Source: Escherichia coli
GTDB taxonomy: Bacteria; Pseudomonadota; Gammaproteobacteria; Enterobacterales; Enterobacteriaceae
Strand: one strand, 5' to 3'
Assembly: GCA_005400705.1 (NCBI GenBank)
Contig: GCA_005400705.1_4079.1
Length of the DNA: 64,000 bases
Part shown: positions 1-64,000 of the stretch, in pieces
Layout of the letters: each line of letters begins with the position of its first letter
How positions within the stretch are numbered: the stretch's first letter is position 1
Translations under genes and position numbers: made by a program
The notes under the pieces: model-generated
Databases searched by the model: none
The model's input: the letters and a program-made list of their open reading frames with translations, nothing else
What the model was told of the DNA's origin: nothing

Positions 1-1
1 T

Positions 2-307
2 ACTAAATGGATTGCATATTGGGAGGATTCACCAGTTGCAATTGAAATGACTGTGATTACAACAGTACTTGAAACTGGTTACATCAAAGCCATTATAGTT
101 GATAAGAAAGTCCGTACTCTTGATGAAATTAATCCATATCCAGCCCGAAATTCTAAAGTTTTTGGTGTGTTGGTTGATGGTAAATTTATGATAGAAAAAG
201 ATGCAAAGGAATATGTAATTAATAAACTTCAAACTACATCAGAAAAAAAGGAAGTATTGGATCAAAACTCTGTTGATGCAATCAAAAAAGCATGGGGACT
301 AAAGTAA
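2..307 (+). CDS. hypothetical protein (5' end probably outside window)
   Basis: Frame is open from window start to stop at 305-307; first in-window ATG at 47. Confidence 0.45.
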   Translation, partial: TKWIAYWEDSPVAIEMTVITTVLETGYIKAIIVDKKVRTLDEINPYPARNSKVFGVLVDGKFMIEKDAKEYVINKLQTTSEKKEVLDQNSVDAIKKAWGLK

Positions 308-308
308 T

Positions 309-731
309 ATGTTCACACTAAGTAATGCAAAATATCTTTTTCTTATTAGTATTATTGGTTGGGTTATGGCTCCAGTGCTAAATGCACTGGGGTTTTCCGA
401 TGAACATAAACTTTTAAATGTTTCAGGTTTAATTCAGGGTATTTCATGGTATACATTAATTACATTTTCAGTGTGCATCAATACATTTGCCCGTGAACAT
501 CGACGTTTGTTATATCTGAAAGTATTTGGAACTACCCGATATAGTTTTGTTTACACTTTCATTTTAGTACCGTGTATGTTATATGCATTTGTATTTGATT
601 ACTATACATATCTATGGGTATGTGGAACTATGTTTGTTATGTTGGAATACATCAGAACTGTTCAAAACTCATATGCCGATGAATTTCATGATCTAGAAGT
701 TAAACGAAAATTAACGGAGCTAAACAAATGA
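309..731 (+). CDS. hydrophobic membrane protein
   Basis: 140 aa ORF, several hydrophobic segments, tight tiling with neighbours. Confidence 0.5.
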   Translation: MFTLSNAKYLFLISIIGWVMAPVLNALGFSDEHKLLNVSGLIQGISWYTLITFSVCINTFAREHRRLLYLKVFGTTRYSFVYTFILVPCMLYAFVFDYYTYLWVCGTMFVMLEYIRTVQNSYADEFHDLEVKRKLTELNK

Positions 732-1153
732 GAGGTTATAATAAGATTTGTATTTTTGTATTTTTAGTTTGTGCATTCAATTCGTTTGGTTACTACTGTA
801 CAGAAAATAATATTTCATATGGTTTAAATCCTTTGTGGTTTACAATTTCTAATGTAGCACAAATTGGTATTGCTCTTATGTCTGCACTTATGTTCTGTCC
901 AATTGTCACTATGGATACTGATCATGAAAGGCTTGGATTTCTCCGTGATACTGGAGACGAACCTTACAGTAGATTGATTGTGTTGTATCCATTTATTGTT
1001 ATTTTAGGTACTAACATCCAACTTGGGTCATTATCTAATAGTGTTACATCAGCAGCTATTGCTATATTTGCATTCACATTTTTTATGGTACACAAATCAG
1101 TACTTAATTGGTATATCACAAAAATGGCAGAAGAAGGTACTAAAAATACTTGA
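728..1153 (+). CDS. hydrophobic membrane protein
   Basis: 141 aa ORF, start overlaps upstream stop (ATGA). Confidence 0.5.
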   Translation: MRGYNKICIFVFLVCAFNSFGYYCTENNISYGLNPLWFTISNVAQIGIALMSALMFCPIVTMDTDHERLGFLRDTGDEPYSRLIVLYPFIVILGTNIQLGSLSNSVTSAAIAIFAFTFFMVHKSVLNWYITKMAEEGTKNT

Positions 1154-1178
1154 CATAATTTAGTATGTTATATATAAT
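1150..1178 (+). promoter_or_regulatory. sigma70-type promoter TTGACA-17-TATAAT
   Basis: ttgaca at 1150-1155, tataat at 1173-1178. Confidence 0.6.
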
Positions 1179-1212
1179 TATTTTGTTAAAAACAAATTAG
1201 AGTAAGGAACTT

Positions 1213-1464
1213 ATGAACATCGATAAGGTCAAAGAACTTAGTGCTGCACTAATTAAGAATGAAGAAGTTTGTGAAGAACTTCGCAGTACTATCAAAGTTG
1301 AGTACGCACGACTCCAAGGTATGCTTCAAGAATCAGAATGGGTAGTAACTAAATCTATCGAAGCAATCTATAAGGATATCGAATCCCTTTTCAACAAGAA
1401 AAGTAAGATTGAATCTGATTCATATAACAAACGTAAAGAGTTATCTACTGCACTTGGTATCTAA
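1213..1464 (+). CDS. hypothetical protein
   Basis: 83 aa ORF, RBS aaggaac upstream, promoter upstream. Confidence 0.6.
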   Translation: MNIDKVKELSAALIKNEEVCEELRSTIKVEYARLQGMLQESEWVVTKSIEAIYKDIESLFNKKSKIESDSYNKRKELSTALGI

Positions 1465-1470
1465 AAGTAT

Positions 1471-1499
1471 TTGACATAACAAATAATATGGAGTACAAT
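1471..1499 (+). promoter_or_regulatory. sigma70-type promoter TTGACA-17-TACAAT
   Basis: ttgaca 1471-1476, tacaat 1494-1499. Confidence 0.55.
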
Positions 1500-1538
1500 G
1501 TGCTCCTAATTTAATTATCAGCTAAAAAGGAAAACATT

Positions 1539-1799
1539 ATGAAATCTATTCTCGTTGCAGTTAACCTGGTTGCTTCCCCATCTTTCAACTTCAAACAAGT
1601 TGTTGCTGATAATCTGAAGAAGATCTGTCCAAACGCTGAATTAACTTTCTGTGTGTTTGATTCAGAAAAAGTAACTAAAGTTGATCTAAACTATCTTTTG
1701 AACGAAGTAAAAAGCGTTTCTGGTGAAAGTAACTTAAAAGTTCTTCATGATATTGCTGATGATTATGATGATACACTTGTAATTTCGGAGAAATTCTAA
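1539..1799 (+). CDS. hypothetical protein
   Basis: 86 aa ORF, RBS aaaggaaa upstream. Confidence 0.6.
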   Translation: MKSILVAVNLVASPSFNFKQVVADNLKKICPNAELTFCVFDSEKVTKVDLNYLLNEVKSVSGESNLKVLHDIADDYDDTLVISEKF

Positions 1800-1804
1800 A
1801 TAAA

Positions 1805-2224
1805 ATGTTTAGATTTCTTCAGTACTTAATCATTAAGTTCTTTGGTTATCATACGATTGAAGGAAAAGCTACACTTGCACATAAAATCTTTGTAGCATTA
1901 TGTACGGGTGATTATGACGTATTGAATAAGTACTGTAAATCGCAAGCATGTATTGATATAATGGCACTTCGTATCTATGAGTGCCAGTTCAATAGATATA
2001 ATTTTTACCAGTACAGATTTGATAAAGAAGAATTTGATAGCATCAAAATGCTAAAGAATTTATGTAACAATAAAAAGAATATGCATATATCAGAATTTGT
2101 TGCTTTGTATTTTTATTTAAAAAGTTCATTGTATATGAACACGATGCAAAGATTCGATACTAGAATTAATGTATTCACCGATAAAGAATTTTATATATAC
2201 GATAAATTCTTAGATAAGGTTTAA
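1805..2224 (+). CDS. hypothetical protein
   Basis: 139 aa ORF, co-directional tiling. Confidence 0.5.
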   Translation: MFRFLQYLIIKFFGYHTIEGKATLAHKIFVALCTGDYDVLNKYCKSQACIDIMALRIYECQFNRYNFYQYRFDKEEFDSIKMLKNLCNNKKNMHISEFVALYFYLKSSLYMNTMQRFDTRINVFTDKEFYIYDKFLDKV

Positions 2225-2225
2225 T

Positions 2226-2723
2226 ATGACAACTGTTTATATTGATAAACGATTAAATTTATTGATTACCGATTCTAGAGTTACGTCAACTATACCACGA
2301 AACTTATTTGGTTTTTTTCCACTAAGACCAAAATATCAATATGGAGTTGTTAATCAAAAAACTTTATATGTACATGACCGTTTATTCAGTGCTAGTGGGG
2401 CAGTAAGTGAAATTGATAAAGTACTGGATTGGTTAATTAATAAAGTACCAGTTATACCTGACAGAAAGTTAAGTTGCCATTGTGTGCTTCTTTCTAAAGA
2501 TTATGTTATTCATATGATTTTAACTAAAGGAAAGTTTATTAAAAAACTTGAATATCTACATGAAGACTACACTTTCTTTATGGGAAGTGGTGGAGAATAC
2601 ATGGTAGATGCTGCTATTCATGAAGAACATACAACTTTATATGATAAAGTGTTTAGTACTTTCATGGATGTGCATAACCATGATTGCTTCACAGATGATA
2701 ATATTAATGTATATCGATTTTGA
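2226..2723 (+). CDS. hypothetical protein
   Basis: 165 aa ORF, co-directional tiling. Confidence 0.5.
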   Translation: MTTVYIDKRLNLLITDSRVTSTIPRNLFGFFPLRPKYQYGVVNQKTLYVHDRLFSASGAVSEIDKVLDWLINKVPVIPDRKLSCHCVLLSKDYVIHMILTKGKFIKKLEYLHEDYTFFMGSGGEYMVDAAIHEEHTTLYDKVFSTFMDVHNHDCFTDDNINVYRF

Positions 2724-2744
2724 TTTCGTCATTAGGAGATGTAA

Positions 2745-3710
2745 GTGAAAAAGCTTGATTTAAATACAATTGCCGAAGAAGTTCTGGATGAATGTTTTGC
2801 TAATGAAGAAGTCAACACACTAGAAGCCTTAGATTTCGTTGAAGATAAAGATGAAAATGAAGGTAAAGTACAAAGCAGTTTCAAATATAATATTACACTT
2901 AAGCGACCACCAAATGTTTCCAATGAAGATCTAATTCGTGATATTCAAGCTGGTATCAATGTAAAGAAAAACACTGAACTGTTAGTTCGTTACAATTATG
3001 GACTGATTATTGATGTAGCAAGTAAATGTACTTGTTATATCCCATTTGAAGATAAGATTTCATATGGTGTTGAGGGGTTCATGAGAGCACTAAAAACCTT
3101 TGATCTTAATAAGAATGTGAAGTTCATTACCTATGCTTCTTCTAGTATTTACATGACAGTTTATAACGAAAGTTCTGACGCTAACTATATGGTACACTTC
3201 CCACGTTATATGAGTGTTCATAAGATCAAAGTAAAAAGATTCTGCCAGGAATATATGCGTAAACATGGTGTTCGCCCAACTCCTGAAATAATCTCAGAGG
3301 GTACTGGGATTGAGATTCAGCATGTTAATAATTGTTTGTTATTTCAAAGCGAATACACTTCACTGGATGCACCATTAGACGGTGTTACAGATGGTACACT
3401 AGGTGACATTATTCATTCACCTGCTTCTGATTTTAACCTCAATGTTGATAGTATTCGTGCACCTTTACGTTATGCTATCAATGAACTGACTAACGAATTG
3501 AGTACTAAAGAACGTGAGATTATCCAGCGTGTTCATGGTCTAGGTGAATATGAACCTGAAACGCTTCGTGAGATTGCTGATAATGGTTTTGTTGATGATA
3601 ATGGAAAATATGTTAAATCCCGTTCATCAATACACCGAAAGTACAGTGAAGCTATGCAAAAGCTTAAGAAGCTAGTACTTGCAAAAGGGTACGAATACGA
3701 AGATTTCTAA
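2745..3710 (+). CDS. sigma-70 family RNA polymerase sigma factor-like protein
   Basis: 321 aa, GTG start with RBS aggaga; region-2-like YGVEGFMRALKTFDLNKNVKFITYASSSIY and region-4-like LSTKEREIIQRVHGLGEYEPETLREIADN...VKSRSSIHRKYSEAMQKLKKL. Confidence 0.65.
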   Translation: MKKLDLNTIAEEVLDECFANEEVNTLEALDFVEDKDENEGKVQSSFKYNITLKRPPNVSNEDLIRDIQAGINVKKNTELLVRYNYGLIIDVASKCTCYIPFEDKISYGVEGFMRALKTFDLNKNVKFITYASSSIYMTVYNESSDANYMVHFPRYMSVHKIKVKRFCQEYMRKHGVRPTPEIISEGTGIEIQHVNNCLLFQSEYTSLDAPLDGVTDGTLGDIIHSPASDFNLNVDSIRAPLRYAINELTNELSTKEREIIQRVHGLGEYEPETLREIADNGFVDDNGKYVKSRSSIHRKYSEAMQKLKKLVLAKGYEYEDF

Positions 3711-3717
3711 AGAAAAA

Positions 3718-3744
3718 GGGTTGGCTTATGCCAACCTTTTTTTA
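3718..3744 (+). terminator. intrinsic terminator
   Basis: gggttggc-ttat-gccaacc hairpin followed by T7 run. Confidence 0.7.
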
Positions 3745-4268
3745 TGGGATGAAGTAAAAGTTTGTGATATAATTATCTTGTACAATTCTGTTGGCATGAT
3801 ATTCATGTACCTGATCCACTCGAAAACGTAGAGGGCAGTTGAGCAGTCCGACAGTGCGAACAGCAAAAGAAACCCGTTAGATGTGGGCATAGTTTGAACC
3901 CCTCACGGCAATGCGGCTGTATAAAGAACCACGTTAGGATAGCTGGTGGTTCCTTGATAGACATATAAGGATAACACCTTACGAATTATCTAAGGGAGAG
4001 TTATCAAATTTTGTACAGGAAAGTTGCGTCCAGAATTTGAGTACTCACATTAAGTATTTGATTGCATAGATACTTAATGAAGATACACTATGTTTAAAAG
4101 TGTAGACCGTCATATGAAACTGAAGTAGAGAGAAACAGGATGACCCGCTTTCGCACTCGTTATGAGTAATCTTCAATGCAATAGCTCTGATACCATCAGC
4201 GTCAAATTTCCCTCCTTGTGGGGGGGAAGAAAAATCCCTTCCTCAAATCCCGTCAATATTAAAAGTCC
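3745..4268 (+). ncRNA. candidate structured non-coding RNA (unclassified)
   Basis: About 520 nt without ORF, locally GC-richer, nested helices e.g. gataac-a-cctta-cgaattatc-taagg-gaga-gttatc and gaaccac...gtggttc. Confidence 0.25.
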
Positions 4269-4297
4269 TTGACAGTTATTAATCATTCGCGTAGAAT
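4269..4297 (+). promoter_or_regulatory. sigma70-type promoter TTGACA-17-TAGAAT
   Basis: ttgaca 4269-4274, tagaat 4292-4297. Confidence 0.5.
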
Positions 4298-4361
4298 ACG
4301 TAGTATTAGAAGCGAACAGACATCTCTTCGAGATGGATGATTAACCATTAAGGAATATCAA

Positions 4362-4571
4362 ATGAATTCAGTAATCTTTTTAGTAGTCGCTTTCTCTGTT
4401 AATTCCGGTGTACAAATTACCCCAATGAACTCAATGAACCAATGTTTTTCTGTACGTGACAGTACTTATGATCAAGTAAACCACATGTCACTTATGACAG
4501 TTAGTAAAGAAAGTATGTGGTGTTACAATAGTAATACTAACACAAAGCTTATTGTAGGACAAACTCAATGA
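4362..4571 (+). CDS. hypothetical protein
   Basis: 69 aa ORF, RBS aagga upstream, hydrophobic N-terminus. Confidence 0.45.
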   Translation: MNSVIFLVVAFSVNSGVQITPMNSMNQCFSVRDSTYDQVNHMSLMTVSKESMWCYNSNTNTKLIVGQTQ

Positions 4572-4798
4572 GTTATGGTGTTCGTTTTGAGATTCGTTCT
4601 ATTGTCATCAATGCAGAGAAACAAGTATCGTTGGATGGTGATATACGTGAAATTTATCTATCATGTATCCGTGCGAAATCTGAAGCAGATGCCTTAGTAC
4701 AAATGTATAGTTTTAACTTTTCAAATGGATTCTATTTGGTACGAGTTGTTGAAGTTAAAAAAGTAATTCTTGGTTGTTGCATAGAAGGAATAATGTAA
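4568..4798 (+). CDS. hypothetical protein
   Basis: 76 aa ORF, ATGA overlap with upstream gene. Confidence 0.45.
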   Translation: MSYGVRFEIRSIVINAEKQVSLDGDIREIYLSCIRAKSEADALVQMYSFNFSNGFYLVRVVEVKKVILGCCIEGIM

Positions 4799-5587
4799 AT
4801 GAGCACTATCGATGAACTGATTCAACGGAATTCAAAATATTACCAACCATCAGAAATTGTGGATAACATTACTAAATCTGAGTTTGGACCGAACACACGC
4901 AAACTCATTCATGTAATGTCACGTGATGGCTTTAAATGTGATTGTTGTGGTGAATCAAATGTAGTATTCACTTTACACAAGCACAGTACTAAAGAACGTT
5001 ATAAATTCAGACCTTATGTACTTAAAGGGAAACGTCTTGTACGCATGACGTTAGACCATAACGTACTGGACTGTCTTCAGGGCGGTAATGATAAAGAGAA
5101 CATGACTGCACTGTGTGAAGATTGTAACGCATTACGCCAGCATAAGTTTGCTGAATACAGTGAGTTTAAACACTGGTATCATAACGCGGATCGTTCAATC
5201 GAGCCTGACGTTAACTACTGCTTCATTGAGTACATTAAGAATGCAAAAGATACATACATTCTTAAATCAATGTCACCTATTACCGTGTTTCCTGAGAACC
5301 TATTCACTACATTAAAGAATAGTTTTATTGTAGGTGATATTGATGCATTCAAGTATTTTGACAAAGGTGCAAAACATTTTGAAATTCAATGTCTTAGTAC
5401 TGCACTATGTGAACTCATTAAAATTTACATAAAAGAGTGTTTGGGTATTGACAATGTACGTGTACCAGAGTATACTTTTTCTATTGAATTCGATTGTGAA
5501 TCAATCAAAGAGTTTGGAATTCTTTTCAATAAACAAATAGAACTTGCAATTCAAAACGAAATCAAGTACTATACTACTAACATTTAA
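4799..5587 (+). CDS. HNH-family endonuclease (homing endonuclease-like)
   Basis: 262 aa; CDCCG ... TLDHNVLDCLQGGNDKENMTALCEDCNALRQHK matches the HNH CxxC/H-N/CxxC/H pattern. Confidence 0.65.
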   Translation: MSTIDELIQRNSKYYQPSEIVDNITKSEFGPNTRKLIHVMSRDGFKCDCCGESNVVFTLHKHSTKERYKFRPYVLKGKRLVRMTLDHNVLDCLQGGNDKENMTALCEDCNALRQHKFAEYSEFKHWYHNADRSIEPDVNYCFIEYIKNAKDTYILKSMSPITVFPENLFTTLKNSFIVGDIDAFKYFDKGAKHFEIQCLSTALCELIKIYIKECLGIDNVRVPEYTFSIEFDCESIKEFGILFNKQIELAIQNEIKYYTTNI

Positions 5588-5602
5588 TCAGAGGAAATTA
5601 TC

Positions 5603-5785
5603 ATGCAAATCATCATTCTTATCGTTGGTATCATGTTAGGTGTTTATGGTCACTCATGGATGAACGAGAAGTTTCCTAATACGCGTCCTGAATATTGCAG
5701 TACTAATGTATTCCAGAATGGTGAGAAACCAAAGGAAAGTATTGGTAAAAAGCTGGACAAAGTACTTGATGTAATCAACGAATAA
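5603..5785 (+). CDS. hypothetical small protein
   Basis: 60 aa ORF, hydrophobic N-terminus. Confidence 0.45.
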   Translation: MQIIILIVGIMLGVYGHSWMNEKFPNTRPEYCSTNVFQNGEKPKESIGKKLDKVLDVINE

Positions 5786-5794
5786 GGGGAAAGT

Positions 5795-5995
5795 ATGTTT
5801 AAATCAAATTCGAATGTTGGTAAGAAGGTTCAATTACTTGAGGATGTATCCACTCTGAGTGGGATTTTCCCAAGAGGTCACATCATGACTATTATTGCCG
5901 AAACATCCCGTGGTTGGGACTTGGAAGATGCTGATGGTAATCGCATCCTTGAGGCTGGCTTCTATGGTCATCGTGAATATAAAATTATCGATTAA
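5795..5995 (+). CDS. hypothetical protein
   Basis: 66 aa ORF. Confidence 0.45.
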   Translation: MFKSNSNVGKKVQLLEDVSTLSGIFPRGHIMTIIAETSRGWDLEDADGNRILEAGFYGHREYKIID

Positions 5996-6092
5996 GGATA
6001 TAAAATGATGTTAGAGGCTATCATTGGTATTGTTAGTTTTAGTCATCTGTGTTGCTTGCTTTGGGTATATGATGATTTTTGGTGATTAATAC

Positions 6093-6120
6093 TTGACAGA
6101 AGATATCAGTACTGTATAAT
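6093..6120 (+). promoter_or_regulatory. sigma70-type promoter TTGACA-16-TATAAT
   Basis: ttgaca 6093-6098, tataat 6115-6120, AGTACTG in spacer. Confidence 0.6.
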
Positions 6121-6150
6121 GTTTATATCAAACGAAATCCACTTTAACAA

Positions 6151-6444
6151 ATGATAGGAAATATTATGTCTTTTTCTAAAGAAGAACGTGACCTTATTAA
6201 AAAAGCAATTTGGTTTTATGCTAATGAAGGGAAGTGCGATGAAGAAAAAGCACGTGAACTGTGTAATATCCTTGAGAAGAAACAAGAACTGAAAGTGTTT
6301 CGTATCCGTGATTTGGATGAAGGGGATCGTATTGTCCTAGCTGAAACAAAAGAAGAAGCAGAACAAATCTTCACTGATAAAAACGAAAATCCACATTGGA
6401 TGGAAGAAGTCTGTGATGTTAAAAAAGGTACTTATATCGATTGA
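6151..6444 (+). CDS. hypothetical protein
   Basis: 97 aa ORF; alternative start at 6166. Confidence 0.5.
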   Translation: MIGNIMSFSKEERDLIKKAIWFYANEGKCDEEKARELCNILEKKQELKVFRIRDLDEGDRIVLAETKEEAEQIFTDKNENPHWMEEVCDVKKGTYID

Positions 6445-6532
6445 CAGTACTGAATAATAGCAGTATAATGTTTATATCAAAGGGAATGCAGTGAAAGGAA
6501 AGACAGCATAATCGTACTCGTCACTGCGTTCC
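6441..6532 (+). promoter_or_regulatory. promoter (TTGACA-17-TATAAT) followed by long 5' stem-loop
   Basis: ttgaca 6441-6446, tataat 6464-6469, stem gggaatgcagtga (6482-6494) pairing tcactgcgttccc (6520-6532). Confidence 0.55.
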
Positions 6533-6562
6533 CGCCCTTTTAAATTAAATGAGGAATTAACT

Positions 6563-6871
6563 ATGTTTCAAACTAACACTCAAGGTTTTGTAATCATCGA
6601 TTTGAATCAAAACAGCGGTTATTGGATGAAACCTACTGACGCATGTATGCAGTTTGATTTCTTAGGTTACAGAATTAGTGTAAGTACTGGTGCTTCTGTA
6701 CTGAGAGGTGGTTGTATCGTTGAACATCTGGTAACTGATCCAGAAGGTCGTGAGTATGAAATCGCAGGTTCAGTACAAGATGCCATTATGTTTGTATGTC
6801 AGCGTGAAATGAATGGTTCGAATTCAAATGCACTGACTCATGCTCTTTCTCAAGAAGTGGAGGTTCGTTAA
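6563..6871 (+). CDS. hypothetical protein
   Basis: 102 aa ORF, RBS gaggaa upstream. Confidence 0.55.
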   Translation: MFQTNTQGFVIIDLNQNSGYWMKPTDACMQFDFLGYRISVSTGASVLRGGCIVEHLVTDPEGREYEIAGSVQDAIMFVCQREMNGSNSNALTHALSQEVEVR

Positions 6872-7116
6872 TGAAATATATTGTAGCAGTACTAATCGCT
6901 TTTCTACTCACTGCATGTGATGCTTCTACCAAAGAACGTACAAGTGATTTTGTTCTACCTGCTGAATTAAAAGAAGCAGGGTGTAAGATTTATCGTATGC
7001 AACAAGATGGTGCTGGTGCGACTTTGTACACTGTGTACTGTCCTAATGCAAACACTTCTACGTCGCATACGAGTGGGAAAATTCGTATGAATACATCAGT
7101 GGTTCATGGAGAATAA
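6871..7116 (+). CDS. putative lipoprotein
   Basis: 81 aa; signal peptide with lipobox LTAC. Confidence 0.5.
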   Translation: MKYIVAVLIAFLLTACDASTKERTSDFVLPAELKEAGCKIYRMQQDGAGATLYTVYCPNANTSTSHTSGKIRMNTSVVHGE

Positions 7117-7118
7117 CA

Positions 7119-7487
7119 ATGAGTCTTGATACAACTCGTGCAGCAAATATCTTAGAACGTTTGAATGATGAAGAATATCTTGCTAATGCAAAATATCAGC
7201 TTGAAAAACTCATTCGAAATGTAAAATATGTTGATATCACTACACAGCTTCCACTAGATGAATATCATAAGCTAAACGAAAATATTGTATATCACCCAAA
7301 TGAAATTTGGATTGAGTGGGAATCATGGACCCATTCGGTTCTCCGTATCGAGGGCTATTGTGTGAAATATGAAAGTTCACCAGGTGATTTTACAAAAAAA
7401 CTGTCGATATTGTGCACTGACACACATGAAATAGTTGAGGTGAATTTGAATCATATGAAGGGTTGCCGTTGGGGAGATCTTAAATGA
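7119..7487 (+). CDS. hypothetical protein
   Basis: 122 aa ORF. Confidence 0.5.
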   Translation: MSLDTTRAANILERLNDEEYLANAKYQLEKLIRNVKYVDITTQLPLDEYHKLNENIVYHPNEIWIEWESWTHSVLRIEGYCVKYESSPGDFTKKLSILCTDTHEIVEVNLNHMKGCRWGDLK

Positions 7488-7759
7488 TTAAAAAACTATT
7501 GACTGTGTTTGTTGTATTCTGTACAATGTTTCTTACAGCATGTAATGATGACGGCAGGTTTAGTGCAAAAGACTTAGTTCGTCAGGATTGTACATTCACA
7601 GGCAAGTCTTTTATTAACGAGTATGAAATATGTACACAATCAGGTCGTATCTGTGGTGGTTGGGAAAAACGTCAGGAGCGATTGTATGTATATGAATGCC
7701 CTGGACATCACAACAAAGTACTAAGCACACACAAACTTGTTTATGATAAGGTTGAATAA
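7484..7759 (+). CDS. putative lipoprotein
   Basis: 91 aa; signal peptide with lipobox LTAC, Cys-rich. Confidence 0.5.
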   Translation: MIKKLLTVFVVFCTMFLTACNDDGRFSAKDLVRQDCTFTGKSFINEYEICTQSGRICGGWEKRQERLYVYECPGHHNKVLSTHKLVYDKVE

Positions 7760-7974
7760 TGACTACCAATGAAATGATGCAGGTTATTTGGGATAAAGGT
7801 TGTGATATTAAAATCACTAGTACTGATGTTCGTGTATTCAAAACTGAATATATGGAGTACTTGGATCTTGATACTTATAATAATATTGTATCAATCGAAC
7901 ACAAAGGTGCAGTACTGGAAACGATTGATGTAGTACTCAAGAAAGCTACCGACCTATTAGGAGTGGCAGTGTGA
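7759..7974 (+). CDS. hypothetical protein
   Basis: 71 aa ORF. Confidence 0.45.
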   Translation: MTTNEMMQVIWDKGCDIKITSTDVRVFKTEYMEYLDLDTYNNIVSIEHKGAVLETIDVVLKKATDLLGVAV

Positions 7975-8117
7975 ATAACAAAGAGTGGGAAGATTACCGC
8001 AAGAAGTGCCGAGAGTTTGATAAAGAACTCACAGGTGCAGTGAACGCGGTAATGTGGGTATCTGCAATTATTGCAGTACTTGGTTTGGGTGCTATTATTA
8101 TTAATAAATTATTGTAA
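7971..8117 (+). CDS. small membrane protein (GTG start)
   Basis: 48 aa ORF below the ORF-track cutoff, GTGA overlap with upstream stop, C-terminal TM segment. Confidence 0.3.
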   Translation: MNNKEWEDYRKKCREFDKELTGAVNAVMWVSAIIAVLGLGAIIINKLL

Positions 8118-8125
8118 GGACTAAT

Positions 8126-8326
8126 ATGTTTACTTTATATCTTGCAGTAGTACTAACTAATGGTGAAATCACTCGCACCGTTGGTGAAGGTGTATATAAA
8201 ACACCTGAGCAGTGTTACTCTGCAACTCATTGGCCTCGTGATGCTGGTGATGAATCTCGCACTGAATACAAATGTATGAAGGTTAAAGGTGATTTTGTAA
8301 ATCTAAAGGTTATTGAGACTAAGTAA
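8126..8326 (+). CDS. hypothetical protein
   Basis: 66 aa ORF. Confidence 0.45.
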   Translation: MFTLYLAVVLTNGEITRTVGEGVYKTPEQCYSATHWPRDAGDESRTEYKCMKVKGDFVNLKVIETK

Positions 8327-8844
8327 TGGATATTAATGAGTTGTTGAAATTAGTGTTTAATCGTGAACGCCGCGATACAAGACCAATTGAATATCAAGAT
8401 GTGATACGCATTGAAACTGATTTCTGTTATGGTAAAACAACTCATGACCTTTTGAATCTCTCTGGAAAACGCTATGCTGATGTTTGTTTTTCAGAGAGAA
8501 GTGATGGTTCAGAAATAACGAGTACTGATATTGTTTGTTACGCACGCAGTGCTGATAAATCTTATGAAATAGAACTTATATATTCCCCTAGTTCTAAAAC
8601 AAATCATCACCGCCATATTTTATATGATGTTTACACACCACCTGGTATTGCTGAATATTTTGTTATTGATTATAGTACTGAAGAAAATGTGTTTCAACAA
8701 AGTTTGATTCATAACTTTGAGGTGAATGATCCATTAGTACCAAAGTTGTTCAAACTACTTGACACCATAGATGTTGATTTTGAATTTGTTATGTGCATTA
8801 GAACTTCTTTATTCAATGAATTCATGGAACTTTTTAATATATGA
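8326..8844 (+). CDS. hypothetical protein
   Basis: 172 aa ORF. Confidence 0.55.
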   Translation: MDINELLKLVFNRERRDTRPIEYQDVIRIETDFCYGKTTHDLLNLSGKRYADVCFSERSDGSEITSTDIVCYARSADKSYEIELIYSPSSKTNHHRHILYDVYTPPGIAEYFVIDYSTEENVFQQSLIHNFEVNDPLVPKLFKLLDTIDVDFEFVMCIRTSLFNEFMELFNI

Positions 8845-9062
8845 ATAGATACTATGTTGTGTATGAACACGTCTCTGAATTTAATAACATACGCGGGTTT
8901 TCCAGAGTAGTCACCAAGATGGATGTATTCATTCGTGCTCTTAGTGAAGTAGATGCACTGTTTAAATTGTTTGATGAAATTACAAAGTATAACACACCTA
9001 AAACACACCGCTATGTGGAAACTGTACATAGCATTATGCTAACTGAAAGTGATGAGGAATGA
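8841..9062 (+). CDS. hypothetical protein
   Basis: 73 aa ORF, ATGA overlap. Confidence 0.45.
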   Translation: MNRYYVVYEHVSEFNNIRGFSRVVTKMDVFIRALSEVDALFKLFDEITKYNTPKTHRYVETVHSIMLTESDEE

Positions 9063-9065
9063 TAA

Positions 9066-9284
9066 ATGAATTTATATCTAGTTGAAGGTTTAGTACAAGT
9101 CTATAAACCAGAAGGTGAAGGTCAACGTTTTTCACACGTAGAAGAATTTAAGTACGTTGTACAGGCTGATGGTCAGTACGATGCGGAAATTCAAGTAGAT
9201 GAATCATTCCGTAAGAAAAATGAAATTGGTAAATTTCAATACCAGAACTTACAATATAAAGTATGGCCTAGTATAAATGACTAA
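9066..9284 (+). CDS. hypothetical protein
   Basis: 72 aa ORF. Confidence 0.45.
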   Translation: MNLYLVEGLVQVYKPEGEGQRFSHVEEFKYVVQADGQYDAEIQVDESFRKKNEIGKFQYQNLQYKVWPSIND

Positions 9285-9492
9285 GATGTGGTGGTGTCAT
9301 GGTGTATATAACGTGTATGTAAATGGTAGATATAAAATGTCTAGTACCTATACAAGACGTGTTAATGCGAACAACCAAGTTGATGCTGCTTGTGAGATCA
9401 TTGAGTGGTATGCTGAGTTCAATGCACCTGACTATATGTACGAAATAGTTACAATAAATGTTGTACAAATCGATACATCTTTGATACAATAA
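9277..9492 (+). CDS. hypothetical protein
   Basis: 71 aa ORF. Confidence 0.4.
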   Translation: MTKMWWCHGVYNVYVNGRYKMSSTYTRRVNANNQVDAACEIIEWYAEFNAPDYMYEIVTINVVQIDTSLIQ

Positions 9493-9524
9493 CCACATCA
9501 AAAAAATTGCATCTGAGGATACTT

Positions 9525-10187
9525 ATGTTAGTTAATCTTAATTTCATCACTTCACCTGACTGGGCATTACGTGGAGTTTCTTTAAACTTCAAGGAAACTA
9601 TGTTTGATTACATTGGTGAGTGTACATTGGTAAATGCAACTTTTGACCCAAATCATCCGTTCTGGGCTGAAATTCATGATCCAACTGTAAACAACAATAC
9701 ATCTGTTATGACTATTGTCCAGACTAAACATGCAGGTATCCTTGCAGGTTATCGACCTGGACATGCAATTGAACACTTCACTGATTACGATGTAGTGGAT
9801 GAATACCCAATGATCCATGAAGATGGAAGTCTATACACATCTGAGGACTTCCGTGCTATCTTTAATAGTACTGATGATATTCTACCAAGTGGACGTCCAC
9901 GTCCTGAGTCTTATCTTATGCATCCATCTTATGGTGTAGCAGATACGCTTGAACAGATTATGAATAAGTACAAGAACCTAATTGAAGGTCCAGAAGAAAT
10001 TGTCCTGTGCTATCACCCAGTACTGAAGTCTGAACAACCAAAGGATGGTGGATGGCGTTGGCATAAGAATGGTGAGTATATCGGTACTAAACGAAGTAAA
10101 GAACGTTTTGAGTACTTGTATGATGAGCCAGATGTTGATGTGGTTTTGTGTTATAATTTTATTAAGGTGAAAAAGAAATGTATCTAG
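9525..10187 (+). CDS. hypothetical protein
   Basis: 220 aa from ATG 9525 (RBS gagga); ORF-track start 9507 lacks an RBS. Confidence 0.55.
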   Translation: MLVNLNFITSPDWALRGVSLNFKETMFDYIGECTLVNATFDPNHPFWAEIHDPTVNNNTSVMTIVQTKHAGILAGYRPGHAIEHFTDYDVVDEYPMIHEDGSLYTSEDFRAIFNSTDDILPSGRPRPESYLMHPSYGVADTLEQIMNKYKNLIEGPEEIVLCYHPVLKSEQPKDGGWRWHKNGEYIGTKRSKERFEYLYDEPDVDVVLCYNFIKVKKKCI

Positions 10188-10417
10188 TACTAAGTTTTGT
10201 TGTTGCACTATTGTTTATGTTTTATCCTACACTAGTAGCATTAGCCACTAAACGACCGATTGTAGATATCACTACTGTATTCTTGCTAAACGTGGCATTA
10301 GTACTGGTTTCTATTATCATTCCCGTGAGCTTTACTGTTATTGATATTGTGTCGGTATTACTCTTCGTAATCAGTTATCTTATGCTTATTGAAGAAAAAC
10401 CAGTTGACAACCATTAG
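10178..10417 (+). CDS. small membrane protein
   Basis: 79 aa, two hydrophobic helices. Confidence 0.45.
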   Translation: MYLVLSFVVALLFMFYPTLVALATKRPIVDITTVFLLNVALVLVSIIIPVSFTVIDIVSVLLFVISYLMLIEEKPVDNH

Positions 10418-10431
10418 TAGTACTGTATAAT
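10404..10431 (+). promoter_or_regulatory. sigma70-type promoter TTGACA-16-TATAAT
   Basis: ttgaca 10404-10409, tataat 10426-10431, AGTACTG in spacer. Confidence 0.55.
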
Positions 10432-10477
10432 GGTTCCTGTAGTCTGAAACTTAACACTTAAACTTGAGGTAAAAAAT

Positions 10478-10804
10478 ATGCTATCAGTACTAATTTCAAT
10501 TCCGTCTTTAATTCTGATTTGGCTTCTGGTTTACGAATGCTTTATTACTGATGATAATGATAAAAAAGAGTTCTCTGAGTTGTTTATGCTTGATTCACCG
10601 ATTGTGCGTATTTTCTATACAGTCGTTGTGGTTTCAGTAATTGTATGGGTTTTGAGTTTTATCTTCCCACTCGGTGCAGTAGTTAAAACTTTGGATTTAG
10701 TTGAGAACTTTGTTGCAATTATGTGGCTAATCAAAGCACTATTTGCAGGAAATGTTAAAATTTGGATTGATATTATCAAATTCAAGTTCACGAATAAGAT
10801 GTAA
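10478..10804 (+). CDS. small membrane protein
   Basis: 108 aa, multiple hydrophobic segments. Confidence 0.5.
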   Translation: MLSVLISIPSLILIWLLVYECFITDDNDKKEFSELFMLDSPIVRIFYTVVVVSVIVWVLSFIFPLGAVVKTLDLVENFVAIMWLIKALFAGNVKIWIDIIKFKFTNKM

Positions 10805-10831
10805 CAGTCAAAATACCTCTATAGTATTAAA

Positions 10832-10862
10832 TACTTCTGTACATATATATAGTACAGAAGTA
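10832..10862. promoter_or_regulatory. perfect palindrome (terminator or operator)
   Basis: tacttctgtac-atatatat-gtacagaagta. Confidence 0.4.
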
Positions 10863-10882
10863 TTTCTCGTTAGAGGTTTGTT

Positions 10883-11242
10883 ATGAAAAGTTATATAAAA
10901 TTAATAGCACTTGTGTGTGCATTATTTTCATGTTTTAGTTATGGTGCAGCAGCAGAAACATATTGTCGTAGTACTAAGGGAACGTGGCATGTATTGACTA
11001 ACGACCCTAGAAATGGTAAAAATATAGTTGTTGATGGCGTGATTTATCGTTTTAAAGTAGAAAGTATTATTGGTAATAAAAAAATCTCGACTTATAGAGA
11101 TGATTCTGGTACATTAGCAAACGTAATATTAATTGTAGACCCAAGAACTGGTAATGGTGATATCTATATAGTAATTTACTTGGACTCATCGGTACGCCGT
11201 GACCTAGATATAGATAAATTGAACTTACACTGTGAAATATAG
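10883..11242 (+). CDS. secreted protein (signal peptide)
   Basis: 119 aa, N-terminal signal peptide MKSYIKLIALVCALFSCFSYGAAA. Confidence 0.5.
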   Translation: MKSYIKLIALVCALFSCFSYGAAAETYCRSTKGTWHVLTNDPRNGKNIVVDGVIYRFKVESIIGNKKISTYRDDSGTLANVILIVDPRTGNGDIYIVIYLDSSVRRDLDIDKLNLHCEI

Positions 11243-11253
11243 GACTTAAAAAA

Positions 11254-11631
11254 ATGGTAAACACTATTTTACTTTTGTTGTTGAATATTCCAATTATTCT
11301 GTCTTTTTTAATTTCTATTTTTATGGCAGGATATTGTTTAGTTGCAGTAATTCATTTTATTTTAACAAACAAATATGTCCTAATTTCTAAGCTTGATTCT
11401 ATTTTTGCTTGCGATTCAATGGCTTATAACTTATGGTTAATTTGTTCTTGCATTATGGGAGTAACTTTCCTTCTGCATGTATTTGATGTCCTTGACCAAA
11501 AGTTCGTATACATCAGTACTGGATTGGCTCTTTATCCTGCTACGTGGTACTTGATTTACGTTGGTGATATATGGTATAGTACTTATAAAGAATATCAGTA
11601 CAAGAAATCACTTAACGTTGGAGGAAAATAA
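11254..11631 (+). CDS. membrane protein
   Basis: 125 aa, hydrophobic. Confidence 0.5.
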   Translation: MVNTILLLLLNIPIILSFLISIFMAGYCLVAVIHFILTNKYVLISKLDSIFACDSMAYNLWLICSCIMGVTFLLHVFDVLDQKFVYISTGLALYPATWYLIYVGDIWYSTYKEYQYKKSLNVGGK

Positions 11632-11633
11632 TC

Positions 11634-11984
11634 ATGAAAATTATTTTATTTTTTGTATGTATGTTAATGTGTGGATTGTCATATGCTGAACCATTGGAAG
11701 GTTTAGTTTGTACAGATGGTAATATTAAACATATCTATCAAGGTGATAGTGACGATCGAGATATTGTATATATTGATGGACAATCATATACGTTTGTTAA
11801 AGTGCATACAGTAGGCGACATTAGCTTCACTGAGTTTTCTAACGACACAGACCCTAACTTCTTAGCGTTTATTGAAGTAGATGTATATGAAGATAGTAAT
11901 GGTACACAATATGCTAAATTAGTTATGATGCGTCGTGGTGCTAAAGAAACTAGTTTTGGTGGCTTGTGTAAATATAAGGATTGA
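11634..11984 (+). CDS. secreted protein (signal peptide)
   Basis: 116 aa, signal peptide MKIILFFVCMLMCGLSYA; loosely resembles 10883 product. Confidence 0.5.
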   Translation: MKIILFFVCMLMCGLSYAEPLEGLVCTDGNIKHIYQGDSDDRDIVYIDGQSYTFVKVHTVGDISFTEFSNDTDPNFLAFIEVDVYEDSNGTQYAKLVMMRRGAKETSFGGLCKYKD

Positions 11985-11988
11985 TATT

Positions 11989-12180
11989 ATGTTGATTTAT
12001 CAAAGTGAAAATATTCGTGTTATGCAGCATCCCTACTTACAAATCTTTGATGTGCAGCAGTATATGGAAGGTGATGACCCAAGAACCTATGGTCGTAAGT
12101 ATGATTACTTCACTGTAAAGCAGTGTAAAAATATTAACGAAGTACGACAATTAGTTCAAGAACTTCAAAACAAAGGTTGA
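11989..12180 (+). CDS. hypothetical protein
   Basis: 63 aa from internal ATG with RBS aagga. Confidence 0.4.
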   Translation: MLIYQSENIRVMQHPYLQIFDVQQYMEGDDPRTYGRKYDYFTVKQCKNINEVRQLVQELQNKG

Positions 12181-12206
12181 CTTCGGTCAGCCTTTTTTGT
12201 TATAAT
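12175..12206 (+). terminator. fused terminator-promoter: hairpin GGTTGAC-TTCG-GTCAGCC, T-run, TATAAT
   Basis: Hairpin 12175-12192, T6 run, tataat 12201-12206; TTGACT inside stem lies 18 nt upstream of the -10. Confidence 0.65.
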
Positions 12207-12234
12207 TCTCTTAATAAATTAGAGGATTTTAATT

Positions 12235-12675
12235 ATGTATGTATATCGTTTTGAACTTAAATTTAGTTACATTGAACCTAACTTAGATCCTGCACGAACT
12301 GTAGGTCCGTTTGCACGGTATTCAACCAGATACAGTACTAAAAATGGATTTGACCGTTTGCTCATGACTACACCTTCTCAATTCCAACCTGAACCAACTG
12401 AGGATGGGATCTATTCAATCAAAAGTGGATGGGTATTTGGCTGTCAAAGTTTGAAAGATTTGTTCAGATTCTTCACTATGGACTTAGGTAAATTGCATCG
12501 TGCTGGGTTTGCTATATCTGTATATGAAGTTCCAGACCACCATGTAGACATTGGTCGTAATCAGGTTCAGTACTATTGCGGTAGTGCTAAATTAGTTCGT
12601 ATCATGTCAGTTAAGGAAGCAAAGGATGAGTTCCGACAAAGTAAAAGAGAAACAAATGAGGTAATATATGGATAA
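12235..12675 (+). CDS. hypothetical protein
   Basis: 146 aa ORF, RBS agagga. Confidence 0.55.
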   Translation: MYVYRFELKFSYIEPNLDPARTVGPFARYSTRYSTKNGFDRLLMTTPSQFQPEPTEDGIYSIKSGWVFGCQSLKDLFRFFTMDLGKLHRAGFAISVYEVPDHHVDIGRNQVQYYCGSAKLVRIMSVKEAKDEFRQSKRETNEVIYG

Positions 12676-13012
12676 AACTCAAATAGAATTAAAGAAATTT
12701 GTTTCATTCTATCTTCCTGATGACCCACGTAATTCACAAAAAGATATTGAATATTATAATATCCTATCTAAACAGTTAATGAGAAAGTTTCAACAGTGTT
12801 TAACAATATTCAATACAGATGGAAGACGTAGATACCGAATCGTTTCAATGAATGATGAAAACGCAAATTTCTTTGATTACGATGTAGTCTTTAGGGCATA
12901 TAATGATGATCGTATAAAATTAAATTATGATCAAATTATACTTGACCTGAATGTTATATGTGTTATAATTACTCACATAGCCGAACTTAATGGTTTTAAA
13001 GAATGGTATTGA
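12668..13012 (+). CDS. hypothetical protein
   Basis: 114 aa ORF. Confidence 0.5.
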   Translation: MDKTQIELKKFVSFYLPDDPRNSQKDIEYYNILSKQLMRKFQQCLTIFNTDGRRRYRIVSMNDENANFFDYDVVFRAYNDDRIKLNYDQIILDLNVICVIITHIAELNGFKEWY

Positions 13013-13026
13013 ATATAGGATAACAT

Positions 13027-13293
13027 ATGAAGCTTAAATTACAATATAATGGATTTACTTTACGTAATGATACTGAATTTATTAATCGTTCTCCTGGTGC
13101 TGAACTGTTTTTACGAGAGATGAACATTCCTTTCATCATTACTACAGTGGGCGACCGTGAAGTTCTACAATACGCAGAGCATCCGATCATTGATGTTCCT
13201 TGGTACTCTGAGCATATGTACATGGATATGGCACGTCGCTACAACTGTAAGTTCGTAGTTGAAGGTGATAAAATTACAGTCGAATTTAAATAA
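13027..13293 (+). CDS. hypothetical protein
   Basis: 88 aa ORF. Confidence 0.5.
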   Translation: MKLKLQYNGFTLRNDTEFINRSPGAELFLREMNIPFIITTVGDREVLQYAEHPIIDVPWYSEHMYMDMARRYNCKFVVEGDKITVEFK

Positions 13294-13304
13294 GGTAAAT
13301 TAAA

Positions 13305-13598
13305 ATGATCAGTACTTCAGTTAATGAAAGCATCGTCGCTGACGTAGAAATGGTTAAAGAATGTGCAGATGAAACTCTTCGTGATATGTACATTAATGAT
13401 TTAATTACTGAATACGGTAGTCGTGGTGTACACGAATTTATTCGTTTAAGTGGAGAGTTGATGAAAAATCGAATTCGTATGAAGCTTAACGTACATCCAA
13501 AAGCATGGGCATTTACATTAAAATACGCAGAAGATATTGTGAATTTGCGTCGAACTGAAGTATATGAACGTTTGCACAATGGTATGTTAGATAAATGA
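13305..13598 (+). CDS. hypothetical protein
   Basis: 97 aa ORF. Confidence 0.5.
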   Translation: MISTSVNESIVADVEMVKECADETLRDMYINDLITEYGSRGVHEFIRLSGELMKNRIRMKLNVHPKAWAFTLKYAEDIVNLRRTEVYERLHNGMLDK

Positions 13599-13650
13599 TT
13601 GTAAAATAGGAATTCTTAAATGAATTCCTTTTTGTTTATAAGGTATAGTA

Positions 13651-13872
13651 ATGAAATATATAGTACTTGTACTGATATTATTCAGTACTGTTGTAAGTGC
13701 TAAACAAAAAGAATATGTTAAATGTATAAATTATGAAGAGAAATATGTTGAAACATATAAAAAAAGTATAATTAAAAACGTTTCGATTACTAACAGAGCA
13801 ACAATCATTGTACTTAAAAATGGGTTAATTATGCTATATAAACCACACGTTAAATGTGAAATTATTAATTGA
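13651..13872 (+). CDS. secreted small protein
   Basis: 73 aa, signal peptide. Confidence 0.45.
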   Translation: MKYIVLVLILFSTVVSAKQKEYVKCINYEEKYVETYKKSIIKNVSITNRATIIVLKNGLIMLYKPHVKCEIIN

Positions 13873-13879
13873 GGAAATT

Positions 13880-14452
13880 ATGAATCGTAAAGGTCGTTTT
13901 AAAGTATCAAAAAAGAACAAAAGTTCTAGGTTTAAACCTATTGTTTTAACAGTTAAATCTAACAAAGAATTAACTGCACTTAGTAAAAAGATAATTTCAT
14001 CTAAGATTGAAGTATCATACGTAAATTCATTAAAATATATGAATGTCAAACCACTGGACCAACTCATTTCACTTATATTTGAACGTAATGATTTTGAGAT
14101 ATCAGTAGATGATTATAGAGCCTATAATGCTGGTTTCATTAATGTTACTTGTAATAAAAAACTAACTGAGTTGGAAAATTTGTCATGTATAATAAATCTA
14201 GATAAAGGTGTAGTGAAGTACCATTTTGTACATTTCACTAATATCAATAATGGAATGGGTGTACAATCCAGACCTATAGTGCCTACGTGTGATGTTACTA
14301 AATTAGCAAAGCTCAATGATGAAGAATATTTTCAAGAAAGCATTGTAACTGAGCATTTAGATGATATAATAGCTACTTACAAAGAATGCATATGGGTGTT
14401 GAATGCTATAAAACCTAAATTGTGTTTAATGAATATTGTTCGTGATTTATGA
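13880..14452 (+). CDS. hypothetical protein
   Basis: 190 aa from ATG 13880 (RBS gaggaa). Confidence 0.5.
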   Translation: MNRKGRFKVSKKNKSSRFKPIVLTVKSNKELTALSKKIISSKIEVSYVNSLKYMNVKPLDQLISLIFERNDFEISVDDYRAYNAGFINVTCNKKLTELENLSCIINLDKGVVKYHFVHFTNINNGMGVQSRPIVPTCDVTKLAKLNDEEYFQESIVTEHLDDIIATYKECIWVLNAIKPKLCLMNIVRDL

Positions 14453-14465
14453 ATGGGGAATCGTA

Positions 14466-14909
14466 ATGAGTTGGGTAAATGTTAATAGTATTGAACTTAA
14501 CGAACAAGATATTTTTGCATTTGTAAATTTAACTAATAACACAGTACTAAAAGGGCGTTTGTTCAGTGCGAGTGATGGATATAAATGGATCTCTTTGATG
14601 GATGATAGTGGTGTGATTTATAATGTAATGCAATTACCCCAATGGGTATATAGTAACACTGCCGACGATGTTCTTGCCGCAGTTATGCGTGAGTTTGAAA
14701 AACTCCCAGGTGGTGATATCAAAAACAAAGTTTTTAATGCAGAACGGAAAAATTATACAGCACAGCAGTTGGAATCCCTTGCCATTGCTGCTTATCAAGC
14801 TGCTATTAAGAAGCCAGAGTGCGTTATTCTTAAGTATGTACCAGACTTAAAACTTACGTTGGAAGACATGGATGCATTCATTTTTACATCTGAACTTGAT
14901 CAGTACTAA
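14466..14909 (+). CDS. hypothetical protein
   Basis: 147 aa from ATG 14466. Confidence 0.5.
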   Translation: MSWVNVNSIELNEQDIFAFVNLTNNTVLKGRLFSASDGYKWISLMDDSGVIYNVMQLPQWVYSNTADDVLAAVMREFEKLPGGDIKNKVFNAERKNYTAQQLESLAIAAYQAAIKKPECVILKYVPDLKLTLEDMDAFIFTSELDQY

Positions 14910-15024
14910 TTTAACTTTGGGACAACCATTCTTATTATGATATAATGTTTTATGTCATTCGATATAAATGACAACGGAACTATAAATATTATAGTAAAAT
15001 TTATCTCTTATAGGAGTTATAAAA

Positions 15025-15408
15025 ATGGTTGATAAATGGAATAAGAAAGATCCATCACATGATGTTGATATTTCTGGTCTAGACAATGCACATAAGCACA
15101 AGTATCTAGATTCACTAGGTCTTCTAAAACCGGACCAAAGTCTTGCACATGATCGTCCATCCCGTGAAAAAGCATTTAGCCTAGAATCACTAGGTCATGA
15201 GCTTAATCGTGTGTTTGAGGATCACCCAATCTATGTACGTGATATTATCGAGAAACTTAAAGTAACTCCTAAAGAGCACTTTAAAGCAACAGTACACTCT
15301 GCATTCCGTGCATTGCATGATTCTCTCAAGAAAACTCACAATCTTCGTAAAATTCATGATGAAATCGTGAATGCAATCGAAAGTGAAAAACATAAGTTCA
15401 AGAAGTAA
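15025..15408 (+). CDS. hypothetical protein
   Basis: 127 aa, RBS taggag; shares YLDSLGLL motif with 15655 product. Confidence 0.55.
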   Translation: MVDKWNKKDPSHDVDISGLDNAHKHKYLDSLGLLKPDQSLAHDRPSREKAFSLESLGHELNRVFEDHPIYVRDIIEKLKVTPKEHFKATVHSAFRALHDSLKKTHNLRKIHDEIVNAIESEKHKFKK

Positions 15409-15414
15409 TAAAAA

Positions 15415-15448
15415 GGGGTTGACTAAGGTCAGCCCTTTGTTGTATCAT
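15415..15448 (+). terminator. fused terminator-promoter (GGGTTGAC-TAAG-GTCAGCCC)
   Basis: Hairpin 15415-15436, then TTT; candidate -10 tatcat 18 nt after the stem TTGACT. Confidence 0.55.
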
Positions 15449-15477
15449 AACTTCTCAATATAACTGAGGTATCATAT

Positions 15478-15591
15478 ATGCAAGGTTTGAAATTTGTAGT
15501 TGCTGCACTCATCGCCGCAGTACTGGTTGGTGGTGTATTCTATGTAGTGGATCAAAAAGTAAATCCACCTGCACAAGAACAATCTAAGTAA
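15478..15591 (+). CDS. small membrane peptide
   Basis: 37 aa ORF between two terminator hairpins, RBS gaggt, single TM helix. Confidence 0.35.
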   Translation: MQGLKFVVAALIAAVLVGGVFYVVDQKVNPPAQEQSK

Positions 15592-15599
15592 CAAAATAA

Positions 15600-15630
15600 G
15601 GTTGACTTCGGTCAGCCTTTTCTTTATACT
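15600..15630 (+). terminator. fused terminator-promoter (GGTTGAC-TTCG-GTCAGCC)
   Basis: Hairpin 15600-15617, T-run, tatact 15625-15630 (17 nt spacer from stem TTGACT). Confidence 0.6.
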
Positions 15631-15654
15631 ATAAATATAGTCATAGAGAAAAAA

Positions 15655-16932
15655 ATGAAATCTATGGAGAGAAATCAAATGCCAAGTAATTTTACTGATA
15701 AAAATGGTGGTAACATGGCTGGTCACTCTGATAAATGGAGTGAACGCAACCGCCGTCCAAATAGTTATCAAGCAGGTCAAGGTTCACGTGGGTCACGTAA
15801 TCAAGGAACTGGTCTAGCTGGTAAAGCAAACGCAGAAGCAGGTGAAGTTAAGAGTACTGAGAACATGACTGAGCTAGAAAAGCTACGTTATGTTAATTCA
15901 TTGGGACTTCTTAATGCTACACAAAAACAACGTCTAGCTGATATGGAACGTGAAGAAAAAGAAAAATCTGCTCCTGCTAAAGAAGAACCAAAACAAGAAG
16001 CACCAAAGGCGGTTAACCCTGTCAAAGAACTGTCTGATAAGTTAGGTAAGATTTTTGCTAATAAACCACAACTTATCCAAGGTATTGTGAAAGAATTGCA
16101 ATCTGTACCTAAAGAAGAATTAAAAGTCAAAGCACAAGCTGTACTTGATGCAATGAGTGGAAATACCAGTACTGAACCAACTGAAGTATTCAGTACTATA
16201 ATGCGTGCACTTGAAGGTACGCAACAAGGTGATGTGCCTGCACAAGAGGAAGTAAGTCTTGAAAGCGTACTTAAAACATTTGATAGTATTGGTAAAGAAG
16301 ACCGTGCTAATGCTCAACAAGTTAAGAATGTACTAGCTAAGTTAGAAAACCGTCTGGAAGGTAAAGACGATAAGATTAAATTAGTATCTGATGCAGTTAA
16401 CGATGCACTTAAATCTTACGTACAAGGTGAAAAGAGTCGTTTTGTAACTGCAATGGATGCTGCATTCAATACTATGAAAAAGTATGAAGCTGATCACGGT
16501 GAGAAGGTTACACGAGATGGTTATCTGATGCGTGATGATGAAGAAGGTGCAGTAGAACAGAACGATGTTCATTCAGACGAAGAAATTGATGACATGGAAG
16601 CTGAACTGTCACAAGACCGCCAAATGACTGAAAAATCCCATAACGAACTACAGAAATTAATGCAATGGGTTGCAGATGTTGGTGAAAAAGCTGGTGCTGA
16701 TAAGAAGAGTATAAACCGAAATCTTAGTTGGATTAAAGATAAAGTTGGTAACAACGCTCGTAAACTACAAAAAGCGTGGACTGATGTAGTGAATGGTGCT
16801 GTTGACATTGATGTTGAATCCGGTGAGGCATATGATTATGCATTGACTACACTTGATGACTCTTTCCGTGATTACGAAAATGGAAATGTAACTCCTTGGG
16901 AAAAGGACATCATGAGCAAATACGGTAAATGA
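15655..16932 (+). CDS. hypothetical charged (K/E/D-rich) protein
   Basis: 425 aa, largest plus-strand ORF, predicted coiled-coil-like; N-terminal YVNSLGLL motif. Confidence 0.65.
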   Translation: MKSMERNQMPSNFTDKNGGNMAGHSDKWSERNRRPNSYQAGQGSRGSRNQGTGLAGKANAEAGEVKSTENMTELEKLRYVNSLGLLNATQKQRLADMEREEKEKSAPAKEEPKQEAPKAVNPVKELSDKLGKIFANKPQLIQGIVKELQSVPKEELKVKAQAVLDAMSGNTSTEPTEVFSTIMRALEGTQQGDVPAQEEVSLESVLKTFDSIGKEDRANAQQVKNVLAKLENRLEGKDDKIKLVSDAVNDALKSYVQGEKSRFVTAMDAAFNTMKKYEADHGEKVTRDGYLMRDDEEGAVEQNDVHSDEEIDDMEAELSQDRQMTEKSHNELQKLMQWVADVGEKAGADKKSINRNLSWIKDKVGNNARKLQKAWTDVVNGAVDIDVESGEAYDYALTTLDDSFRDYENGNVTPWEKDIMSKYGK

Positions 16933-16942
16933 TAAAACAAAA

Positions 16943-16974
16943 GGTTGACTTCGGTCAGCCTTTTTTTGTAAATA
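16943..16974 (+). terminator. fused terminator-promoter (GGTTGAC-TTCG-GTCAGCC)
   Basis: Hairpin 16943-16960, T7 run, weak -10 taaata. Confidence 0.6.
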
Positions 16975-17003
16975 CAAAAGAGGAATTAAGAAGAGGGATT
17001 ACA

Positions 17004-17255
17004 ATGAAAAAATATATTATATTTGGAATTGTATTATTTTCCAGTACTACTTATGGTGCAGATTATCATTGCTCCGTAGCAAGGCAGGATTTCAGAAATG
17101 GGGAGTTCTATACTACCTCATACACAAAAGGAATAATACACGACACCGACAGAACTATTGGATTTAATGCGTTTGACAACAAAGATTCATATACTTCAGG
17201 TATACTATCTGAGCGTAAGACGGATGTACTCGGAATAGAAAAAGAGTTTCGGTGA
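17004..17255 (+). CDS. secreted small protein
   Basis: 83 aa from ATG 17004 with RBS; signal peptide; ORF-track start 16929 lies in the terminator. Confidence 0.5.
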   Translation: MKKYIIFGIVLFSSTTYGADYHCSVARQDFRNGEFYTTSYTKGIIHDTDRTIGFNAFDNKDSYTSGILSERKTDVLGIEKEFR

Positions 17256-17259
17256 TTCC

Positions 17260-17589
17260 GTGGCAATGTGTAATGACATTGAAAGTACTAAAAAAATTTA
17301 TTATAATAATGAAATAAATTATCGTTTTCATAATTTAACCACAAATAAAAGTTTACTATTTTACAATTGTAAAGAAGTAAAACTCCCACCAGACAATAGC
17401 TGTACTCCAACTAATCAACCCCCAGCACAATGTAATACTCCCTCTGAACCTGATAAAAATAAAAAAGACAAAGATAAAGATAAAAAAGAAGACAAAAAAC
17501 CTTTAAAAGATAAAAAGAAAGATAAAAAACCTAATCCGTTTAAAAATAATAAACCAGCACAACCCGATATGACGTGTAAAATAAAATAA
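17260..17589 (+). CDS. hypothetical protein with K/D-rich low-complexity tail
   Basis: 109 aa; KDKDKDKKEDKKPLKDKKKDKK. Confidence 0.4.
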   Translation: MAMCNDIESTKKIYYNNEINYRFHNLTTNKSLLFYNCKEVKLPPDNSCTPTNQPPAQCNTPSEPDKNKKDKDKDKKEDKKPLKDKKKDKKPNPFKNNKPAQPDMTCKIK

Positions 17590-17598
17590 GGATATAAA

Positions 17599-18018
17599 AT
17601 GAAAAAGATTTTTTTAAGTATTATTTTAGTACTTTTTAGTTTTAATGTATATGCAGCAGATGCTAAACAGGTTGCTAATACAGTAAAAGATGTTATAGTA
17701 GACAATGCTCCTACCTTAGAGGAAATTGGGGTAAAAACTTGTGATATTGTAATATATAATTTAGTTAATGATGAACGAGTTATGTTGAATACGTATGAAC
17801 AAGTAGTCCCATTGGTTGAATCTGGTGCTGCTTTTAGCTTTACATATAAAGTTAAATTAACAGGAGGGGTTGAAGTTAATCTTGACATTGATACCGCTTC
17901 AGTACTAAAAGATAAACTAGGATATGTGTTCAATCGTATTCGTGAAGAAGGTCATCTTAAGTATGTTTATGAAAGTAAAATACTAAAACGTGCAATAGTT
18001 ATAGAAAACTGTAAATGA
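17599..18018 (+). CDS. secreted protein (signal peptide)
   Basis: 139 aa, signal peptide MKKIFLSIILVLFSFNVYA. Confidence 0.55.
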   Translation: MKKIFLSIILVLFSFNVYAADAKQVANTVKDVIVDNAPTLEEIGVKTCDIVIYNLVNDERVMLNTYEQVVPLVESGAAFSFTYKVKLTGGVEVNLDIDTASVLKDKLGYVFNRIREEGHLKYVYESKILKRAIVIENCK

Positions 18019-18026
18019 TAATAAAA

Positions 18027-18059
18027 GGGTTGACTTCGGTCAGCCTTTTTTGTTATGAT
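18027..18059 (+). terminator. fused terminator-promoter (GGGTTGAC-TTCG-GTCAGCC)
   Basis: Hairpin 18027-18045, T6, tatgat 18054-18059. Confidence 0.65.
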
Positions 18060-18087
18060 GTTGATATTAACTACAGAGGATAAAGTA

Positions 18088-18729
18088 ATGACTAAGCAAG
18101 AAATATTCAAAACTTTAATTGACATTTTGCGTCCATCAAAAACTCGTTGTGCGATGGAGTTTGATATTCCTTATGCTGAACGCGTAATCTTTCCACAAGT
18201 TAAAGCTGCTGGACTTACTTTGCTTGGAATGGGGATGTACTCTGTAGTAGTTGAACATAAAAACTATCCTGGGCGTGCATTTAAAGTAACCACTTCACGC
18301 TGGGATGGTTTTCGTGCTTATGCAATGTACTGCATTGAAAACGCAGGAACCAAGTTTCTTCCAGTGATCTACAGTGCAAACGAACAAGGAAACTTTGGAT
18401 GGTATGAGATGGACAAGTACTATCCTATAATTAAACAAAAAAATAATTATGATGACTTTGTTAGTACTAAAATTGGAGATTTATATTCTTATGCACATGC
18501 TGGTCAGTATGCTACTTCAGTGAATGATATGCGTGGAAATTCTGAAGAGATTGCTATTGCGACGGTCGCTGCTAACATCATGAAAGAGTTTCACGGGTGT
18601 TTTGTACCAGACATTCATTCCAGTAATGTCATGATGGATAAAGATGGCAATGTATTCATTACTGATCCTCTTTCGTGTGATGTACGTAGAGAAATACCAG
18701 TTACTGAAGAAGATCCAGTTTTTTATTGA
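18088..18729 (+). CDS. kinase-like (phosphotransferase-fold) protein
   Basis: 213 aa from ATG 18088 (RBS gagga); DIHSSNVMMDKDGNVFITDP resembles the APH/protein-kinase catalytic loop and metal-binding Asp. Confidence 0.45.
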   Translation: MTKQEIFKTLIDILRPSKTRCAMEFDIPYAERVIFPQVKAAGLTLLGMGMYSVVVEHKNYPGRAFKVTTSRWDGFRAYAMYCIENAGTKFLPVIYSANEQGNFGWYEMDKYYPIIKQKNNYDDFVSTKIGDLYSYAHAGQYATSVNDMRGNSEEIAIATVAANIMKEFHGCFVPDIHSSNVMMDKDGNVFITDPLSCDVRREIPVTEEDPVFY

Positions 18730-18791
18730 CAGAACTGATGTAATGAGGTATTCTTAATAAACCATTAAAAAGTGCGGTAAAGGATAAAATC

Positions 18792-19073
18792 ATGCGTTCA
18801 TTTGAAAACTTAATAGGTAAGAATCTTTTATCTGAAATTGATGCAGACGTTAAAGAATTATCCAAATCAAAAAGTTACATTCATTTGGATGAACTATTTG
18901 TTAAGTACGGTGAGATTGGTTTTAAGTCATTATTTGTTTTTACTATGAAAGTACATAGTTTAAAGTACTTCGATTTGAGTGCTAAAGATGGTGAACCGAA
19001 TCTATATTACATGTATTACCTTAAGAACAAAGATGAAGCTAATACATTACTCTCTGAATATATATTGGGGTAA
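18792..19073 (+). CDS. hypothetical protein
   Basis: 93 aa ORF. Confidence 0.5.
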   Translation: MRSFENLIGKNLLSEIDADVKELSKSKSYIHLDELFVKYGEIGFKSLFVFTMKVHSLKYFDLSAKDGEPNLYYMYYLKNKDEANTLLSEYILG

Positions 19074-19075
19074 AA

Positions 19076-19414
19076 ATGGAACAATATTTTGAATTAATAA
19101 ACAAAGTATCATTTTATGTAGTATCTTTGGTTTGGGTGTATTATATGTTTTGCTACATTATTGCATTCTTCCGATACACTACTTTATATGAACGTATCTA
19201 CTATGATGCCCCAATTTCATTCTTGATGTTTTGTGCATGTACGTGGGGAATATTAGAAGTACTGATATGTGGGTATAGTACTGATGAATTAAATCTGGTA
19301 TCGGTGTTGACTGGGTTTTCATTTGTTGTTATGATAGCTGCCGTTCCAGTATGGTTGTTCTTTGGACTAGTTCATCGCATTGATATATGGCGTTCTAATA
19401 TCCCTGAAAAGTAA
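19076..19414 (+). CDS. small multi-pass membrane protein (paralog family M)
   Basis: 112 aa, 3-4 hydrophobic helices, C-terminal RSNIPEK. Confidence 0.55.
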   Translation: MEQYFELINKVSFYVVSLVWVYYMFCYIIAFFRYTTLYERIYYDAPISFLMFCACTWGILEVLICGYSTDELNLVSVLTGFSFVVMIAAVPVWLFFGLVHRIDIWRSNIPEK

Positions 19415-19417
19415 GGA

Positions 19418-19765
19418 TTGGTAATGATTTATTACACTAACATGTTTGCCTATGCTGTTGCTTGCATTTACATTGTTTACTTCTTATTCGGTGGAGTACT
19501 GTGCTTCTTTAAGTACAAAACGTTGTTCAACCGAATGTACCCAAATCATCCAATTGTAGTTGTACTTTTGATTCTTTCAGTTTCTCAAATAATCGTTGAA
19601 ACTACAATGGGTATCAGTAGTGTACATTATAGTTTTGGTACTATAGTAATTATTACTATGCTTATTGCATACATTTTAGTACTTGGATATGGTATCTTTG
19701 GTAATATTGGTATGAAAATGTATCATCGAATTAAAACATTACGTGATAATCTACCGGAGCGTTGA
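19418..19765 (+). CDS. small multi-pass membrane protein (paralog family M)
   Basis: 115 aa, C-terminal RDNLPER. Confidence 0.55.
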   Translation: MVMIYYTNMFAYAVACIYIVYFLFGGVLCFFKYKTLFNRMYPNHPIVVVLLILSVSQIIVETTMGISSVHYSFGTIVIITMLIAYILVLGYGIFGNIGMKMYHRIKTLRDNLPER

Positions 19766-19766
19766 T

Positions 19767-20111
19767 ATGTATAATTTGAACCTAATCTCATATATTATAA
19801 CAACACTGTTTACATTCTATGCCTTTGTTGGTATAATCCTACTGTACTTTAAATTTTATAAAGTGTTTAACCGTTTCTATCCTTCAATGGAGAATGAGTT
19901 TTTCTTTGTGTTGTACGTATGTTACACATTCATGGCTACATGTTTCACTGTAGTCGATGGTGTCATCGGCATTAAAACTGCTGCACCAAATGGTAGTACG
20001 CTGGTTGCATTTATTCTTACCGGATTCCTTGCAACTTATATTGCCTTCATTGCAACATGGTCAGTGGTTGAATTTCTCTTGCGACTACGAAAGAATATGC
20101 CGAATCGATAG
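19767..20111 (+). CDS. small multi-pass membrane protein (paralog family M)
   Basis: 114 aa from ATG 19767, C-terminal RKNMPNR. Confidence 0.5.
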   Translation: MYNLNLISYIITTLFTFYAFVGIILLYFKFYKVFNRFYPSMENEFFFVLYVCYTFMATCFTVVDGVIGIKTAAPNGSTLVAFILTGFLATYIAFIATWSVVEFLLRLRKNMPNR

Positions 20112-20120
20112 GAGACATAT

Positions 20121-20375
20121 ATGTTTGCATTGCGTAACAAAAACACTAAAGAAATATTATGTTTAGATACCGTATGGGATTGTGCGGGATCAACTACAGT
20201 TCTTGAAGAAGGAACTGGATATTGCGTGTTTGTTGTACATGATAGGAATGAACTCGAATTATTACTTGCTGAGTTCAATGCTGGTGGTAATCCTAACAGT
20301 ACTGAATACCCTGAGATTATCAATCCAGCACCACCAGGCTCTTATGAAATTCTACAACTGTGGGAGTTGAAGTAA
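20121..20375 (+). CDS. hypothetical protein
   Basis: 84 aa ORF, RBS aggaga. Confidence 0.5.
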   Translation: MFALRNKNTKEILCLDTVWDCAGSTTVLEEGTGYCVFVVHDRNELELLLAEFNAGGNPNSTEYPEIINPAPPGSYEILQLWELK

Positions 20376-20755
20376 TGCGTCAAATGCACAAAGTAACCGA
20401 GCTAAACAAGCGTCTGGTTAAACAATCAATGTTCGAGGATAAAGAGTCTTATTATAACTTTAAACGTGCTGTAGAGGCTGCTATCCACATTCAGAAGCTT
20501 AAAGAACGTGGTTGTATTATTCTGGAAAATGGGTCGGAAGTTGTAACGGATGACTTTAGTGTAGCGTTTGATGTTTCACCTGACGGGACGCTATCAATGC
20601 CCCGCTTAGGAACTGGAAACATGACTGTTTGGGTTGGCTTCACTATGGGGAATGTACCTGGTACTGTGTACGTAGATGATGCGGAATTGAAAGACAGTTT
20701 CAAAAACTTATCTTATCTTGAACCACAATACGCACATGAAATGAATTTATTTTGA
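20375..20755 (+). CDS. hypothetical protein
   Basis: 126 aa from ATG overlapping upstream stop (TAATG). Confidence 0.5.
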   Translation: MRQMHKVTELNKRLVKQSMFEDKESYYNFKRAVEAAIHIQKLKERGCIILENGSEVVTDDFSVAFDVSPDGTLSMPRLGTGNMTVWVGFTMGNVPGTVYVDDAELKDSFKNLSYLEPQYAHEMNLF

Positions 20756-20756
20756 G

Positions 20757-20815
20757 TTGACAAACACATTCAGTACTGTATAATGCTTATCAAGGGGATG
20801 AACTTCTCATCCCTA
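20757..20815 (+). promoter_or_regulatory. promoter TTGACA-16-TATAAT plus 5' stem-loop
   Basis: ttgaca 20757-20762, tataat 20779-20784, stem gggatga-acttc-tcatccc. Confidence 0.55.
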
Positions 20816-20831
20816 CAATCGAGGAACTACC

Positions 20832-21386
20832 ATGATTACTTTTAAGAAAACTGCTAACCACATCCATGAAATCTACATTAACGGTCACAAAGCTGGCCTT
20901 CTTCGTTTACTCGCCCATCATCCTGATGTTACCGTATCTGATAATGAACCTAAAGATTGGCGTGTATTTTTCTTTGGAAAGTACAGTGATTTTCAAGTAT
21001 CAAACCTGAAGAACATTCGTTCAGTATGCACGTTAACTGAAATTAAAGAAAAGTTAGAAAAAGCATTGAAAACTAATCCAGATGGTGTTCTTCCACCTGA
21101 TAACTTTGTAGAGAAAGGTTATGCATTAGCTCATTTCAAAGATGGTACTATTCAATCTATCAGTACTGAATATGAATATCAATGGACTGAGTACTTCACT
21201 TATGGATCGCGTAATACATTGATGGCTTCACGTAGTAAATTGGAAGAAGTACTGACTCGTATGAATGAACGCGAACGTCAATTTTATGACAAACCAGAAA
21301 TGTGGAGTTCAACTTACATTGACCGTATTGACTATGTTATTATGACTCCAATCTTTGACACTGCTTACTATGATTCTTTGAAATAA
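20832..21386 (+). CDS. hypothetical protein
   Basis: 184 aa, RBS gaggaa. Confidence 0.6.
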   Translation: MITFKKTANHIHEIYINGHKAGLLRLLAHHPDVTVSDNEPKDWRVFFFGKYSDFQVSNLKNIRSVCTLTEIKEKLEKALKTNPDGVLPPDNFVEKGYALAHFKDGTIQSISTEYEYQWTEYFTYGSRNTLMASRSKLEEVLTRMNERERQFYDKPEMWSSTYIDRIDYVIMTPIFDTAYYDSLK

Positions 21387-21397
21387 GGATAACTTAT

Positions 21398-21574
21398 ATG
21401 AAACTACGTACTCGTAATCGACTGATGGATGCACTGTACCATGAACAGCTTTCACTGAATGAAGTGAAGCGACAGTTAATGTACACATATCTGTTACCCG
21501 CTCGCATTGCAAAACAACGTGCTAAAGAATTGCTGAAAGAAGCAATCGAGTACTGGGAATCTGATTCATACTAA
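21398..21574 (+). CDS. hypothetical small protein
   Basis: 58 aa ORF (below ORF-track cutoff), RBS aagga. Confidence 0.4.
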   Translation: MKLRTRNRLMDALYHEQLSLNEVKRQLMYTYLLPARIAKQRAKELLKEAIEYWESDSY

Positions 21575-21613
21575 TATTACGTGATATGTCACGTTAATTA
21601 AGTGAGGCGATAA

Positions 21614-21865
21614 ATGAAAATATTATTAGTTTTAATACTACTAATAGTTTTACCATTTACTTTAGTATCCCCTGGACTTGCATGGAATGTATTTGTGTAC
21701 TTAGTATGTACTATTGTAGTAAATGGTATCTTGTTCTTAGTTCTATTCATAAATGGAATAGGACACGGTGGAGGATGGACCAGTACTGCTGATATTGTAC
21801 ATAAAACCACTATGTCTTTATTTGTAGTGTGGAATTTATTCTGGACTTGGTTTGTGTTCTTCTAA
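21614..21865 (+). CDS. small membrane protein
   Basis: 83 aa, hydrophobic. Confidence 0.5.
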   Translation: MKILLVLILLIVLPFTLVSPGLAWNVFVYLVCTIVVNGILFLVLFINGIGHGGGWTSTADIVHKTTMSLFVVWNLFWTWFVFF

Positions 21866-21874
21866 TTAAAAAAT

Positions 21875-22246
21875 ATGAATATAGATTTGAAAGGTGCAAC
21901 CCGAACTGTTATCCTCATTGGGGAATACGCTATCAAGATTCCAACCTTTAAAAGTTGGAAGCTATTCTTAACAGGGATGATAGCTAACCTCAATGAACGT
22001 TCGTGGATGCAGTACTCCAAGCGTAGTGATACTGGTATCTGTCCTACTTTGTGGTCATCATGTACTGGACTAGTAACTGTACAGAAACGTTGTAAGCCAG
22101 TGCAACATAGGGGTTTATTTTGGGTGGAGTTGTGTGCTTTAGCATTGAATACAGAGTTAAGTACTGACTTCTTCTATTCAGATGCGAAGCCAGAAAACTT
22201 TGGGTATCTGGGTGGTAAGTTAGTTAAACTTGATTATGGAGATTAA
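21875..22246 (+). CDS. kinase-like small protein
   Basis: 123 aa; EYAIKIP (Lys motif), DAKPENFG (catalytic-loop-like), KLDYGD (DFG-like). Confidence 0.4.
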   Translation: MNIDLKGATRTVILIGEYAIKIPTFKSWKLFLTGMIANLNERSWMQYSKRSDTGICPTLWSSCTGLVTVQKRCKPVQHRGLFWVELCALALNTELSTDFFYSDAKPENFGYLGGKLVKLDYGD

Positions 22247-22247
22247 T

Positions 22248-22517
22248 ATGTACGCACTGTATAATAAAGAAAAGAAACGATTTGCTAAGGTTGAAATTTC
22301 GATTGATACATTTGATATGTTGGAGTACTGTATTGTAACTGACCTATCTGCTAACTTGTATTACGTTCATGATGACGTATCAGTACTGCAACGATTGCTT
22401 GAGAATTCCAAAAGTCAATGCCAGGACATCCATGATGGTTCATCTTATGAAACACCTGAGTGTCCCCACGGGCAACTCGATGGGTATGAGATTGTTAAGT
22501 TGGGAATTGTTGAGTAA
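22248..22517 (+). CDS. hypothetical protein
   Basis: 89 aa from ATG 22248 with RBS ggaga. Confidence 0.5.
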   Translation: MYALYNKEKKRFAKVEISIDTFDMLEYCIVTDLSANLYYVHDDVSVLQRLLENSKSQCQDIHDGSSYETPECPHGQLDGYEIVKLGIVE

Positions 22518-22523
22518 AAGGTA

Positions 22524-22552
22524 TTGACACCGTACTCATTTAACTGTATTAT
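22524..22552 (+). promoter_or_regulatory. sigma70-type promoter TTGACA-17-TATTAT
   Basis: ttgaca 22524-22529, tattat 22547-22552. Confidence 0.5.
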
Positions 22553-22582
22553 GTATGTACACCAACTAATGAGGAATCGGAA

Positions 22583-22942
22583 ATGGCATCTTTATCTGAA
22601 ATCACTGAACTGAATCCACTGGTAATTAGTACTGTTCAACGCACCAAGACGTTTTACTTCCGTCCTGCTGATGGATGGAAACGTGGAATGAATGGTGACT
22701 ATCGAGTACTGGAAGATTCGCTCATCGAGCGTATCAACTCTGAACTACAGAAGTATGAAGGTGTTAAAGTTGTCCGTTCAACTTCTCGTTATTTTGAGTA
22801 CTACATTGAGTCTTCAACTGTAAATGAAAACTCATCATTCTCGGTGGATAACACTGATATTCTTCGCAATGCAGTTGGTTTGCTATGCAACATTGCAGAA
22901 GAAATGGGATTAACTATCACCACAATGAGTGAGTTAGAATAG
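22583..22942 (+). CDS. hypothetical protein
   Basis: 119 aa, RBS gaggaa. Confidence 0.55.
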   Translation: MASLSEITELNPLVISTVQRTKTFYFRPADGWKRGMNGDYRVLEDSLIERINSELQKYEGVKVVRSTSRYFEYYIESSTVNENSSFSVDNTDILRNAVGLLCNIAEEMGLTITTMSELE

Positions 22943-22952
22943 AATAAAAAAA

Positions 22953-22984
22953 GGGTTGACTTAGGTCGGCCCTTTTGCTATTAT
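22953..22984 (+). terminator. fused terminator-promoter (GGGTTGAC-TTAG-GTCGGCCC, G-U wobbles)
   Basis: Hairpin 22953-22972, TTTT, tattat 22979-22984. Confidence 0.55.
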
Positions 22985-23012
22985 ATCTATATCGAAACGA
23001 AGGAGACAAACC

Positions 23013-23786
23013 ATGACCCGTCAAGAGAAAGCAATCCAAATCGAAAAAAACTTCAATAGCATGATGGCTGCACTGGAATGCCTTCTTGATACACAAGCTA
23101 ACTCTATCAACTCTCTGATCGTATCAGGTAAAGGTGGTGTTGGTAAAACTTATAACGTTGACCAACGGTTGCAGAAAGCTGATGATAACTTTGAAATCGA
23201 CTACAAGAAAATCAGTGGTAAAGTAACTACTTTGGGTCTGTACGAAGCACTGTATCGTTCACGTCATGCCGCATCAGTACTGTTACTTGATGACGTTGAT
23301 ATCTTCTCTGACGAGACTAATATTGATTTGCTTAAAGCTGTGTTGGATACGTCAGAGAAGCGTGTAGTTTCTTACGCGACTTCTGCTAAGTACCTGGAAC
23401 AGCAGGGTATCCCTAAGCAGTTTGAATTCCGTGGTAAAGTAATCTTTCTGACTAACAAAAACCTGTCACAGATTGCTAAAGGTAAAAGCAGCTTAGCACC
23501 ACACATCGATGCACTGATCACTCGTAGTATCTTTGTTGACCTGCAACTGTTCACCAACGAAGAAGTGATGATTCACATTGAGAACATCATGAACAAAACT
23601 AACATCCTTGAAAACAATGGTGTTAACAAAAATGGTTGTAAAGCAATCCTGAATTGGATGCTGAACAACGAAGAACGTTTGCGTAGTCCATCACTGCGTA
23701 TGCCAGTACTGATCGCTGGTTTGTATAATAAATTCCCATACGATTGGGAATCAATGGCAGAGAATATGTTCCTTGAGAAAATTTAA
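23013..23786 (+). CDS. P-loop NTPase (AAA-like ATPase)
   Basis: 257 aa; Walker A GKGGVGKT, Walker B VLLLDDVD. Confidence 0.6.
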   Translation: MTRQEKAIQIEKNFNSMMAALECLLDTQANSINSLIVSGKGGVGKTYNVDQRLQKADDNFEIDYKKISGKVTTLGLYEALYRSRHAASVLLLDDVDIFSDETNIDLLKAVLDTSEKRVVSYATSAKYLEQQGIPKQFEFRGKVIFLTNKNLSQIAKGKSSLAPHIDALITRSIFVDLQLFTNEEVMIHIENIMNKTNILENNGVNKNGCKAILNWMLNNEERLRSPSLRMPVLIAGLYNKFPYDWESMAENMFLEKI

Positions 23787-23853
23787 TTACATGTATTGAC
23801 AGTACTACACTATGGTAGTACTATAACTTAATATTCACCACCGGAGATACGAT

Positions 23854-24192
23854 ATGCTTGAGTTTTTTAATTCAGATACAATGCTTAGTATTACTTTGAT
23901 TTATCTGTTTGGTTTTTTCTTTTATCATGCACTAGTTGTAGTACTATGGTATTTTAAAAAGAAAATCGTTTTCAAACTGTATCCTGATGGAAACATTTCA
24001 CTACTTCTTTTCACTATTATCCAAGGTATGTTTGCAATTGTTGGTCTTATCGCACACTTAATTTATTGTGCTAATCCACAGTTGAACTCAATATCACAAT
24101 ATATTGTATTCCTTGGATTACTAATTTGGGTGCTGATATACTTGTTTAATCTCATCATTAATGGAAGAGCAAAAATTCGTGGGGACTTCTAA
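23854..24192 (+). CDS. small multi-pass membrane protein (family M)
   Basis: 112 aa, hydrophobic. Confidence 0.5.
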   Translation: MLEFFNSDTMLSITLIYLFGFFFYHALVVVLWYFKKKIVFKLYPDGNISLLLFTIIQGMFAIVGLIAHLIYCANPQLNSISQYIVFLGLLIWVLIYLFNLIINGRAKIRGDF

Positions 24193-24539
24193 TGTTTGAA
24201 TCTTATCTTGAGTTTTTAAAGAGTAGTTCTGTTGCACATTCAATTGCAGGGATTATTCTAACAGGTTATGTAACATTTTGGGTAGTTATGTTTCTAGGAT
24301 GGTATTTTAAACGACAATTCTATAAGCGTAATGGTGAAGATTTTATGAATTCTTTCATTAATCAATCGTTGTTTGCATCAACATTGATAGCATGTATTGT
24401 AGCAACACTCACAGGAAAGGTACTGCCAGCATTCTCCGCAGTTTACGGTACATTGGGTATGATATGTGTAGTTTTTTACTTGACCATTAAAATTTGTTGT
24501 GTTATGATTGAACTTCGAAATAAGATACCGGAGGAATGA
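24192..24539 (+). CDS. small multi-pass membrane protein (family M)
   Basis: 115 aa, C-terminal LRNKIPEE. Confidence 0.5.
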   Translation: MFESYLEFLKSSSVAHSIAGIILTGYVTFWVVMFLGWYFKRQFYKRNGEDFMNSFINQSLFASTLIACIVATLTGKVLPAFSAVYGTLGMICVVFYLTIKICCVMIELRNKIPEE

Positions 24540-24874
24540 TGGAGTACTTTATTGATTTACTGCCGTGGTATATGAAAGTTAGTACTTTGTACTATATTAT
24601 TAGTGCTGGATTCTACTTTCTGATGTGGTTCTTTAAACGACCAATTTCAGTATTCATCGCTGATAACATGCTGCAATTAAAATTACACGCATGGTTTGGT
24701 ATGGCGATGATTATGCCTATTATTCACTACTCAATGATTAGTAGAGGTTTCCGTTCTAATGGTGAACCAATTGTATTAGTATTCTATTGGGGTTCAACTA
24801 TTGCATATGTAAGTTTGTTGTTGTTCCCAGTCGTTCATAAGTTACGTGCTAAAATTCCTGATGCGAGGTACTAA
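24536..24874 (+). CDS. small multi-pass membrane protein (family M)
   Basis: 112 aa, C-terminal LRAKIPDARY. Confidence 0.5.
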   Translation: MMEYFIDLLPWYMKVSTLYYIISAGFYFLMWFFKRPISVFIADNMLQLKLHAWFGMAMIMPIIHYSMISRGFRSNGEPIVLVFYWGSTIAYVSLLLFPVVHKLRAKIPDARY

Positions 24875-25188
24875 TGGATATAGTAACATTGATTTACACG
24901 TTGTATTCATTCTATTTCATTATGTGTTGGGTTGGATTTTTATTTGTACTCAAGATGTTTGATTATGTTGAAAAACAGATAAAAGAATTTTGTATTCCTT
25001 TTATCGGTTCAACCATTATTAGTGTTTCTTGTGTGTATTTTTTGGTTTTTGATCCACCAGATAACACTGCAATGATTGACTTGATGTTACTACCAACAAC
25101 TGTTACTTTTTTATGTAGTCTGATGCCGCCGATTAGCCGTGGACTAACAGAATTTAGACGCAATCAAAAGCGTAAACGAGGGATGTAA
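24874..25188 (+). CDS. small multi-pass membrane protein (family M)
   Basis: 104 aa, basic C-terminus. Confidence 0.5.
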   Translation: MDIVTLIYTLYSFYFIMCWVGFLFVLKMFDYVEKQIKEFCIPFIGSTIISVSCVYFLVFDPPDNTAMIDLMLLPTTVTFLCSLMPPISRGLTEFRRNQKRKRGM

Positions 25189-25556
25189 TGGAAATTGCTC
25201 TTATTATCTTAACTGCTATGCTGTTTATTAGTACTGTGGTTATAATTGGTAAATTCTTTTGTGTATCATTTTTAGAAACGGTATACGATGAAATTGCTGA
25301 TGATTATGAATTACAAGCCGGATTTTTCATTACGTATTGGCTTAGTTTATTTTGTCTAGTCATTGCTTGGATTTTACATATCTTTAAATGGGGTATGGTA
25401 GACGGTGATCCTATTATGGCAATTATTGTTCTAGTGTTTGGTATCCTTGGTGGTGCAGTGCATAATCTAATGGTTATCTGGCAAACTGTTCAATATGTTT
25501 TGGTTCCCTATTTCGAAAAGATGCACAGTACAATTAAAAAACGTAAACGAGGTTAG
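25188..25556 (+). CDS. small multi-pass membrane protein (family M)
   Basis: 122 aa, basic C-terminus KKRKRG. Confidence 0.5.
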   Translation: MEIALIILTAMLFISTVVIIGKFFCVSFLETVYDEIADDYELQAGFFITYWLSLFCLVIAWILHIFKWGMVDGDPIMAIIVLVFGILGGAVHNLMVIWQTVQYVLVPYFEKMHSTIKKRKRG

Positions 25557-25557
25557 T

Positions 25558-25920
25558 ATGAACGGGATAGAATTATCTTTCGTTGGTCAATTACTAGTAA
25601 TGGCGTATACATTTATCTTCTCACTGAATGCATTCGTGTGCATTGGGAAGTACTTCCATAAGCGACCATTATCAAATATATATGATGTAATCCAAAAGAG
25701 ATATAGTCCAGCATATACTGTGTTGGGTACAGTATTCAATTTTGGTTTTATTGTATTAATAATTGGACTGTTCACATCCTCTTTGAATACAATAACCTTC
25801 GGTCTTATGATATGTTCATTGGTATTAGCCGTAATTATATGTTGTTTAGTACTACACCTTGTGATACTATTATATATAAAGATCTCTGAAATCCACCAAC
25901 GTTTGGGTATGAGGAAATAA
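25558..25920 (+). CDS. small multi-pass membrane protein (family M)
   Basis: 120 aa from ATG 25558. Confidence 0.45.
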   Translation: MNGIELSFVGQLLVMAYTFIFSLNAFVCIGKYFHKRPLSNIYDVIQKRYSPAYTVLGTVFNFGFIVLIIGLFTSSLNTITFGLMICSLVLAVIICCLVLHLVILLYIKISEIHQRLGMRK

Positions 25921-25921
25921 T

Positions 25922-26293
25922 ATGAGTTACCGTGAGATATTTTCCATTATTTCAATTATTATGTTCAGTACTGGAACACTGGTATGGTTATTATATTTCT
26001 TCTGTATTAATCCAGTGTATAATATGTTATGTAATATTAAATCAAGTGCCGGATATATCACTTTTATGGTCTTTATGGGATATTATTGTCTAAGCATTTT
26101 AGGTGTTGTTTTGGTTGTTATATTTGATGTGGGGCCAAATAGTGATGGTATGGAAATACATGAATTAATAACCATGTTTGGATGTATGATACCAACAGCA
26201 CTACTGTTTGTAGCTACTGGTAGTGGATTGATAAAATTATATAATTATTTAAAATCCATTCATAATTCCATTCATAATAAGCGTATGTCATAA
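25922..26293 (+). CDS. small multi-pass membrane protein (family M)
   Basis: 123 aa, hydrophobic. Confidence 0.5.
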   Translation: MSYREIFSIISIIMFSTGTLVWLLYFFCINPVYNMLCNIKSSAGYITFMVFMGYYCLSILGVVLVVIFDVGPNSDGMEIHELITMFGCMIPTALLFVATGSGLIKLYNYLKSIHNSIHNKRMS

Positions 26294-26335
26294 TAAAAAA
26301 TCCAGTACTATTAAGTACTGGATGTATAAGGAGTT

Positions 26336-26998
26336 ATGATGAAATCAAAATTAGGTTTGTTTTATAAAAACTATTTTGTTAAACAACGTAAATTTATAAA
26401 AAAATATTTCTCTGGTGAGAAGTCTAGTCCTATAATTTTTAAAAGACCAAGTTATAATACTTACTTAGCTTGTGCTAAACAGTCTAAGAAATTTATTACT
26501 CTTTTAAATAAAAACAAAATTAAAGCTTCTTATGTTGAAACGAGAAGAAACTCATCAATAACTCCTGGTGATTTTATTGAGTACGGATGTTTCAATATTA
26601 AGTATAATGATAATACATACTTTATGGATATTGATTGTAATACATCCAATCTTTTTAACATTGTAGTAAATCCATTAAAACAATATAATGTTTATGGTGA
26701 TTCTATTATCAAATTAATCAAAAACAAAGATGGCTTTGATTTTGAAATAAATGTTTTAGATGATAATTTTGACGAAGTACCCGTAAACCCTGAAATCTGT
26801 GATATTTTAAACAGTTTAAAAGGTAGTACCTACAATATATCATCTGATTTAATGTTTCAGTACTCATTAATCCATAAAGATATTGAAAAGTATATTGAAT
26901 GCTCCAGAATTTTGAATTTTCTCTATGATGAATTTAAAAAGAGTTCTAAAATAACTGCATACACTTTGTACAATATTCCTAAAATGGTGAATCTTTAA
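26336..26998 (+). CDS. hypothetical protein
   Basis: 220 aa, RBS aaggag; 3' end converges on the minus-strand array. Confidence 0.55.
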   Translation: MMKSKLGLFYKNYFVKQRKFIKKYFSGEKSSPIIFKRPSYNTYLACAKQSKKFITLLNKNKIKASYVETRRNSSITPGDFIEYGCFNIKYNDNTYFMDIDCNTSNLFNIVVNPLKQYNVYGDSIIKLIKNKDGFDFEINVLDDNFDEVPVNPEICDILNSLKGSTYNISSDLMFQYSLIHKDIEKYIECSRILNFLYDEFKKSSKITAYTLYNIPKMVNL

Positions 26999-27604
26999 CA
27001 AATACAGTACTGGCAACTCCACCGTCTGTAATATATTGTCCAGTACTGTAAATTTGTATACCATCGGTTAAGTAAGTTCTGTATAAAGTTGCTGTAACAT
27101 ATACGTTATTCATATTCATCTCTATTGGTAGTACACATTTGGTATAGGCCGACACATCTGTTTGTGTACCTATACCCAATTGACCTGCGTTATCGCCTGT
27201 GTTATTACCAGTTGCGTAAACACCCAATGAAGTTATAATATGATTAGAAAAATATGAATAACCCAAACTCTTGAGATTCTCTACTGTACAACGTACCATC
27301 TGACATAAGGGCAAAAACTGTTGTATCAGATGAAGCTATTTTTGTTACAGAAGGTTGTATGTTCTGTTTTGATGATGTGATAATTCTTCGAAAGGGTAGC
27401 ATTGTATCCTCCAAATGTAAATCATTATTATATTTAGGACAAAAAAATGCCAGTACAAGGCACTGGCATAAAATCTAAGCAGAAGGCATATCCTTCATCT
27501 TAATAAATGAAAATTGTGTACCAGTATTTGTGGTTCCAATTTCTTTATTTCAGGAAGAGTTGGTTTAATATTTCCGTACTTGACCATTCTTGCAAAAGGT
27601 AACA
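26979..27604 (-). pseudogene. decayed ninth copy of the RCC1-like leader-peptide family
   Basis: Intact start MLPFARMVKYGNI near 27604 hits a stop after about 35 codons; C-terminal fragment ORF 26979-27314 still has GQLGIG. Confidence 0.5.
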
Positions 27605-27678
27605 TAATTCCCTCCTTTTATTTGTTATACTATATTTAATACAAATAAGAAAGCCAGTATCAAGTACTGGCTTTTACA
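27605..27678 (-). promoter_or_regulatory. family cassette: hairpin GCCAGTA-CTTGA-TACTGGC, TATAAT-like element, AAGGAGG RBS
   Basis: Conserved block preceding each RCC1-like paralog. Confidence 0.5.
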
Positions 27679-28869
27679 TTACAATTGTCTAGGTGTATCC
27701 AGTACATATCTATTTGTACGAGGACCACCATCATCATCAGTTCCGGTTGAATATATATTTTTCATATCAGCAGTTAGGAAAGTACGATACGAACCGCGAT
27801 ATATTTTTATTTTATCATACATAGAATATGTTATTTCTGACGGCAATGGACATGCAGTAAATTTACCAATGGTAACATCAGAACCAACACCCAATGTGCC
27901 AGCATAACTACTCGCATTTAAACCAGTTGCATATACACCTGCACTCGTAACTAGTATACTAGATTGTGTTGGGTATCCAGTATGAATTGAATACAAAGTA
28001 CCGGGTGGTAAGGTTGTACTATTGTTTCCTAAAACTCCATTAACAGTGCTAGATGTAGTTTTATTTCCCCATGCTCCATTATTAGCTAATCCACCAACTA
28101 GAAACTGACGTGCTCCTGTATTTGGATTCTCCACTAAAGCACTGACTGAACCCATTGAGCATACAGTGTATTGTAACGTTTTTGTGTATGTTGTACTTGG
28201 CTGATATAAAGTATATTCATTATATAAAGTCCATGTAGTGCTGGAACTTATACCGGATGTACCACCACCAATATATAAATTATTTTGTGTATCAAAAAAC
28301 ATTGCACAGCTATTTGTTGACATTATTTGTGCAATATCAACATCTGGTGTTACAGCTTTAACAAATGAACCATCGGTTATTTGTTGAGTTTTTCCAGTAC
28401 CATCAGCGAATTGTTTAGCCCCACTCCAACCAGTACTCCATATTGTATTATTATCCATTAAGAAAGTAAACCACGTAGTACCTGCATACATCTGTTTAAT
28501 TGAAGTACTTGAACTTTGTGTGAACAAATTTTCAATATATTGGTTATAACTTAAAAATGATGTAGTACTAGTTTCTAAACCAATATGACTACCATATCCA
28601 CAATAAAAATAATTTAAGTCATTATCTTGTACTAACAAAGTTCCTTCTGACATCCAACAATCGTTAACGTTTTCTCTAATTAATGTCCATGTTCTTAATG
28701 CAGTGTTGTTTCCTCTCCCAAACTTCCCAAAACTATTATTGCCTCGTGCGTATAGTTGACCATCAGTATAAAGTACAACAACATCACTATTGATTGGTAT
28801 TATTTTCTTAATTTGAAGAGGCTCAGGTGTAATATTTCCATAATCAAACATTCTAACAAAAGGTAACAT
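27679..28869 (-). CDS. RCC1-like repeat (beta-propeller) protein with MLPFVRMFDYGN leader, paralog 1
   Basis: 396 aa from ATG with RBS aaggagg; G-x-F/L-G-x-G repeats; ORF-track extension MPVLDTG... reads through the upstream hairpin. Confidence 0.7.
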   Translation of the reverse strand: MLPFVRMFDYGNITPEPLQIKKIIPINSDVVVLYTDGQLYARGNNSFGKFGRGNNTALRTWTLIRENVNDCWMSEGTLLVQDNDLNYFYCGYGSHIGLETSTTSFLSYNQYIENLFTQSSSTSIKQMYAGTTWFTFLMDNNTIWSTGWSGAKQFADGTGKTQQITDGSFVKAVTPDVDIAQIMSTNSCAMFFDTQNNLYIGGGTSGISSSTTWTLYNEYTLYQPSTTYTKTLQYTVCSMGSVSALVENPNTGARQFLVGGLANNGAWGNKTTSSTVNGVLGNNSTTLPPGTLYSIHTGYPTQSSILVTSAGVYATGLNASSYAGTLGVGSDVTIGKFTACPLPSEITYSMYDKIKIYRGSYRTFLTADMKNIYSTGTDDDGGPRTNRYVLDTPRQL

Positions 28870-28939
28870 ATTTCCTCCTTTATTCATTATACTATATTTA
28901 ATACAAAAAGAAATGCCAGTATCAAGTACTGGCATAATA
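28870..28939 (-). promoter_or_regulatory. family cassette (hairpin, TATAAT, AAGGAGG)
   Basis: Near-identical to the other inter-paralog blocks. Confidence 0.5.
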
Positions 28940-30118
28940 TTATCGGTTAAATTTAAAATCTGTTATGTGTGTCCATGTATGATTTAATGGTGTACTCATT
29001 GGTGTAAAGCCAGCAGGGTCTGACAAAGCTGTACCACGTGCGTACATAAATTGATTGCCAGTACAATCCATTATAGCATAAGAACGTGTTGCTGTGCCAC
29101 ATTTGAACCCAACTGCACTACTTGGGGTCGGTAATACTTCAAATGTAGGTGCATTTGAACTACCACCCCCATCTTTTGTTCCAGCTATGTACAGAACTCC
29201 ATTAGTATCAATGATTAAGTTAGTCCAATATGCTTGTTCTCGACCAGCATAAAAATATGTTAAATCACCGGGTACAAATGGTAACGTTCCTTTATATATT
29301 GTGGTATTAACATTCACTGGTGCACCAGCTACACCCCATGAACTCATATAGTTTCTCCCACTTGCGTAGAATGTAGTTCCTTTACCGTAAAGTATTAATG
29401 TTGCTTGACTTGTTCGCATTGCATTATATTCAAACTCAGGATCATCAGTAGCGTCCTTAAAAATCTGTGTCCATGTTGTTATATTGCCAGTAGTTGTAAC
29501 ACCCATTTGATAATAATAATTATCACCAGTAGCATAGAATTCTTTAGGGCCAGTTTGTACAATTGCATTCCCATTAGTTAACCAAAAATCTAATGTATTA
29601 GTCTTGATCTTGGTTGGTGTGTAATTCGCCACGGTATTTCCTTTTCCGAAATAACCATTAGCGTTATTTCCATGACCCCATAAATCACCATTAGTTGTGC
29701 GTAGGAATAATGTACCAGTATTGAATCCAACTTTTTCTATAGTACTTATGTCAATACCAACAGCAGTGTACTTCGTTGTAAAATCTTGAAAAGTACTCCA
29801 ATAATTTGATGAACCATTAAACATGGTTTGTCTGCCAGTGTACTTCACTTTATTATCGTTAGTGATAAGTAATGTCCCCCACACTGACGCGAACATTAAC
29901 TTAACATTTTCCATAACAAAGTATGGCTTACCGTATGCTGACGCGGTAGTGTTTAAACCTAATAGTTGTCCATCATTACTACAACCCCATACTTCGCCGT
30001 TATCCAAAAGCATCAACATAGTAGGTTTGCCAGATGATACATCCAAAAAGAAATCTTTTGGTGTTGGTACACCAGGTGTGATATTCCCATAATCAAACAA
30101 TCTTACAAAAGGTAACAT
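28940..30118 (-). CDS. RCC1-like repeat protein with MLPFVRLFDYGN leader, paralog 2
   Basis: 392 aa; conserved leader and RBS. Confidence 0.7.
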   Translation of the reverse strand: MLPFVRLFDYGNITPGVPTPKDFFLDVSSGKPTMLMLLDNGEVWGCSNDGQLLGLNTTASAYGKPYFVMENVKLMFASVWGTLLITNDNKVKYTGRQTMFNGSSNYWSTFQDFTTKYTAVGIDISTIEKVGFNTGTLFLRTTNGDLWGHGNNANGYFGKGNTVANYTPTKIKTNTLDFWLTNGNAIVQTGPKEFYATGDNYYYQMGVTTTGNITTWTQIFKDATDDPEFEYNAMRTSQATLILYGKGTTFYASGRNYMSSWGVAGAPVNVNTTIYKGTLPFVPGDLTYFYAGREQAYWTNLIIDTNGVLYIAGTKDGGGSSNAPTFEVLPTPSSAVGFKCGTATRSYAIMDCTGNQFMYARGTALSDPAGFTPMSTPLNHTWTHITDFKFNR

Positions 30119-30189
30119 ATTTCCCTCCTTTATTCATTATACTATATTTAATACAAATAAGAATGCCAGTATCAAGTACTGGCATTATG
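30119..30189 (-). promoter_or_regulatory. family cassette (hairpin, TATAAT, AAGGAGG)
   Basis: gccagtacttgatactggc hairpin and tatagtataatgaataaaggaggg. Confidence 0.5.
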
Positions 30190-31299
30190 TTATTTTGGTA
30201 AATCAATTTTAGTAAAGACTGCAACATCTTCACTTGCTCCTGGTATTGCGTAATAAGAACCAGTACTATACACATCTCCATTTTTGGTTAATATCGATGT
30301 CAAACCATCACTAAAAAGAACATCCCTAATCTCACTAACTTCAACTGGTAATTGTAAATTGGTAGCACTATATATAGCACCAGTTTGAGAATTGTTTAAT
30401 CCCAAACCACGGTTCGCCCCAACACCCTTCTGATATGTACTAGTAATTACCATTTGTGTAGCAGTATTTAAGGCAGGTGAATTCGTCATAAACAACGGAG
30501 AACTATTAGGCAAAGTACTTACAGGAACGGCACGGAATGTAGTCGTACCTGAACTAAGAAAGTTTGGAGTTTGACCACATACGAAATATGATGTACCATT
30601 ATAGTAATTGAATGCATTACCACCAATGGCTGCATCGATTACACCAGAACTACGCAATCCCCAAGTGTTAATTTGTGTTTGGTTCCCCGTACCATGCTGT
30701 CCACTACTATTCCATCCAGAACTATATAGCTTATTATCTAATGTAAGATACATACTATCATTCGCATTGGTCATTACTTTACGAACGTTCGTAGCACATT
30801 GAGTTAATGTGTAAATTGATGAGGAACCAATACCCAAAGAACCACGATATCCATTATCTCCTGCACCATAGAGTACTGAATTAGTGCTAAGTACAAATAT
30901 TAAACCATTTGTACATACAATATTAGCAATTTCACTTACTGGTATAGCATTGGTAAACCAATTAGTCCTTTCAACTAATACAGTACTGTAAGAAGTAGTT
31001 GTAGAAGATGAGAACCAGTACGTTTGACCTGATGTCCATATCGTATTATCATTTTTAATAATAACAAGTGTACGATCACCCACGAAAAAATTAGAAACAT
31101 CTGTACTTACTAATATCCATGAAGATACCGTGTTGGTATTACCATTTCCAGATTCACCACCTTGATTTCTACCTATGTAATATAAATCATGTGAATCAGT
31201 CAATAAGAATTGACCTTGTGTAGAAGCACCAACTTTAATTATATTTTTAGGACCAGGTACAATATTTCCGTACTTAACCATTCTTGCAAAAGGTAACAT
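30190..31299 (-). CDS. RCC1-like repeat protein with MLPFARMVKYGN leader, paralog 3
   Basis: 369 aa; GSLGIG, GQHGTG motifs; only 10 nt downstream of paralog 4 (likely co-transcribed). Confidence 0.7.
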   Translation of the reverse strand: MLPFARMVKYGNIVPGPKNIIKVGASTQGQFLLTDSHDLYYIGRNQGGESGNGNTNTVSSWILVSTDVSNFFVGDRTLVIIKNDNTIWTSGQTYWFSSSTTTSYSTVLVERTNWFTNAIPVSEIANIVCTNGLIFVLSTNSVLYGAGDNGYRGSLGIGSSSIYTLTQCATNVRKVMTNANDSMYLTLDNKLYSSGWNSSGQHGTGNQTQINTWGLRSSGVIDAAIGGNAFNYYNGTSYFVCGQTPNFLSSGTTTFRAVPVSTLPNSSPLFMTNSPALNTATQMVITSTYQKGVGANRGLGLNNSQTGAIYSATNLQLPVEVSEIRDVLFSDGLTSILTKNGDVYSTGSYYAIPGASEDVAVFTKIDLPK

Positions 31300-31309
31300 A
31301 ATTCTCTCC

Positions 31310-32440
31310 TTAATTTAATAATGCCCCTGGCAAATCCACTTTGACGAATTGTGCATATGCTGAGGAATTTTGATCAAAGTTTGGTCCCAATCCATAAAAT
31401 GAGCTAATGCCGTCTTCATTTGTGTATATGATATAAACGTTCTTTACATCATTTCCGCATATAAATCGAATGTCTTTCGTTTGTGTTCCCGCTGGAACAT
31501 TACGAAGGTTCACAACGCCATTACTTGCATTGTTATCAGCCGACGCAATTGGTAATTGATTTTGACCATATTGACCACGCATATTTTTTGCATCTAAACC
31601 AAACACAGTATTTGATACCGCACCAACTTTCAAAAATGAACCAAAACTATTATTGAATGACTTTGGAAATGTACCACTATAAACACTTCTCCCATCTGAT
31701 AATACCGCTGAACTGAATTTCCCGTTATTCGATATGGCAAATTCATTGTAAGGAAGTGTACCCATTTTGGTATATACAGAATATGAATTAGTGGAAGTAT
31801 TATCAATAATCTTATTACCATTATATCCAATACCATACTGGTATCCGTCTGCATCTTGAACTATACACAAAGGACCACTTGGGGTTTGTGTCAACGAAAC
31901 AACACGTTCAACTTGTATATCACCAAATGTATTTCTTCGCCATGTTCTATCTATTATAGTACTAGTATTACCCAAAGATAATTCCACACTATATAATAGA
32001 TTGTTTTCAGTAAAAATGGCAACATAATATGCGTGGTTAATAACTTGCTTCATCCCAGCATCAATAACTTCCTGTGGAATATGATCAGTAACATCCAACC
32101 AATCAAGGTTAGATGATGCAATATCTGGAGTACTGAATTTGTCAAATCTAGTTGAGCCACAAACTAGCACTCTATCATCATTTGTCAAAGCCACTGTGCT
32201 AGTCTGCATATTAGAACTGAATGATTTAACATTACTAATGTTAGACTTGTACCAACCCTTATCAGCAGCACCCACCGTGAATCCGGTTCCCATTGATCCA
32301 CTTGTACTTGTACCATAAGCCCACATCTCACCACTATATGTTAGTGCCATACAGTGGCTTCCATTTGCTTGGAAATCCTTTATACCAGTGGGAGCAACCA
32401 CTGTATTCCCATAATCAAACATTCTAACAAAAGGTAACAT
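31310..32440 (-). CDS. RCC1-like repeat protein with MLPFVRMFDYGN leader, paralog 4
   Basis: 376 aa from ATG 32440 (RBS ggag); ORF-track start 32455 adds 5 codons without an RBS. Confidence 0.65.
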   Translation of the reverse strand: MLPFVRMFDYGNTVVAPTGIKDFQANGSHCMALTYSGEMWAYGTSTSGSMGTGFTVGAADKGWYKSNISNVKSFSSNMQTSTVALTNDDRVLVCGSTRFDKFSTPDIASSNLDWLDVTDHIPQEVIDAGMKQVINHAYYVAIFTENNLLYSVELSLGNTSTIIDRTWRRNTFGDIQVERVVSLTQTPSGPLCIVQDADGYQYGIGYNGNKIIDNTSTNSYSVYTKMGTLPYNEFAISNNGKFSSAVLSDGRSVYSGTFPKSFNNSFGSFLKVGAVSNTVFGLDAKNMRGQYGQNQLPIASADNNASNGVVNLRNVPAGTQTKDIRFICGNDVKNVYIIYTNEDGISSFYGLGPNFDQNSSAYAQFVKVDLPGALLN

Positions 32441-32515
32441 AACTAAAATCTCCATATAATAATTATAATGTATTTACAAAAAAATACCAGTACATATTTC
32501 AGTACTGGTATAATG
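32441..32515 (-). promoter_or_regulatory. family cassette variant (hairpin ACCAGTACTGAAATATGTACTGGT, TATAAT)
   Basis: Palindromic hairpin plus tataat. Confidence 0.45.
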
Positions 32516-33688
32516 TTATGGTAAAATAATAGCTTGTAACGAACTCATACCCAATGTTGGGACACTCGCCTGTGGTGCTGGTGCATTCACTTTTGGTGAT
32601 GAAACCGCATAAGTCATTCCTGTACCCAAATCTGGATCAAAAACTACAGAACAATAATCCCCATTGTATATAAGTCCATTAGTATATCCTTGTGCACTTT
32701 GAATGCATTTCGTGAACGTACCAATGTCAGTAGTGGCATTTATTAAGTTCCTCCCACGGTAGCCACAGGTGTATATGAAATTATCAACACCTATGTACAT
32801 ACTCGCAGAACCAGAAGAACTACATAGATAAGACATATAAGCACGCATGTTTTTAGGAGCAACTGACAATGTACCAGCATAGAATTTATTATTCATACTC
32901 GAAATATCACCATCACCCAAAGCACCAAAACTCCCCCAACCAGTACCATAATATCTCTTATCACTCAAGAATATAATACAGTTGTTATTACACATCTTGA
33001 CTTGATATATCAATGAAGGATCAACCCCAGGGAATGATTCAGTGTATGTTAGAACAGCCAGATCAGTACTAGCATTACATTGATGATATGTATTAGTACC
33101 AGCGGACAATATTGTACCATCAACTAATAGAATCCTCGAAGTGCCAGTACCAGCAATACAAGCAACAGCATTACCTGTATATATTTGTCTGAAAGTAAAG
33201 AAACCAACAGTCTTACTCCCCTGTCCACTCCAACCAGTATTATCAACACCACATGCCCATACTGAACCATCTTGCATGATCATCATTACACCATAGCGTT
33301 CTATCGAAATATAGACAATCTTCGTAGTATCAACTGCACTAAATCTAGAAGTTATATCAGTCCAAACCTTTACACTCACCGCCGTCGCACCGAAAGTAGG
33401 ATCTTCCCCTGCTATCATTATCCTACCATTGTTAGTCAGATACATTGTCTGACTATAACCAGTACTACAAAACTTAACACTATCAGTCTCTGGAACTTTT
33501 AACCACTCGTTGTAACGTGTTACGTTAGTGTTATTACCTAACTGATAATAGTTATTCATCCCAGATACATATAACACACCATCCTTTATTAAACTATAAG
33601 TCGCACTATAGTCACTACAGGTATAACGTGTACCCACAGGTCGCTCAACGACGTTCCCATAATCAAACATTCTAACAAAAGGTAACAT
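32516..33688 (-). CDS. RCC1-like repeat protein with MLPFVRMFDYGN leader, paralog 5
   Basis: 390 aa; GALGDG motif. Confidence 0.7.
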   Translation of the reverse strand: MLPFVRMFDYGNVVERPVGTRYTCSDYSATYSLIKDGVLYVSGMNNYYQLGNNTNVTRYNEWLKVPETDSVKFCSTGYSQTMYLTNNGRIMIAGEDPTFGATAVSVKVWTDITSRFSAVDTTKIVYISIERYGVMMIMQDGSVWACGVDNTGWSGQGSKTVGFFTFRQIYTGNAVACIAGTGTSRILLVDGTILSAGTNTYHQCNASTDLAVLTYTESFPGVDPSLIYQVKMCNNNCIIFLSDKRYYGTGWGSFGALGDGDISSMNNKFYAGTLSVAPKNMRAYMSYLCSSSGSASMYIGVDNFIYTCGYRGRNLINATTDIGTFTKCIQSAQGYTNGLIYNGDYCSVVFDPDLGTGMTYAVSSPKVNAPAPQASVPTLGMSSLQAIILP

Positions 33689-33768
33689 AATTAAATCTCC
33701 AAAATTAAAATAATTAGATAGTATTTACAAAAAATACCAGTACATATTTCAGTACTGGTATCGTAGCG
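33689..33768 (-). promoter_or_regulatory. family cassette variant
   Basis: Same hairpin type as 32441-32515. Confidence 0.45.
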
Positions 33769-34911
33769 TTAAAATGGCATCTTAACCTCTTTATATACTA
33801 ATATATCACCGGATAAACCAGGAAACGCAGAACCATTACCACATGCATATATAGTACTATCATTCCACACTGCTTGATGGTAATTGCCTATAGTACATTT
33901 ATAATTCGATAAATCAGTCACACCAGGTGTTAGTACATAATATACTGGTCCACTAGGTAAATTAAAATCAAATCTACCAAAGTAGTTCAAACCAGATGAA
34001 TAGGACTTGTCATTAGCAAATATTACAGTACCATCTTCTGTAAAAGAACTGTGAGAAATGTCTTTGAGATTGTTCACAACACCAGACGGTATTGATGTAT
34101 TCAACGTAAAGGACGTCAATGGTGCTGCACTTGGTGTGTTGTTCGCCGTGTAACCATAATATGCATAACCAGCTACATATACACTCGAATCTGAACAAAA
34201 TAAAAATGCACTCCTATAACCCAACCTAATACTCTCTATAGTCTTACTAAAAGTAACTTTAGTAAAGGTAGGAACTAAACCACTATATCCTACCCCACAT
34301 GTACCAAAATCATTCTTCCCAGTACTGTACAATTCGTTATTATTTGTAAGGTAAAATGACGCAGCAGCACCGCTATCTAAAGTACTGTAAACGTCTTTTA
34401 CATTACTCGCAATCAATTTAAATGCACTCAATACGGTAGCCGAACCATTGTTAGACAGCGTTGTTGAATCCGTGCCTTGTCCTATTGTATATAAATCTCC
34501 AGTACTAGTCAAAACAAATATACCATTAGTCGCCATAACAATTCTGTCATTCTTTAAATTAAATGAACTAAAAAGTGTACTTATATCAGTAAAGGTAGTA
34601 TAACGCCCACTCTGCCCTATACTCGATAAATTCCCACTCAAATAAACCTTATTATCATTACCAACAGCTACATAACAACCCCACCCAGCATATATCTGAT
34701 CAATGCCTTGTATCGGTATTTGTAACCATTCACTACCAGTTACCGAAGCAGTACTTCCAGTTCCAAGTTCACCAGAGTTATTAGCTCCGAATACATATAA
34801 ATTCCCACTATCCGATAAAACAACTGTATTACCAACTCCAGTTTTTATATCCTTGATACCATTCTTAGGAGCAACATTCCCATAATCAAACATTCTAACA
34901 AAAGGTAACAT
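33769..34911 (-). CDS. RCC1-like repeat protein with MLPFVRMFDYGN leader, paralog 6
   Basis: 380 aa; GELGTG motif. Confidence 0.7.
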   Translation of the reverse strand: MLPFVRMFDYGNVAPKNGIKDIKTGVGNTVVLSDSGNLYVFGANNSGELGTGSTASVTGSEWLQIPIQGIDQIYAGWGCYVAVGNDNKVYLSGNLSSIGQSGRYTTFTDISTLFSSFNLKNDRIVMATNGIFVLTSTGDLYTIGQGTDSTTLSNNGSATVLSAFKLIASNVKDVYSTLDSGAAASFYLTNNNELYSTGKNDFGTCGVGYSGLVPTFTKVTFSKTIESIRLGYRSAFLFCSDSSVYVAGYAYYGYTANNTPSAAPLTSFTLNTSIPSGVVNNLKDISHSSFTEDGTVIFANDKSYSSGLNYFGRFDFNLPSGPVYYVLTPGVTDLSNYKCTIGNYHQAVWNDSTIYACGNGSAFPGLSGDILVYKEVKMPF

Positions 34912-34983
34912 ATTTCCCTCCTTTATTCATTATACTATATTTAATCAAAAAGAAAAGCCAGTACTTGAGTACTGGCATAGTTT
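34912..34983 (-). promoter_or_regulatory. family cassette (hairpin, TATAAT, AAGGAGG)
   Basis: gccagtactcaagtactggc hairpin, tatagtataatgaataaaggagg. Confidence 0.5.
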
Positions 34984-36111
34984 TCAAAAAGGTAAATCAA
35001 TTTGCTTAGTAATAATAGTATCTAACGGTATTGAACACAATGAGAAATTCTTTCCACCCGTATTTTCAGGATTATATCCATTCATCCATACATTATTACC
35101 TTCGTAAAATGTATTCCAGTATAAAGCCCCACTATATCGTGTATTCGAATTGAACGATGGAAAGTTGAATTCTTGGAATGATGTAAAATATGGAATGGAA
35201 CTTGAACTACTTCCCGTAAATGGGGTATACCCAGTTGCTATTAGTTTGTTTGTATCTGCATTAATTAAAAATACAACACTAGTCGAATAGTCCAACGAAT
35301 CAGGATGATATATATTACTCATATCACCTATAGTAAAACCAACATCAAAAACTTTACTATGTGCACCACTACCAGCAAAAGTAGTTCCAGTTGCATATAT
35401 TTTATTATCAGATGTTATCATTACAAAACCAGCACCAGAAACAAAACTGCATTTTATATCATAAGATATATCATCAAACAACGGAACAAATGTGGTTGCA
35501 TCACCCGATGTTGCTTTAACTTGAAAGCTGTTATTTGAACCTGAACCATATACAGTTCCATCGTTTTTAATCTTAAACAATGTATCGCCAAGGTAACCGC
35601 CAAATATATTATCCACATTAGTGTCAAGTACAGTCCACGCTGAAACATAATTTTTATGTCCTAAACCTAATGCACCACTTCGATTCCATCCTCTTCCATA
35701 AAGTGTTCCGTCTTTCATTAATATAAATGCTGTATAACCACATAACATTTTTTTAATTTGGGTAACATCTATACCAGTGAAATACACACCCCAGTCAGTA
35801 TATCCTTGTTGGAAAGTATCAGAATTCGTGAATGCATATGTTGAACCTGAACCATATATTTTATCACCTTTAATAACAACGGAAAACAATCCTAACCATA
35901 AGTCATCAACTTCAGTTGTGATTTGTTGAACTGCTCCTAACGATACAAACTGTGTACTTAAACCCGCATTATAGTTTGAATCTTCACCGTGTGCATATAC
36001 AGTGCCATCTTGCATTAGAAACATTTCAAGAGTGTAACTAACAACACTTTTCTTTATATTATTAACTTCGATTATATTCCCATAATCAAACATTCTAACA
36101 AAAGGTAACAT
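34984..36111 (-). CDS. RCC1-like repeat protein with MLPFVRMFDYGN leader, paralog 7
   Basis: 375 aa; GALGLG motif. Confidence 0.7.
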   Translation of the reverse strand: MLPFVRMFDYGNIIEVNNIKKSVVSYTLEMFLMQDGTVYAHGEDSNYNAGLSTQFVSLGAVQQITTEVDDLWLGLFSVVIKGDKIYGSGSTYAFTNSDTFQQGYTDWGVYFTGIDVTQIKKMLCGYTAFILMKDGTLYGRGWNRSGALGLGHKNYVSAWTVLDTNVDNIFGGYLGDTLFKIKNDGTVYGSGSNNSFQVKATSGDATTFVPLFDDISYDIKCSFVSGAGFVMITSDNKIYATGTTFAGSGAHSKVFDVGFTIGDMSNIYHPDSLDYSTSVVFLINADTNKLIATGYTPFTGSSSSSIPYFTSFQEFNFPSFNSNTRYSGALYWNTFYEGNNVWMNGYNPENTGGKNFSLCSIPLDTIITKQIDLPF

Positions 36112-36183
36112 AATTCCCTCCTTTATTCATTATACTTTATTTAATACAAATAAGAATTCCTGTATCGAGTACTGGCATTCAAT
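36112..36183 (-). promoter_or_regulatory. family cassette (hairpin, TATAAT, AAGGAGG)
   Basis: gccagtactcgatacagg hairpin-like, tataatgaataaaggagg. Confidence 0.45.
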
Positions 36184-37332
36184 TTATTGTAAAAAGGACA
36201 TATCTACTTCTGTATAACTAAGAATGTTTTGACCAGCAATTCCACCCATTACTACTATTGCATACCCACAATAATATAATTTCCCAGTGTCCGTAAGTAT
36301 AAGTGAACCAGAAGGTGTTCTTACCAAATTACACGAACTATTAAAAGAAGTATACGAAGGAGTATAGGAGTACTGATCAATATTATTACCAACACCTAAT
36401 TGACCACCCCTATTCGAACCAGATGCATAAAGTACTTCATCTGCTTTGACAATATGTGATGCCATGTTACCAACACATGCATATACACCATATACCCCTG
36501 TACTCAATAATGTAGGAGTCTTGTATTGAATATCAGTACTAGTAGATGTTCCACCTGTGCCAAATTCATTACCATATTGTGCTCCGTACTGCTTCCCACA
36601 TGCGTACAAATTATTATCGGACTTAATAAAAAATGTACTCTGATAACTTACATCAAAATCTATAACATCCGAAGAAATCATCGTTACCCCAGTAATCGAA
36701 GTTTGATTACCAGTACCCAACTGGTAGTAATAGTTAAAACCACAACCCCATAAAGTATTATCTTCTCGCAAATAAATGTTACCAACAGCCTTTTTAACAG
36801 ATGTTATAGTACTGACCTTCTTGAAGGTATTAAATGAATCAATGTTAGTACCATCTCCAAAGGAGGATATGTTCGATGCGTTATTAGCACCACAACAATA
36901 TAATGTCCCATCCTTCAGTACTAAATTTACCTTCATATCATTAAAACTGCTCATATACTCAATATCAGATACACTAATACCACCTGATGTTATCCACGTA
37001 GTACAGTCCGTCCATAACGTCTTCCTATCAGTTACCCCAGTAAATGCCTCCGTGTTACCAGTGATAAACACTTTACCAGTACCCTTTTCTTCATACAATT
37101 GACAATCACTACTGTTATCTTCCAATAAAACCCTCTGTACATTCTCTGCACAAAGAATAAATTTACTCGATGCTACACCTGTTCCAGTACCCCAATTCGT
37201 CGCAGAAGATGCATACAACTTATGTGTTAGTGTATCATGCAAATACATAGAACCACTAGAATATATTTTAAAACGCCCAGAGTTGGTAGGTGCTTCATTC
37301 CCATAATCAAACATTCTAACAAAAGGTAACAT
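36184..37332 (-). CDS. RCC1-like repeat protein with MLPFVRMFDYGN leader, paralog 8
   Basis: 382 aa; GQLGVGNN motif; first gene of the minus-strand block. Confidence 0.7.
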   Translation of the reverse strand: MLPFVRMFDYGNEAPTNSGRFKIYSSGSMYLHDTLTHKLYASSATNWGTGTGVASSKFILCAENVQRVLLEDNSSDCQLYEEKGTGKVFITGNTEAFTGVTDRKTLWTDCTTWITSGGISVSDIEYMSSFNDMKVNLVLKDGTLYCCGANNASNISSFGDGTNIDSFNTFKKVSTITSVKKAVGNIYLREDNTLWGCGFNYYYQLGTGNQTSITGVTMISSDVIDFDVSYQSTFFIKSDNNLYACGKQYGAQYGNEFGTGGTSTSTDIQYKTPTLLSTGVYGVYACVGNMASHIVKADEVLYASGSNRGGQLGVGNNIDQYSYTPSYTSFNSSCNLVRTPSGSLILTDTGKLYYCGYAIVVMGGIAGQNILSYTEVDMSFLQ

Positions 37333-37375
37333 AATTCCCTCCTTTATTCATTATATCATATTTACCCCATAACCC

Positions 37376-37404
37376 TTGACATCCTTTCAGTACTGGTGTA
37401 CTAT
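37376..37404 (+). promoter_or_regulatory. candidate promoter TTGACA-17-TACTAT in divergent region
   Basis: ttgaca 37376-37381, AGTACTG in spacer. Confidence 0.4.
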
Positions 37405-37429
37405 AGAAGGAATATAAGGAGAACTACAC

Positions 37430-37657
37430 ATGACAGCTACACTTAAGTACTACATTAATACTCTAAATGAACTAGAGTACGCGAAGTTTCTCGCGGATTG
37501 TTCGTGGCTAATAGAGCTAAAAACACATAACAGTACTGGATGTAACCTTATGCTGAACAGTGCACTTGATACCCTTGTAGTGAGTATTTTACACAGCAAC
37601 ATCTGCGTGGATAGCAATAAACAATTATCAAAAATCTTAGTACTGGTAGCTATATGA
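37430..37657 (+). CDS. small protein, tandem family A
   Basis: 75 aa, RBS aaggag. Confidence 0.5.
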   Translation: MTATLKYYINTLNELEYAKFLADCSWLIELKTHNSTGCNLMLNSALDTLVVSILHSNICVDSNKQLSKILVLVAI

Positions 37658-37866
37658 ACACTATGAACATTAAACAGTACTACATCGATGCACTACCAAC
37701 AAAAGGTCTACGAGAAAGCCTACTGTATACACAAAATAATTTTATACACTACAAACGTTATCCTAAACTCCTGAACTCGTACAGGAATAATAACATAAGA
37801 AATGCTTTACAAGGGGTAGAAAGTATGCAATACTATTACATCCTTACCCTTTTAATCGAGTACTAA
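37654..37866 (+). CDS. small protein, tandem family A
   Basis: 70 aa; QYYIDALP N-terminus, C-terminal LTLLIEY. Confidence 0.5.
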   Translation: MNTMNIKQYYIDALPTKGLRESLLYTQNNFIHYKRYPKLLNSYRNNNIRNALQGVESMQYYYILTLLIEY

Positions 37867-37867
37867 T

Positions 37868-38053
37868 ATGTATAAAGAATTCTACTGTAGTAAGCTGCAC
37901 AAACAATACAGAGATTCATTTCCCAATGAACCTATGGACATGAATAGTCCCTTTTATAATTTTGACTTCAGACTGGAGACACGTTATGCAATAGAACATC
38001 AATTTCCTGAAACTAAGTACTTAGCTATCATGAACCTCATCTTTAAGTTCTAA
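37868..38053 (+). CDS. small protein, tandem family A
   Basis: 61 aa. Confidence 0.45.
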   Translation: MYKEFYCSKLHKQYRDSFPNEPMDMNSPFYNFDFRLETRYAIEHQFPETKYLAIMNLIFKF

Positions 38054-38274
38054 AAGAGTACTATATGAAAACTATGAACATTCATCAGTACTACTTAGAT
38101 ATTCTCCCTAAAGATGTGCAGAACATCCTTAAACAAGAATTCAGTACTTTAAAAAAACCTTAAAAGATCCGCACCGAATGTACTCATCCTGCACCAAATA
38201 AATGTAGTTGATAATATTCTACAAGGTGTACCAGGAACCGAGTACTTTAATATAGTAAGGCTAATTACATTACA

Positions 38275-38460
38275 ATGAATCATATAAGCTACTATTACCA
38301 AAAACTATCCGACCGAGACAAGTACAGCCACAACTCCCATGTATGGTACTACAAACGCGGTAGTATAAGGGACAAACAACATTACTTCTGTACTGCTATA
38401 AAAGAAACACTAACAACTAAGTACACGTACAGAGCAGTACTGAAACTTATTGATATGTAA
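38275..38460 (+). CDS. small protein, tandem family A
   Basis: 61 aa; C-terminal YTYRAVLKLIDM. Confidence 0.45.
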   Translation: MNHISYYYQKLSDRDKYSHNSHVWYYKRGSIRDKQHYFCTAIKETLTTKYTYRAVLKLIDM

Positions 38461-38470
38461 AGAGAATACT

Positions 38471-38656
38471 ATGAATACATTTGAGTACTATACAAATAAA
38501 CTATCTATGCCAGAAAGATCTCATCTCTATGTGTGGAGAAATGCGTATAAAAGCGGCAATAAACTTATACAAAGAAATTCCCTTACAGTGTGTACAAATT
38601 TAATTAAAGCAGAGTACCGCACATATATTGAAGTACTGAAACTAATCTCTATCTAA
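38471..38656 (+). CDS. small protein, tandem family A
   Basis: 61 aa from ATG 38471; C-terminal EVLKLISI. Confidence 0.45.
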   Translation: MNTFEYYTNKLSMPERSHLYVWRNAYKSGNKLIQRNSLTVCTNLIKAEYRTYIEVLKLISI

Positions 38657-38664
38657 GGTACTCT

Positions 38665-38844
38665 ATGCAAGAATTCTATATCTATAAACTTCAGCACAAA
38701 GATAGATACAACTATAATAAATTCCAAAGGTACTACACAGTCGGGAACAAAAGAGATAAAAAACGATACTTTCTATCATGTACAGTAGAAGCACAAAACG
38801 AAAAGTACACGTACAGAGAAGTACTGAAACTCATCTCAATCTAA
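38665..38844 (+). CDS. small protein, tandem family A
   Basis: 59 aa (below ORF-track cutoff); C-terminal YTYREVLKLISI. Confidence 0.4.
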   Translation: MQEFYIYKLQHKDRYNYNKFQRYYTVGNKRDKKRYFLSCTVEAQNEKYTYREVLKLISI

Positions 38845-38852
38845 GGAATAAT

Positions 38853-39032
38853 ATGCAAGAATACTATATAGAACACATAAGCATTAAAGACCGTTTCATG
38901 TACGACACCTTCGTGAAGTACTACAACCTGGCAACTAACAGTACTAAAAATATTAATCTCAATAGCTGCATTCATCACGCACTAACAAAAGATAATCCCT
39001 TCAGGGAAATCCTCGCACTAGCATCTGTATAA
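38853..39032 (+). CDS. small protein, tandem family A
   Basis: 59 aa from ATG 38853 with RBS aagga. Confidence 0.45.
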   Translation: MQEYYIEHISIKDRFMYDTFVKYYNLATNSTKNINLNSCIHHALTKDNPFREILALASV

Positions 39033-39042
39033 AGGAAACCAA

Positions 39043-39702
39043 ATGAAACTTAATGCACACAGCAAACAATACCTTAAGCACTTTAAGTACCTCAACAGTA
39101 TTCAAGCAGAATCTATTACATCTGCATATACGTATCACCCTAATGTACTAAAGAAACGAAATAAAAAGAAAAAATCCAGAAATGTTCTCGTATCTAAGAA
39201 CCTCAAATCGTACTTGAAGAAAAATAATATAGCTCTTGCTTTTATTAATATCTATAATACTGATTTAAAAGTATTGAGTACTAATACCAGCACAAAAGCA
39301 CTAAAGAATGCATCTATCTATATACACATGGATAATATCCCGTGCACTATAATTCTATCTTTCGGGAATGTATACTTCTTCGGGAATTGTAATAGCACCC
39401 ATGATATCAGTACTGCACAATTCCAAATCGGCGATATGTACTGCATGGGTTCAGAAAAAATACACGATAACATGCACTTCTTCCAAAAGCAACGTACTAA
39501 CGAAACTGATACAGTACTGCAATTCCTCAAAGAATTACAAAACAAAGAATTATCCGAGGAAGAAGAATTCATGTACAGTACTGTAATCGATAATCCAGAA
39601 CTCTATAAAAACGCGTACAATCTAACAAAACATGTACAGGAACTTATCAGTACTGATAAGAAATTTCATCACCTCATTACGTATATTTCAAACTATGTAT
39701 AA
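39043..39702 (+). CDS. hypothetical protein
   Basis: 219 aa, RBS aaggaaa; interrupts family A array. Confidence 0.55.
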   Translation: MKLNAHSKQYLKHFKYLNSIQAESITSAYTYHPNVLKKRNKKKKSRNVLVSKNLKSYLKKNNIALAFINIYNTDLKVLSTNTSTKALKNASIYIHMDNIPCTIILSFGNVYFFGNCNSTHDISTAQFQIGDMYCMGSEKIHDNMHFFQKQRTNETDTVLQFLKELQNKELSEEEEFMYSTVIDNPELYKNAYNLTKHVQELISTDKKFHHLITYISNYV

Positions 39703-39877
39703 AGAATACTACAAAGATAAAATCCCAATGCATCTACAACACCATATACCAAACGTTGCATTGGGTATCAAAGATCACGCAAAGATAATGTTCCAACAAT
39801 GTACTAAGTACACGCTCATATACGATGATAATCCATATATGCTGTACTACGTAGTAATGCTAACATTCAGGTACTAA
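39695..39877 (+). CDS. small protein, tandem family A
   Basis: 60 aa from ATG 39695; MYKEYYKDKIP ... LTFRY. Confidence 0.45.
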   Translation: MYKEYYKDKIPMHLQHHIPNVALGIKDHAKIMFQQCTKYTLIYDDNPYMLYYVVMLTFRY

Positions 39878-39878
39878 T

Positions 39879-40058
39879 ATGAATACTTATAAAGAATTCT
39901 ACCTCTCGTACCTTAATTCCGATATAGTAACATCCAATACATTCAGTACTAAAATTATCTATAATGAATTAATGAAAGAATGTATTAAAGGTGCTATTAA
40001 CCCTAAAGATACGTATGACTTGTACTATGCAGTACTAACCCTTGTTTTCACGAAATAA
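39879..40058 (+). CDS. small protein, tandem family A
   Basis: 59 aa (below cutoff); TAATATG overlap. Confidence 0.4.
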   Translation: MNTYKEFYLSYLNSDIVTSNTFSTKIIYNELMKECIKGAINPKDTYDLYYAVLTLVFTK

Positions 40059-40066
40059 CACATAAT

Positions 40067-40258
40067 ATGAATAACCACAAAGAATACTACATAGAGAAAC
40101 TCCCAATGTATCTCCAACACCTTGTACCAACAGAACCATTGGGTATAGAAAAAAACTACGAAAAAGACTACTTCATTCAGTGCACTAAATCCTCGATATA
40201 TATTGAAGACTATAATCGAGTACTGTATCACATCCTTTTACTAATATATAGGTACTAA
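40067..40258 (+). CDS. small protein, tandem family A
   Basis: 63 aa; C-terminal LLLIYRY. Confidence 0.5.
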   Translation: MNNHKEYYIEKLPMYLQHLVPTEPLGIEKNYEKDYFIQCTKSSIYIEDYNRVLYHILLLIYRY

Positions 40259-40259
40259 T

Positions 40260-40442
40260 ATGCACAAAGAATACTACACACAATTTCTCCCCAGCATTTT
40301 TGAACACTACGCCAGATACAAAGTCCCTATGGATAACGATTTGGCAGTACTGGGATTCAATAACTGCATAGAACGAAGTATAGAAAATAGTAGTAGTTAT
40401 GACCAGCTATATAACACTATCCTACTTATATTCAGGTACTAA
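40260..40442 (+). CDS. small protein, tandem family A
   Basis: 60 aa; C-terminal ILLIFRY. Confidence 0.5.
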   Translation: MHKEYYTQFLPSIFEHYARYKVPMDNDLAVLGFNNCIERSIENSSSYDQLYNTILLIFRY

Positions 40443-40443
40443 T

Positions 40444-40629
40444 ATGCATAAAGAATACTACACACAATTTGTTAAAGGGAACTACAAACATGCCGTACCC
40501 AGAACCCCTTTAAATTCTCATGACCCAAGTACTATATTCTTGTTTAATGACGCAATACGTACAGTACTCAATACTAAAGATGAAGATGTGCAGTACGTAT
40601 TCTTACTATTACTTATATACAGACACTAA
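40444..40629 (+). CDS. small protein, tandem family A
   Basis: 61 aa from ATG 40444; C-terminal LLLLIYRH. Confidence 0.45.
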   Translation: MHKEYYTQFVKGNYKHAVPRTPLNSHDPSTIFLFNDAIRTVLNTKDEDVQYVFLLLLIYRH

Positions 40630-40634
40630 CTAAT

Positions 40635-40844
40635 ATGAATAAAGAACATAAAGAATTCTACTCCAAATACATAAGCCCCTCAGAACAAATGTTTCTAAGG
40701 ACTACTCCACCTTTAAGTACTAATACATTTTTCGGCAGAGTATGCTACAATAATTGTATTCAAATGACTTTAAACGCAAACGAAGATGGTAACAGTACTA
40801 ACCTGTACTCAGGTATCATAGGTATACTATTCCTGTATGAATAA
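40635..40844 (+). CDS. small protein, tandem family A
   Basis: 69 aa. Confidence 0.45.
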   Translation: MNKEHKEFYSKYISPSEQMFLRTTPPLSTNTFFGRVCYNNCIQMTLNANEDGNSTNLYSGIIGILFLYE

Positions 40845-41025
40845 TTACAAAGACTTCTATTTGAATACACTACCTACTGTACTTTCTCTAAGTGCTCAAT
40901 GTAAAATCCCGCTGGATAATGCTTACGCCAGATATAGCTATTCCATAACTGTTAATCGATGTATAGAGAATCATTGCAGTACTAACCAGTACTATAACAT
41001 AATCCTACTTATATTCAGGTACTAA
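40837..41025 (+). CDS. small protein, tandem family A
   Basis: 62 aa; C-terminal ILLIFRY. Confidence 0.5.
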   Translation: MNNYKDFYLNTLPTVLSLSAQCKIPLDNAYARYSYSITVNRCIENHCSTNQYYNIILLIFRY

Positions 41026-41026
41026 T

Positions 41027-41209
41027 ATGAATAAAGAACATAAAGAATTCTATATACGAAAACTAACATTCGTCCCCGTAAGAATATATAAAGAATGCGA
41101 CCCAAGATTATACCTATGGCACTTCAATGAGTGCATAAAAGATTCTATATACCATAAGAACTATAAAGAACAATTGTGCTCAGTACTAACACTAGTACTA
41201 TCATATTAA
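41027..41209 (+). CDS. small protein, tandem family A
   Basis: 60 aa. Confidence 0.45.
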   Translation: MNKEHKEFYIRKLTFVPVRIYKECDPRLYLWHFNECIKDSIYHKNYKEQLCSVLTLVLSY

Positions 41210-41224
41210 TTAATAGAGAATACT

Positions 41225-41416
41225 ATGTATAAAAACTTCTATATAAGTAAACTAAAAGAAAATGAACAAGTATGGATTAGATCTATAATTCCACTGGCAT
41301 TTAATAGATATGCATTTAACAGATGTACCGAGATTGCTATAGACCCTTATAATATTAAAGAGAATGTACAGTATAATCAGTACTACTATATCTTAATGCT
41401 TATATATAGAAAGTAA
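41225..41416 (+). CDS. small protein, tandem family A
   Basis: 63 aa; C-terminal ILMLIYRK. Confidence 0.45.
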   Translation: MYKNFYISKLKENEQVWIRSIIPLAFNRYAFNRCTEIAIDPYNIKENVQYNQYYYILMLIYRK

Positions 41417-42054
41417 TTAAACACAAGTAGACAGGGGAAGCTCCTAGTGAACAACCTTTATGTACAGGCGAATTGTTAAAATTCAGCCTGGACAAATGCG
41501 ATCACTAGGATTCTCCCCAGGCTAAACCCCGTAATCATAGGTAGTCATAAGTAATCATATATAAACATTTATATGAGCACCGTAGAATCACAGAATGATT
41601 ATATATGATTCAGTACTGATTAGTATAGACAAGATTGCTCAAGAATGCACGGAAATGTGTGTGAATGATTCAGTACTGATATCCCACTAAGTAGGCAGAG
41701 GAAGTCTGCCGTACTTTTTAGTTTCCAAGCTCCTTTTCCATTTTTCAAATTACATCAAATGTAATCAAAAGTAATCACGCAATGATTAGTACTGAATTAT
41801 TACTTTCACCTTAATTACAATTACCCTTTTACCCTTCGGGGTAAAATTCCATTACCCCTTGAGGCTCCAGCAAAAAGTTGGTTAGTACTCCATCCTAAAT
41901 CTCGATCCTAAAAATTTTGGAGTACCTATGAAATAAAAGTTGGATCTTCGAAAGTTGAAATTTACGTTGGGACGTTTATGATTTGTGGGATATAATGATG
42001 TTTGTAGTCGGGTAGTTCTCAAGAATATCAGTACTGAATGATGAAAGAAAGCTA

Positions 42055-42082
42055 TTGACTTTATGATTCAGTACTGTATAAT
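42055..42082 (+). promoter_or_regulatory. orphan promoter TTGACT-16-TATAAT with no ORF downstream
   Basis: ttgact 42055-42060, tataat 42077-42082, followed by gttttacat as in the PeSL-type promoters. Confidence 0.5.
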
Positions 42083-42088
42083 GTTTTA

Positions 42089-42200
42089 CATAGAGAGATG
42101 AGTTGCCGCAAACAATTCATTCACTCTACTTCCTGTCGTGAGACAGTACAGAAAGATAGTTCCTCCTATGGGTGGTACATCTTTTAGAACCTCTTTTTTC
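42089..42200 (+). ncRNA. candidate small RNA
   Basis: About 110 nt from the orphan promoter to the T-run ctcttttttc at 42191-42200, no ORF. Confidence 0.25.
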
Positions 42201-42410
42201 GTAATATGAACAGTACTGATATTAACAGAATGGTGTCAGTACTGATTTTAATTTAATGCATTATGCCACCAGCACAAGCTGGTGGATTCCCTCTAACAGT
42301 ATTCAGTACTACATGATGGTCTTCATCCTCCTAGGGTAACATAGTGAGGGCTATGATGGCAGTACTGAATACTCCCTTTCAAAAGATAGATCTATGGTAT
42401 AGTACTGACG

Positions 42411-42600
42411 GATTTTGGGCGTAGTTACCCTGGATGGATTTTGGACGTAGATATGTCTAGCCCTCCAGAAGTCTGGAAGTAAAGATGGCTATCCATCTAG
42501 ACGGCTAAACGGCTAGATTTCTGGATGGCTGGATGGCTAGACGTTTGGACGGCTAAACGGCTAGATGGTTACACGTCTGGAAGTATAGACGGCTAAATCA
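42411..42600. repeat. iteron-like direct repeats
   Basis: gacggctaaacggctagat twice (42500-42518, 42548-42566); ggatggct three times; gtctggaagta twice; gattttgg(g/a)cgtag twice. Confidence 0.6.
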
Positions 42601-43337
42601 AAATTTTATTTTGTTTTTTCCAATAGTTCCCCTACCGCGTGGGGATAGTTTCCCCGCAGTATCTGGAGTTAGATTTTTCTGAATCTGGAATCATTATCTT
42701 ATAAACTGGGGGCAATGTCAACCGCCTGGACGGATATTTTTAAAAATTTTTTCAGTACTGAATTTTGGGCGTAACTATGCACCCGGTGGGCTTGAGTCTT
42801 TCTCGACTTGATGGAACTATTATACAGTACTGGAAAAATAAAGCAATACCCTGGAAGCAAAAAAGTTTTAATTAATTTGCTTGCTATCCTGGGCCGGACT
42901 ATGGTACTATATTTCAGTACTGAGAAAGTGCGTTTACCTGCTAGGGTGCGGGAGTGTATCCTTTTTTTATATCTTGAATTTTGGGCGTAATTCCGCACCC
43001 TCTGGGGTTTCCGCTTTCTCGCGTCTATGTAGTAATTATACGCTTTTTCAGGATCAAGTCAATACCTAAAAACAAAATAATTGAAAATAATTTAACGCGT
43101 TTAAACGGCCCGTAAAGCCCTGGAATGATTGGAATGGTGCAAATGTATAGCTTAGGTGTATTAATGCGTTAGAATGCGTCTGAGGCCGTTTTACGGGGTA
43201 TAGGGATGATTTGGTGGATTGATTCAGTACTGAATGATAGTACTACTATATAGAAAGATAGTTCCCCTGAATGGTTGCAGTACTGAATGATAGTTCCCCT
43301 ATATAGAAAGAAAACTATTTTAAAAGTATTTGTAGAA

Positions 43338-43402
43338 AGTACTTGCAAACTAAGTTTAACGGCGTATAATGTTTTACATCGAGAGCGGGAACACTTCCCG
43401 CT
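43338..43402 (+). promoter_or_regulatory. PeSL-like cassette (promoter AGTACTTGCAAAC..TATAAT, stem-loop GCGGGAA-CAC-TTCCCGC)
   Basis: tataat 43365-43370 within gtataatgttttacatc; hairpin 43385-43401. Confidence 0.6.
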
Positions 43403-43425
43403 ACATATTACGAGAGATTAAAACG

Positions 43426-43788
43426 ATGGCGACTCAAATCACTAAAATTATTGCTAACCTGGTTAACTTTCGCGACGAGATGAAAGATCTTCCGGCAGAA
43501 ACGGTAAAAATTCACATTTCAGCTTATCGGGAACTTATTGCAATGTTACCGCTTAAGCGTGAACAATACGCCGCGACCGTGATGCTTGATGCGATGATCC
43601 ATAAGATGATCGCCAGTGATTTAACGATGGTTTATCAGTATATGGGCGAAAATTTCGCGGTGTATAGTAAACCAGTACCAGGAATGGAAAGTACAGAAGT
43701 ATTACACGGTTTAAATTTAAAACAAGATGCATGGGATAATATGCCTCGTTTCCTGGTATGGGCTGACAGTGGCAAGATTTACGAATAA
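43426..43788 (+). CDS. hypothetical protein
   Basis: 120 aa from ATG 43426 downstream of the cassette hairpin; ORF-track start 43369 is the ATG inside tataATGtttt. Confidence 0.55.
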   Translation: MATQITKIIANLVNFRDEMKDLPAETVKIHISAYRELIAMLPLKREQYAATVMLDAMIHKMIASDLTMVYQYMGENFAVYSKPVPGMESTEVLHGLNLKQDAWDNMPRFLVWADSGKIYE

Positions 43789-43797
43789 GTTTTAGAA

Positions 43798-43860
43798 AGT
43801 ACTTGCAAACTAAGTTTAAAAGCGTATAATGTTTTACATCAGGTGGGGAATAGTTCCCCA
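43798..43860 (+). promoter_or_regulatory. PeSL-like cassette
   Basis: agtacttgcaaactaagtttaaaagcgtataat then hairpin tggggaa-tag-ttcccca 43844-43860. Confidence 0.6.
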
Positions 43861-43881
43861 CTATATAAGAGGATTAAAAAA

Positions 43882-44121
43882 ATGGCTAAATCAAAAATGT
43901 TCTTAGGTCACAAAAACAAAACTCATTGGAATGTAAGCCTTTGGATTAATAACGATGAGTCATTGTACCGGTTGGCCCAGGACTTTATTAACGATAGCAC
44001 TAATCGCAATGATGCGGCCCGTCATATGATGTTATTTTTAGAACAGACTGGACAAGATAAAACACCGGACGGATTCAAATATAGCACTACTGCGATCCGT
44101 GCGGCGATGGTTGGAATGTAA
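43882..44121 (+). CDS. hypothetical protein
   Basis: 79 aa from ATG 43882, RBS gagga. Confidence 0.55.
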   Translation: MAKSKMFLGHKNKTHWNVSLWINNDESLYRLAQDFINDSTNRNDAARHMMLFLEQTGQDKTPDGFKYSTTAIRAAMVGM

Positions 44122-44136
44122 TAGAATATATTTAAA

Positions 44137-44170
44137 GTACTATCGCAAAAAATGATAGTACTTTATAATA
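44137..44170 (+). promoter_or_regulatory. promoter with upstream palindrome AGTACTATC...GATAGTACT
   Basis: Palindrome 44137-44163, tataat 44165-44170; same design at 55759-55794. Confidence 0.5.
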
Positions 44171-44206
44171 GTGTTTTATTCATACACAAACGATAAGGGC
44201 AACAGC

Positions 44207-44473
44207 ATGAATATTAAGTATTTTGCGACGCGTGAACAAGCTCGGATCGCCGCACGCCAGGACGGGGCAACGTTTAAAGATATGGGCGTACAATCGGAAC
44301 GTGGTAAACGTTGGGCCATTATAAAGCGTAGTACCGCCAGATCATTACAGTACTGGTTAGCGGCGTTAAAAAGTCCTGATAGTGTATCGCGTCGAGTGGT
44401 AGAAATAAAGCTCGACCGAAAGGGCAACCGCGTGACCGTGTACCGTACTAAAAAGATAGCAGTACTTGAATAA
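44207..44473 (+). CDS. hypothetical protein (paralog of 55839 product)
   Basis: 88 aa; FATREQARIAARQDGATFKDMG ... DRKGNRVTVY shared with the 55839-56234 product. Confidence 0.55.
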   Translation: MNIKYFATREQARIAARQDGATFKDMGVQSERGKRWAIIKRSTARSLQYWLAALKSPDSVSRRVVEIKLDRKGNRVTVYRTKKIAVLE

Positions 44474-44474
44474 A

Positions 44475-44538
44475 AGTACTTGCATACTATGTTTAAAGGC
44501 GTATAATGTTTTACATCGAGAGCGGGAACACTTCCCGC
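44475..44538 (+). promoter_or_regulatory. PeSL-like cassette
   Basis: aaagtacttgcatactatgtttaaaggcgtataat, hairpin gcgggaacacttcccgc 44522-44538. Confidence 0.6.
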
Positions 44539-44559
44539 CTATAACCTGGAGTAATAAAA

Positions 44560-44790
44560 ATGACTAATATGTATATGACTGAAGTTAAAACTGTAAAAGA
44601 TACTACCACGAATAAAACTACTTACTTACAGCGGATCTGTGGTGTCTGGCAACGTATCAGCAAAATAAAGTACTATAAATTGACATCACATGCTAACCGT
44701 TCGGATTCATTCAGTACTGAAATAAAAGGTAATAAAGTACACCAATACGGCACTTATTATTATTATAGCCTGGATGCGATTGCAGTATAA
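44560..44790 (+). CDS. hypothetical protein
   Basis: 76 aa, RBS ggag. Confidence 0.55.
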   Translation: MTNMYMTEVKTVKDTTTNKTTYLQRICGVWQRISKIKYYKLTSHANRSDSFSTEIKGNKVHQYGTYYYYSLDAIAV

Positions 44791-44820
44791 GCAGTTTACA
44801 AATCTTTACAATTGCCGGTA

Positions 44821-44849
44821 TTGACTTATTTTGTCAGTACTGGCATAAT
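44821..44849 (+). promoter_or_regulatory. promoter TTGACT-17-CATAAT (AGTACTGG class)
   Basis: ttgact 44821-44826, agtactggcataat. Confidence 0.45.
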
Positions 44850-45032
44850 GTATTCATTGGCAGATAAGCCGTAGCCCATAGGGTGCGGGAGTGTATCTAT
44901 AGAAAAAGTAGTTTATTACAGTTACAATTGTGCACCCGGTGGGTTAGCTGTTGTCATGGGGTATATTATACCAGTACTGGATAGTGCTGTCAATACCTTT
45001 TTACTATTCAGTACTGAAAACTATTTTTAAAA

Positions 45033-45065
45033 AGTACTTGCAAACTATGTTTAAAGGCGTATAAT
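45033..45065 (+). promoter_or_regulatory. PeSL-type promoter driving the structured element
   Basis: agtacttgcaaactatgtttaaaggcgtataat. Confidence 0.55.
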
Positions 45066-45150
45066 GTTTTACATCAGGACGGGGAACGAAATAAGTAACT
45101 TCCCGTTAAGTAGCCCAGGAGTAAGGCACACGAAAAACTCCCCTGATAAA
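45066..45150 (+). ncRNA. candidate structured small RNA, copy A (identical copy at 54907-54990)
   Basis: No ORF; closing helix atcagg...cctgat and inner hairpin acgggga...ttcccgt; about 100 nt identical in both copies. Confidence 0.35.
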
Positions 45151-45155
45151 ATAGT

Positions 45156-45183
45156 TTGACAAATGTTTTTAAAAGCGTATAAT
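45156..45183 (+). promoter_or_regulatory. sigma70-type promoter TTGACA-16-TATAAT
   Basis: ttgaca 45156-45161, tataat 45178-45183. Confidence 0.55.
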
Positions 45184-45215
45184 ACTTACATCAACTACTG
45201 AATGAGGGTTACAAA

Positions 45216-45827
45216 ATGAAAACTATCACTACTACTACTTTCGTTATGGCTTTTTCTGAATTGAACGCAGAACAACAAACGTCAGCTATCGAACTGGTTC
45301 GGGATCGGGAACGTTCAAGCGGTGATGATTTCTTTTCTGAGTCAGTGATCGAGTACTATAAAGAAACAGTACTACCAGAATATGGAATTGATGACGCTGA
45401 TTTGCAATTCAGTGGTTTTTGGTCGCAGGGTGACGGTGCATCAATCAGTACTGACCACGTTGACGCTGTGAAGTTTTTACGCAAGATTAAAGCATTAACT
45501 AAGTATCGTTCTATCCGTCACCTGCTGAATGAAGATGATTTGGCGATGAGTGTAAAGCGTTCTCACTCCCACTACTCGCATGAAAACACTGTAAGCGGGT
45601 ACATTGAATCGGGGTACACTGATTTAACCGCAAAACAAGAAACGTTAGTTAATGAGCTTGAGGAACTACTCACTGAAACTATTCGTGAATTATCCCGCAA
45701 GTTGTACCGTGATTTAGAGAATGCATATGAGGATCAATTCACTACTGAAAACATTACGGCACTGATTGAGGGTAACGAATATCAATTCAATGTTATTGAT
45801 GGCGTAGTAGAATCTATCGAATATTAA
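45216..45827 (+). CDS. hypothetical acidic protein
   Basis: 203 aa, RBS gagggt. Confidence 0.6.
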   Translation: MKTITTTTFVMAFSELNAEQQTSAIELVRDRERSSGDDFFSESVIEYYKETVLPEYGIDDADLQFSGFWSQGDGASISTDHVDAVKFLRKIKALTKYRSIRHLLNEDDLAMSVKRSHSHYSHENTVSGYIESGYTDLTAKQETLVNELEELLTETIRELSRKLYRDLENAYEDQFTTENITALIEGNEYQFNVIDGVVESIEY

Positions 45828-45883
45828 TTCAGTACTGAATCAATGGCGGGAGTGGTTCCCGCCTATAACCAGGAGTAAGCATC

Positions 45884-46117
45884 ATGATCGAACAAATTCA
45901 AACGACCACAAGCCGGAGCGGAACGAAAGTACATTACATCGCTGATACTGATAAAGGTGTACCCTATTGTGCTGTACACGTAAATACTGACGGTGACTAT
46001 TGGTTAACTGTATACGGGCGTTACTCGTTTGCTTTTAGTGCACATTGTAAGATCCTGGAAGTAGTGAAGCCTACCGGTAAGAATATCACGCCGGGAAAAT
46101 GTTTTACTAAGCACTAA
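45884..46117 (+). CDS. hypothetical protein (paralog of 47039 product)
   Basis: 77 aa; GVPYCAVHVNT.G.YW.TVYG.YSF ... PTGKNIT shared with 47039. Confidence 0.6.
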   Translation: MIEQIQTTTSRSGTKVHYIADTDKGVPYCAVHVNTDGDYWLTVYGRYSFAFSAHCKILEVVKPTGKNITPGKCFTKH

Positions 46118-46118
46118 A

Positions 46119-46185
46119 AAGTACTTGCATACTAAGTTTAAAAGCGTATAATACTTTATATCGAGGCGGGGGAATGGTTCCCGCC
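46119..46185 (+). promoter_or_regulatory. PeSL-like cassette
   Basis: aaagtacttgcatactaagtttaaaagcgtataat, hairpin ggcggggg-aatgg-ttcccgcc. Confidence 0.6.
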
Positions 46186-46203
46186 TTTACTGAGGATTAT
46201 CTA

Positions 46204-46491
46204 ATGAGCAAAGTAATTAACTATACAGTACTAAGCAAGTCATTATCTATTAGCCAGTGCACCGATGGTTTTTGGCTGTACGATGAAACGCGTGGCATGA
46301 ATTTAGCTATGCGGGAGAAAACTGCTGAGGCGGCGTATTTACAAGCCCTGGAATACTACCAGGAACGTTTAAAGGAAGTAGAAAACAATTATCAAAATTT
46401 AAAAGAGAAAGTAGATAATTTCGTTTGTCAATTCGTTGACGATGACGAGGAAGACGGGCACTACTGCAACCGTTGCGGATCTTACAATTAA
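46204..46491 (+). CDS. hypothetical protein
   Basis: 95 aa from ATG 46204; C-terminal CNRCGSYN. Confidence 0.5.
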   Translation: MSKVINYTVLSKSLSISQCTDGFWLYDETRGMNLAMREKTAEAAYLQALEYYQERLKEVENNYQNLKEKVDNFVCQFVDDDEEDGHYCNRCGSYN

Positions 46492-46554
46492 GTACTTGCA
46501 ATTAGTTTTCAGTACTGTATAATGGTTTACATCAAAGGGAGAAATGGTTCTCCC
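46491..46554 (+). promoter_or_regulatory. PeSL-like cassette
   Basis: agtacttgcaattagttttcagtactgtataat, hairpin gggaga-aatggt-tctccc. Confidence 0.6.
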
Positions 46555-46573
46555 TGGTAATGAGGAAAATAAA

Positions 46574-46795
46574 ATGGCTAATATCACTACTCTTTCCCAA
46601 CTGGAAGCACTGGTTAAATCTATGCGGGAACATGCCGACAAAATCGGCGTACAAGATCCAGCCGTTTGCTTCTGCGACGAATTGAATGATGATACCCTGG
46701 TAATAGCAGAAGTCCAGGACGTTTCTAACTATTCCTCGCGTTACACTGGCGGCGTAGCAAATAAAGGTGACTTCTGTTTATACCTTACAAAATAA
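46574..46795 (+). CDS. hypothetical protein
   Basis: 73 aa from ATG 46574, RBS gagga. Confidence 0.55.
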   Translation: MANITTLSQLEALVKSMREHADKIGVQDPAVCFCDELNDDTLVIAEVQDVSNYSSRYTGGVANKGDFCLYLTK

Positions 46796-46798
46796 CAA

Positions 46799-46836
46799 CG
46801 CGGGGAGATAATAACTCCCCGTTACTTTTTCAGTAC
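46799..46836 (+). terminator. intrinsic terminator
   Basis: cgcggggag-ataataa-ctccccg then ttacttttt. Confidence 0.6.
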
Positions 46837-46958
46837 TGAATCATTTAATAGACGGATCTCGGCACCCGGTGGGTTAGTGACTGTTTCGTCTTGATGTAGT
46901 AATTATGCCAGTACTGGATGCACTTGTCAACAATTATTTTTCAAATACTTTTTATTAA

Positions 46959-47017
46959 AATACTTGCAATTAGTTTTTAAACGCGTATAATGTTTTGCAT
47001 AGGGGGAGCGGTTCCCC
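46959..47017 (+). promoter_or_regulatory. PeSL-like cassette
   Basis: tacttgcaattagtttttaaacgcgtataat, hairpin gggga-gcggt-tcccc. Confidence 0.55.
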
Positions 47018-47038
47018 TGGTAACTAAGGAATAATAAA

Positions 47039-47275
47039 ATGCTTGAACAAATCAAATCAACGTCTTCGAATGTAACGGGAACGGTAGCACACTTTACTAG
47101 TGATGAATCGCGGGGCGTTCCCTATTGTGCTGTACATGTAAACACTGAGGGTAACTACTGGTTTACGGTTTACGGTTCATATTCATTTGGACGGCCAGGG
47201 CATCAAAAAATTCTGGATAAAGTACAGCCAACGGGTAAAAATATCACTGCTGAAATGTTTTATAAAAAATCATAA
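47039..47275 (+). CDS. hypothetical protein (paralog of 45884 product)
   Basis: 78 aa, RBS aagga. Confidence 0.6.
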   Translation: MLEQIKSTSSNVTGTVAHFTSDESRGVPYCAVHVNTEGNYWFTVYGSYSFGRPGHQKILDKVQPTGKNITAEMFYKKS

Positions 47276-47276
47276 A

Positions 47277-47339
47277 GTACTTGCAATTAGTTTTTAGTAC
47301 TGTATAATATTTTACATCGCAAGGGGGAGCGGTTCCCCC
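47277..47339 (+). promoter_or_regulatory. PeSL-like cassette
   Basis: aagtacttgcaattagtttttagtactgtataat, hairpin ggggga-gcggt-tccccc. Confidence 0.6.
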
Positions 47340-47359
47340 TGGTAACTAAGGATAATCAA

Positions 47360-47659
47360 ATGAAAATTGCAATCATCGCCCTGGCTTTATCTGTTTCCTC
47401 TTTCGCTGTTAATGCGTCATTAGATGTAAGTAGTGAAAAATTCATTCAGTGCACTGTTGCAATGACCGATGAAAGTACTGGCGAGATTGTTTTAAAGGAT
47501 TTAGAGATCCAGCCCGAAGCATTTAAAAACGGGCCGTTCCATGAAGAAGACGAAAAAGGTAGCACGACAATTTATTACGATGCAAGTACTAAACGCGGTT
47601 CGGTCACTGTTATGGATACTGAGAAAGTAACTCATACTGGCGTTATTAATTGCCGTTGA
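47360..47659 (+). CDS. secreted protein (signal peptide)
   Basis: 99 aa, signal peptide MKIAIIALALSVSSFAVNA. Confidence 0.55.
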   Translation: MKIAIIALALSVSSFAVNASLDVSSEKFIQCTVAMTDESTGEIVLKDLEIQPEAFKNGPFHEEDEKGSTTIYYDASTKRGSVTVMDTEKVTHTGVINCR

Positions 47660-47680
47660 TAGATACTACGGGGTAACATC

Positions 47681-47911
47681 ATGACTAAGCGAATTGTTTT
47701 ACTTAACGAAAGCAGTACTACACAACTACTTAACGCCGTGCATTATGATATTGAAACGAGCGTTAATCTTATCAGTACTGTAGTACTGTTGGACACTGGA
47801 AAGGTCGCCAATGATAAAGCGATTGCAGGTATACTAACGGATCTTGAGCCTGGTAGCAGTGCACCAATAACGTTAAATGGTAAAGTGTTTAATATTTTAC
47901 TCACTGATTAA
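47681..47911 (+). CDS. hypothetical protein
   Basis: 76 aa. Confidence 0.5.
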   Translation: MTKRIVLLNESSTTQLLNAVHYDIETSVNLISTVVLLDTGKVANDKAIAGILTDLEPGSSAPITLNGKVFNILLTD

Positions 47912-47917
47912 GTACAT

Positions 47918-47941
47918 AGCCCACCTGGTGGGCTTTTTTGT
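47918..47941 (+). terminator. intrinsic terminator
   Basis: agcccacc-t-ggtgggct then T6. Confidence 0.7.
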
Positions 47942-47992
47942 TTTTGTAGTATCGTAGTACTGAGATACTTTGAAAATAGTTTTAAAAAATAG

Positions 47993-48020
47993 TTGACATT
48001 ACCGCAGAAAAGCGTAGAAT
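47993..48020 (+). promoter_or_regulatory. sigma70-type promoter TTGACA-16-TAGAAT
   Basis: ttgaca 47993-47998, tagaat 48015-48020. Confidence 0.5.
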
Positions 48021-48143
48021 GTATTACATCAAGACGGGGAGCACTAAGTAGACCGCCAGTAAGTCGAACGAAAAACTGGACACGTCGAGAAAACTTTGAT
48101 ACACTAATAAACGTAAACTAAACTTTAATTGAGGATTTATAAA

Positions 48144-48626
48144 ATGGCTAATGTAAAATCATTCATCAAAGCACTGGTAGCAAATGAAACTAACGTCGCG
48201 GCAGAGATCCTGGCTGATCTGGATAACGATACCATGAAAGCGGTACGCAATAATTTTAACATCGCTTATAGTACTGCGAAAGAACTACAAGCAAATAAAG
48301 CGGCAGAAATTGAAGCGGCAAAGGCGGCCCGTGAAGCAGAACTACAAGCAACAATTGAAAGTATCCAGGCGGCAGTAGTTGGATTGGATCTGGAAGTAGT
48401 TACAGAGATGGCACAAAAAGCCCTGGCGGTTAAGTATGGGGAAGATAAGCCGGAATCTAAGCCTAAAAAATGGATTCAAAAACGTGTAGCGGTAGTACTG
48501 GACAACGGGGAAGAATATCTGATTCCGGTGCGTGGTAACTGCATTGCGGTAGTACTGGATGCGATTAACTCCAGTGGTATGACTCGCGAGGAATGGATCG
48601 AAGCTCATCGCAAAGTTGAAGCATAA
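48144..48626 (+). CDS. hypothetical protein
   Basis: 160 aa from ATG 48144 (RBS gagga); alternative start 48129. Confidence 0.55.
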   Translation: MANVKSFIKALVANETNVAAEILADLDNDTMKAVRNNFNIAYSTAKELQANKAAEIEAAKAAREAELQATIESIQAAVVGLDLEVVTEMAQKALAVKYGEDKPESKPKKWIQKRVAVVLDNGEEYLIPVRGNCIAVVLDAINSSGMTREEWIEAHRKVEA

Positions 48627-48647
48627 CAATTAAAGTACTGAATCACT

Positions 48648-48675
48648 AGCCCACCTTAAACGGTGGGCTTTTTTG
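48648..48675 (+). terminator. intrinsic terminator
   Basis: agcccacc-ttaaac-ggtgggct then T6. Confidence 0.7.
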
Positions 48676-48823
48676 TGTTTATCGTTTACCAGGCCACCAG
48701 CACCGCCTAGAAACGATTCTAACGCATTAAACTGATTATCTGATGCATTGCCCTAGCTGGTGGCGTTAAGGCTGTAAGAACGCGATTGAGAGCGTTTAAA
48801 GTATTTTGCAAAAAGTAATAAAA

Positions 48824-48888
48824 AGTACTTGCACGATTAAGAGATTAGCGTATAATGTTTTACATCGAGAGGGGGAAACGGTTCTCCT
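48824..48888 (+). promoter_or_regulatory. PeSL-like cassette
   Basis: aaagtacttgcacgattaagagattagcgtataat, hairpin ggggaa-acgg-ttctcc. Confidence 0.55.
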
Positions 48889-48911
48889 TCCAAATCAAAG
48901 GAATTAAAACA

Positions 48912-49139
48912 ATGGCTATCGTAATCACTCGCGTAACTGGTACTACTGGCAATTCTTCTACTGTTGCTGTAATTACTAATAAGAAAGGTGCGGAATTGCA
49001 TTTTGCAATGGATAAATGGGCCGTTAATGAGTTCGGTCAGTGGGCAAGTGTAGCATACATTGAAACCTATCAAGTGCCGTCGATTAGTTTAACTGATTTG
49101 GGCGTTGAGCGTATCCTTTGCCTGGATGAATTAAATTAA
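48912..49139 (+). CDS. hypothetical protein
   Basis: 75 aa from ATG 48912, RBS aaggaa. Confidence 0.55.
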   Translation: MAIVITRVTGTTGNSSTVAVITNKKGAELHFAMDKWAVNEFGQWASVAYIETYQVPSISLTDLGVERILCLDELN

Positions 49140-49140
49140 A

Positions 49141-49206
49141 AAAGTACTTGCAAAGTAAATCAGATAAAGTATAATACATTACATCAAGGGGAGAAATGGT
49201 TCTCCC
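49141..49206 (+). promoter_or_regulatory. PeSL-like cassette
   Basis: aaagtacttgcaaagtaaatcagataaagtataat, hairpin gggaga-aatggt-tctccc. Confidence 0.6.
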
Positions 49207-49225
49207 TGATAATGAGGAAACTAAT

Positions 49226-49369
49226 ATGAAAACTTGTCAATGTGGTAAAAAATCTATTACTGGTTTAAAGCGGGGCGTTGCACTTTGCCAGTACCATTAT
49301 AATTTACAAGTATGGGGTAAAGAATGGGCCGACCAGGTGGAAGCAGCAAAGAAAGCAAAAAGTAAGTAA
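49226..49369 (+). CDS. small Cys-containing protein
   Basis: 47 aa (below cutoff), RBS gagga; CQCG...C..H. Confidence 0.45.
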   Translation: MKTCQCGKKSITGLKRGVALCQYHYNLQVWGKEWADQVEAAKKAKSK

Positions 49370-49388
49370 AAATATTATCACAGTACTA

Positions 49389-49417
49389 TTGACATAGTTT
49401 GATAGTACTGGCATAAT
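49389..49417 (+). promoter_or_regulatory. promoter TTGACA-17-CATAAT (AGTACTGG class)
   Basis: ttgaca 49389-49394, gatagtactggcataat. Confidence 0.5.
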
Positions 49418-49450
49418 AGATTTTATCAAGACAACTAAGAGGAAATTAAA

Positions 49451-49795
49451 ATGGCTAATATCAACACTATCGCAAAACAAAATATCAACCTGTCTTCTGT
49501 TGAAGTTGTACATATTGCCGCTCGGCGTTGGTTCCAGGCTTCATATGGTAACACTTATTTCTCTTTAAGTGTAGACGTAGAAATTGATGGTAATTTTATT
49601 GAAGTAGTAAACGTGCCGTTCCAATATGGATACGGGGATCACTTTGACACTGTAGCAATGGAAGAATTTAGCAAGGTTATTAATATGGAAGATAAGGAGT
49701 TTACACGCGGATCGTACCTTTCACGTTTTTGCCGTGATAATAATATCACTGTTTACAGTTCGGTAACTGATGTTAAACGCAAAAAAGATCTTTAA
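49451..49795 (+). CDS. hypothetical protein (paralog of 55420 product)
   Basis: 114 aa; shared features incl. C-terminal DVKRKKD. Confidence 0.55.
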   Translation: MANINTIAKQNINLSSVEVVHIAARRWFQASYGNTYFSLSVDVEIDGNFIEVVNVPFQYGYGDHFDTVAMEEFSKVINMEDKEFTRGSYLSRFCRDNNITVYSSVTDVKRKKDL

Positions 49796-49875
49796 TTCGC
49801 TTTACTTTATGCAGATACTTTGATATAGTGTCTGCATAGGGGAAAGAAATTAAATTAACTTAAGAGGAACGTATA

Positions 49876-50145
49876 ATGAAAAATATCAGTACTTTAATCG
49901 ATGCAGGTACACATGTTCGGCGGTCAATGGTTGCAACCAGTACTACAAAACAAGTAGCGAGCGGTTATCTTGTATTTGTGCACGATGGTAAACTCCTGGA
50001 ACGTTCAATCAATTTTGATGTTAAAAACAATTGCCGTTTTATTATCTTTCGCCGTGAACAATATAAGATCGACATTCCAGCGAAGCCCATTAGCGGTGCG
50101 TACAACGTGCAATCATTGTTTGAGCGTCAACCATACACCTATTAA
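49876..50145 (+). CDS. hypothetical protein
   Basis: 89 aa, RBS agagga. Confidence 0.5.
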   Translation: MKNISTLIDAGTHVRRSMVATSTTKQVASGYLVFVHDGKLLERSINFDVKNNCRFIIFRREQYKIDIPAKPISGAYNVQSLFERQPYTY

Positions 50146-50196
50146 TCAAAACATCGTTAGCGGTTGATTTAGGCCGCTTATATTGAGGATTATACC

Positions 50197-50469
50197 ATGA
50201 ACGTTAATCAAGTACTGAATGAGATCGAAAGCATCATTAAACCGATGAAGCGTACTGATGCTATGTTAACACCGGAAGAATGCCGCCTATATGAGCGTTA
50301 TAGCGTCGAACAAGTCCAGGCAATGGCTATGGCTACCACAGCCGTTAAACCGCCTGAGAATGCGTTACAGGACGTTACAGGGGATTATATCATCAATCCA
50401 GTACTAGGGAAGATGGCTGCAATCACCGAAGATCAACAAGACTACTTAAGCCAGTACTTAAAAGGTTAA
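50197..50469 (+). CDS. hypothetical protein
   Basis: 90 aa, RBS gagga. Confidence 0.5.
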   Translation: MNVNQVLNEIESIIKPMKRTDAMLTPEECRLYERYSVEQVQAMAMATTAVKPPENALQDVTGDYIINPVLGKMAAITEDQQDYLSQYLKG

Positions 50470-50474
50470 TTAAT

Positions 50475-50684
50475 ATGCTTACTGTACAGGATAAGATCGA
50501 CATCTTAAAGGTTAATATGTATGTGATTGATGCCGTACCTGGTAAAGTATTTGCATACGATGATAGTACTGTAAGCGATTTCTACTATAGCCAGGACGTG
50601 GGGGATCTTTCTGTACAGTCGGTTATTGAAAACGTAGTTAATGCAGCGTATGAGCATTTACTTTCAAATAGTACTTGCAATTAG
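50475..50684 (+). CDS. hypothetical protein
   Basis: 69 aa. Confidence 0.45.
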   Translation: MLTVQDKIDILKVNMYVIDAVPGKVFAYDDSTVSDFYYSQDVGDLSVQSVIENVVNAAYEHLLSNSTCN

Positions 50685-50734
50685 TTTTTAAACGCGTATA
50701 ATGTTTTACATGAAGGGGAGAAATGATTCTCCCC
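50670..50734 (+). promoter_or_regulatory. PeSL-like cassette
   Basis: agtacttgcaattagtttttaaacgcgtataat, hairpin ggggagaa-atga-ttctcccc. Confidence 0.6.
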
Positions 50735-50753
50735 ACTAATTAAGGAATATGAA

Positions 50754-50900
50754 ATGAAAGCATCAAAAAAGAGTAATACCAAGAAAGCATGTTCACCTTT
50801 CGCTGGGGTATTCCCTTTACGTTTCGTTGATGAAGTGGTTTCCTACCCGCCGGGCCTTACTCCTGAGATGGTAGAAAGTTTGCGTAAATCTAAAAAATAG
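50754..50900 (+). CDS. small basic protein
   Basis: 48 aa (below cutoff), RBS aagga. Confidence 0.4.
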   Translation: MKASKKSNTKKACSPFAGVFPLRFVDEVVSYPPGLTPEMVESLRKSKK

Positions 50901-50963
50901 TACTTGCAATTAGTTTTCAGTACTGTATAATGTTTTACATGAAGGGGAGAAATGATTCTCCCC
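50899..50963 (+). promoter_or_regulatory. PeSL-like cassette
   Basis: agtacttgcaattagttttcagtactgtataat, hairpin ggggagaa-atga-ttctcccc. Confidence 0.6.
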
Positions 50964-50981
50964 AATAACAGGAGAAACAAA

Positions 50982-51134
50982 ATGAAACAATACAACGCTC
51001 GGTTTGATGTTACTATCGGTAACGGCAAAGGTCAATTCTCTTTCAGTACTCGCAAAAGTTATACAGAAAACTTCCTGCGTAATTGTGCACTGACCGCCGC
51101 TCAAATTAAACATTACTTTCAGGCTAAAAAATGA
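50982..51134 (+). CDS. small protein
   Basis: 50 aa from ATG 50982, RBS aggaga. Confidence 0.45.
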   Translation: MKQYNARFDVTIGNGKGQFSFSTRKSYTENFLRNCALTAAQIKHYFQAKK

Positions 51135-51220
51135 AATCATTAGCTTACTATAGTTCGGCCCTGGTCGGTACATTGATCGCGGCATTGTTAGTAACCTATC
51201 TATTCTTTATGGTGATTTAA
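51131..51220 (+). CDS. small hydrophobic peptide
   Basis: 29 aa, ATGA overlap, single TM helix. Confidence 0.25.
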   Translation: MKSLAYYSSALVGTLIAALLVTYLFFMVI

Positions 51221-51364
51221 ATGAATCCAACAGGTTTAAATTATAAAAGTTGTTCGGCGTTTACGAAAGCAAATAAAGCGAATGCACGTAAAGCGAAAGT
51301 ACAGGAATACATCAAGCAAGGCATGACGCGAAAGGCGGCGATTCTAAAAGCTAAAAATAAATGA
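51221..51364 (+). CDS. small basic protein
   Basis: 47 aa, start abuts upstream stop. Confidence 0.35.
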   Translation: MNPTGLNYKSCSAFTKANKANARKAKVQEYIKQGMTRKAAILKAKNK

Positions 51365-51371
51365 AAAAAGT

Positions 51372-51402
51372 GGTTGACTCCGGTCAGCCATTTTGCTATT
51401 AT
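51372..51402 (+). terminator. fused terminator-promoter (GGTTGAC-TCCG-GTCAGCC)
   Basis: Hairpin 51372-51389, TTTT, tattat 51397-51402. Confidence 0.6.
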
Positions 51403-51488
51403 ATATTCATTGAGAGATAGCTCACTAGCCCACAGGGTGCATAAGTGTATCTATTATATAAGTATTGAGTACTGAAAACTATTTTTAA

Positions 51489-51554
51489 AAAGTACTTGCA
51501 AACTATCTCAATTGGCGTATAATGTTTTACATCGCAAGGGGAAACGGTTTCCCC
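51489..51554 (+). promoter_or_regulatory. PeSL-like cassette
   Basis: aaagtacttgcaaactatctcaattggcgtataat, palindromic stem ggggaaac-g-gtttcccc. Confidence 0.6.
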
Positions 51555-51574
51555 TGGTAATAAGGAAACGAATC

Positions 51575-51916
51575 ATGACTATCTCAATTGCTCAATCTAA
51601 CTTTGAAAACGAAATCATCGCCCAGGCACTGCGTTTAAATGATGGTCGGGCCGAAATTAATTACGGTTTCAATTCAGGCGGTTGCGAAAAATATCAGTAC
51701 TTTGTAACGGCTGATGGCGGTGTCCTGGGGATCAATACAGTTATTGTAAACATTCAGAAAATTAATTTCAATGATCCAGAAGATAGCCAGTTTTACATCA
51801 CGGGCGTGAACGTGAACTATGAGGATGATTATCTAACTGATGATCACACTGGCGAGAAGTTAGAAAGTGCATACGGTGAAGATGATTATCAGTCCGGTCC
51901 AGAAGATTTTGAATAA
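51575..51916 (+). CDS. hypothetical acidic protein
   Basis: 113 aa from ATG 51575, RBS aagga. Confidence 0.55.
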   Translation: MTISIAQSNFENEIIAQALRLNDGRAEINYGFNSGGCEKYQYFVTADGGVLGINTVIVNIQKINFNDPEDSQFYITGVNVNYEDDYLTDDHTGEKLESAYGEDDYQSGPEDFE

Positions 51917-51930
51917 TATTAAAAAATAGT

Positions 51931-51990
51931 TTGACAATAGATTATAGTACTGTATAATAAGTTACATCAAGGGGAGAAATGATTCTCCCC
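51931..51990 (+). promoter_or_regulatory. PeSL-like cassette (TTGACA-16-TATAAT)
   Basis: ttgaca 51931-51936, tataat 51953-51958, hairpin ggggagaaatgattctcccc 51971-51990. Confidence 0.6.
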
Positions 51991-52010
51991 ACTAACAAAG
52001 AGAAAACAAA

Positions 52011-52223
52011 ATGGCTAATATCTGCACTGTACTGAAAAATGCAAAACAAGTTTTATTTTCTGATCATGAAAATTTCAACAAGGATATTACGGGCGTTCGG
52101 AATATCAAAGATGTAAAAAGTGTTATGGGTATCTATTGCAATATGAAACGTGTTGGTACGTTCGGCGACAAAGTACTATACCAGGCAGGGGATTATAACT
52201 TTACATTAACCATTATCAATTAA
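52011..52223 (+). CDS. hypothetical protein
   Basis: 70 aa. Confidence 0.55.
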   Translation: MANICTVLKNAKQVLFSDHENFNKDITGVRNIKDVKSVMGIYCNMKRVGTFGDKVLYQAGDYNFTLTIIN

Positions 52224-52241
52224 AATATATTACCAGTACTA

Positions 52242-52270
52242 TTAACAATGATTGATAGTACTGGCATAAT
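52242..52270 (+). promoter_or_regulatory. promoter TTAACA-17-CATAAT (AGTACTGG class)
   Basis: gatagtactggcataat. Confidence 0.45.
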
Positions 52271-52314
52271 AACTTTTATCAACAGTAGTTAACTTAACAA
52301 AAGAGAGAAACAAA

Positions 52315-52458
52315 ATGATCGCACTAGATTCATTCATCGACGCAGTACTGGCAAAAACTGGCGAGGATCTGACCGCAGAACAATACGCGATGATCGAACA
52401 ATGTCAGCAAAACGGTAAATCGGTGAAAGATACTGTTAAGATTATCCGCAAGATGTAA
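52315..52458 (+). CDS. small protein
   Basis: 47 aa (below cutoff), RBS agagag. Confidence 0.4.
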   Translation: MIALDSFIDAVLAKTGEDLTAEQYAMIEQCQQNGKSVKDTVKIIRKM

Positions 52459-52563
52459 GATTATAGCCCACTGGTTAACGCTGGTGGGCTATAATTCATT
52501 ACCCTATACAATGCCAGTACTCAACCGTTTATCTCGTTAGAATGCGTTACAGGACGTTTACCA

Positions 52564-52761
52564 ATGATTAGCATGAAATCAGTACAAAAACAAATAGAAA
52601 CATTATCAAAAATTAAACGTAAACAGTACTCGTTAGAATATACAATCAATGGTAACTATCATCTAATGAAAGAGAATAATTTTATCGTCATTGATGAATC
52701 ATTGCAAGTTATTAGTATAGTACTGAAAGCATTAATCAATGACAGAAAAAAATTAAAATAA
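52564..52761 (+). CDS. hypothetical protein
   Basis: 65 aa. Confidence 0.45.
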   Translation: MISMKSVQKQIETLSKIKRKQYSLEYTINGNYHLMKENNFIVIDESLQVISIVLKALINDRKKLK

Positions 52762-52765
52762 TCTA

Positions 52766-52794
52766 TTGACAATATCCTCCAGTACTGGCATAAT
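52766..52794 (+). promoter_or_regulatory. promoter TTGACA-17-CATAAT (AGTACTGG class)
   Basis: ttgaca 52766-52771, agtactggcataat. Confidence 0.5.
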
Positions 52795-52856
52795 ACTTAC
52801 ATCAAGACGAGAACGTCACCAACCCATAGGGTGCACAAATGTAACTATATAATATC

Positions 52857-52929
52857 GATCAATAAATGATCAAAAAAGTACTGGATCAATTTAGCATAAG
52901 GCGTATAATTCTGATCAATTCTTGATCAA
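52857..52929. repeat. cluster of five (T)GATCAA repeats (GATC sites)
   Basis: gatcaa at 52857, 52868, 52884, 52913, 52924, flanking a tataat at 52903-52908. Confidence 0.5.
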
Positions 52930-53090
52930 AGGCAATATACGCAGTTGAATTTATATAGACAGTACAAAGGCGTTACTATCCGTGGTAATGCTGGTGGATA
53001 TGTAGTATCATATGGTTTGAATAAGATAAACACTAGTAGTATTATTGTAGCATTACAGTACTATAGTATTTTTATAATGAGGTTAAAATA

Positions 53091-53348
53091 ATGGCAGTAG
53101 GATACGCGAAAGACGGGGCCGAACAAGACGAGATTCATGCAGTGATTCAGGCCGCCGTTAACCACGCTAGAAAGCAAATTAACGCACAAAGAGAATCACT
53201 GGTACATTGCCTCGACTGCGGCGATAAAATTCCTGAGAATCGACGCCAGGCCGTTATAGGGTGCATGTATTGTATTACTTGCCAGGAGGATCATGATAGT
53301 ACTTTTAAAAGAGATCCGCGTAATTGTTGGCATAGATCTATGAGATAA
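53091..53348 (+). CDS. TraR/DksA-family C4 zinc-finger protein
   Basis: 85 aa; CLDCGDKIPENRRQAVIGCMYCITCQ gives CxxC-x17-CxxC as in TraR/DksA. Confidence 0.65.
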   Translation: MAVGYAKDGAEQDEIHAVIQAAVNHARKQINAQRESLVHCLDCGDKIPENRRQAVIGCMYCITCQEDHDSTFKRDPRNCWHRSMR

Positions 53349-53354
53349 AAAGTA

Positions 53355-53383
53355 ATTGACAGTACTGAAAGATAGTGTATAAT
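53355..53383 (+). promoter_or_regulatory. sigma70-type promoter TTGACA-17-TATAAT
   Basis: ttgaca 53355-53360, tataat 53378-53383. Confidence 0.55.
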
Positions 53384-53412
53384 GTTTTATATCTTAACTG
53401 AGGATAGAAATC

Positions 53413-53769
53413 ATGGGAATACAACATATCACGCGTACTACTGACAATGGCGAGATCACTGGTTATCAAGTACAGGGCAAAGTAGCACAATTGCAGTACT
53501 GGTTTGTTAAACGTGGAATCATTGCACCGGATCTTGATTATGACCGTGTAGCGTTTATTGATTCTCTTTATGTTGATCCTGATAGTCGGGGCAATGGTGA
53601 AGGTAACGAATTAATGAATGCCTTTATCGATGCCGCCGATGATTCAGATTGTATCATCTTAGAATGCGATACGGGAGAAGATAACGCCTTTAATCTTAAA
53701 GAATGGTACGAAGGTTTCGGATTCGAGGTATTGATAGATAGTGAATATCCTATCATGATTTTATCATAG
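53413..53769 (+). CDS. hypothetical protein, possibly GNAT-like acetyltransferase
   Basis: 118 aa; IDSLYVDPDSRGNGEGNELMNAFIDAA loosely resembles GNAT motif A. Confidence 0.5.
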   Translation: MGIQHITRTTDNGEITGYQVQGKVAQLQYWFVKRGIIAPDLDYDRVAFIDSLYVDPDSRGNGEGNELMNAFIDAADDSDCIILECDTGEDNAFNLKEWYEGFGFEVLIDSEYPIMILS

Positions 53770-53830
53770 TACTTGCATTTAGTTTTCAGTACTGTTATAG
53801 TACTTGCATCAAGGGGAAACATCTTCCCCT
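53768..53830 (+). promoter_or_regulatory. PeSL-like cassette (degenerate -10)
   Basis: agtacttgcatttagttttcagtactgttatag, hairpin aggggaa-acatc-ttcccct. Confidence 0.45.
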
Positions 53831-53847
53831 ACTAAGAGGAAATAAAA

Positions 53848-54036
53848 ATGGAAAACTTATCAAGTATTTTAGTACAAGATGATTTCGGTAATCCTGGAAG
53901 TGCTATCATTGTTCGGGGTAATAAAGCAACGTTTGTTATTGCTGGTGGACCCGTACAGCGTAGCATTAAAAATAATGCTGTTACCATTAATAATGTACGC
54001 TATCGCTTAGATAAAGAATTGATTCATAAACTGTAA
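53848..54036 (+). CDS. hypothetical protein
   Basis: 62 aa, RBS agagga. Confidence 0.5.
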   Translation: MENLSSILVQDDFGNPGSAIIVRGNKATFVIAGGPVQRSIKNNAVTINNVRYRLDKELIHKL

Positions 54037-54044
54037 AAAAGTAC

Positions 54045-54104
54045 TGGACAATAGATTATAGTACTGTATAATAAGTTACATGAAGGGGAGAAATGATTCT
54101 CCCC
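54045..54104 (+). promoter_or_regulatory. PeSL-like cassette
   Basis: tggaca-16-tataat (54067-54072), hairpin ggggagaaatgattctcccc. Confidence 0.55.
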
Positions 54105-54122
54105 AGTACTGAGGAAAGAAAA

Positions 54123-54335
54123 ATGCAAGGTCAACTAATCGTTCGTAAATGGTCTGATACTAACGCTAAACCGTGGGATGTACAATACATCGGCCCCAAT
54201 GGTGAATCCAGATATCAACCAGGTGTAACGCATAGTACTGAGCAATTCGCCGCCGCTCATCGTGAACGTCTGTTACAATCAATGCAGCAAGGTTCCGGTG
54301 AAAAATTCATTCAGGATCATTGGCTGAAAGATTAA
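54123..54335 (+). CDS. hypothetical protein
   Basis: 70 aa from ATG 54123, RBS gagga. Confidence 0.55.
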   Translation: MQGQLIVRKWSDTNAKPWDVQYIGPNGESRYQPGVTHSTEQFAAAHRERLLQSMQQGSGEKFIQDHWLKD

Positions 54336-54336
54336 A

Positions 54337-54400
54337 AAGTACTTGCACAGTACTGAATAAAGTGTATAATGTTTTATATCGAGAGGGGAATAGTTCCCCT
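54337..54400 (+). promoter_or_regulatory. PeSL-like cassette
   Basis: aaagtacttgcacagtactgaataaagtgtataat, hairpin gaggggaa-tag-ttcccctc. Confidence 0.6.
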
Positions 54401-54421
54401 CCTAACAAAAAGGAAAGTATA

Positions 54422-54595
54422 ATGATCCAAGTAGAATTATCAGTACTGAAAGATCTATTTTATCGGTTAGGTACTAATGGCGAGTATCCTAAAAGTGATA
54501 CCGCAAAACTTTTTGTATCACTCGACTTATGGCAACGCGAACAATTAGTAATGTCGTGGCGTAAAGGTAAAGCAGATCGCGAGGTGAAAGCATGA
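54422..54595 (+). CDS. small protein
   Basis: 57 aa from ATG 54422, RBS aaggaaag. Confidence 0.45.
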   Translation: MIQVELSVLKDLFYRLGTNGEYPKSDTAKLFVSLDLWQREQLVMSWRKGKADREVKA

Positions 54596-54741
54596 AAGAA
54601 TTCTTATTTGAAGTAGTGTTTCAAGGTGTCGGTAATAACCAACTGATTCGATCAAGTGGTTATAATGTTAACCAGGCATGGAATAACATTAAACAAATGT
54701 ACCCTAACGCTATCACCTATCGCAACCCGAAAGAAGTTTAA
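54592..54741 (+). CDS. small protein
   Basis: 49 aa, ATGA overlap. Confidence 0.35.
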   Translation: MKEFLFEVVFQGVGNNQLIRSSGYNVNQAWNNIKQMYPNAITYRNPKEV

Positions 54742-54755
54742 AAATAATTGAAAAA

Positions 54756-54789
54756 GGGATTGACTCCGGTCAGTCCCTTTGCTATTATA
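54756..54789 (+). terminator. fused terminator-promoter (GGGATTGAC-TCCG-GTCAGTCCC)
   Basis: Hairpin 54756-54777, TTT, tattat 54784-54789. Confidence 0.6.
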
Positions 54790-54873
54790 TACGCATAGAA
54801 ACAAATCAGCCCACCGGGTGCATAAATGTATCTATTGTTTGCTGGTGGCTAGTACTGAAAACTATTTTTAAAA

Positions 54874-54906
54874 AGTACTTGCATTGTACTTAGAATCAAG
54901 TATAAT
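54874..54906 (+). promoter_or_regulatory. PeSL-type promoter driving the structured element
   Basis: aaagtacttgcattgtacttagaatcaagtataat. Confidence 0.55.
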
Positions 54907-54990
54907 GTTTTACATCAGGACGGGGAACGAAATAAGTAACTTCCCGTTAAGTAGCCCAGGAGTAAGGCACACGAAAAACTCCCCTGATAA
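54907..54990 (+). ncRNA. candidate structured small RNA, copy B
   Basis: Sequence identical to 45066-45150. Confidence 0.35.
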
Positions 54991-54996
54991 AATAGT

Positions 54997-55024
54997 TTGA
55001 CAATAGAAAGTAAACGAGTATAAT
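54997..55024 (+). promoter_or_regulatory. sigma70-type promoter TTGACA-16-TATAAT
   Basis: ttgaca 54997-55002, tataat 55019-55024. Confidence 0.55.
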
Positions 55025-55057
55025 ACTTACATCAACCACTGATAAGGAAACATTAAA

Positions 55058-55333
55058 ATGCGGATTCTACTGACAGCTAACGAAATCGAACAAGTACTGA
55101 CTACTAACCTGGAACAATGGAAACGTGATGCAGATATCCAGGCGGTTCAATGGCTTAACGATAAGTTAACGCCGGATGACTTAAGCAAGATTGTAGATCC
55201 TCAATTCTACGAAGATATCCACGACACCGCGTTAAGCGTCGAGGATGTACTTGATAAGCACTACATTGATACTGATTTACAGGTTTACGGTCGTAAAAAC
55301 TTTATCACTATCCACGACATTTACAATAATTAA
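55058..55333 (+). CDS. hypothetical acidic protein
   Basis: 91 aa, RBS aaggaaa. Confidence 0.55.
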   Translation: MRILLTANEIEQVLTTNLEQWKRDADIQAVQWLNDKLTPDDLSKIVDPQFYEDIHDTALSVEDVLDKHYIDTDLQVYGRKNFITIHDIYNN

Positions 55334-55336
55334 GTA

Positions 55337-55398
55337 TTGACAAAGTATCTTAGTACTGTATAATAGTTTACATCAAGTGAGGGGAAACGGTTCCCCTC
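55337..55398 (+). promoter_or_regulatory. PeSL-like cassette
   Basis: ttgaca-16-tataat (55359-55364), hairpin gaggggaaacggttcccctc. Confidence 0.6.
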
Positions 55399-55419
55399 CT
55401 AACAAAGAGAGAAATAAAA

Positions 55420-55743
55420 ATGGCTATGATCCTTACCCAGAAAGTAGAACTGAAAATTGTAACCTCCTTTGACATTAAAGTTAATCGCTGGACTGATCGG
55501 AACGGCAATACTTACCACTCTTGCTACGTGTCTGCATTGATTGGTGATCGTTGGGAAGACCTGGGACACGAAACTTTTACATACGGTTACGGTACGCAAG
55601 GCGAATACACGGGCTTGGAGATCATTAAAGAAACCGTTATAGGTTTCAACCCGAAAGAAAAAGTTATTCACCGCATCGAAAAAGAGATTAACAAAGAAAT
55701 AACAGTTCGCTACTACGATGTAAAACGTAAGAAAGACATGTAA
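55420..55743 (+). CDS. hypothetical protein (paralog of 49451 product)
   Basis: 107 aa, RBS agagag. Confidence 0.55.
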   Translation: MAMILTQKVELKIVTSFDIKVNRWTDRNGNTYHSCYVSALIGDRWEDLGHETFTYGYGTQGEYTGLEIIKETVIGFNPKEKVIHRIEKEINKEITVRYYDVKRKKDM

Positions 55744-55758
55744 TAGAATCCATTTAAA

Positions 55759-55794
55759 GTACTATTTGACATTACACAGATAGTACTTTATAAT
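55759..55794 (+). promoter_or_regulatory. promoter with palindrome AGTACTAT...ATAGTACT
   Basis: ttgaca 55766-55771 inside the palindrome, tataat 55789-55794. Confidence 0.5.
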
Positions 55795-55838
55795 AGACTC
55801 TAGCTTGTAGTACTAACTTAACTAATAGGATGTATACC

Positions 55839-56234
55839 ATGATTACTAAATTCTACGCTACCCGTGAAGCTGCCCGTATTGTTGCACGCGAGGAAGGAGC
55901 AGCATTTAAAGACATGGGCAAAGATGCACCGAAAGGCCAACGCTGGGCCGTACAGTTCAAAGAGATCTCTGATATTGTGAATTCACCGGAGCCAGTACTG
56001 ACAGCAGCAGAACAGAAGAAAGCTGATGAACTGTCAGCAGTTCTTAACGCTCAAGATGACTTTATCGCGGGTTCTGATATTAAAGTTTCCGTAAATTCGA
56101 ATGCATGGACTCACGCGGATCATCTGGCTAACTTGAAGCGTCCAAGTGTACTGATTCGCAACCAACGAGAGATCCGCCACGACCGCAAGGGAAACAGTGT
56201 TACTGTATTCAGTAAACGCCGCCAGGTTATCTAA
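55839..56234 (+). CDS. hypothetical protein (paralog of 44207 product)
   Basis: 131 aa from ATG 55839, RBS agga. Confidence 0.55.
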   Translation: MITKFYATREAARIVAREEGAAFKDMGKDAPKGQRWAVQFKEISDIVNSPEPVLTAAEQKKADELSAVLNAQDDFIAGSDIKVSVNSNAWTHADHLANLKRPSVLIRNQREIRHDRKGNSVTVFSKRRQVI

Positions 56235-56255
56235 TAACTTGCAGTACTAACAACA

Positions 56256-56290
56256 CGGCGGGTTCAGTTCCCGCCTTTTTTTTATAGGAT
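56256..56290 (+). terminator. intrinsic terminator
   Basis: ggcggg-ttcagtt-cccgcc then T9. Confidence 0.7.
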
Positions 56291-56298
56291 AAACTAAA

Positions 56299-56553
56299 AT
56301 GATGAAGGTACAACTATCTAAAGATAATATCTTGCGGGTACACTATAAAGCACCACAGAGAATCATCACAAAGGCCGTACAGCTTGCTAATGAGTTTATT
56401 AATGGTAGTCTATTACCCAGGAAGTTAAGCAACGGGAAACTACGTGTTATCGATGTAGACACTAACAATAGAATAGTAATTGAGAGTACTGGAAAAATTA
56501 ATCTATATGAACACCAACAATACAATAAAAAAATAAAACTAATATCACGTTGA
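56299..56553 (+). CDS. hypothetical protein
   Basis: 84 aa. Confidence 0.5.
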   Translation: MMKVQLSKDNILRVHYKAPQRIITKAVQLANEFINGSLLPRKLSNGKLRVIDVDTNNRIVIESTGKINLYEHQQYNKKIKLISR

Positions 56554-56578
56554 CAGTACTCAATTGTTTTAGTATTAT
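56550..56578 (+). promoter_or_regulatory. promoter TTGACA-17-TATTAT
   Basis: Near-identical to the 56826 promoter and leader. Confidence 0.5.
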
Positions 56579-56606
56579 GTACACATACCAACACGGGAGA
56601 AACAAA

Positions 56607-56825
56607 ATGAAATTATCTAAAATCGAAAAGAAAACTATTGATGAAGCAGTTAAGCACGGTTATACCTTTCGTAATGATTCACATTTTACCAATTTTCAAC
56701 AAGGGTATCGTACTATTAAAAAACTAATTGACAAAGGTTTATTAGTTGAAGTCAATAACGGCAATGGCATTGAGTATCAACCAACACAGGACGCATTTTA
56801 TTTTAAGAAATATAATATTATCTAA
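56607..56825 (+). CDS. hypothetical protein
   Basis: 72 aa from ATG 56607, RBS gggaga. Confidence 0.5.
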   Translation: MKLSKIEKKTIDEAVKHGYTFRNDSHFTNFQQGYRTIKKLIDKGLLVEVNNGNGIEYQPTQDAFYFKKYNII

Positions 56826-56854
56826 TTGACAGTACTCAAATGTTTTAGTACTAT
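56826..56854 (+). promoter_or_regulatory. promoter TTGACA-17-TACTAT
   Basis: Duplicate of the 56550 cassette. Confidence 0.5.
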
Positions 56855-56883
56855 ATGTACATACCAACACGGGGAAAAACAAA

Positions 56884-57126
56884 ATGATTACTTTAGAAAA
56901 ACGTATCAAAGAAACTACATCGCTGGTGGAACTGTTAACAGTACTGAAATGTAAAACAACACCATTCAGCACGCCGGACTTTATTAATATGGTTGATGTT
57001 AATGGTCGCTATCGCATCACGGTCGAACAAGGAGCGGCGAAAGTATTCAGTACTAAAAACACCAAGGAAGTGATCCACGCCGTTAATGTTAAAAAAGTAG
57101 TTGCCATTGATAGTAAAGTACTGTAA
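56884..57126 (+). CDS. hypothetical protein
   Basis: 80 aa. Confidence 0.5.
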   Translation: MITLEKRIKETTSLVELLTVLKCKTTPFSTPDFINMVDVNGRYRITVEQGAAKVFSTKNTKEVIHAVNVKKVVAIDSKVL

Positions 57127-57157
57127 TATAGTTTCATTAACTCAAGGAGAACATGCA

Positions 57158-57742
57158 ATGCGTAATTATACTAAATTCATCCGTACACTGTCAGAAATGG
57201 AAACCAACAAAGAGATCCTTTCAGCTTGTCGGTTAGCTGGCCTGGAGATCATCGGTGCTGGTTCTTCCCGTATAGTATTCGCTTTAAATGATCGGTTAGT
57301 GATTAAGGTCGCGAATTGTGATGCGGGTGTAGAACAAAATGAAACTGAATGTAAGGTATGGAATTTTTTAGACTATGACCGCCCTCAGTTGAAACAGTAC
57401 TTTGCAAAGGTGCATATGCATTTATGCGATCCTGATAATATGTTTATCGTTATGGATCGGTTGAGTACTGCAAGCAAAGGCAGTGTGAAGCACGTTAACG
57501 CGTGCAATGAATTAAAGTACAATATTAAACGTAATGCCATTGAACGCCAGCACCGCTTTGCTGATGCACTACAACACGTTGATGATACCTTATCAACACT
57601 AACTATAAGAGATATCAGAAAACAGAATATCGGCCAGGATCGCAACGGCTTGATTAAAGTACTTGATTACGGTTTAACCCGCAATATCTGGAATCAGTAC
57701 TATAAAAAGCGTGATGTAAAAGCCGTAACTATAACACGATAA
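57158..57742 (+). CDS. protein kinase-like protein
   Basis: 194 aa from ATG 57158 (RBS aaggaga); Gly-rich IGAGSSRIVF, Lys in VIKVA, RDIRKQNIG (HRD-like), VLDYGL (DFG-like). Confidence 0.5.
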   Translation: MRNYTKFIRTLSEMETNKEILSACRLAGLEIIGAGSSRIVFALNDRLVIKVANCDAGVEQNETECKVWNFLDYDRPQLKQYFAKVHMHLCDPDNMFIVMDRLSTASKGSVKHVNACNELKYNIKRNAIERQHRFADALQHVDDTLSTLTIRDIRKQNIGQDRNGLIKVLDYGLTRNIWNQYYKKRDVKAVTITR

Positions 57743-57756
57743 AAAAGATTAAAAAA

Positions 57757-57790
57757 GGGATTGACTCCGGTCAGTCCCTTTGCTATTATA
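57757..57790 (+). terminator. fused terminator-promoter (GGGATTGAC-TCCG-GTCAGTCCC)
   Basis: Hairpin 57757-57778, TTT, tattat 57785-57790. Confidence 0.6.
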
Positions 57791-57871
57791 TATGCATGAA
57801 AACAATCTAACCCACCGGGTGCATAAATGTATCTATTATATAAGTATTCAGTACTGAAAACTATTTTTAAA

Positions 57872-57937
57872 AAGTACTTGCATACTATCTCAATTCGCGT
57901 ATAATGTTTTATATCGAGAGGGGGAAATGGTTCTCCC
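57872..57937 (+). promoter_or_regulatory. PeSL-like cassette
   Basis: aaagtacttgcatactatctcaattcgcgtataat, hairpin ggggaa-atgg-ttctcc. Confidence 0.6.
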
Positions 57938-57959
57938 TGGTACATTAAGGAATAAAATC

Positions 57960-58367
57960 ATGACTACTACCAATCAAGCTCGGAACATCACCAACGATAA
58001 AAATCATGCTGCAATGGTCGCTGGATACATTGAAGCTATGCAATTCAGTACTGTATACAATGAGAACGGCGATTACCTGGAAGATTATGAATTATCAGAG
58101 CAAGCCCATCAAGCGGCAGTGATTGCATGTTCACGTTTCCTTGCTGTACATGGTGAAGATATGGAAACAGTACAAAAACACCATAATCCTGATTATACTT
58201 ATAATCATGCAGGTCATGATCTCTTTCTTACTCGCGAAGGTCACGGCACTGGCTTTTGGGATCGTGATATCGGTCACTATGACGATGTATTCACTAAGTA
58301 CTGCGAAGAAATCAACGTTTGCGATCCCTATGTAGGCGATGATAATCTAATCTATATGGGCGAATAA
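57960..58367 (+). CDS. hypothetical His-rich protein
   Basis: 135 aa from ATG 57960, RBS aaggaa. Confidence 0.55.
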   Translation: MTTTNQARNITNDKNHAAMVAGYIEAMQFSTVYNENGDYLEDYELSEQAHQAAVIACSRFLAVHGEDMETVQKHHNPDYTYNHAGHDLFLTREGHGTGFWDRDIGHYDDVFTKYCEEINVCDPYVGDDNLIYMGE

Positions 58368-58373
58368 AAGTAT

Positions 58374-58432
58374 TTGACAAAGTATATCAGTACTGTATAA
58401 TAGTTTACATCAAGGGGAGAATAGTTCTCCCC
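58374..58432 (+). promoter_or_regulatory. PeSL-like cassette
   Basis: ttgaca-16-tataat (58396-58401), hairpin ggggagaa-tag-ttctcccc. Confidence 0.6.
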
Positions 58433-58456
58433 ACACCAATAAAAGGAAACAAAATT

Positions 58457-58729
58457 ATGTCCAGCTACTCCGCTACTATGATCATTAAAGATATGAACGG
58501 TAATCCTACTTCTGCTGGTGGATCATTTGGAAATATTAACTTAGATGGGCGGTTATCCATGCAATCAGCCATTGATGCAGCGAAAGAAGTTTTTAAGAAT
58601 GAATGTACTGTAAGTAAGCTGGATTATATGGGATTCGCTATCGAGAAAACTAATCGTTTTGTGAACTACAAAAATCCACTGATGATCGATACTAACCTGA
58701 AAGCAAACGAAGTGGAATACTTATTATGA
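58457..58729 (+). CDS. hypothetical protein
   Basis: 90 aa, RBS aaaggaaa. Confidence 0.55.
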   Translation: MSSYSATMIIKDMNGNPTSAGGSFGNINLDGRLSMQSAIDAAKEVFKNECTVSKLDYMGFAIEKTNRFVNYKNPLMIDTNLKANEVEYLL

Positions 58730-58917
58730 CAGTTGAAGAAGTTAAAAAAGTACTGGCAGTACTACGCTATCATAATCATTGTAAGGTGAAGAATGATCCT
58801 GATTATGTTGATTCATCCCTGGAGGAAGACACCTTAAACGCGATAAGCCATATGCAAACATTAGCAAAGCGTATGACCGAAAAGAATAGGCCGGACTATA
58901 TCGGAAATAAAATTTAA
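58726..58917 (+). CDS. hypothetical protein
   Basis: 63 aa, ATGA overlap. Confidence 0.45.
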   Translation: MTVEEVKKVLAVLRYHNHCKVKNDPDYVDSSLEEDTLNAISHMQTLAKRMTEKNRPDYIGNKI

Positions 58918-58986
58918 AAAGTACTTGCATTGTAGTTAGATTAACGTATAATGTTTTATATCGAGAGGGGGAAATGGTTTCCCCTC
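58918..58986 (+). promoter_or_regulatory. PeSL-like cassette
   Basis: aaagtacttgcattgtagttagattaacgtataat, hairpin gagggggaaa-tgg-tttcccctc. Confidence 0.6.
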
Positions 58987-59004
58987 AAGTCCAGGAGATA
59001 CACC

Positions 59005-59268
59005 ATGAACGCTATTGAAATCACTATCAATGCACACGTATACGACAACGTAGTACTGCAAACTACTATGACCGCTAACGATACCAGTACTTTGCGGAAT
59101 ACTGTTATTAGTGCTGTATGTGCCGCTATCGGTGATGTCGCCCTGGAAAATGCAAAACACGTAAACGATGGTTTCACTATGTGCAAACGTGATAACGCAA
59201 AACATATCATCGTAGAAGGTTACGGCGGTGTAGAATATAATGTTTATATGAAAAAAGTACTTGCATAG
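59005..59268 (+). CDS. hypothetical protein
   Basis: 87 aa from ATG 59005, RBS aggaga. Confidence 0.55.
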   Translation: MNAIEITINAHVYDNVVLQTTMTANDTSTLRNTVISAVCAAIGDVALENAKHVNDGFTMCKRDNAKHIIVEGYGGVEYNVYMKKVLA

Positions 59269-59318
59269 TACTGAATAAAGCGTATAATGTTTTGCATAGG
59301 GGGAGATATCCTCCCCCA
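59265..59318 (+). promoter_or_regulatory. PeSL-like cassette
   Basis: aaagtacttgcatagtactgaataaagcgtataat, hairpin gggggag-atatc-ctccccc. Confidence 0.6.
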
Positions 59319-59335
59319 CTAAAAGGAGTATTAAA

Positions 59336-59560
59336 ATGGCTAACTTTGATGAACTGATGCGGGAAGTAGCTAACCTGGCAGAAGAGAAGAAATCATTCGA
59401 TTCTATCTATAACACCGCTCACCGTGATTCAGTACTGGCATGTAACCAGGATCAAAAAGATGAACTAATCGCCACATATCATGAAGCATGGAAGTACTAC
59501 CGACAATGGGAGAAAGAAGAAAGCGAGTCTACCATCGAAGGTATCAATAATCTAATCTAA
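59336..59560 (+). CDS. hypothetical protein
   Basis: 74 aa, RBS aaggag. Confidence 0.55.
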   Translation: MANFDELMREVANLAEEKKSFDSIYNTAHRDSVLACNQDQKDELIATYHEAWKYYRQWEKEESESTIEGINNLI

Positions 59561-59579
59561 AAGTTTTATTTCAGTACTA

Positions 59580-59608
59580 TTGACATAGCTTGATAGTACT
59601 GATATGAT
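59580..59608 (+). promoter_or_regulatory. promoter TTGACA-17-TATGAT (AGTACTG class)
   Basis: ttgaca 59580-59585. Confidence 0.45.
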
Positions 59609-59635
59609 AACTTTACTAACTAAAGGGGAAACATA

Positions 59636-59893
59636 ATGGAACAGTTCACACAATATCGGGTAAATCCAATTGCTACAGCCTACGTAGAAGACCATAAAAC
59701 GTTACCAGTACTGCAACCAGTTAAAGGCCGTATCTATCGTGGCCTTGCCTGGGATACGGCCCAGGATGGATATAAAACCGTCGCCGTGGGGATGTATTGC
59801 GGGAATGGTGAATGGTTTGATCCTAACAATCCGATTGCACTTGACAGTACTGAAAAAATGAAATGGTCCGACTACATCGAAGATATTTCATAA
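59636..59893 (+). CDS. hypothetical protein
   Basis: 85 aa, RBS aagggga. Confidence 0.55.
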   Translation: MEQFTQYRVNPIATAYVEDHKTLPVLQPVKGRIYRGLAWDTAQDGYKTVAVGMYCGNGEWFDPNNPIALDSTEKMKWSDYIEDIS

Positions 59894-59900
59894 AAACTAT

Positions 59901-59961
59901 TTGACAGTACTAACCAGTAATGTATAATGTTTTACATAGAGCGGGGGAATAGTTCTCCCGC
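59901..59961 (+). promoter_or_regulatory. PeSL-like cassette
   Basis: ttgaca-16-tataat (59923-59928), hairpin gcgggggaa-tag-ttctcccgc. Confidence 0.6.
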
Positions 59962-59983
59962 CAATAGTTTGGAGTAAAACATT

Positions 59984-60184
59984 ATGTCTATCGCTATCGC
60001 CCTGGTTGAAGTACTGAAAGAAGCTAAAGCCAACCTTATCGATGTACAGATTAAGGAATTGCAAAACGGCTTAATCGGCTGTACTTGTACCGCTGGTGGA
60101 GCGGCAGACTATCGAGAACACGAATCACTCGAATCACTGGTTCGGTATCTTACCATGATCGTTGATGATTGGAGAATCATCTAA
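59984..60184 (+). CDS. hypothetical protein
   Basis: 66 aa, RBS ggag. Confidence 0.5.
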   Translation: MSIAIALVEVLKEAKANLIDVQIKELQNGLIGCTCTAGGAADYREHESLESLVRYLTMIVDDWRII

Positions 60185-60201
60185 CAAAAAAGAATAAAAA
60201 A

Positions 60202-60234
60202 GGGATTGACTCAGGTCAGTCCCTTTGCTATTAT
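60202..60234 (+). terminator. fused terminator-promoter (GGGATTGAC-TCAG-GTCAGTCCC)
   Basis: Hairpin 60202-60223, TTT, tattat 60229-60234. Confidence 0.6.
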
Positions 60235-60347
60235 ATACGCATAGACAAAAACTAGCCCACAGGGTGCATAAGTGTATCCAAAATATATAGTTAATAACGG
60301 TGAGTAACTATCTGCTGGTGGAGTGAAAACTATTAATAAAAAAAGTA

Positions 60348-60376
60348 TTGACAAAGTATATCAGTACTGCGATAAT
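60348..60376 (+). promoter_or_regulatory. promoter TTGACA-17-GATAAT
   Basis: ttgaca 60348-60353, AGTACTG in spacer. Confidence 0.5.
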
Positions 60377-60429
60377 GTATCTCGTAGGGCGGCAATGGTG
60401 CGACGGCCCACAAAGTTAGGAGATTCAAA

Positions 60430-60762
60430 ATGACTACTTCAATCGCTATCGTTAAAGCTTTCATCCGTACTAATGTTTCCTCTGTATTCATCGACGGCCT
60501 CGACCGTAACGTAGAATACTCAATCATTATCGCACAAACGGCAAACGGTTCTCGGTACATCCTGAATGATAGTGAAGCAAATCACTACTACTTCACTAAA
60601 GCCACTGGCTTTAAACGCATCGATGCTGATGTAGTATACGCTAAGATGAATAAGCTGGTAGACAAGATTAACGCGAAAGGTACTATCGATTTACAGTACT
60701 GGACCGAAACCGATCCAGAATATGGATCACACCGCTACCTGAATCCAGGTATCAAAATGTAA
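60430..60762 (+). CDS. hypothetical protein
   Basis: 110 aa, RBS aggaga. Confidence 0.55.
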   Translation: MTTSIAIVKAFIRTNVSSVFIDGLDRNVEYSIIIAQTANGSRYILNDSEANHYYFTKATGFKRIDADVVYAKMNKLVDKINAKGTIDLQYWTETDPEYGSHRYLNPGIKM

Positions 60763-60763
60763 A

Positions 60764-60830
60764 AAGTACTTGCATAGTACTTAGATTCATGTATAATGTT
60801 TTACATAGAGAGGGGGAAATGGTTCTCCCT
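60764..60830 (+). promoter_or_regulatory. PeSL-like cassette
   Basis: aaagtacttgcatagtacttagattcatgtataat, hairpin gagaggggg-aaatgg-ttctccctc. Confidence 0.6.
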
Positions 60831-60851
60831 CCTAAATTAAGGAGTTTTATC

Positions 60852-61253
60852 ATGACCTTCTCAATCACTTCCTTCGCTGACGTTTTAGTACTGGCTCGGA
60901 CTTTTGGTAAAGATGCACTGGAGTACGCTGTAAGTAATGGCACTATCCAACCGGAACAGTGCCGCATCATTGGAAACTGCAAACGTTGGGCGGTATCCAA
61001 TACTATTGCACTGGAAAACTTCAACGATGGCAACAATGAATATTCTGTTGATGCAGTATTCGAAGCCGTAGACCTGGGCGGTATCTATAACACTAACCTG
61101 AATGATGTGCGTATCGTTCGCACTGGCTTCGGTGCTTATGATGTATCTATCCGTGAAGCTATGGACAAGGGATACATTAGCAAGGACCAGTTAGCTTACA
61201 TCATGCAGCAAACTAAGGAGCGTAACGAAGCCCGTACTATCTTAGGGTTGTAA
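60852..61253 (+). CDS. hypothetical protein
   Basis: 133 aa from ATG 60852, RBS aaggag. Confidence 0.55.
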   Translation: MTFSITSFADVLVLARTFGKDALEYAVSNGTIQPEQCRIIGNCKRWAVSNTIALENFNDGNNEYSVDAVFEAVDLGGIYNTNLNDVRIVRTGFGAYDVSIREAMDKGYISKDQLAYIMQQTKERNEARTILGL

Positions 61254-61321
61254 GCGTTACACATCACCAAACATCATAGGCCGCCTTGTAGCGGCCTTAA
61301 CTATATCAGGAGTACATACAC

Positions 61322-61531
61322 ATGATCTATACAGTATATAGCGTTCTAGGTACTATTGCAGGCGTACACGATAACGTCGATAGTGCTATGCGTACAGTAC
61401 TGCAACAGGTTCCACTAAAGCCTAAGACCATTAAGCAGATGACAGCACGACTAACCAGGGCGACGGCTGGCGTGGAAGTATGGCAGGACTATGGGGATAC
61501 ACAGATAATCGTAAGCGTAACGAAGGATTAA
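61322..61531 (+). CDS. hypothetical protein
   Basis: 69 aa, RBS aggag. Confidence 0.5.
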   Translation: MIYTVYSVLGTIAGVHDNVDSAMRTVLQQVPLKPKTIKQMTARLTRATAGVEVWQDYGDTQIIVSVTKD

Positions 61532-61564
61532 TGCGTAAAAGGATTTAGTACTGATTCAGAAAAA

Positions 61565-61640
61565 AGTCAAGGCGTTTTTAAAATTATGCGTTAAAAAAAT
61601 GCATAGGTAATCCCTTGACTTTTTTGAAATAAAAGGGATT
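61565..61640. promoter_or_regulatory. long inverted repeat at block boundary
   Basis: aaaaaagtcaagg ... ccttgactttttt flanking an internal palindrome atgcgttaaaaaaatgcat. Confidence 0.4.
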
Positions 61641-61750
61641 GGACTATGGCAAAATGCGTAGGGGGGCTAAAGTGCGGGTAACTTAGCGACTTCGATAAAA
61701 GGGTATTACGAATAAAATGTTATTGACTTTTTATATAAATCGTATAAAAT

Positions 61751-61978
61751 ATGATTGATAATAATTTTAAGGGAGTCCCTGTGCGTATTTTAACTCAAGC
61801 AGAACACCACGAAAGACTTATCAATAACATGGCTATGATAATGTATAAGTCCCATGAACGTGGTATTGCCTATAAGCGTGAATTAGTACTGGAACTATTC
61901 ATTGGAACTAACTTTCAGGAAAGGTATGTCAACGATTGGATTTGGTATTTAATTGAAGATATAACGAGTAAACTATGA
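61751..61978 (+). CDS. small protein, tandem family B
   Basis: 75 aa; GTNFQERYV core motif. Confidence 0.5.
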   Translation: MIDNNFKGVPVRILTQAEHHERLINNMAMIMYKSHERGIAYKRELVLELFIGTNFQERYVNDWIWYLIEDITSKL

Positions 61979-62169
61979 TAATTTTAACTAAAAAAGAATA
62001 TCAAGAACTGTTACGTAAAAACTACGTAAAGATTTACAATACAGACACACACGTAGAACGAATGGAGTTATACCTTTTGATTACATTGGGAACTAACTAT
62101 CAGGAAAGATGGGTGATTCAATATATGGATACATTGAAAAATAAAATATTGTCCACGAGGAAACAATGA
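61975..62169 (+). CDS. small protein, tandem family B
   Basis: 64 aa; ATGA overlap; GTNYQERWV. Confidence 0.5.
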   Translation: MIILTKKEYQELLRKNYVKIYNTDTHVERMELYLLITLGTNYQERWVIQYMDTLKNKILSTRKQ

Positions 62170-62375
62170 AAATCATAACACACAGACAAGCATTGGGTCG
62201 TATGGTGAAGTATCTTGAATTGATGGTGTCTATACCAAAGAGCTTACCAAAAACTGAAAGAGCGATACATTCAGCAGAGTATCGTCTGTTAGCAGTACTG
62301 AATACTAACTACCAAGATGAATATGTTGACGATTGGATTCTATCATTAATAGAAGATATAAAGAGTAAACTATGA
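62166..62375 (+). CDS. small protein, tandem family B
   Basis: 69 aa; ATGA overlap; NTNYQDEYV. Confidence 0.5.
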   Translation: MKIITHRQALGRMVKYLELMVSIPKSLPKTERAIHSAEYRLLAVLNTNYQDEYVDDWILSLIEDIKSKL

Positions 62376-62584
62376 TTTTTTTAACACCAGAAGAATATAA
62401 GATACGTTTTGTTTCTGTCCAGAATAAAATCTTAATTATATACAATTCAAATGCAGACCTTAACTTATCAAGGGTATTAGAAAAAGATTTACTTATGGGT
62501 GCATTTTTGGATACAGACTTTCAGGAGTATTATGTAGGGGAATACTTAATTGCACTCAAGAATTATATTAAGAGTAAACTATGA
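62372..62584 (+). CDS. small protein, tandem family B
   Basis: 70 aa; ATGA overlap; DTDFQEYYV. Confidence 0.5.
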   Translation: MIFLTPEEYKIRFVSVQNKILIIYNSNADLNLSRVLEKDLLMGAFLDTDFQEYYVGEYLIALKNYIKSKL

Positions 62585-62796
62585 ATATCATTGCAAACTC
62601 AAATCAATATACCGAACGCGTCGCTGCAAGACAACTTGAAATTCTCATAGTATACGAAGAGACTTCTGATTTAAACTTAGCCGAGGTATTGGAAAATGAT
62701 ATACTATTGGGTGCATTCCTCGGCACAGACTATCAGGAGCACTTCTTGAATGAGTATATAATTGCACTCCAGAAATACATTAAGAGCAAACTATGA
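62581..62796 (+). CDS. small protein, tandem family B
   Basis: 71 aa; ATGA overlap; GTDYQEHFL. Confidence 0.5.
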   Translation: MNIIANSNQYTERVAARQLEILIVYEETSDLNLAEVLENDILLGAFLGTDYQEHFLNEYIIALQKYIKSKL

Positions 62797-63029
62797 AACA
62801 TTTAAGTAATTCCGAGAAGAATAAAATTATCGTTGCTGCAATAAACAAATATTTTACACTTCCTCACACAGAAGGTTTATGTGTAAGAGAACACAGGATA
62901 AACACCACCGATATACGCATGATGGCTGTACTGGGGACTAACTTTCAGAAGGAGTATGTTGATGCACACATTACCGCACTGATGAACTTTATAATGGGAA
63001 AGGTAAATGAAACACTTAACACTAGATGA
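62793..63029 (+). CDS. small protein, tandem family B
   Basis: 78 aa; ATGA overlap; GTNFQKEYV. Confidence 0.5.
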   Translation: MKHLSNSEKNKIIVAAINKYFTLPHTEGLCVREHRINTTDIRMMAVLGTNFQKEYVDAHITALMNFIMGKVNETLNTR

Positions 63030-63264
63030 ATATGAAACTATAGTCCGTAAACTAACCCCTATAGCAAGGATAGTCTACGATGACCCCAGCCTTACATGGA
63101 ACCAAATGCGAGCTAAAGTTAATGAGCTATGGTTGCTGTACTTTATGGGAACGCAATATCAAGATAAGTTTTGCACAGAATATGTCGAACAATTAATGAA
63201 TGTTATACAGGATAAACTAGATGATTATTGGCTCGCAAAACATGAAGACTTTATCAGGAGTTGA
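63007..63264 (+). CDS. small protein, tandem family B
   Basis: 85 aa; GTQYQDKF. Confidence 0.5.
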   Translation: MKHLTLDEYETIVRKLTPIARIVYDDPSLTWNQMRAKVNELWLLYFMGTQYQDKFCTEYVEQLMNVIQDKLDDYWLAKHEDFIRS

Positions 63265-63493
63265 GTATCAAACTGCCCTATTCTCTTTAATCCATACCCT
63301 TAGAAAAAACAATGCCTTACATGGTGCACCTGAAGTGGATGTTATCAACGGTGAACTTTATCTGATGAAATTCATTGGAACAAACTATCAAGATCTGTTC
63401 ATTCAACGATACCTATCAGCATTAAGAAACCAAATCCAATATAAAACCATCAAGGCCAAAAAAGAATGGAATAAACAATGCGACACAGACTAA
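63242..63493 (+). CDS. small protein, tandem family B
   Basis: 83 aa from ATG 63242; GTNYQDLF. Confidence 0.45.
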   Translation: MKTLSGVEYQTALFSLIHTLRKNNALHGAPEVDVINGELYLMKFIGTNYQDLFIQRYLSALRNQIQYKTIKAKKEWNKQCDTD

Positions 63494-63729
63494 ATCACAA
63501 AATGTATTGTAAACTATTGCAGACACTGGCACAGAAACACTATGACACGGTATCTGAAATATTACCCTATGATATCATGCGTTTACTTCACTGTGAGGCC
63601 GAGATGCTTGTACTGATGACAGGCACAGATAAAAAAGCAATTGCCAAATCAATAGATATGTTCATCGAAGCACAATGTCAACACATTAGAACCGAGATAT
63701 GGAGGCGAGAGAATGATAACCCTAAATGA
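63478..63729 (+). CDS. small protein, tandem family B (divergent)
   Basis: 83 aa; overlaps upstream gene. Confidence 0.45.
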   Translation: MRHRLNHKMYCKLLQTLAQKHYDTVSEILPYDIMRLLHCEAEMLVLMTGTDKKAIAKSIDMFIEAQCQHIRTEIWRRENDNPK

Positions 63730-63928
63730 GTATCAGTATCATTGGAGGTTACAAGCTATAAGAAGGAAAGTTGTTAGTATTTCTTTAGACAAGTCTATTG
63801 CACAAGAGGACAAATGTGTTATAATAGCTGAAATGAAGTTGGGTGTTTTCGTAGGGACAAACTATCAAAACATCTACACTGACGTATTGTTAAGTGTCTT
63901 ACGTAACAAGGTGATATCAAAAGAATGA
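63713..63928 (+). CDS. small protein, tandem family B
   Basis: 71 aa; GTNYQNIYT. Confidence 0.5.
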   Translation: MITLNEYQYHWRLQAIRRKVVSISLDKSIAQEDKCVIIAEMKLGVFVGTNYQNIYTDVLLSVLRNKVISKE

Positions 63929-64000
63929 GAAAATTACAAGGCTTTGAATACATCAGGCTCCTGAAAACATGTGGCAGCAGAAGGAGAATGATATCAAGCG
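63925..64000 (+). CDS. small protein, tandem family B (3' end outside window)
   Basis: ATGA overlap start; open to window end. Confidence 0.35.
   Translation, partial: MRKLQGFEYIRLLKTCGSRRRMISS

Follow-up and report, generated by a model that had tools for sequence, protein, structure and literature searches.

Terminal repeat and gene array

The stretch of DNA analysed here (the window, 64,000 nucleotides) comes from an Asteriusvirus-type jumbo coliphage, not from a T4-type phage, the group with which an earlier note made from the sequence compared it, and the "hyperplastic region" of that note is the gene-bearing part of a direct terminal repeat (DTR) of about 20 kb. Position 1 of both vB_Ec-M-J and fEgEco12 aligns at window 41690, and the final DTR bases of these relatives (21525 and 20993) fall at window 61682/61683. 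The DTR is annotated in OQ718158, and that of fEgEco12 has been confirmed with PhageTerm and restriction digests (PMC13070987).

41690..61683, no strand: DTR, one copy within the window
41690..43334, no strand: left 1.6 kb of the DTR, non-coding, with AGTACT-rich repeats and divergent small promoter units
42435-42595: 8-bp periodic array inside this non-coding part

A search of 41690..43334 for ORFs backed by a Shine-Dalgarno (SD) sequence found none. The coding part is an array of about 50 small early genes, mostly of unknown function (48 were counted for homology); recognisable products are few, comprising a DksA/TraR zinc finger, a GNAT and a weak kinase match among 10 products scanned. In the related jumbo phage PA5oct, no early genes are transcribed more strongly than those of the DTR (PMC7318152), and phage CBB has its RpoD-like promoters with UP elements concentrated in the DTR and in a region of short ORFs (PMC5259590).

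Architecture of the cassettes

Scanning for -35/-10 elements combined with a hairpin search located 25 promoter-plus-hairpin units from 43335 to 60851, all on the + strand, and the earlier estimate of about 25 cassettes at roughly one per 700 bp proved exact (25 units, 43343-60770). About half of the repeat genes (23 of ~50) each have a hairpin cassette of their own.

Cassette 1, 43335..43425, +: -35 at 43343, -10 at 43365-43370, hairpin 43384-43402, SD; ORF 43426-43788
Cassette 2, 43795..43881, +: hairpin 43842-43862; ORF 43882-44121
Cassette 3, 44472..44559, +: hairpin 44519-44540; ORF 44560-44790
Cassette 4, 45030..45147, +: long-loop variant, stem GACGGGGA/TTCCCGTT with 14-nt loop, 45078-45107; second promoter 45156; ORF 45216-45827
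Cassette 5, 46117..46203, +: hairpin 46163-46187; ORF 46204-46491
Cassette 6, 46488..46573, +: hairpin core 46536-46555; ORF 46574-46795
Cassette 7, 46956..47038, +: hairpin 46997-47021; ORF 47039-47275
Cassette 8, 47273..47359, +: hairpin 47319-47343; ORF 47360-47659
Cassette 9, 48821..48911, +: hairpin 48869-48890, two G-U pairs; ORF 48912-49139
Cassette 10, 49140..49225, +: hairpin core 49188-49207; ORF 49226-49369
Cassette 11, 50667..50753, +: hairpin 50715-50734, folding z -3.16; ORF 50754-50900
Cassette 12, 50896..50981, +: hairpin 50944-50963; ORF 50982-51134
Cassette 13, 51488..51574, +: hairpin 51534-51558; ORF 51575-51916
Cassette 14, 51923..52010, +: TTGACA -35, hairpin 51971-51990; ORF 52011-52223
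Cassette 15, 53765..53847, +: 17-bp spacer, TATAGT, hairpin 53812-53830; ORF 53848-54036
Cassette 16, 54037..54122, +: hairpin 54085-54104; ORF 54123-54335
Cassette 17, 54335..54421, +: hairpin 54383-54401; ORF 54422-54595
Cassette 18, 54871..54988, +: long-loop variant, hairpin 54919-54948; second promoter 54997; ORF 55058-55333
Cassette 19, 55329..55419, +: TTGACA, hairpin 55376-55400; ORF 55420-55743
Cassette 20, 57870..57959, +: hairpin 57919-57938; ORF 57960-58367
Cassette 21, 58366..58456, +: TTGACA, hairpin 58414-58432; ORF 58457-58729
Cassette 22, 58917..59004, +: hairpin 58965-58986; ORF 59005-59268
Cassette 23, 59253..59335, +: hairpin 59299-59317; ORF 59336-59560
Cassette 24, 59893..59983, +: TTGACA, hairpin 59941-59961; ORF 59984-60184
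Cassette 25, 60762..60851, +: hairpin 60806-60834; ORF 60852-61253

A cassette is about 86 nt long and fills the gap between the stop codon of one gene and the ATG of the following one; these gaps are uniform (81-94 nt). Its promoter consists, in order, of an UP-like A-tract, AGTAC-TTGCA(A/T) or TTGACA, a 16-bp spacer and TATAAT, and the initial transcribed stretch is conserved (GTTTTACATC). The hairpin, with its GC-rich stem of 7-10 bp, occupies roughly transcript positions +5 to +27, counted from a start that is predicted from the -10 box alone. As had been noted, the hairpin follows soon after the promoter: its core begins 10-13 nt past TATAAT, and it ends 16-24 nt ahead of the ATG. In 23 of the 25 units an open SD and an ORF of 47-135 amino acids come next. 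That each cassette drives one gene thus applies to these 23, but not to the units at 45038 and 54879, which have a 14-nt loop and lead into a second promoter, not straight into a gene; cassette 4 (45030) is an identical copy of cassette 18 (54871). Likewise, the ORF range of 45-200 amino acids given earlier is too wide at its upper end, as the upstream promoter of the 194-203 amino acid ORFs is hairpin-less or absent.

The spacer/-10 motif TTTAAAGGCGTATAATG has eight matches at ≤3 mismatches, all on the + strand (43355-50703), against 0.30 expected. Both stems quoted in the earlier note exist: GGGGAGAA-ATGA-TTCTCCCC occurs as identical copies at 50715, 50944, 51971 and 54085, and GCGGGAA-CAC-TTCCCGC at 43385 and 44522. 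A covariance model trained on 23 of the 25 units recovers 25/25, and in the 41.7 kb of the window outside the DTR it gives a single match, weak and promoter-only, at 6085; all of its 172 matches, counted over the window and seven related loci, lie on the + strand. Pairwise identity among the cassettes is 70-100%, and all four combinations of spacer type and hairpin type are seen.

Other signals accompany the cassettes:

49389..49450, +: example of a hairpin-less promoter class, AGTACT-A-TTGACA-N17-(TGg)CATAAT, with a short unstructured leader
45156, 47993, 52242, 52766, 53356, 54997, 55766, 56550, 56826, 59580, 60348: further -35 sites of this class
45843..45861, +: hairpin-only intercistronic unit without promoter, read directly from the sequence, GGCGGGA-GTGG-TTCCCGCC, then SD and ORF 45884-46117; intergenic gap 56 nt
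47918..47934, +: intrinsic terminator (hairpin plus T-run); others at 46800-46822, 48648-48669, 56257-56275
51367-51402, 54753-54788, 57754-57789, 60199-60234: terminator-promoter fusions
20749..20831, +: outlier outside the DTR with cassette-like architecture, unrelated stem GGGGATGA-ACTTC-TCATCCCT upstream of ATG 20832; no match to the cassette covariance model

The 12 hairpin-less promoters of the array have leaders of 23-40 nt with a ΔG of -3 or weaker, except that at 60348 (-9.2). As these promoters have none, the hairpin is not required for expression.

Structure and role of the hairpin

What, then, does the hairpin do? The 23 leaders fold with a mean energy of -13.3 kcal/mol and a mean z of -2.28 against shuffles, z being negative in 23/23, and the SD is unpaired in the minimum-energy fold of nearly all of them. 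In a model-based alignment of 150 sequences, fitted to the covariance model and including many related by descent, 89.4% of cells are paired and both-side changes occur at 8/8 pairs (85 cells); the covariation score is 0.350 versus 0.236 for shuffles, with 0/500 shuffles reaching the observed value, and a slide control peaks at register 0. The same stem is predicted by RNAalifold from an unfitted MAFFT alignment, and the compensatory substitutions claimed earlier are thereby borne out. The strands are not equivalent: G(5')-U(3') cells number 112 and U-G cells 0, and of 82 distinct sequences, 60 form a more stable hairpin on the sense strand than as the reverse complement (mean -1.05 kcal/mol, Wilcoxon 6e-5; for example, -11.0 versus -4.5 and -11.0 versus -6.6). 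Loops vary freely (CAC, TAG, CGG, ATGG, ATGA, ACGG, ATATC, ACATC). Given the predicted start, the unpaired 5' tail ahead of the stem is 4-7 nt, which is at the long end of the range reported to protect mRNA in ompA-type cases.

The hairpin has its greater stability on the sense strand, sits within the unit transcribed from its own promoter and is followed by no T-run (looked for in all 25 cassettes, found in 0/25). The best reading is therefore an RNA element of the 5' UTR or between cistrons, and not a terminator. We consider it fairly probable that the cassette as a whole is a portable early-expression unit and a recombination seam, the hairpin being a sense-RNA element and not an efficient terminator. 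Host sigma-70 RNA polymerase would fire the cassette promoters once the repeat enters the cell, and the hairpin would then act as RNA on the sense transcript. We infer a role in mRNA stability: as a 5'-end structure of its own mRNA, and as an intercistronic one in read-through transcripts, the hairpin would most likely shield them from 5'-end-dependent and 3'-exonucleolytic decay, and most likely also keep the surroundings of the ribosome-binding site constant and open.

It is rather unlikely that the stem-loop, as in a classical promoter-early stem-loop (PeSL) cassette, terminates or attenuates upstream transcription so that each gene is expressed solely from its own promoter. The stems are GC-rich (-10.6 to -16 kcal/mol), a hairpin-only unit stands between two genes at 45843, and the stem-loop of RB49 PeSL211/210 cut lacZ expression like rrnB T1, though in RB49, too, no clear U-run follows the stem-loops (PMC2839356), so that a missing T-run does not rigorously exclude attenuation. 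However, the complete hairpin here lies downstream of its own predicted start, where an efficient terminator would abort the transcript of its own gene, and bona fide hairpin-plus-T-run terminators are present separately in the same array. Less probable again is a site in early mRNA that is recognised by an RNA-binding protein or nuclease of the phage or the host, such as a RegB-type shut-off endonuclease acting on GGAG or a translational repressor, which would let all repeat genes be switched off together. The conserved position and the selection at the RNA level would suit such a site, GGAG occurs in many 5' arms (GGGGAGAA), and early mRNAs of T4 are inactivated by RegB (PMC2988021); but the loop sequences are freely variable, several stems have no GGAG (GCGGGAA, GAGGGGAA), 12 array promoters carry no hairpin, and no candidate protein was identified. 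Finally, a hairpin without function of its own, in which the cassette is simply a linker that was duplicated and owes its palindrome to descent, is disfavoured as very improbable: although the cassettes are 70-100% identical, with the four identical copies listed above, compensatory double changes affect 8/8 pairs, an unrelated stem occupies the same position in the unit at 20757, and the cassette is kept in a Klebsiella jumbo phage with a reported ANI of only ~29% to fEgEco12 (PMC13070987).

Gene shuffling at the cassettes

Besides being expression signals, the cassettes offer patches of homology for recombination because a sequence of ~86 bp recurs 25 times. In comparison with four relatives, promoter cassettes make up 18.8% of the DTR but contain 15 of 23 breakpoints (binomial 1e-6), an enrichment that is confounded because intergenic DNA here is almost all cassette and gene-disrupting indels are selected against; most other breakpoints are a few nt from a cassette edge. 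Breakpoints are found in the regions of cassettes 5 (a replacement, 46169), 6 (46490, versus fEgEco12), 16 (54036), 19 (55320 and 55426) and 21 (58368), and inside the hairpin of cassette 9 (48869-48899). Copies of cassette 2 stand on both sides of a one-gene insertion in vB_Ec-M-J, and cassette 20 flanks insertions in both fEgEco12 and phAPEC6 (57899-57967). Six indels have 55-80 nt of the same sequence flanking the insert on both sides: five are in the DTR, where a promoter cassette or the start of its gene forms the shared flank, and one, at 40414-40468, is just beyond the left end of the DTR. An unrelated rV5-like (Vequintavirinae) phage, A7_1, carries homologues of 14 of the 48 DTR genes (30-91% amino acid identity) in partly permuted order, together with 10 cassette-model matches.

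Gene presence and absence among the related phages is thus bounded by cassettes, as the earlier note had expected, and the comparison shows single-gene modules inserted, deleted, replaced and reordered, apparently by recombination at cassettes, among jumbo phages and with unrelated rV5-like phages. That the exchange is instead site-specific, the inverted repeat extruding as a hairpin or cruciform targeted by a dedicated recombinase like integron attC, is highly doubtful: Arbiol et al. speculated that a GGGG...CCCC stem might bind a recombination protein and found one crossover within a loop (PMC2839356), and one breakpoint here is inside a hairpin (48869-48899), but breakpoints are spread across the whole cassette, flanking homology of 55-80 nt is typical of homologous exchange, G-U pairs favouring sense over antisense stability are needless for a double-strand signal, and no integrase-like product was seen among the 10 repeat products scanned. 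The cassette therefore seems to be double-purpose, a plug-in expression signal and a seam for gene swaps between phages.

Comparison with known systems

PeSL cassettes are known from the T4-like phages RB49/phi1, PST/T4 and nt-1/KVP40 (Arbiol 2010, PMC2839356; Comeau 2014, PMC4122927). Like the present units, they are composite intergenic elements of ~90-100 bp reaching from stop codon to ATG. The parts are likewise shared: AT-rich DNA upstream, a promoter of sigma-70 type, a stem that is rich in GC and includes G-T pairs, and an SD. PeSLs, too, crowd into hypervariable regions of ORFans, where they mark the limits of gene indels between relatives, and the words upstream even look alike (AAAAAGTAGTTGACA in RB49, AAAAAGTACTTGCA here). 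However, the cassette model found none of three genuine RB49 PeSLs, there being no sequence homology, and the RB49 stem-loop wraps the -10 box whereas the hairpin here is wholly in the 5' UTR, 10-13 nt past it. Descriptions of PeSLs place the stem-loop within, upstream of or just before the start site and make it a terminator; the terminator half of the definition is unlikely here because the hairpin comes after the predicted start, as part of its own transcript, and has no T-run. PeSL hosts are Straboviridae, whereas the present array is in the terminal repeat of a jumbo Asteriusvirus. The PeSL reading of the earlier note accordingly holds for the sigma-70-type promoter, the GC stem-loop, the small, mostly unannotatable genes and the hypervariable region, but not for homology or hairpin position, and probably not for termination. 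Judged by sequence, the cassettes function like PeSLs but are not homologous to those of RB49.

The pre-early first-step-transfer region of T5 is a comparable terminal-repeat block of early genes. Long direct terminal repeats of small genes of unknown function are also found in PA5oct (PMC7318152) and CBB (PMC5259590). All three blocks resemble the present one in being read by host RNA polymerase, from strong sigma-70 promoters, at a very early stage of infection; the literature found on such blocks describes neither a conserved hairpin in the 5' UTR nor shuffling mediated by cassettes. The T4 early "UP/-35/TGn/-10" promoters (Hinton 2010, PMC2988021) are similarly very strong and host-polymerase-dependent, with extra conserved positions around the hexamers. 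The hairpin-bearing class here differs from them in having no TGn extended -10, a -35 that is mostly TTGCAA, a fixed 16-bp spacer and an appended hairpin.

The ompA 5' UTR and REP elements contain stem-loops that are short and stable, placed between cistrons or close to the 5' end, with no U-run and the ribosome-binding site free. The layout here is the same, the stabiliser function being a probable one, and the predicted unpaired 5' tail (4-7 nt) exceeds that of classical ompA-type cases. As in integron gene cassettes and phage morons, single-gene modules are gained and lost at defined seams; however, integron cassettes are promoterless and need attC and an integrase, and morons have no shared flanking sequence, whereas here a shared promoter-hairpin linker supplies the homology. 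Rather than a new kind of system, the cassette array is an extension of a pattern already known from T4-like phages.

Anatomy of the Promoter-Hairpin Cassettes

When the whole window was scanned for −35/−10 pairs and a stem was sought downstream of each pair, exactly 25 units of promoter plus hairpin were obtained, all on the + strand, with −35 hexamers from 43343 to 60770 and one unit per ~700 bp, in agreement with the number and density estimated in the earlier note. The spacer/−10 motif quoted there, TTTAAAGGCGTATAATG, is present and non-random, since it occurs eight times with up to three mismatches (43355-50703, all + strand) against an expectation of 0.30, and the two stems quoted there are also found in the sequence. 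A covariance model built from 23 of the units retrieves 25 of 25. Outside the direct terminal repeat (DTR) of the phage, over the remaining 41.7 kb, the model gives a single weak promoter-only match (6085) and no cassette of this family, and all of its 172 matches in the window and seven related loci lie on the + strand. Each cassette fills the gap between one gene's stop codon and the following ATG, which measures 81-94 nt and most commonly 86 nt.

Parts of the 25 hairpin cassettes
5′ part (+ strand, all 25): A-tract, then AGTAC, then the −35 hexamer; an AT-rich AAAA(A)GTAC stretch
−35 hexamer: TTGCA(A/T) in 18 units, TTGCAC in 2, TTGACA in 4, TGGACA in 1
Spacer: 16 bp; 17 bp in one unit
−10: TATAAT; TATAGT in one unit
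Initial transcribed stretch: GTTTTACATC, conserved
Stem: 7-10 bp, GC-rich, with a loop of 3-5 nt; begins 10-13 nt past the −10
3′ end: 16-24 nt holding an unpaired Shine-Dalgarno sequence, then ATG
Units at 45038 and 54879: identical long-loop variants, leading into a second promoter, not a gene

The ORFs immediately behind the hairpin cassettes are 47-135 aa long, which corrects the 45-200 aa of the earlier note; at the units of 45038 and 54879 a second promoter follows. In one case (45843), a hairpin with a Shine-Dalgarno sequence has no promoter. A second class of promoters (n = 12), of the form AGTACT-A-TTGACA-N17-TGgCATAAT, lacks the hairpin and has unstructured leaders of 23-40 nt. The element TGgCATAAT is restricted to this class; an extended −10 (TGn) was rejected for the hairpin class, in which the TG of cAGTACTGTATAAT is displaced by one position. 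Outside the DTR, a lone promoter-plus-hairpin at 20749-20831 has the same spacing as the cassettes and an unrelated stem (GGGGATGA/TCATCCCT).

About half of the loops contain an ATG (ATGG or ATGA). These were rejected as start codons, as they lie 2-3 nt from GGAG and within the stem-loop, and they are in frame with the true start in some cassettes only. ATGs in the hairpin loop or in TATAATG (46544, 49196, 50952, 57927, 60789) are sometimes in frame, and such ATGs make ORF callers lengthen the protein by 10-21 residues read from the cassette; in relatives, some database entries seem to begin at them.

Genomic Setting in a Jumbo-Phage Terminal Repeat

The window is part of an Asteriusvirus-type jumbo coliphage of ~350 kb, with PBECO4, 121Q, phAPEC6 and SP27 as relatives; the best relative aligns, at 93% identity and in nine pieces, with only 78% of a 12-kb query. 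The ends of two related genomes, vB_Ec-M-J and fEgEco12, have been determined, the DTR of the latter having been verified by PhageTerm and restriction digests (PMC13070987). Position 1 of both maps to 41690 of the window and the last bases of their DTRs (21,525 and 20,993 bp long, respectively) map to 61682/61683, and therefore all the cassettes fall within the ~20-kb DTR, which is present in the window as a single copy. In the related jumbo phage PA5oct, no early genes are transcribed more highly than those of the terminal repeat (PMC7318152), and in phage CBB, RpoD-like promoters with UP-like elements are concentrated in the short-ORF region and the repeat (PMC5259590). The literature found on these jumbo-phage genomes and their repeats, of limited coverage, describes no stem-loop.

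Among the 10 larger DTR products scanned, a DksA/TraR zinc finger, a GNAT acetyltransferase and a weak kinase match are recognizable, and seven have no Pfam match. An Rfam 15 search of 40-64 kb gave two chance-level matches only (E 0.76 and 0.95), neither at a cassette, and ARAGORN found no tRNA or tmRNA.

GC skew is negative at ~28000-42000, suggesting − strand genes up to the left DTR boundary, and the G+C content goes up from ~0.33 to ~0.39 within the DTR. An iteron-like array at 42435-42595, with an 8-bp period (RGAYGGCT, ~15-20 units; TRF periods 8/16/24/32/48), sits in the 1.6-kb non-coding left end of the DTR and is a candidate replication, packaging or end-recognition signal. To the right of the DTR, from 61751 to 64000 and on past the window, run tandem paralogous ORFs of ~65-85 aa with overlapping stop and start codons and a common motif ...G(T/A)NYQ(E/D)...; this family, annotated as PHROG 4148 in SHEFM2K, spans more than 5 kb in SHEFM2K and phAPEC6.

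Folding and Covariation of the Hairpin

The stems have a predicted ΔG of −10.6 to −16 kcal/mol. Folding of the leaders, one of the checks proposed in the earlier note, showed that 23 of 23 fold better than the mean of their own dinucleotide shuffles (mean ΔG −13.3 kcal/mol, mean z −2.28), individual z-scores being modest because runs of G and runs of C pair even after shuffling.

The 122 distinct cassettes used to assess covariation came from the window and from relatives. As plain MAFFT misregistered 3-nt against 5-nt loops, the cassettes were realigned by the covariance model. Paired cells amount to 89.4%, and changes on both sides occur at 8 of 8 pairs (85 cells). At 0.350, the covariation score exceeds that of shuffles (0.236 ± 0.010) and was matched by none of 500, although such shuffle-based statistics are inflated by kinship among the sequences. 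The signal was lost when the 3′ partner was shifted by 1-3 columns. Since this alignment had been fitted to the model, RNAalifold was also run on the unfitted MAFFT alignment, where it predicted the same helix with G-C to A-U exchanges. The compensatory repertoire is limited, mostly to G-C/A-U at one position and G-C/C-G at another, with many G-U pairs. Thus the claim that the stem changes by compensatory substitutions holds, but modestly.

Cassette-Bounded Exchange of Genes

BLAST alignments of the DTR were chained against four close relatives (vB_Ec-M-J, fEgEco12, SHEFM2K and phAPEC6), yielding 23 distinct breakpoints. Fifteen of them fall within promoter cassettes, which occupy 18.8% of the DTR (binomial 1e-6), an enrichment that is confounded because the intergenic DNA is nearly all cassette and gene-disrupting indels are counter-selected. 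The others mostly lie a few nucleotides from a cassette edge, and 49717 alone is clearly intragenic. A stronger argument than breakpoint enrichment is the flanking-repeat signature: at six indels, adjacent alignment blocks overlap by 55-80 nt, which means that the extra gene has the same sequence on both flanks. This is the topology drawn for ORF192 of phage RB49 (PMC2839356).

Overlaps of adjacent alignment blocks
43798-43877, 45199-45265, 52221-52283, 54985-55039 and 57899-57967: inside the DTR, at a cassette or the start of its gene
40414-40468: outside the DTR, just beyond its left end

The comparison with related phage genomes suggested in the earlier note thus finds gene presence and absence bounded by cassettes, both in these breakpoints and in the five flanked indels of the DTR. 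Spacer types and hairpin types occur in four of four combinations (e.g., 46496/50904 versus 50675/46964/47281), a mixture consistent with crossovers within the 86 nt.

Position and Probable Role of the Hairpin

What does the hairpin do? Transcripts from sigma-70 promoters begin 5-9 nt after the −10. With the stem beginning at 10-13 nt, the whole hairpin therefore lies within its own predicted transcript, behind an unpaired 5′ tail of 4-7 nt counted from the predicted start site. A run of T follows none of the 25 hairpins, and no cassette hairpin is among the 26 terminator-like sites detected.

Hairpin-plus-T-run terminators separate from the cassettes
46800, 47918, 48648 and 56257: terminators
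51367-51402, 54753-54788, 57754-57789 and 60199-60234: terminator-promoter fusions in the DTR

The two strands of the hairpin are not equivalent. All 112 wobble cells have G on the 5′ arm and U on the 3′ arm, and such cells are A-C mismatches on the opposite strand. The count of A-C cells in the fitted alignment (53) is partly a register artefact, and hence the strands were compared by per-sequence folding: in 60 of 82 distinct sequences the sense hairpin has the more stable fold (mean difference from the reverse complement −1.05 kcal/mol, Wilcoxon 6e-5), with −11.0 versus −4.5 and −11.0 versus −6.6 as examples from the window. This difference in predicted stability points to selection on the sense RNA.

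From the absence of a T-run, the placement within its own transcript and the stability of the sense strand, we read the hairpin as a putative 5′-UTR element, which would become an intercistronic element in read-through transcripts. Its most likely role would be to stabilize the mRNA and to keep the ribosome-binding site, which almost all predicted folds leave unpaired, in an open and constant context.

A terminator or attenuator, the classical role of the promoter-early stem-loops (PeSLs) of T4-like phages, is unlikely: no T-run follows any of the hairpins, and efficient termination within the unit to which the hairpin itself belongs would cut short the transcript of its own gene. A stem of RB49 that also lacks a U-run nevertheless terminated strongly when assayed with lacZ (PMC2839356). 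Recognition of the hairpin on early mRNAs by a protein or nuclease is quite improbable, as loop sequences vary freely. We give very little credence to a recombination signal acting at the DNA level, against which stand the strand asymmetry and the spread of the breakpoints, and equally little to an inherited palindrome without function, as the stem covaries and the unit at 20757, outside the DTR, repeats the geometry of the cassettes with an unrelated stem. RNase III processing sites were rejected on stem length, the stems being only 7-10 bp.

Cassettes in Other Phages

The cassette occurs 9-30 times per genome in Asteriusvirus records, and is also present in Salmonella and Klebsiella jumbo phages having ~29% ANI to fEgEco12 (PMC13070987). 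It is found as well in phages of 140-150 kb from other subfamilies, namely A7_1, A5-4, A73 and W70 of Vequintavirinae and the Phapecoctavirus nepoznato. A7_1 has homologues of 14 of 48 DTR genes (30-91% amino-acid identity) in a 12-kb stretch, in partly permuted order, and 10 model matches lie between them. PeSLs were defined in RB49 and phi1, and both of these phages carry homologues, 36% identical, of the last cassette gene (60852-61253).

A7_1 is an rV5-like Escherichia phage (Vequintavirinae, OP795442; regions 10464-15600 and 17855-22605). Its two best cassettes (11141-11226 and 11458-11543) contain the hexamer AGTACT, of which the rest of the 26-kb locus has seven copies only; this suggests that they were imported from a jumbo phage.

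It is possible, and we propose it tentatively, that the ~86-nt linker is an adaptor common to a cross-family pool of early genes, through which Asteriusvirus-like jumbo phages of Escherichia, Salmonella and Klebsiella, rV5-like Vequintavirinae and Phapecoctavirus would trade single-gene modules. With such a shared pool, the DTR would be an integron-like platform working without a recombinase, its first-entering, double-dose location would turn each captured gene into an immediate-early gene, and the transcribed hairpin would free expression of the captured gene from its context.

The AGTACT Palindrome and Other Elements of the Array

AGTACT is the commonest hexamer of the window, with 299 copies (e.g., 43338, 46491, 46511) against 21.2 ± 4.5 in shuffles, 74 times in the form CAGTACTG. 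It is enriched ninefold in 1-36 kb and 21-fold in the terminal repeat, where non-coding DNA holds 11 copies per kb and coding DNA 4.5, with all three frames represented. As read from the alignment, 24 of 25 cassettes have it directly 5′ of the −35, the −10 or both. fEgEco12 is likewise enriched for the hexamer, as is fENko-Kae01 (17.7-fold), a distant jumbo phage of Klebsiella, and the 9-21-fold enrichment is confined to the jumbo lineage (0.8-fold in A7_1, 1.3-fold in nepoznato, no copy in the RB49 locus); 11 shared genes have seven sites here and none in A7_1. One possibility is that AGTACT serves as the operator through which a phage factor silences the whole array. A literature search of limited coverage found no account of AGTACT in jumbo phages.

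The terminator-promoter fusions consist of a 12-bp stem, AAAGGGATTGAC-TCCG-GTCAGTCCCTTT, with the −35 (TTGACT) within the 5′ arm and the −10 (TATTAT/TATAAT) after the stem. Together with the four in the DTR, nine copies are spread across the window, making the fusion a genome-wide punctuation element. A further conserved motif of ~27 nt, TAGCCCACNGGGTGCATAAGTGTATCT, follows small promoters at a distance of ~40 nt, in both orientations and sometimes convergent, and has no ORF; some units sit downstream of the fusions.

Further elements of the array
12177, 15419, 15602, 18030 and 22956: −35 positions of further terminator-promoter fusions
44870-44900, 51425-51452, 54808-54835, 57809-57836 and 60253-60280: TAGCCCACNGGGTGCATAAGTGTATCT motif, + strand
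~42760-42830, 42960-43030, 44930-44990 and 46860-46920: TAGCCCACNGGGTGCATAAGTGTATCT motif, − strand

Abundant early non-coding RNAs are known from the terminal repeat of PA5oct. A small-RNA reading of the TAGCCCACNGGGTGCATAAGTGTATCT units is unsupported, the fold z-scores being −0.8 to +0.3 for four + copies and −2.4 for one − copy.

Implications

PeSL-type modular gene shuffling, until now documented only in T4-like phages, is extended here to 350-kb jumbo coliphages, in their terminal repeats, and to exchange with unrelated rV5-like phages. Cassette shuffling offers one concrete explanation of why no other part of these genomes varies as much, or resists annotation as much, as the repeats. 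The stem-loop, read in PeSLs as a terminator that overlaps the promoter, is reinterpreted as an RNA element that covaries and probably acts within the 5′ UTR. In annotation, the cassettes mark the true gene starts, whereas ATGs in the hairpin loop or TATAATG give spurious N-terminal extensions. The 25 cassettes are a ready natural set of predicted strong promoter/5′-UTR parts and define safe seams for the engineering of therapeutic jumbo phages.

Comparison with PeSLs and Other Known Systems

An intrinsic (Rho-independent) terminator combines a GC hairpin with a U-run, which is missing in 25 of 25 cassettes. Integron attC cassettes are promoterless, whereas those described here each have their own promoter, and no integrase-like domain was found among the 10 DTR products scanned.

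The earlier note had matched the cassettes to PeSLs. They do resemble them in a sigma-70-like promoter with an AT-rich stretch 5′ of the −35 (25 of 25 cassettes), in an adjacent stable GC stem (polyG...polyC in PeSLs), in forming a stop-to-ATG linker, in their hyperplastic, ORFan-associated setting (25 in the 20-kb DTR and none of the family in the other 41.7 kb), and in that insertions, deletions and replacements between close relatives are cassette-bounded. Differences concern homology, the predicted stem position and the phage group. There is no sequence homology to the RB49/phi1 consensus: an unfiltered model search of RB49 127.5-135 kb, a stretch with three PeSLs, gave nothing below E 0.2. 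Those three PeSLs, beside the homologue of 60852-61253, read AAAAAGTAGTTGACA...GGGGGTA-GTAAGA-TACTCCC...SD-ATG, and their stem-loop surrounds the −10 box, overlapping the promoter, whereas here the stem falls in the predicted 5′ UTR. In PeSLs the stem-loop may be upstream of, between or overlapping the −35/−10, or after the −10 but before the transcription start (Arbiol et al., 2010; PMC2839356); the present stem, 10-13 nt past the −10, comes nearest to the fifth PeSL subclass, the start site being a predicted one. PeSLs are further characterized by mini-circles of the cassette that arise in infected cells (Arbiol et al., 2010). The role of the stem probably differs too, as do the phage group and the compartment, a terminal repeat. 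The literature searched, of limited coverage, contained no PeSL-like element in Asteriusvirus, RaK2-like or rV5-like phages. We therefore file the cassettes as elements that work like PeSLs but are not members of that family by homology.

Follow-up and report, generated by a model that had tools for sequence, protein, structure and literature searches.

We propose, with a probability of roughly 0.45, that the palindromic promoter preceding each of two paralogous genes in the window (the whole 64,000-nucleotide stretch of DNA analyzed here) belongs to one class (class P) of composite intergenic promoter/stem-loop cassettes and was duplicated together with its gene. Such cassettes would resemble the promoter-early stem-loop (PeSL) cassettes of T4-type phages (Arbiol, Comeau and Krisch 2010, PMC2839356; Comeau et al. 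2014, PMC4122927). The outcome is deflationary, as a duplicated promoter-plus-gene cassette would explain the shared palindrome and autoregulation by the gene products is not needed.

Genomic setting and the two paralogs

The window comes from an Asteriusvirus jumbo coliphage, which is 121Q/PBECO4-like and related to RaK2. Its 43-62 kb region contains about 45 small genes, all co-directional, and cassettes of three classes (S, P, and H) sit between them. About 27 promoters in this region are each followed by a conserved hairpin of the GGGGAGA..TCTCCCC type. Small genes with intergenic cassettes are laid out comparably in 121Q and RaK2, and no Rfam family was matched within the window.

Paralog A (44207-44473) and paralog B (55839-56234), which like all features described below lie on the + strand, encode proteins of 88 and 131 amino acids with pI values of 11.0 and 9.7, respectively. 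Their paralogy, as claimed in the earlier note, was confirmed by BLASTP (34% identity, E=6e-17) and by the assignment of both products to phrog_8127 (E 2e-26 and 5e-35 for A and B, respectively). The difference in length is a 45-residue insertion in B, whose start was placed at 55839 rather than 55830 because the homologs begin with MITKF. No third copy was found in the window by tblastn. A profile search of 1.84 billion representatives gave 73 relatives, all short except for one weak, partial match (892-aa protein, E=8e-4), and there was no informative fusion among them. Neither product has a Pfam domain, ten distant relatives gave nothing above the Pfam threshold, and a BFVD search returned solely uncharacterized jumbo-phage proteins. 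Fold prediction had been suggested as a check on an operator role for the palindrome, and no DNA-binding fold was recognized in either product. Arg9, Arg13, and Arg17 are invariant or near-invariant, and their spacing places them on one face of the first helix; these very basic proteins may bind nucleic acid.

The palindromic element at the paralog sites

Both paralogs are preceded by the design AGTACTAT-N-ATAGTACT-T-TATAAT. Element 1 (44133-44169), located before paralog A, consists of the arms TAAAGTACTATC (44133-44144) and GATAGTACTTTA (44154-44165) around a 9-nt loop, with TATAAT at 44164-44169 and the common 8-mers at 44136-44143 and 44155-44162. It begins 11 nt past the upstream stop codon, and AGTACT itself lies 14 nt past it. 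Element 2 (55755-55794), before paralog B, has the arms TAAAGTACTAT (55755-55765) and ATAGTACTTTA (55780-55790), TTGACA in the loop (55766-55771), a 17-bp spacer, and TATAAT at 55789-55794; its 8-mers are at 55758-55765 and 55780-55787. The perfect inverted repeat is thus longer than previously described, with 12 bp in element 1 and 11 bp in element 2.

The palindromic promoter ahead of both paralogs is real, since the pattern has five matches in the window compared with 0.00 in 100 shuffles. TATAAT follows the palindrome at both sites, not immediately as had been stated but after one intervening T. The description of a palindrome lying over the -35 box applies to site 2 and fails at site 1, where an acceptable -35 at 16-18 bp is absent, both here and in five orthologs; site 1 is the exception among the five class-P elements of the window in having a -10 only. 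The palindrome is also conserved, the arms being invariant in all orthologs examined. Among the site-1 orthologs of six phages, both arms and TATAAT are unchanged, and the inner segment measures 9, 9, 9, 11, 11, and 13 nt with unrelated sequence. Fixed arms around a segment variable in length and sequence are the pattern expected of a loop. These comparisons support the view that the dyad element before the paralogs is non-random and under purifying selection. Beyond the arms, the two elements have in common the sequence ATGTAATAGAATnnATTTAAAGTACTAT ... GATAGTACTTTATAATAG, starting at the last codon/stop of the upstream gene, and the genes upstream of elements 1 and 2 are unrelated to each other.

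Further copies and related cassettes

Three further class-P elements were found in the window. One (49381-49417; pattern match at 49382) carries CAGTACTAT..ATAGTACTG, the boxes TTGACA-17-CATAAT, and a -10 of the TG extended type, and precedes the unrelated gene 49451-49795 (phrog_6246). Another (52233-52270; match at 52235) carries CCAGTACTAT..ATAGTACTGG with TTAACA-17-CATAAT before the gene 52315-52458 (phrog_34103), and the last (59571-59608; match at 59573) carries TCAGTACTAT..ATAGTACTGA with TTGACA-17-TATGAT before the unclassified gene 59636-59893. The palindrome is therefore not a design private to the two paralogs, as unrelated genes follow three of its five occurrences in the window. 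In 121Q, it occurs in seven copies in 44 kb, five of which precede genes other than those of the phrog_8127 family.

Four of the five class-P elements have σ70-like -35 and -10 boxes (10-12 of 12 matches, 17-bp spacer), and in three of these four the -10 is of the TG extended type. The copies start 11-14 nt past the upstream stop codon and end 36-52 nt ahead of the start codon, and the start-to-start distance of the two AGTACT words is 19-24 bp (31 bp in one ortholog). Class-P elements thus show the intergenic and repeated placement among small early-region genes by which PeSL cassettes are recognized.

A related element with another stem extension (42029-42082) comprises CAGTACTGAAT..ATTCAGTACTG (11 bp) with TTGACT in the loop (42055-42060) and TATAAT at 42077-42082, and is kept in 121Q and in the locus L010. 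A G+C-rich 12-bp hairpin, AAAGGGATTGACTCCGGTCAGTCCCTTT (54753-54788), whose stem includes the -35 TTGACT and is followed by TG-TATTAT, has three other copies, at 51367, 57754, and 60199. The four represent a promoter cassette of terminator-like build within the region that also holds class P.

Outside the window, class P is represented by two copies in a 49-kb stretch of RaK2 and by copies in metagenomic relatives. It precedes phrog_8127 genes in Asteriusvirus (the A and B copies, including the 121Q orthologs), in L010, and in the metagenomic locus L005, whose homolog is 43% identical. The homologs of RaK2 and of L008, also a metagenomic locus, are preceded by ordinary promoters that lack the palindrome. 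In an ortholog of the 52235 element, the inner segment is 21 nt instead of 12. L010 is a hybrid in which the upstream gene and element of site 1 are joined to the leader of site 2 and a B-like gene, and L005 contains two class-P elements with identical loops and different genes downstream. Together with the flanks common to both paralog cassettes, these arrangements are consistent with cassette shuffling.

Stem-loop potential

RNA folding energies of the five class-P elements are -14 to -17.2 kcal/mol (z -4.6 to -6.0). For ordinary promoters that contain AGTACT twice, the energy is about -4 kcal/mol (z near 0), and complementarity stops at exactly 6 bases. In the class-P geometry, the loop encloses the -35 box, when present, and the -10 box adjoins or overlaps the 3' arm. 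The arm extensions are complementary yet differ by copy (TAA/TTA, CC/GG, TC/GA, inner ATC/GAT, GAAT/ATTC, GGA/TCC, and ACC/GGT). In a 19-sequence alignment, 98.6% of the cells pair, the outer pair being C-G in 12 sequences and A-U in seven. The covariation score was reached by none of 500 shuffles, and it reflects two or three flanking positions in related sequences because the core arms never vary. Flank extensions of at least 3 numbered 23, compared with a mean of 10.6 and a maximum of 20 in 2000 shuffles that recombined flanks across AGTACT pairs; for the window by itself, the excess was not significant (9 observed, mean 4.5, maximum 12). Close 8-mer pairs are all inverted, with five of five in the window and seven of seven in 121Q, the exceptions being a direct pair at a distance of 31 nt and another pair that overlaps. 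The stems are lengthened by U-G pairs involving the T of TTGACA, a base that may be fixed by the promoter itself.

Two known kinds of hairpin were set aside. The stems are A+T-rich with 2-4 G-C pairs, lack a U-tract, and have the tails UAUAAUAG or CAUAAUAG, which does not fit an intrinsic (Rho-independent) terminator, and a terminator scan called none of the class-P elements. The DNA-hairpin promoters of phage N4 have a 3-nt loop, compared with loops of 9-21 nt here.

The AGTACT word

The stem core AGTACT is the commonest hexamer in the window (299 occurrences against 21.6 expected, about 14-fold), with ~4.7 sites per kb. Symmetric flanks are favored (CAGTACTG, 74 copies), and G is the rarest preceding base (28/299). 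In coding sequence, AGTACT occurs 64 times compared with 18.1 (sd 3.6) in synonymous shuffles, and in dozens of promoters it stands at fixed offsets from the -10 box (-27, -7/-8, -16/-17, and -50). The enrichment is similar in RaK2 and weaker in GAP32 (about 6-fold), and thus spans three genera. Among the matches listed in an IMG/VR scan for the palindrome, most were single chance matches on unrelated contigs, and one further contig (L133) was AGTACT-rich. Such abundance, with selection within genes, is unusual because phage genomes usually avoid short palindromes. A full-text literature search for AGTACT or CAGTACTG with phage, or for Asteriusvirus promoters, found no description. The E. coli SlmA site, GTGAGTACTCAC, has an AGTACT core and was ruled out by the flank counts given above; for LexA and TrpR sites, the flanks or spacing do not fit by eye.

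It is doubtful, but would be of consequence, that AGTACT, with a preference for CAGTACTG, serves the whole clade of RaK2-like jumbo phages as a signature word that a dedicated phage protein reads as duplex DNA. The word recurs every ~200 bp, is selected even in coding sequence, and takes fixed early-promoter positions; on this reading, the class-P promoters would be the strongest double sites of its reader, which could mark phage DNA as self, organize the chromosome, or switch the whole set of early promoters.

Proposed mechanism and alternatives

Here, we propose that class P consists of a σ70-type promoter wrapped in a stem-loop whose stem core is AGTACT. Because the genes of the class-P region are arranged head to tail with few terminators, transcripts reading through from the upstream gene would include the whole element, and a 12-18 bp hairpin would fold in this RNA a few bases past the upstream stop codon. 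The hairpin would attenuate, end, process, or 3'-protect the upstream message, and a new transcript would start from the same DNA, just downstream of the hairpin. Duplication or recombination of promoter and gene as one cassette would account for the same class-P sub-type at both paralogs, and their product need not read the element for this to arise. From a repeat family with this conservation pattern, folding potential, and shared flanks, we infer that the element acts as RNA and what it does there, taking read-through and an RNA role as assumptions.

This hairpin model leaves the fixed offsets of AGTACT in ordinary promoters and its enrichment in coding sequence without explanation. Both features favor an alternative in which the arms are duplex-DNA sites for an AGTACT-recognizing factor, phage-encoded or, less likely, from the host, that is a global regulator and not the phrog_8127 product. 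Two sites would bracket the -35 box and spacer of class P, and many early promoters would be repressed or activated at once. Where complementarity does not exceed 6 bp, something other than a hairpin must select AGTACT, and the excess of the word, its recurrence in RaK2 and GAP32, and its symmetric flanks, typical of a dimer site, also agree with such a factor. The retention of the arms without a -35 at site 1 would be expected if an activator replaces that box. We nevertheless regard this alternative as possible but rather unlikely: the factor is itself still hypothetical, arms 19-31 bp apart do not keep helical phase, and two independent 6-bp sites do not explain why the arms extend inward by TAT/ATA and why their outer flanks covary. 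The flanks misfit the SlmA site, and the observed density implies that the ~350-kb genome has well over a thousand sites, a number that would titrate any specific regulator. The palindrome might also be functionless, arising from two promoter AGTACT words and the descent of duplicated cassettes, with the longer arms kept by gene conversion. Cassettes of one sub-type in a genome have flanks, and even loops, in common, as copying and not independent selection would produce, and the flank shuffle confined to the window was not significant. This is improbable in view of the invariance of the arms in six phages while the loop and 5' leader diverge, the persistence of class P in relatives with a protein identity of only about 43%, and the inversion of the close 8-mer pairs in 12 of 12 cases.

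The earlier note had suggested that the palindrome is an operator, possibly autoregulated by the product; the phrog_8127 proteins would then bind it as a site specific to the paralogs and control the promoters of their own genes. Class-P elements do precede both paralogs, the 121Q orthologs, and the L010 and L005 genes, and the basic proteins with three arginines on one helix face would suit such a role. This now seems very improbable. Unrelated genes follow the element more often than the phrog_8127 family does, the RaK2 and L008 homologs lack it, and the products gave neither a DNA-binding fold nor a Pfam domain. The associations reduce to about two independent ones in four lineages, because common descent accounts for the single sub-type of the Asteriusvirus cases, and the L005 element has an identical neighboring cassette. 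A rigid dimer on two half-sites would not tolerate the variable arm distance, and a word about 14 times too common in the phage group makes a private switch of two paralogs unlikely.

Under the preferred reading of class P as promoter/stem-loop cassettes, the early region of these 350-kb phages would be built from at least three promoter-hairpin cassette classes, and the PeSL idea would extend from T4-type phages to the RaK2-like group. The classes would offer a handle on the shuffling of the hundreds of ORFan genes in RaK2-like phages.

Comparison with known systems

The operators of lambda (OR/OL) and P22 (Arc/Mnt) are dyad-symmetric and overlap phage promoters, with fixed half-site spacing and a dedicated repressor of known DNA-binding fold. 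Class P resembles them in its inverted repeat over the -35 and spacer of a σ70 promoter, but its spacing varies, unrelated genes share it, and no repressor is evident. The T4 MotA box is a single asymmetric motif centered at -30 that is read by MotA with AsiA. As in T4 middle promoters, a phage-specific motif is combined with a σ70 -10 and may stand for a missing -35, as at site 1, whereas the motif here is palindromic, takes two or more positions, and is also spread all through coding sequence. The RNase III sites of T7 early genes are longer, irregular hairpins without promoters; they share with class P the intergenic position in a co-directional early operon, where hairpins would separate and stabilize messages, and cleavage at class-P hairpins is pure conjecture.

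The closest likeness is to PeSL cassettes, which combine strong σ70-like promoters, an A+T-rich upstream region, and a fused stem-loop (PMC2839356; PMC4122927). PeSL stem-loops lie between, overlapping, upstream, or downstream of the -35 and -10 boxes (PMC2839356), and those of class P likewise lie between the boxes or overlap either one. In both, many repeats are placed between small ORFan genes of a plastic early region. PeSL cassettes travel with genes and recombine mutually, and the class-P arrangements in L010, L005, and the two paralogs are consistent with the same behavior. Stems of the PeSL type are usually polyG/polyC, and termination of transcription was demonstrated for them, whereas the class-P stems are A+T-rich, built on AGTACT, and without a U-tract, and their role is predicted. 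The genome-wide hyper-abundance of the stem word is likewise a feature of class P and not of the PeSL description. The phage type differs as well, class P belonging to a RaK2-like jumbo phage, a group in which the promoters reported so far are solely RpoD-like ones with UP-like elements (PMC5259590).

Palindromic promoter elements of the early region

The segment 43800–47800 of the window shares 88–96% identity with the 121Q/PBECO4 group of Escherichia jumbo phages, and 121Q is classified as Asteriusvirus. The region of ~42–62 kb contains ~45 small co-directional genes with nearly no annotation, and this layout recurs in 121Q and Klebsiella phage RaK2. In the related phage CBB, a similar block of short hypothetical genes behind RpoD-like promoters with UP-like elements has been proposed to form the early region (PMC5259590).

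Palindromes are present before both members of a gene pair in this block, 44207–44473 (88 aa; site 1, 44133–44169) and 55839–56234 (131 aa; site 2, 55755–55794), as the earlier note had described. The observation is correct and non-random: the window has five matches to AGTACTAT-N(5-25)-ATAGTACT, and 100 shuffles gave none. Complementarity lengthens the site 1 arms to 12 bp and those of site 2 to 11 bp. TATAAT does follow the palindrome, but one base separates it from the right arm. The proposed position over the −35 box holds for site 2, whose perfect TTGACA-17-TATAAT promoter has its −35 in the loop, but not for site 1, which is without a usable −35. Nor is the design private to the two genes. 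The remaining three copies in the window (49382, 52235, and 59573) precede a phrog_6246 gene, a phrog_34103 gene, and one unclassified gene, and we refer to all five as class P. In a 44-kb stretch of 121Q, two of the seven class-P copies precede phrog_8127 genes, the family of the pair; RaK2 has two canonical copies and variants in 49 kb, and more are found in metagenomic relatives. Close AGTACTAT/ATAGTACT 8-mer pairs are inverted (5/5 in the window and 7/7 in 121Q), the exceptions to this arrangement being a pair in direct orientation at a distance of 31 nt and a pair whose members overlap.

In the standard early promoter, aaaaAGTAC is followed by TTGCAA or TTGACA; a spacer of 16 bp, whose end is often cAGTACTg, leads to TATAAT, and a conserved ACATCAAGGGGAGA..TCTCCCC-type leader hairpin comes next (~27 copies). 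Class P differs in its 17-bp spacer, frequent TG extended −10, and absence of the leader hairpin. At ~27 sites in 43343–61000 (e.g., 50675–50740, 51931–51995, and 58374–58440), the standard-promoter leader has gttttACATCAA and then a GGGGAGA..TCTCCCC-type hairpin just past the likely start site. This leader contains GGAG, the motif cut by T4 RegB.

Evidence for a possible stem-loop

Among six orthologs of site 1, TTTAAAGTACTAT (TTAAAAGTACTAT in 121Q) and GATAGTACTTTATAATA are unchanged, whereas the arms enclose CGCAAAAAAT, TGCACGGT, CATTCTATGC, TGCACGGG, or CATTTTTTTTGC, with 9–13 nt between the 8-mers, and the leader is also divergent. Orthologs of site 2 have three changed loop positions and no arm changes, and the 121Q ortholog of the 52235 element carries a 9-nt insertion within the inner segment. 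Judged from these alignments, the arms do not vary while the enclosed segment is free to change in sequence and in length, a pattern that a stem-loop would predict and a rigid operator with two half-sites would not.

The AGTACT core is extended by TAA/TTA outside and ATC/GAT inside at site 1, by CC/GG (52235), TC/GA (59573), and GAAT/ATTC (42029) elsewhere in the window, and by GAATA/TATTC, GGA/TCC, ACC/GGT, and ATTTT/AAAAT in RaK2. In standard promoters with two AGTACT 20 bp apart, the complementary bases are exactly six. In an alignment of 19 sequences, 98.6% of the cells are paired. At the outermost pair, 12 sequences have C-G and seven have A-U with no mispairs; at the inner pair, 15 have U-G and four have C-G; and the covariation score was equalled by none of 500 shuffles. 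When the flanks of 93 distinct AGTACT pairs were re-paired, at least three extra pairs were observed in 23 cases versus a mean of 10.6 and a maximum of 20 in 2000 trials; the excess in the window alone (9 versus 4.5) was not significant. The complementarity beyond the core gives moderate support for a stem, given the relatedness of the aligned sequences and the invariance of the core.

The five class-P elements folded as RNA at −14.0, −15.3, −15.4, −17.2, and −16.1 kcal/mol, matched by none of 200 shuffles, whereas two standard promoters gave −4.2 and −4.7 kcal/mol (z close to 0). G-U pairs lengthen the class-P stems on the sense strand only, which hints at a role at the RNA level, although the T involved is part of TTGACA and may be fixed thereby. 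The hairpins begin a few bases past the upstream stop codon, with no terminator found between the two. Since the start site of the element itself lies downstream of the 3′ arm, the hairpin would be present only in read-through transcripts from upstream. We infer that class P acts at the RNA level.

Excess of AGTACT

AGTACT is the commonest hexamer of the window (299 versus 21.6 expected), and the next palindromic hexamer is only 2.7-fold enriched. CAGTACTG has 74 copies, ~108-fold over expectation. The 25 long ORFs contain 64 AGTACT, compared with 18.1 (sd 3.6) under synonymous-codon shuffling. The density peaks 40–90 nt upstream of start codons and 0–20 nt downstream of stop codons and is steady near 4 per kb within genes; in promoters, the offsets from the −10 box are fixed at −27, −7/−8, −16/−17, and −50. 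The excess is 13-fold in 121Q, 15-fold in RaK2, where AGTACT is also the commonest hexamer, and 6-fold in GAP32, where the block analysed consists of middle and late genes. It is also seen in metagenomic relatives such as L005 and L008 and in a further contig (L133), and it spans three genera of RaK2-like phages. The genomes of this group were represented by ~180 kb of sequence in total. Our literature searches found no paper describing it. The hairpin model does not explain this excess, which a protein reading AGTACT on duplex DNA would account for; such a protein is the main rival to the stem-loop.

Products of the paralogous genes

The products of 44207–44473 and 55839–56234 are indeed paralogous (E=6e-17), and both are members of the uncharacterised family phrog_8127, which has no third copy within the window. 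The N-terminal 40 and C-terminal 30 residues are common to both, and a 45-residue insertion sets them apart. In AlphaFold models (pLDDT 75.7 and 81.0; pTM 0.31 and 0.41), at least one helix connects an N-terminal beta-alpha-beta-beta unit to a C-terminal beta-hairpin. The BFVD matches were solely uncharacterised proteins of RaK2 and Erwinia jumbo phages. Among 1.84 billion representatives, 73 relatives were found, short except for one weak partial match, and none has an informative domain. Because the proteins are basic (pI 11.0 and 9.7) and their first helix carries arginines at positions 9, 13, and 17, they might bind nucleic acids, but nothing points to the palindrome as their target.

Class P precedes both phrog_8127 copies in 121Q, a 63%-identical gene in a metagenomic relative (L010), and a 43%-identical gene in another (L005). 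In RaK2 and a further relative (L008), the homolog lies behind a standard promoter that carries a single CAGTACTG plus a leader hairpin. The Asteriusvirus and L010 copies carry one class-P sub-type, common by descent, and the L005 loop is identical to that of a neighbouring cassette before a different gene, leaving approximately two independent associations in four lineages. As about one in nine promoters is class P, this partial association is not compelling. Of the explanations considered, an autoregulatory operator read by its own product, as the earlier note suggested, has the least support.

The early region holds two more paralog pairs, 45884–46117/47039–47275 and 49451–49795/55420–55743. 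The latter, a phrog_6246 pair, has promoters of different classes (class P at 49382 and standard at 55337); therefore, promoter class is not tied to gene family in general.

Other features of the window

The ~1.3-kb stretch 42100–43330 has no convincing ORF and contains AGTACT-containing repeats; tandem repeats of 8–48 bp lie at 42496–42595, with units such as GACGGCTAAACGGCTAGATGG. Its 121Q counterpart is an unannotated gap (L004 9195–11162), and direct terminal repeats are annotated near the counterpart in one relative. This stretch may serve as an origin or mark an end of the genome. Twelve copies of the E. coli Chi octamer GCTGGTGG lie on the + strand (3942, 20280, 42278, 48756, 52480, 52990, 53941, 54841, 56922, 58514, 60092, and 60314; ~52-fold over expectation) and two on the − strand. 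Ten of the 12 are in the early region, and the bias may reflect oriented protection against RecBCD. Eight paralogous ORFs of ~370–420 aa each form an array on the minus strand (27678–37332); their 121Q counterparts are annotated as RCC1-like, and a hairpin of type GCCAGTAtcaAGTACTGGC follows several of them. By eye, the 194-aa ORF 57158–57742 has motifs reminiscent of protein kinases (GAGSSRIVF..VIKV and VLDYGL).

Comparison with stem-loop cassettes of T4-type phages

The sequence common to the two phrog_8127 cassettes begins at the final codon and stop of their upstream genes, which are unrelated, and runs to TATAATAG, beyond which the cassettes diverge. In L010 (GCA_958319075.1 contig, 346757 bp), positions 2884–3009 join the upstream gene and palindrome of site 1 to the leader of site 2 and the 63%-identical gene, which resembles 55839–56234. 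Recombination between the two cassettes seems to have produced this hybrid, which, together with the common flank, would fit duplication and recombination of promoter-plus-gene units. The most fitting description of the palindromic element is a stem-loop promoter cassette based on AGTACT that varies the promoter-early stem-loop (PeSL) architecture and was copied along with the gene. In T4-type phages, the stem-loop of a PeSL may be found between the promoter boxes, over them, or on their upstream or downstream side (PMC2839356), and the cassettes mediate ORFan shuffling (PMC2839356; PMC4122927). The early region also has four copies of AAAGGGATTGACTCCGGTCAGTCCCTTT-GC-TATTAT (51367–51402, 54753–54788, 57754–57789, and 60199–60234), in which a 12-bp G+C-rich hairpin with the −35 (TTGACT) within the stem is followed by a TG extended −10 (TATTAT). 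These terminator-like promoter cassettes are of the classic PeSL type, the composite of terminator and promoter known from T4-type phages.
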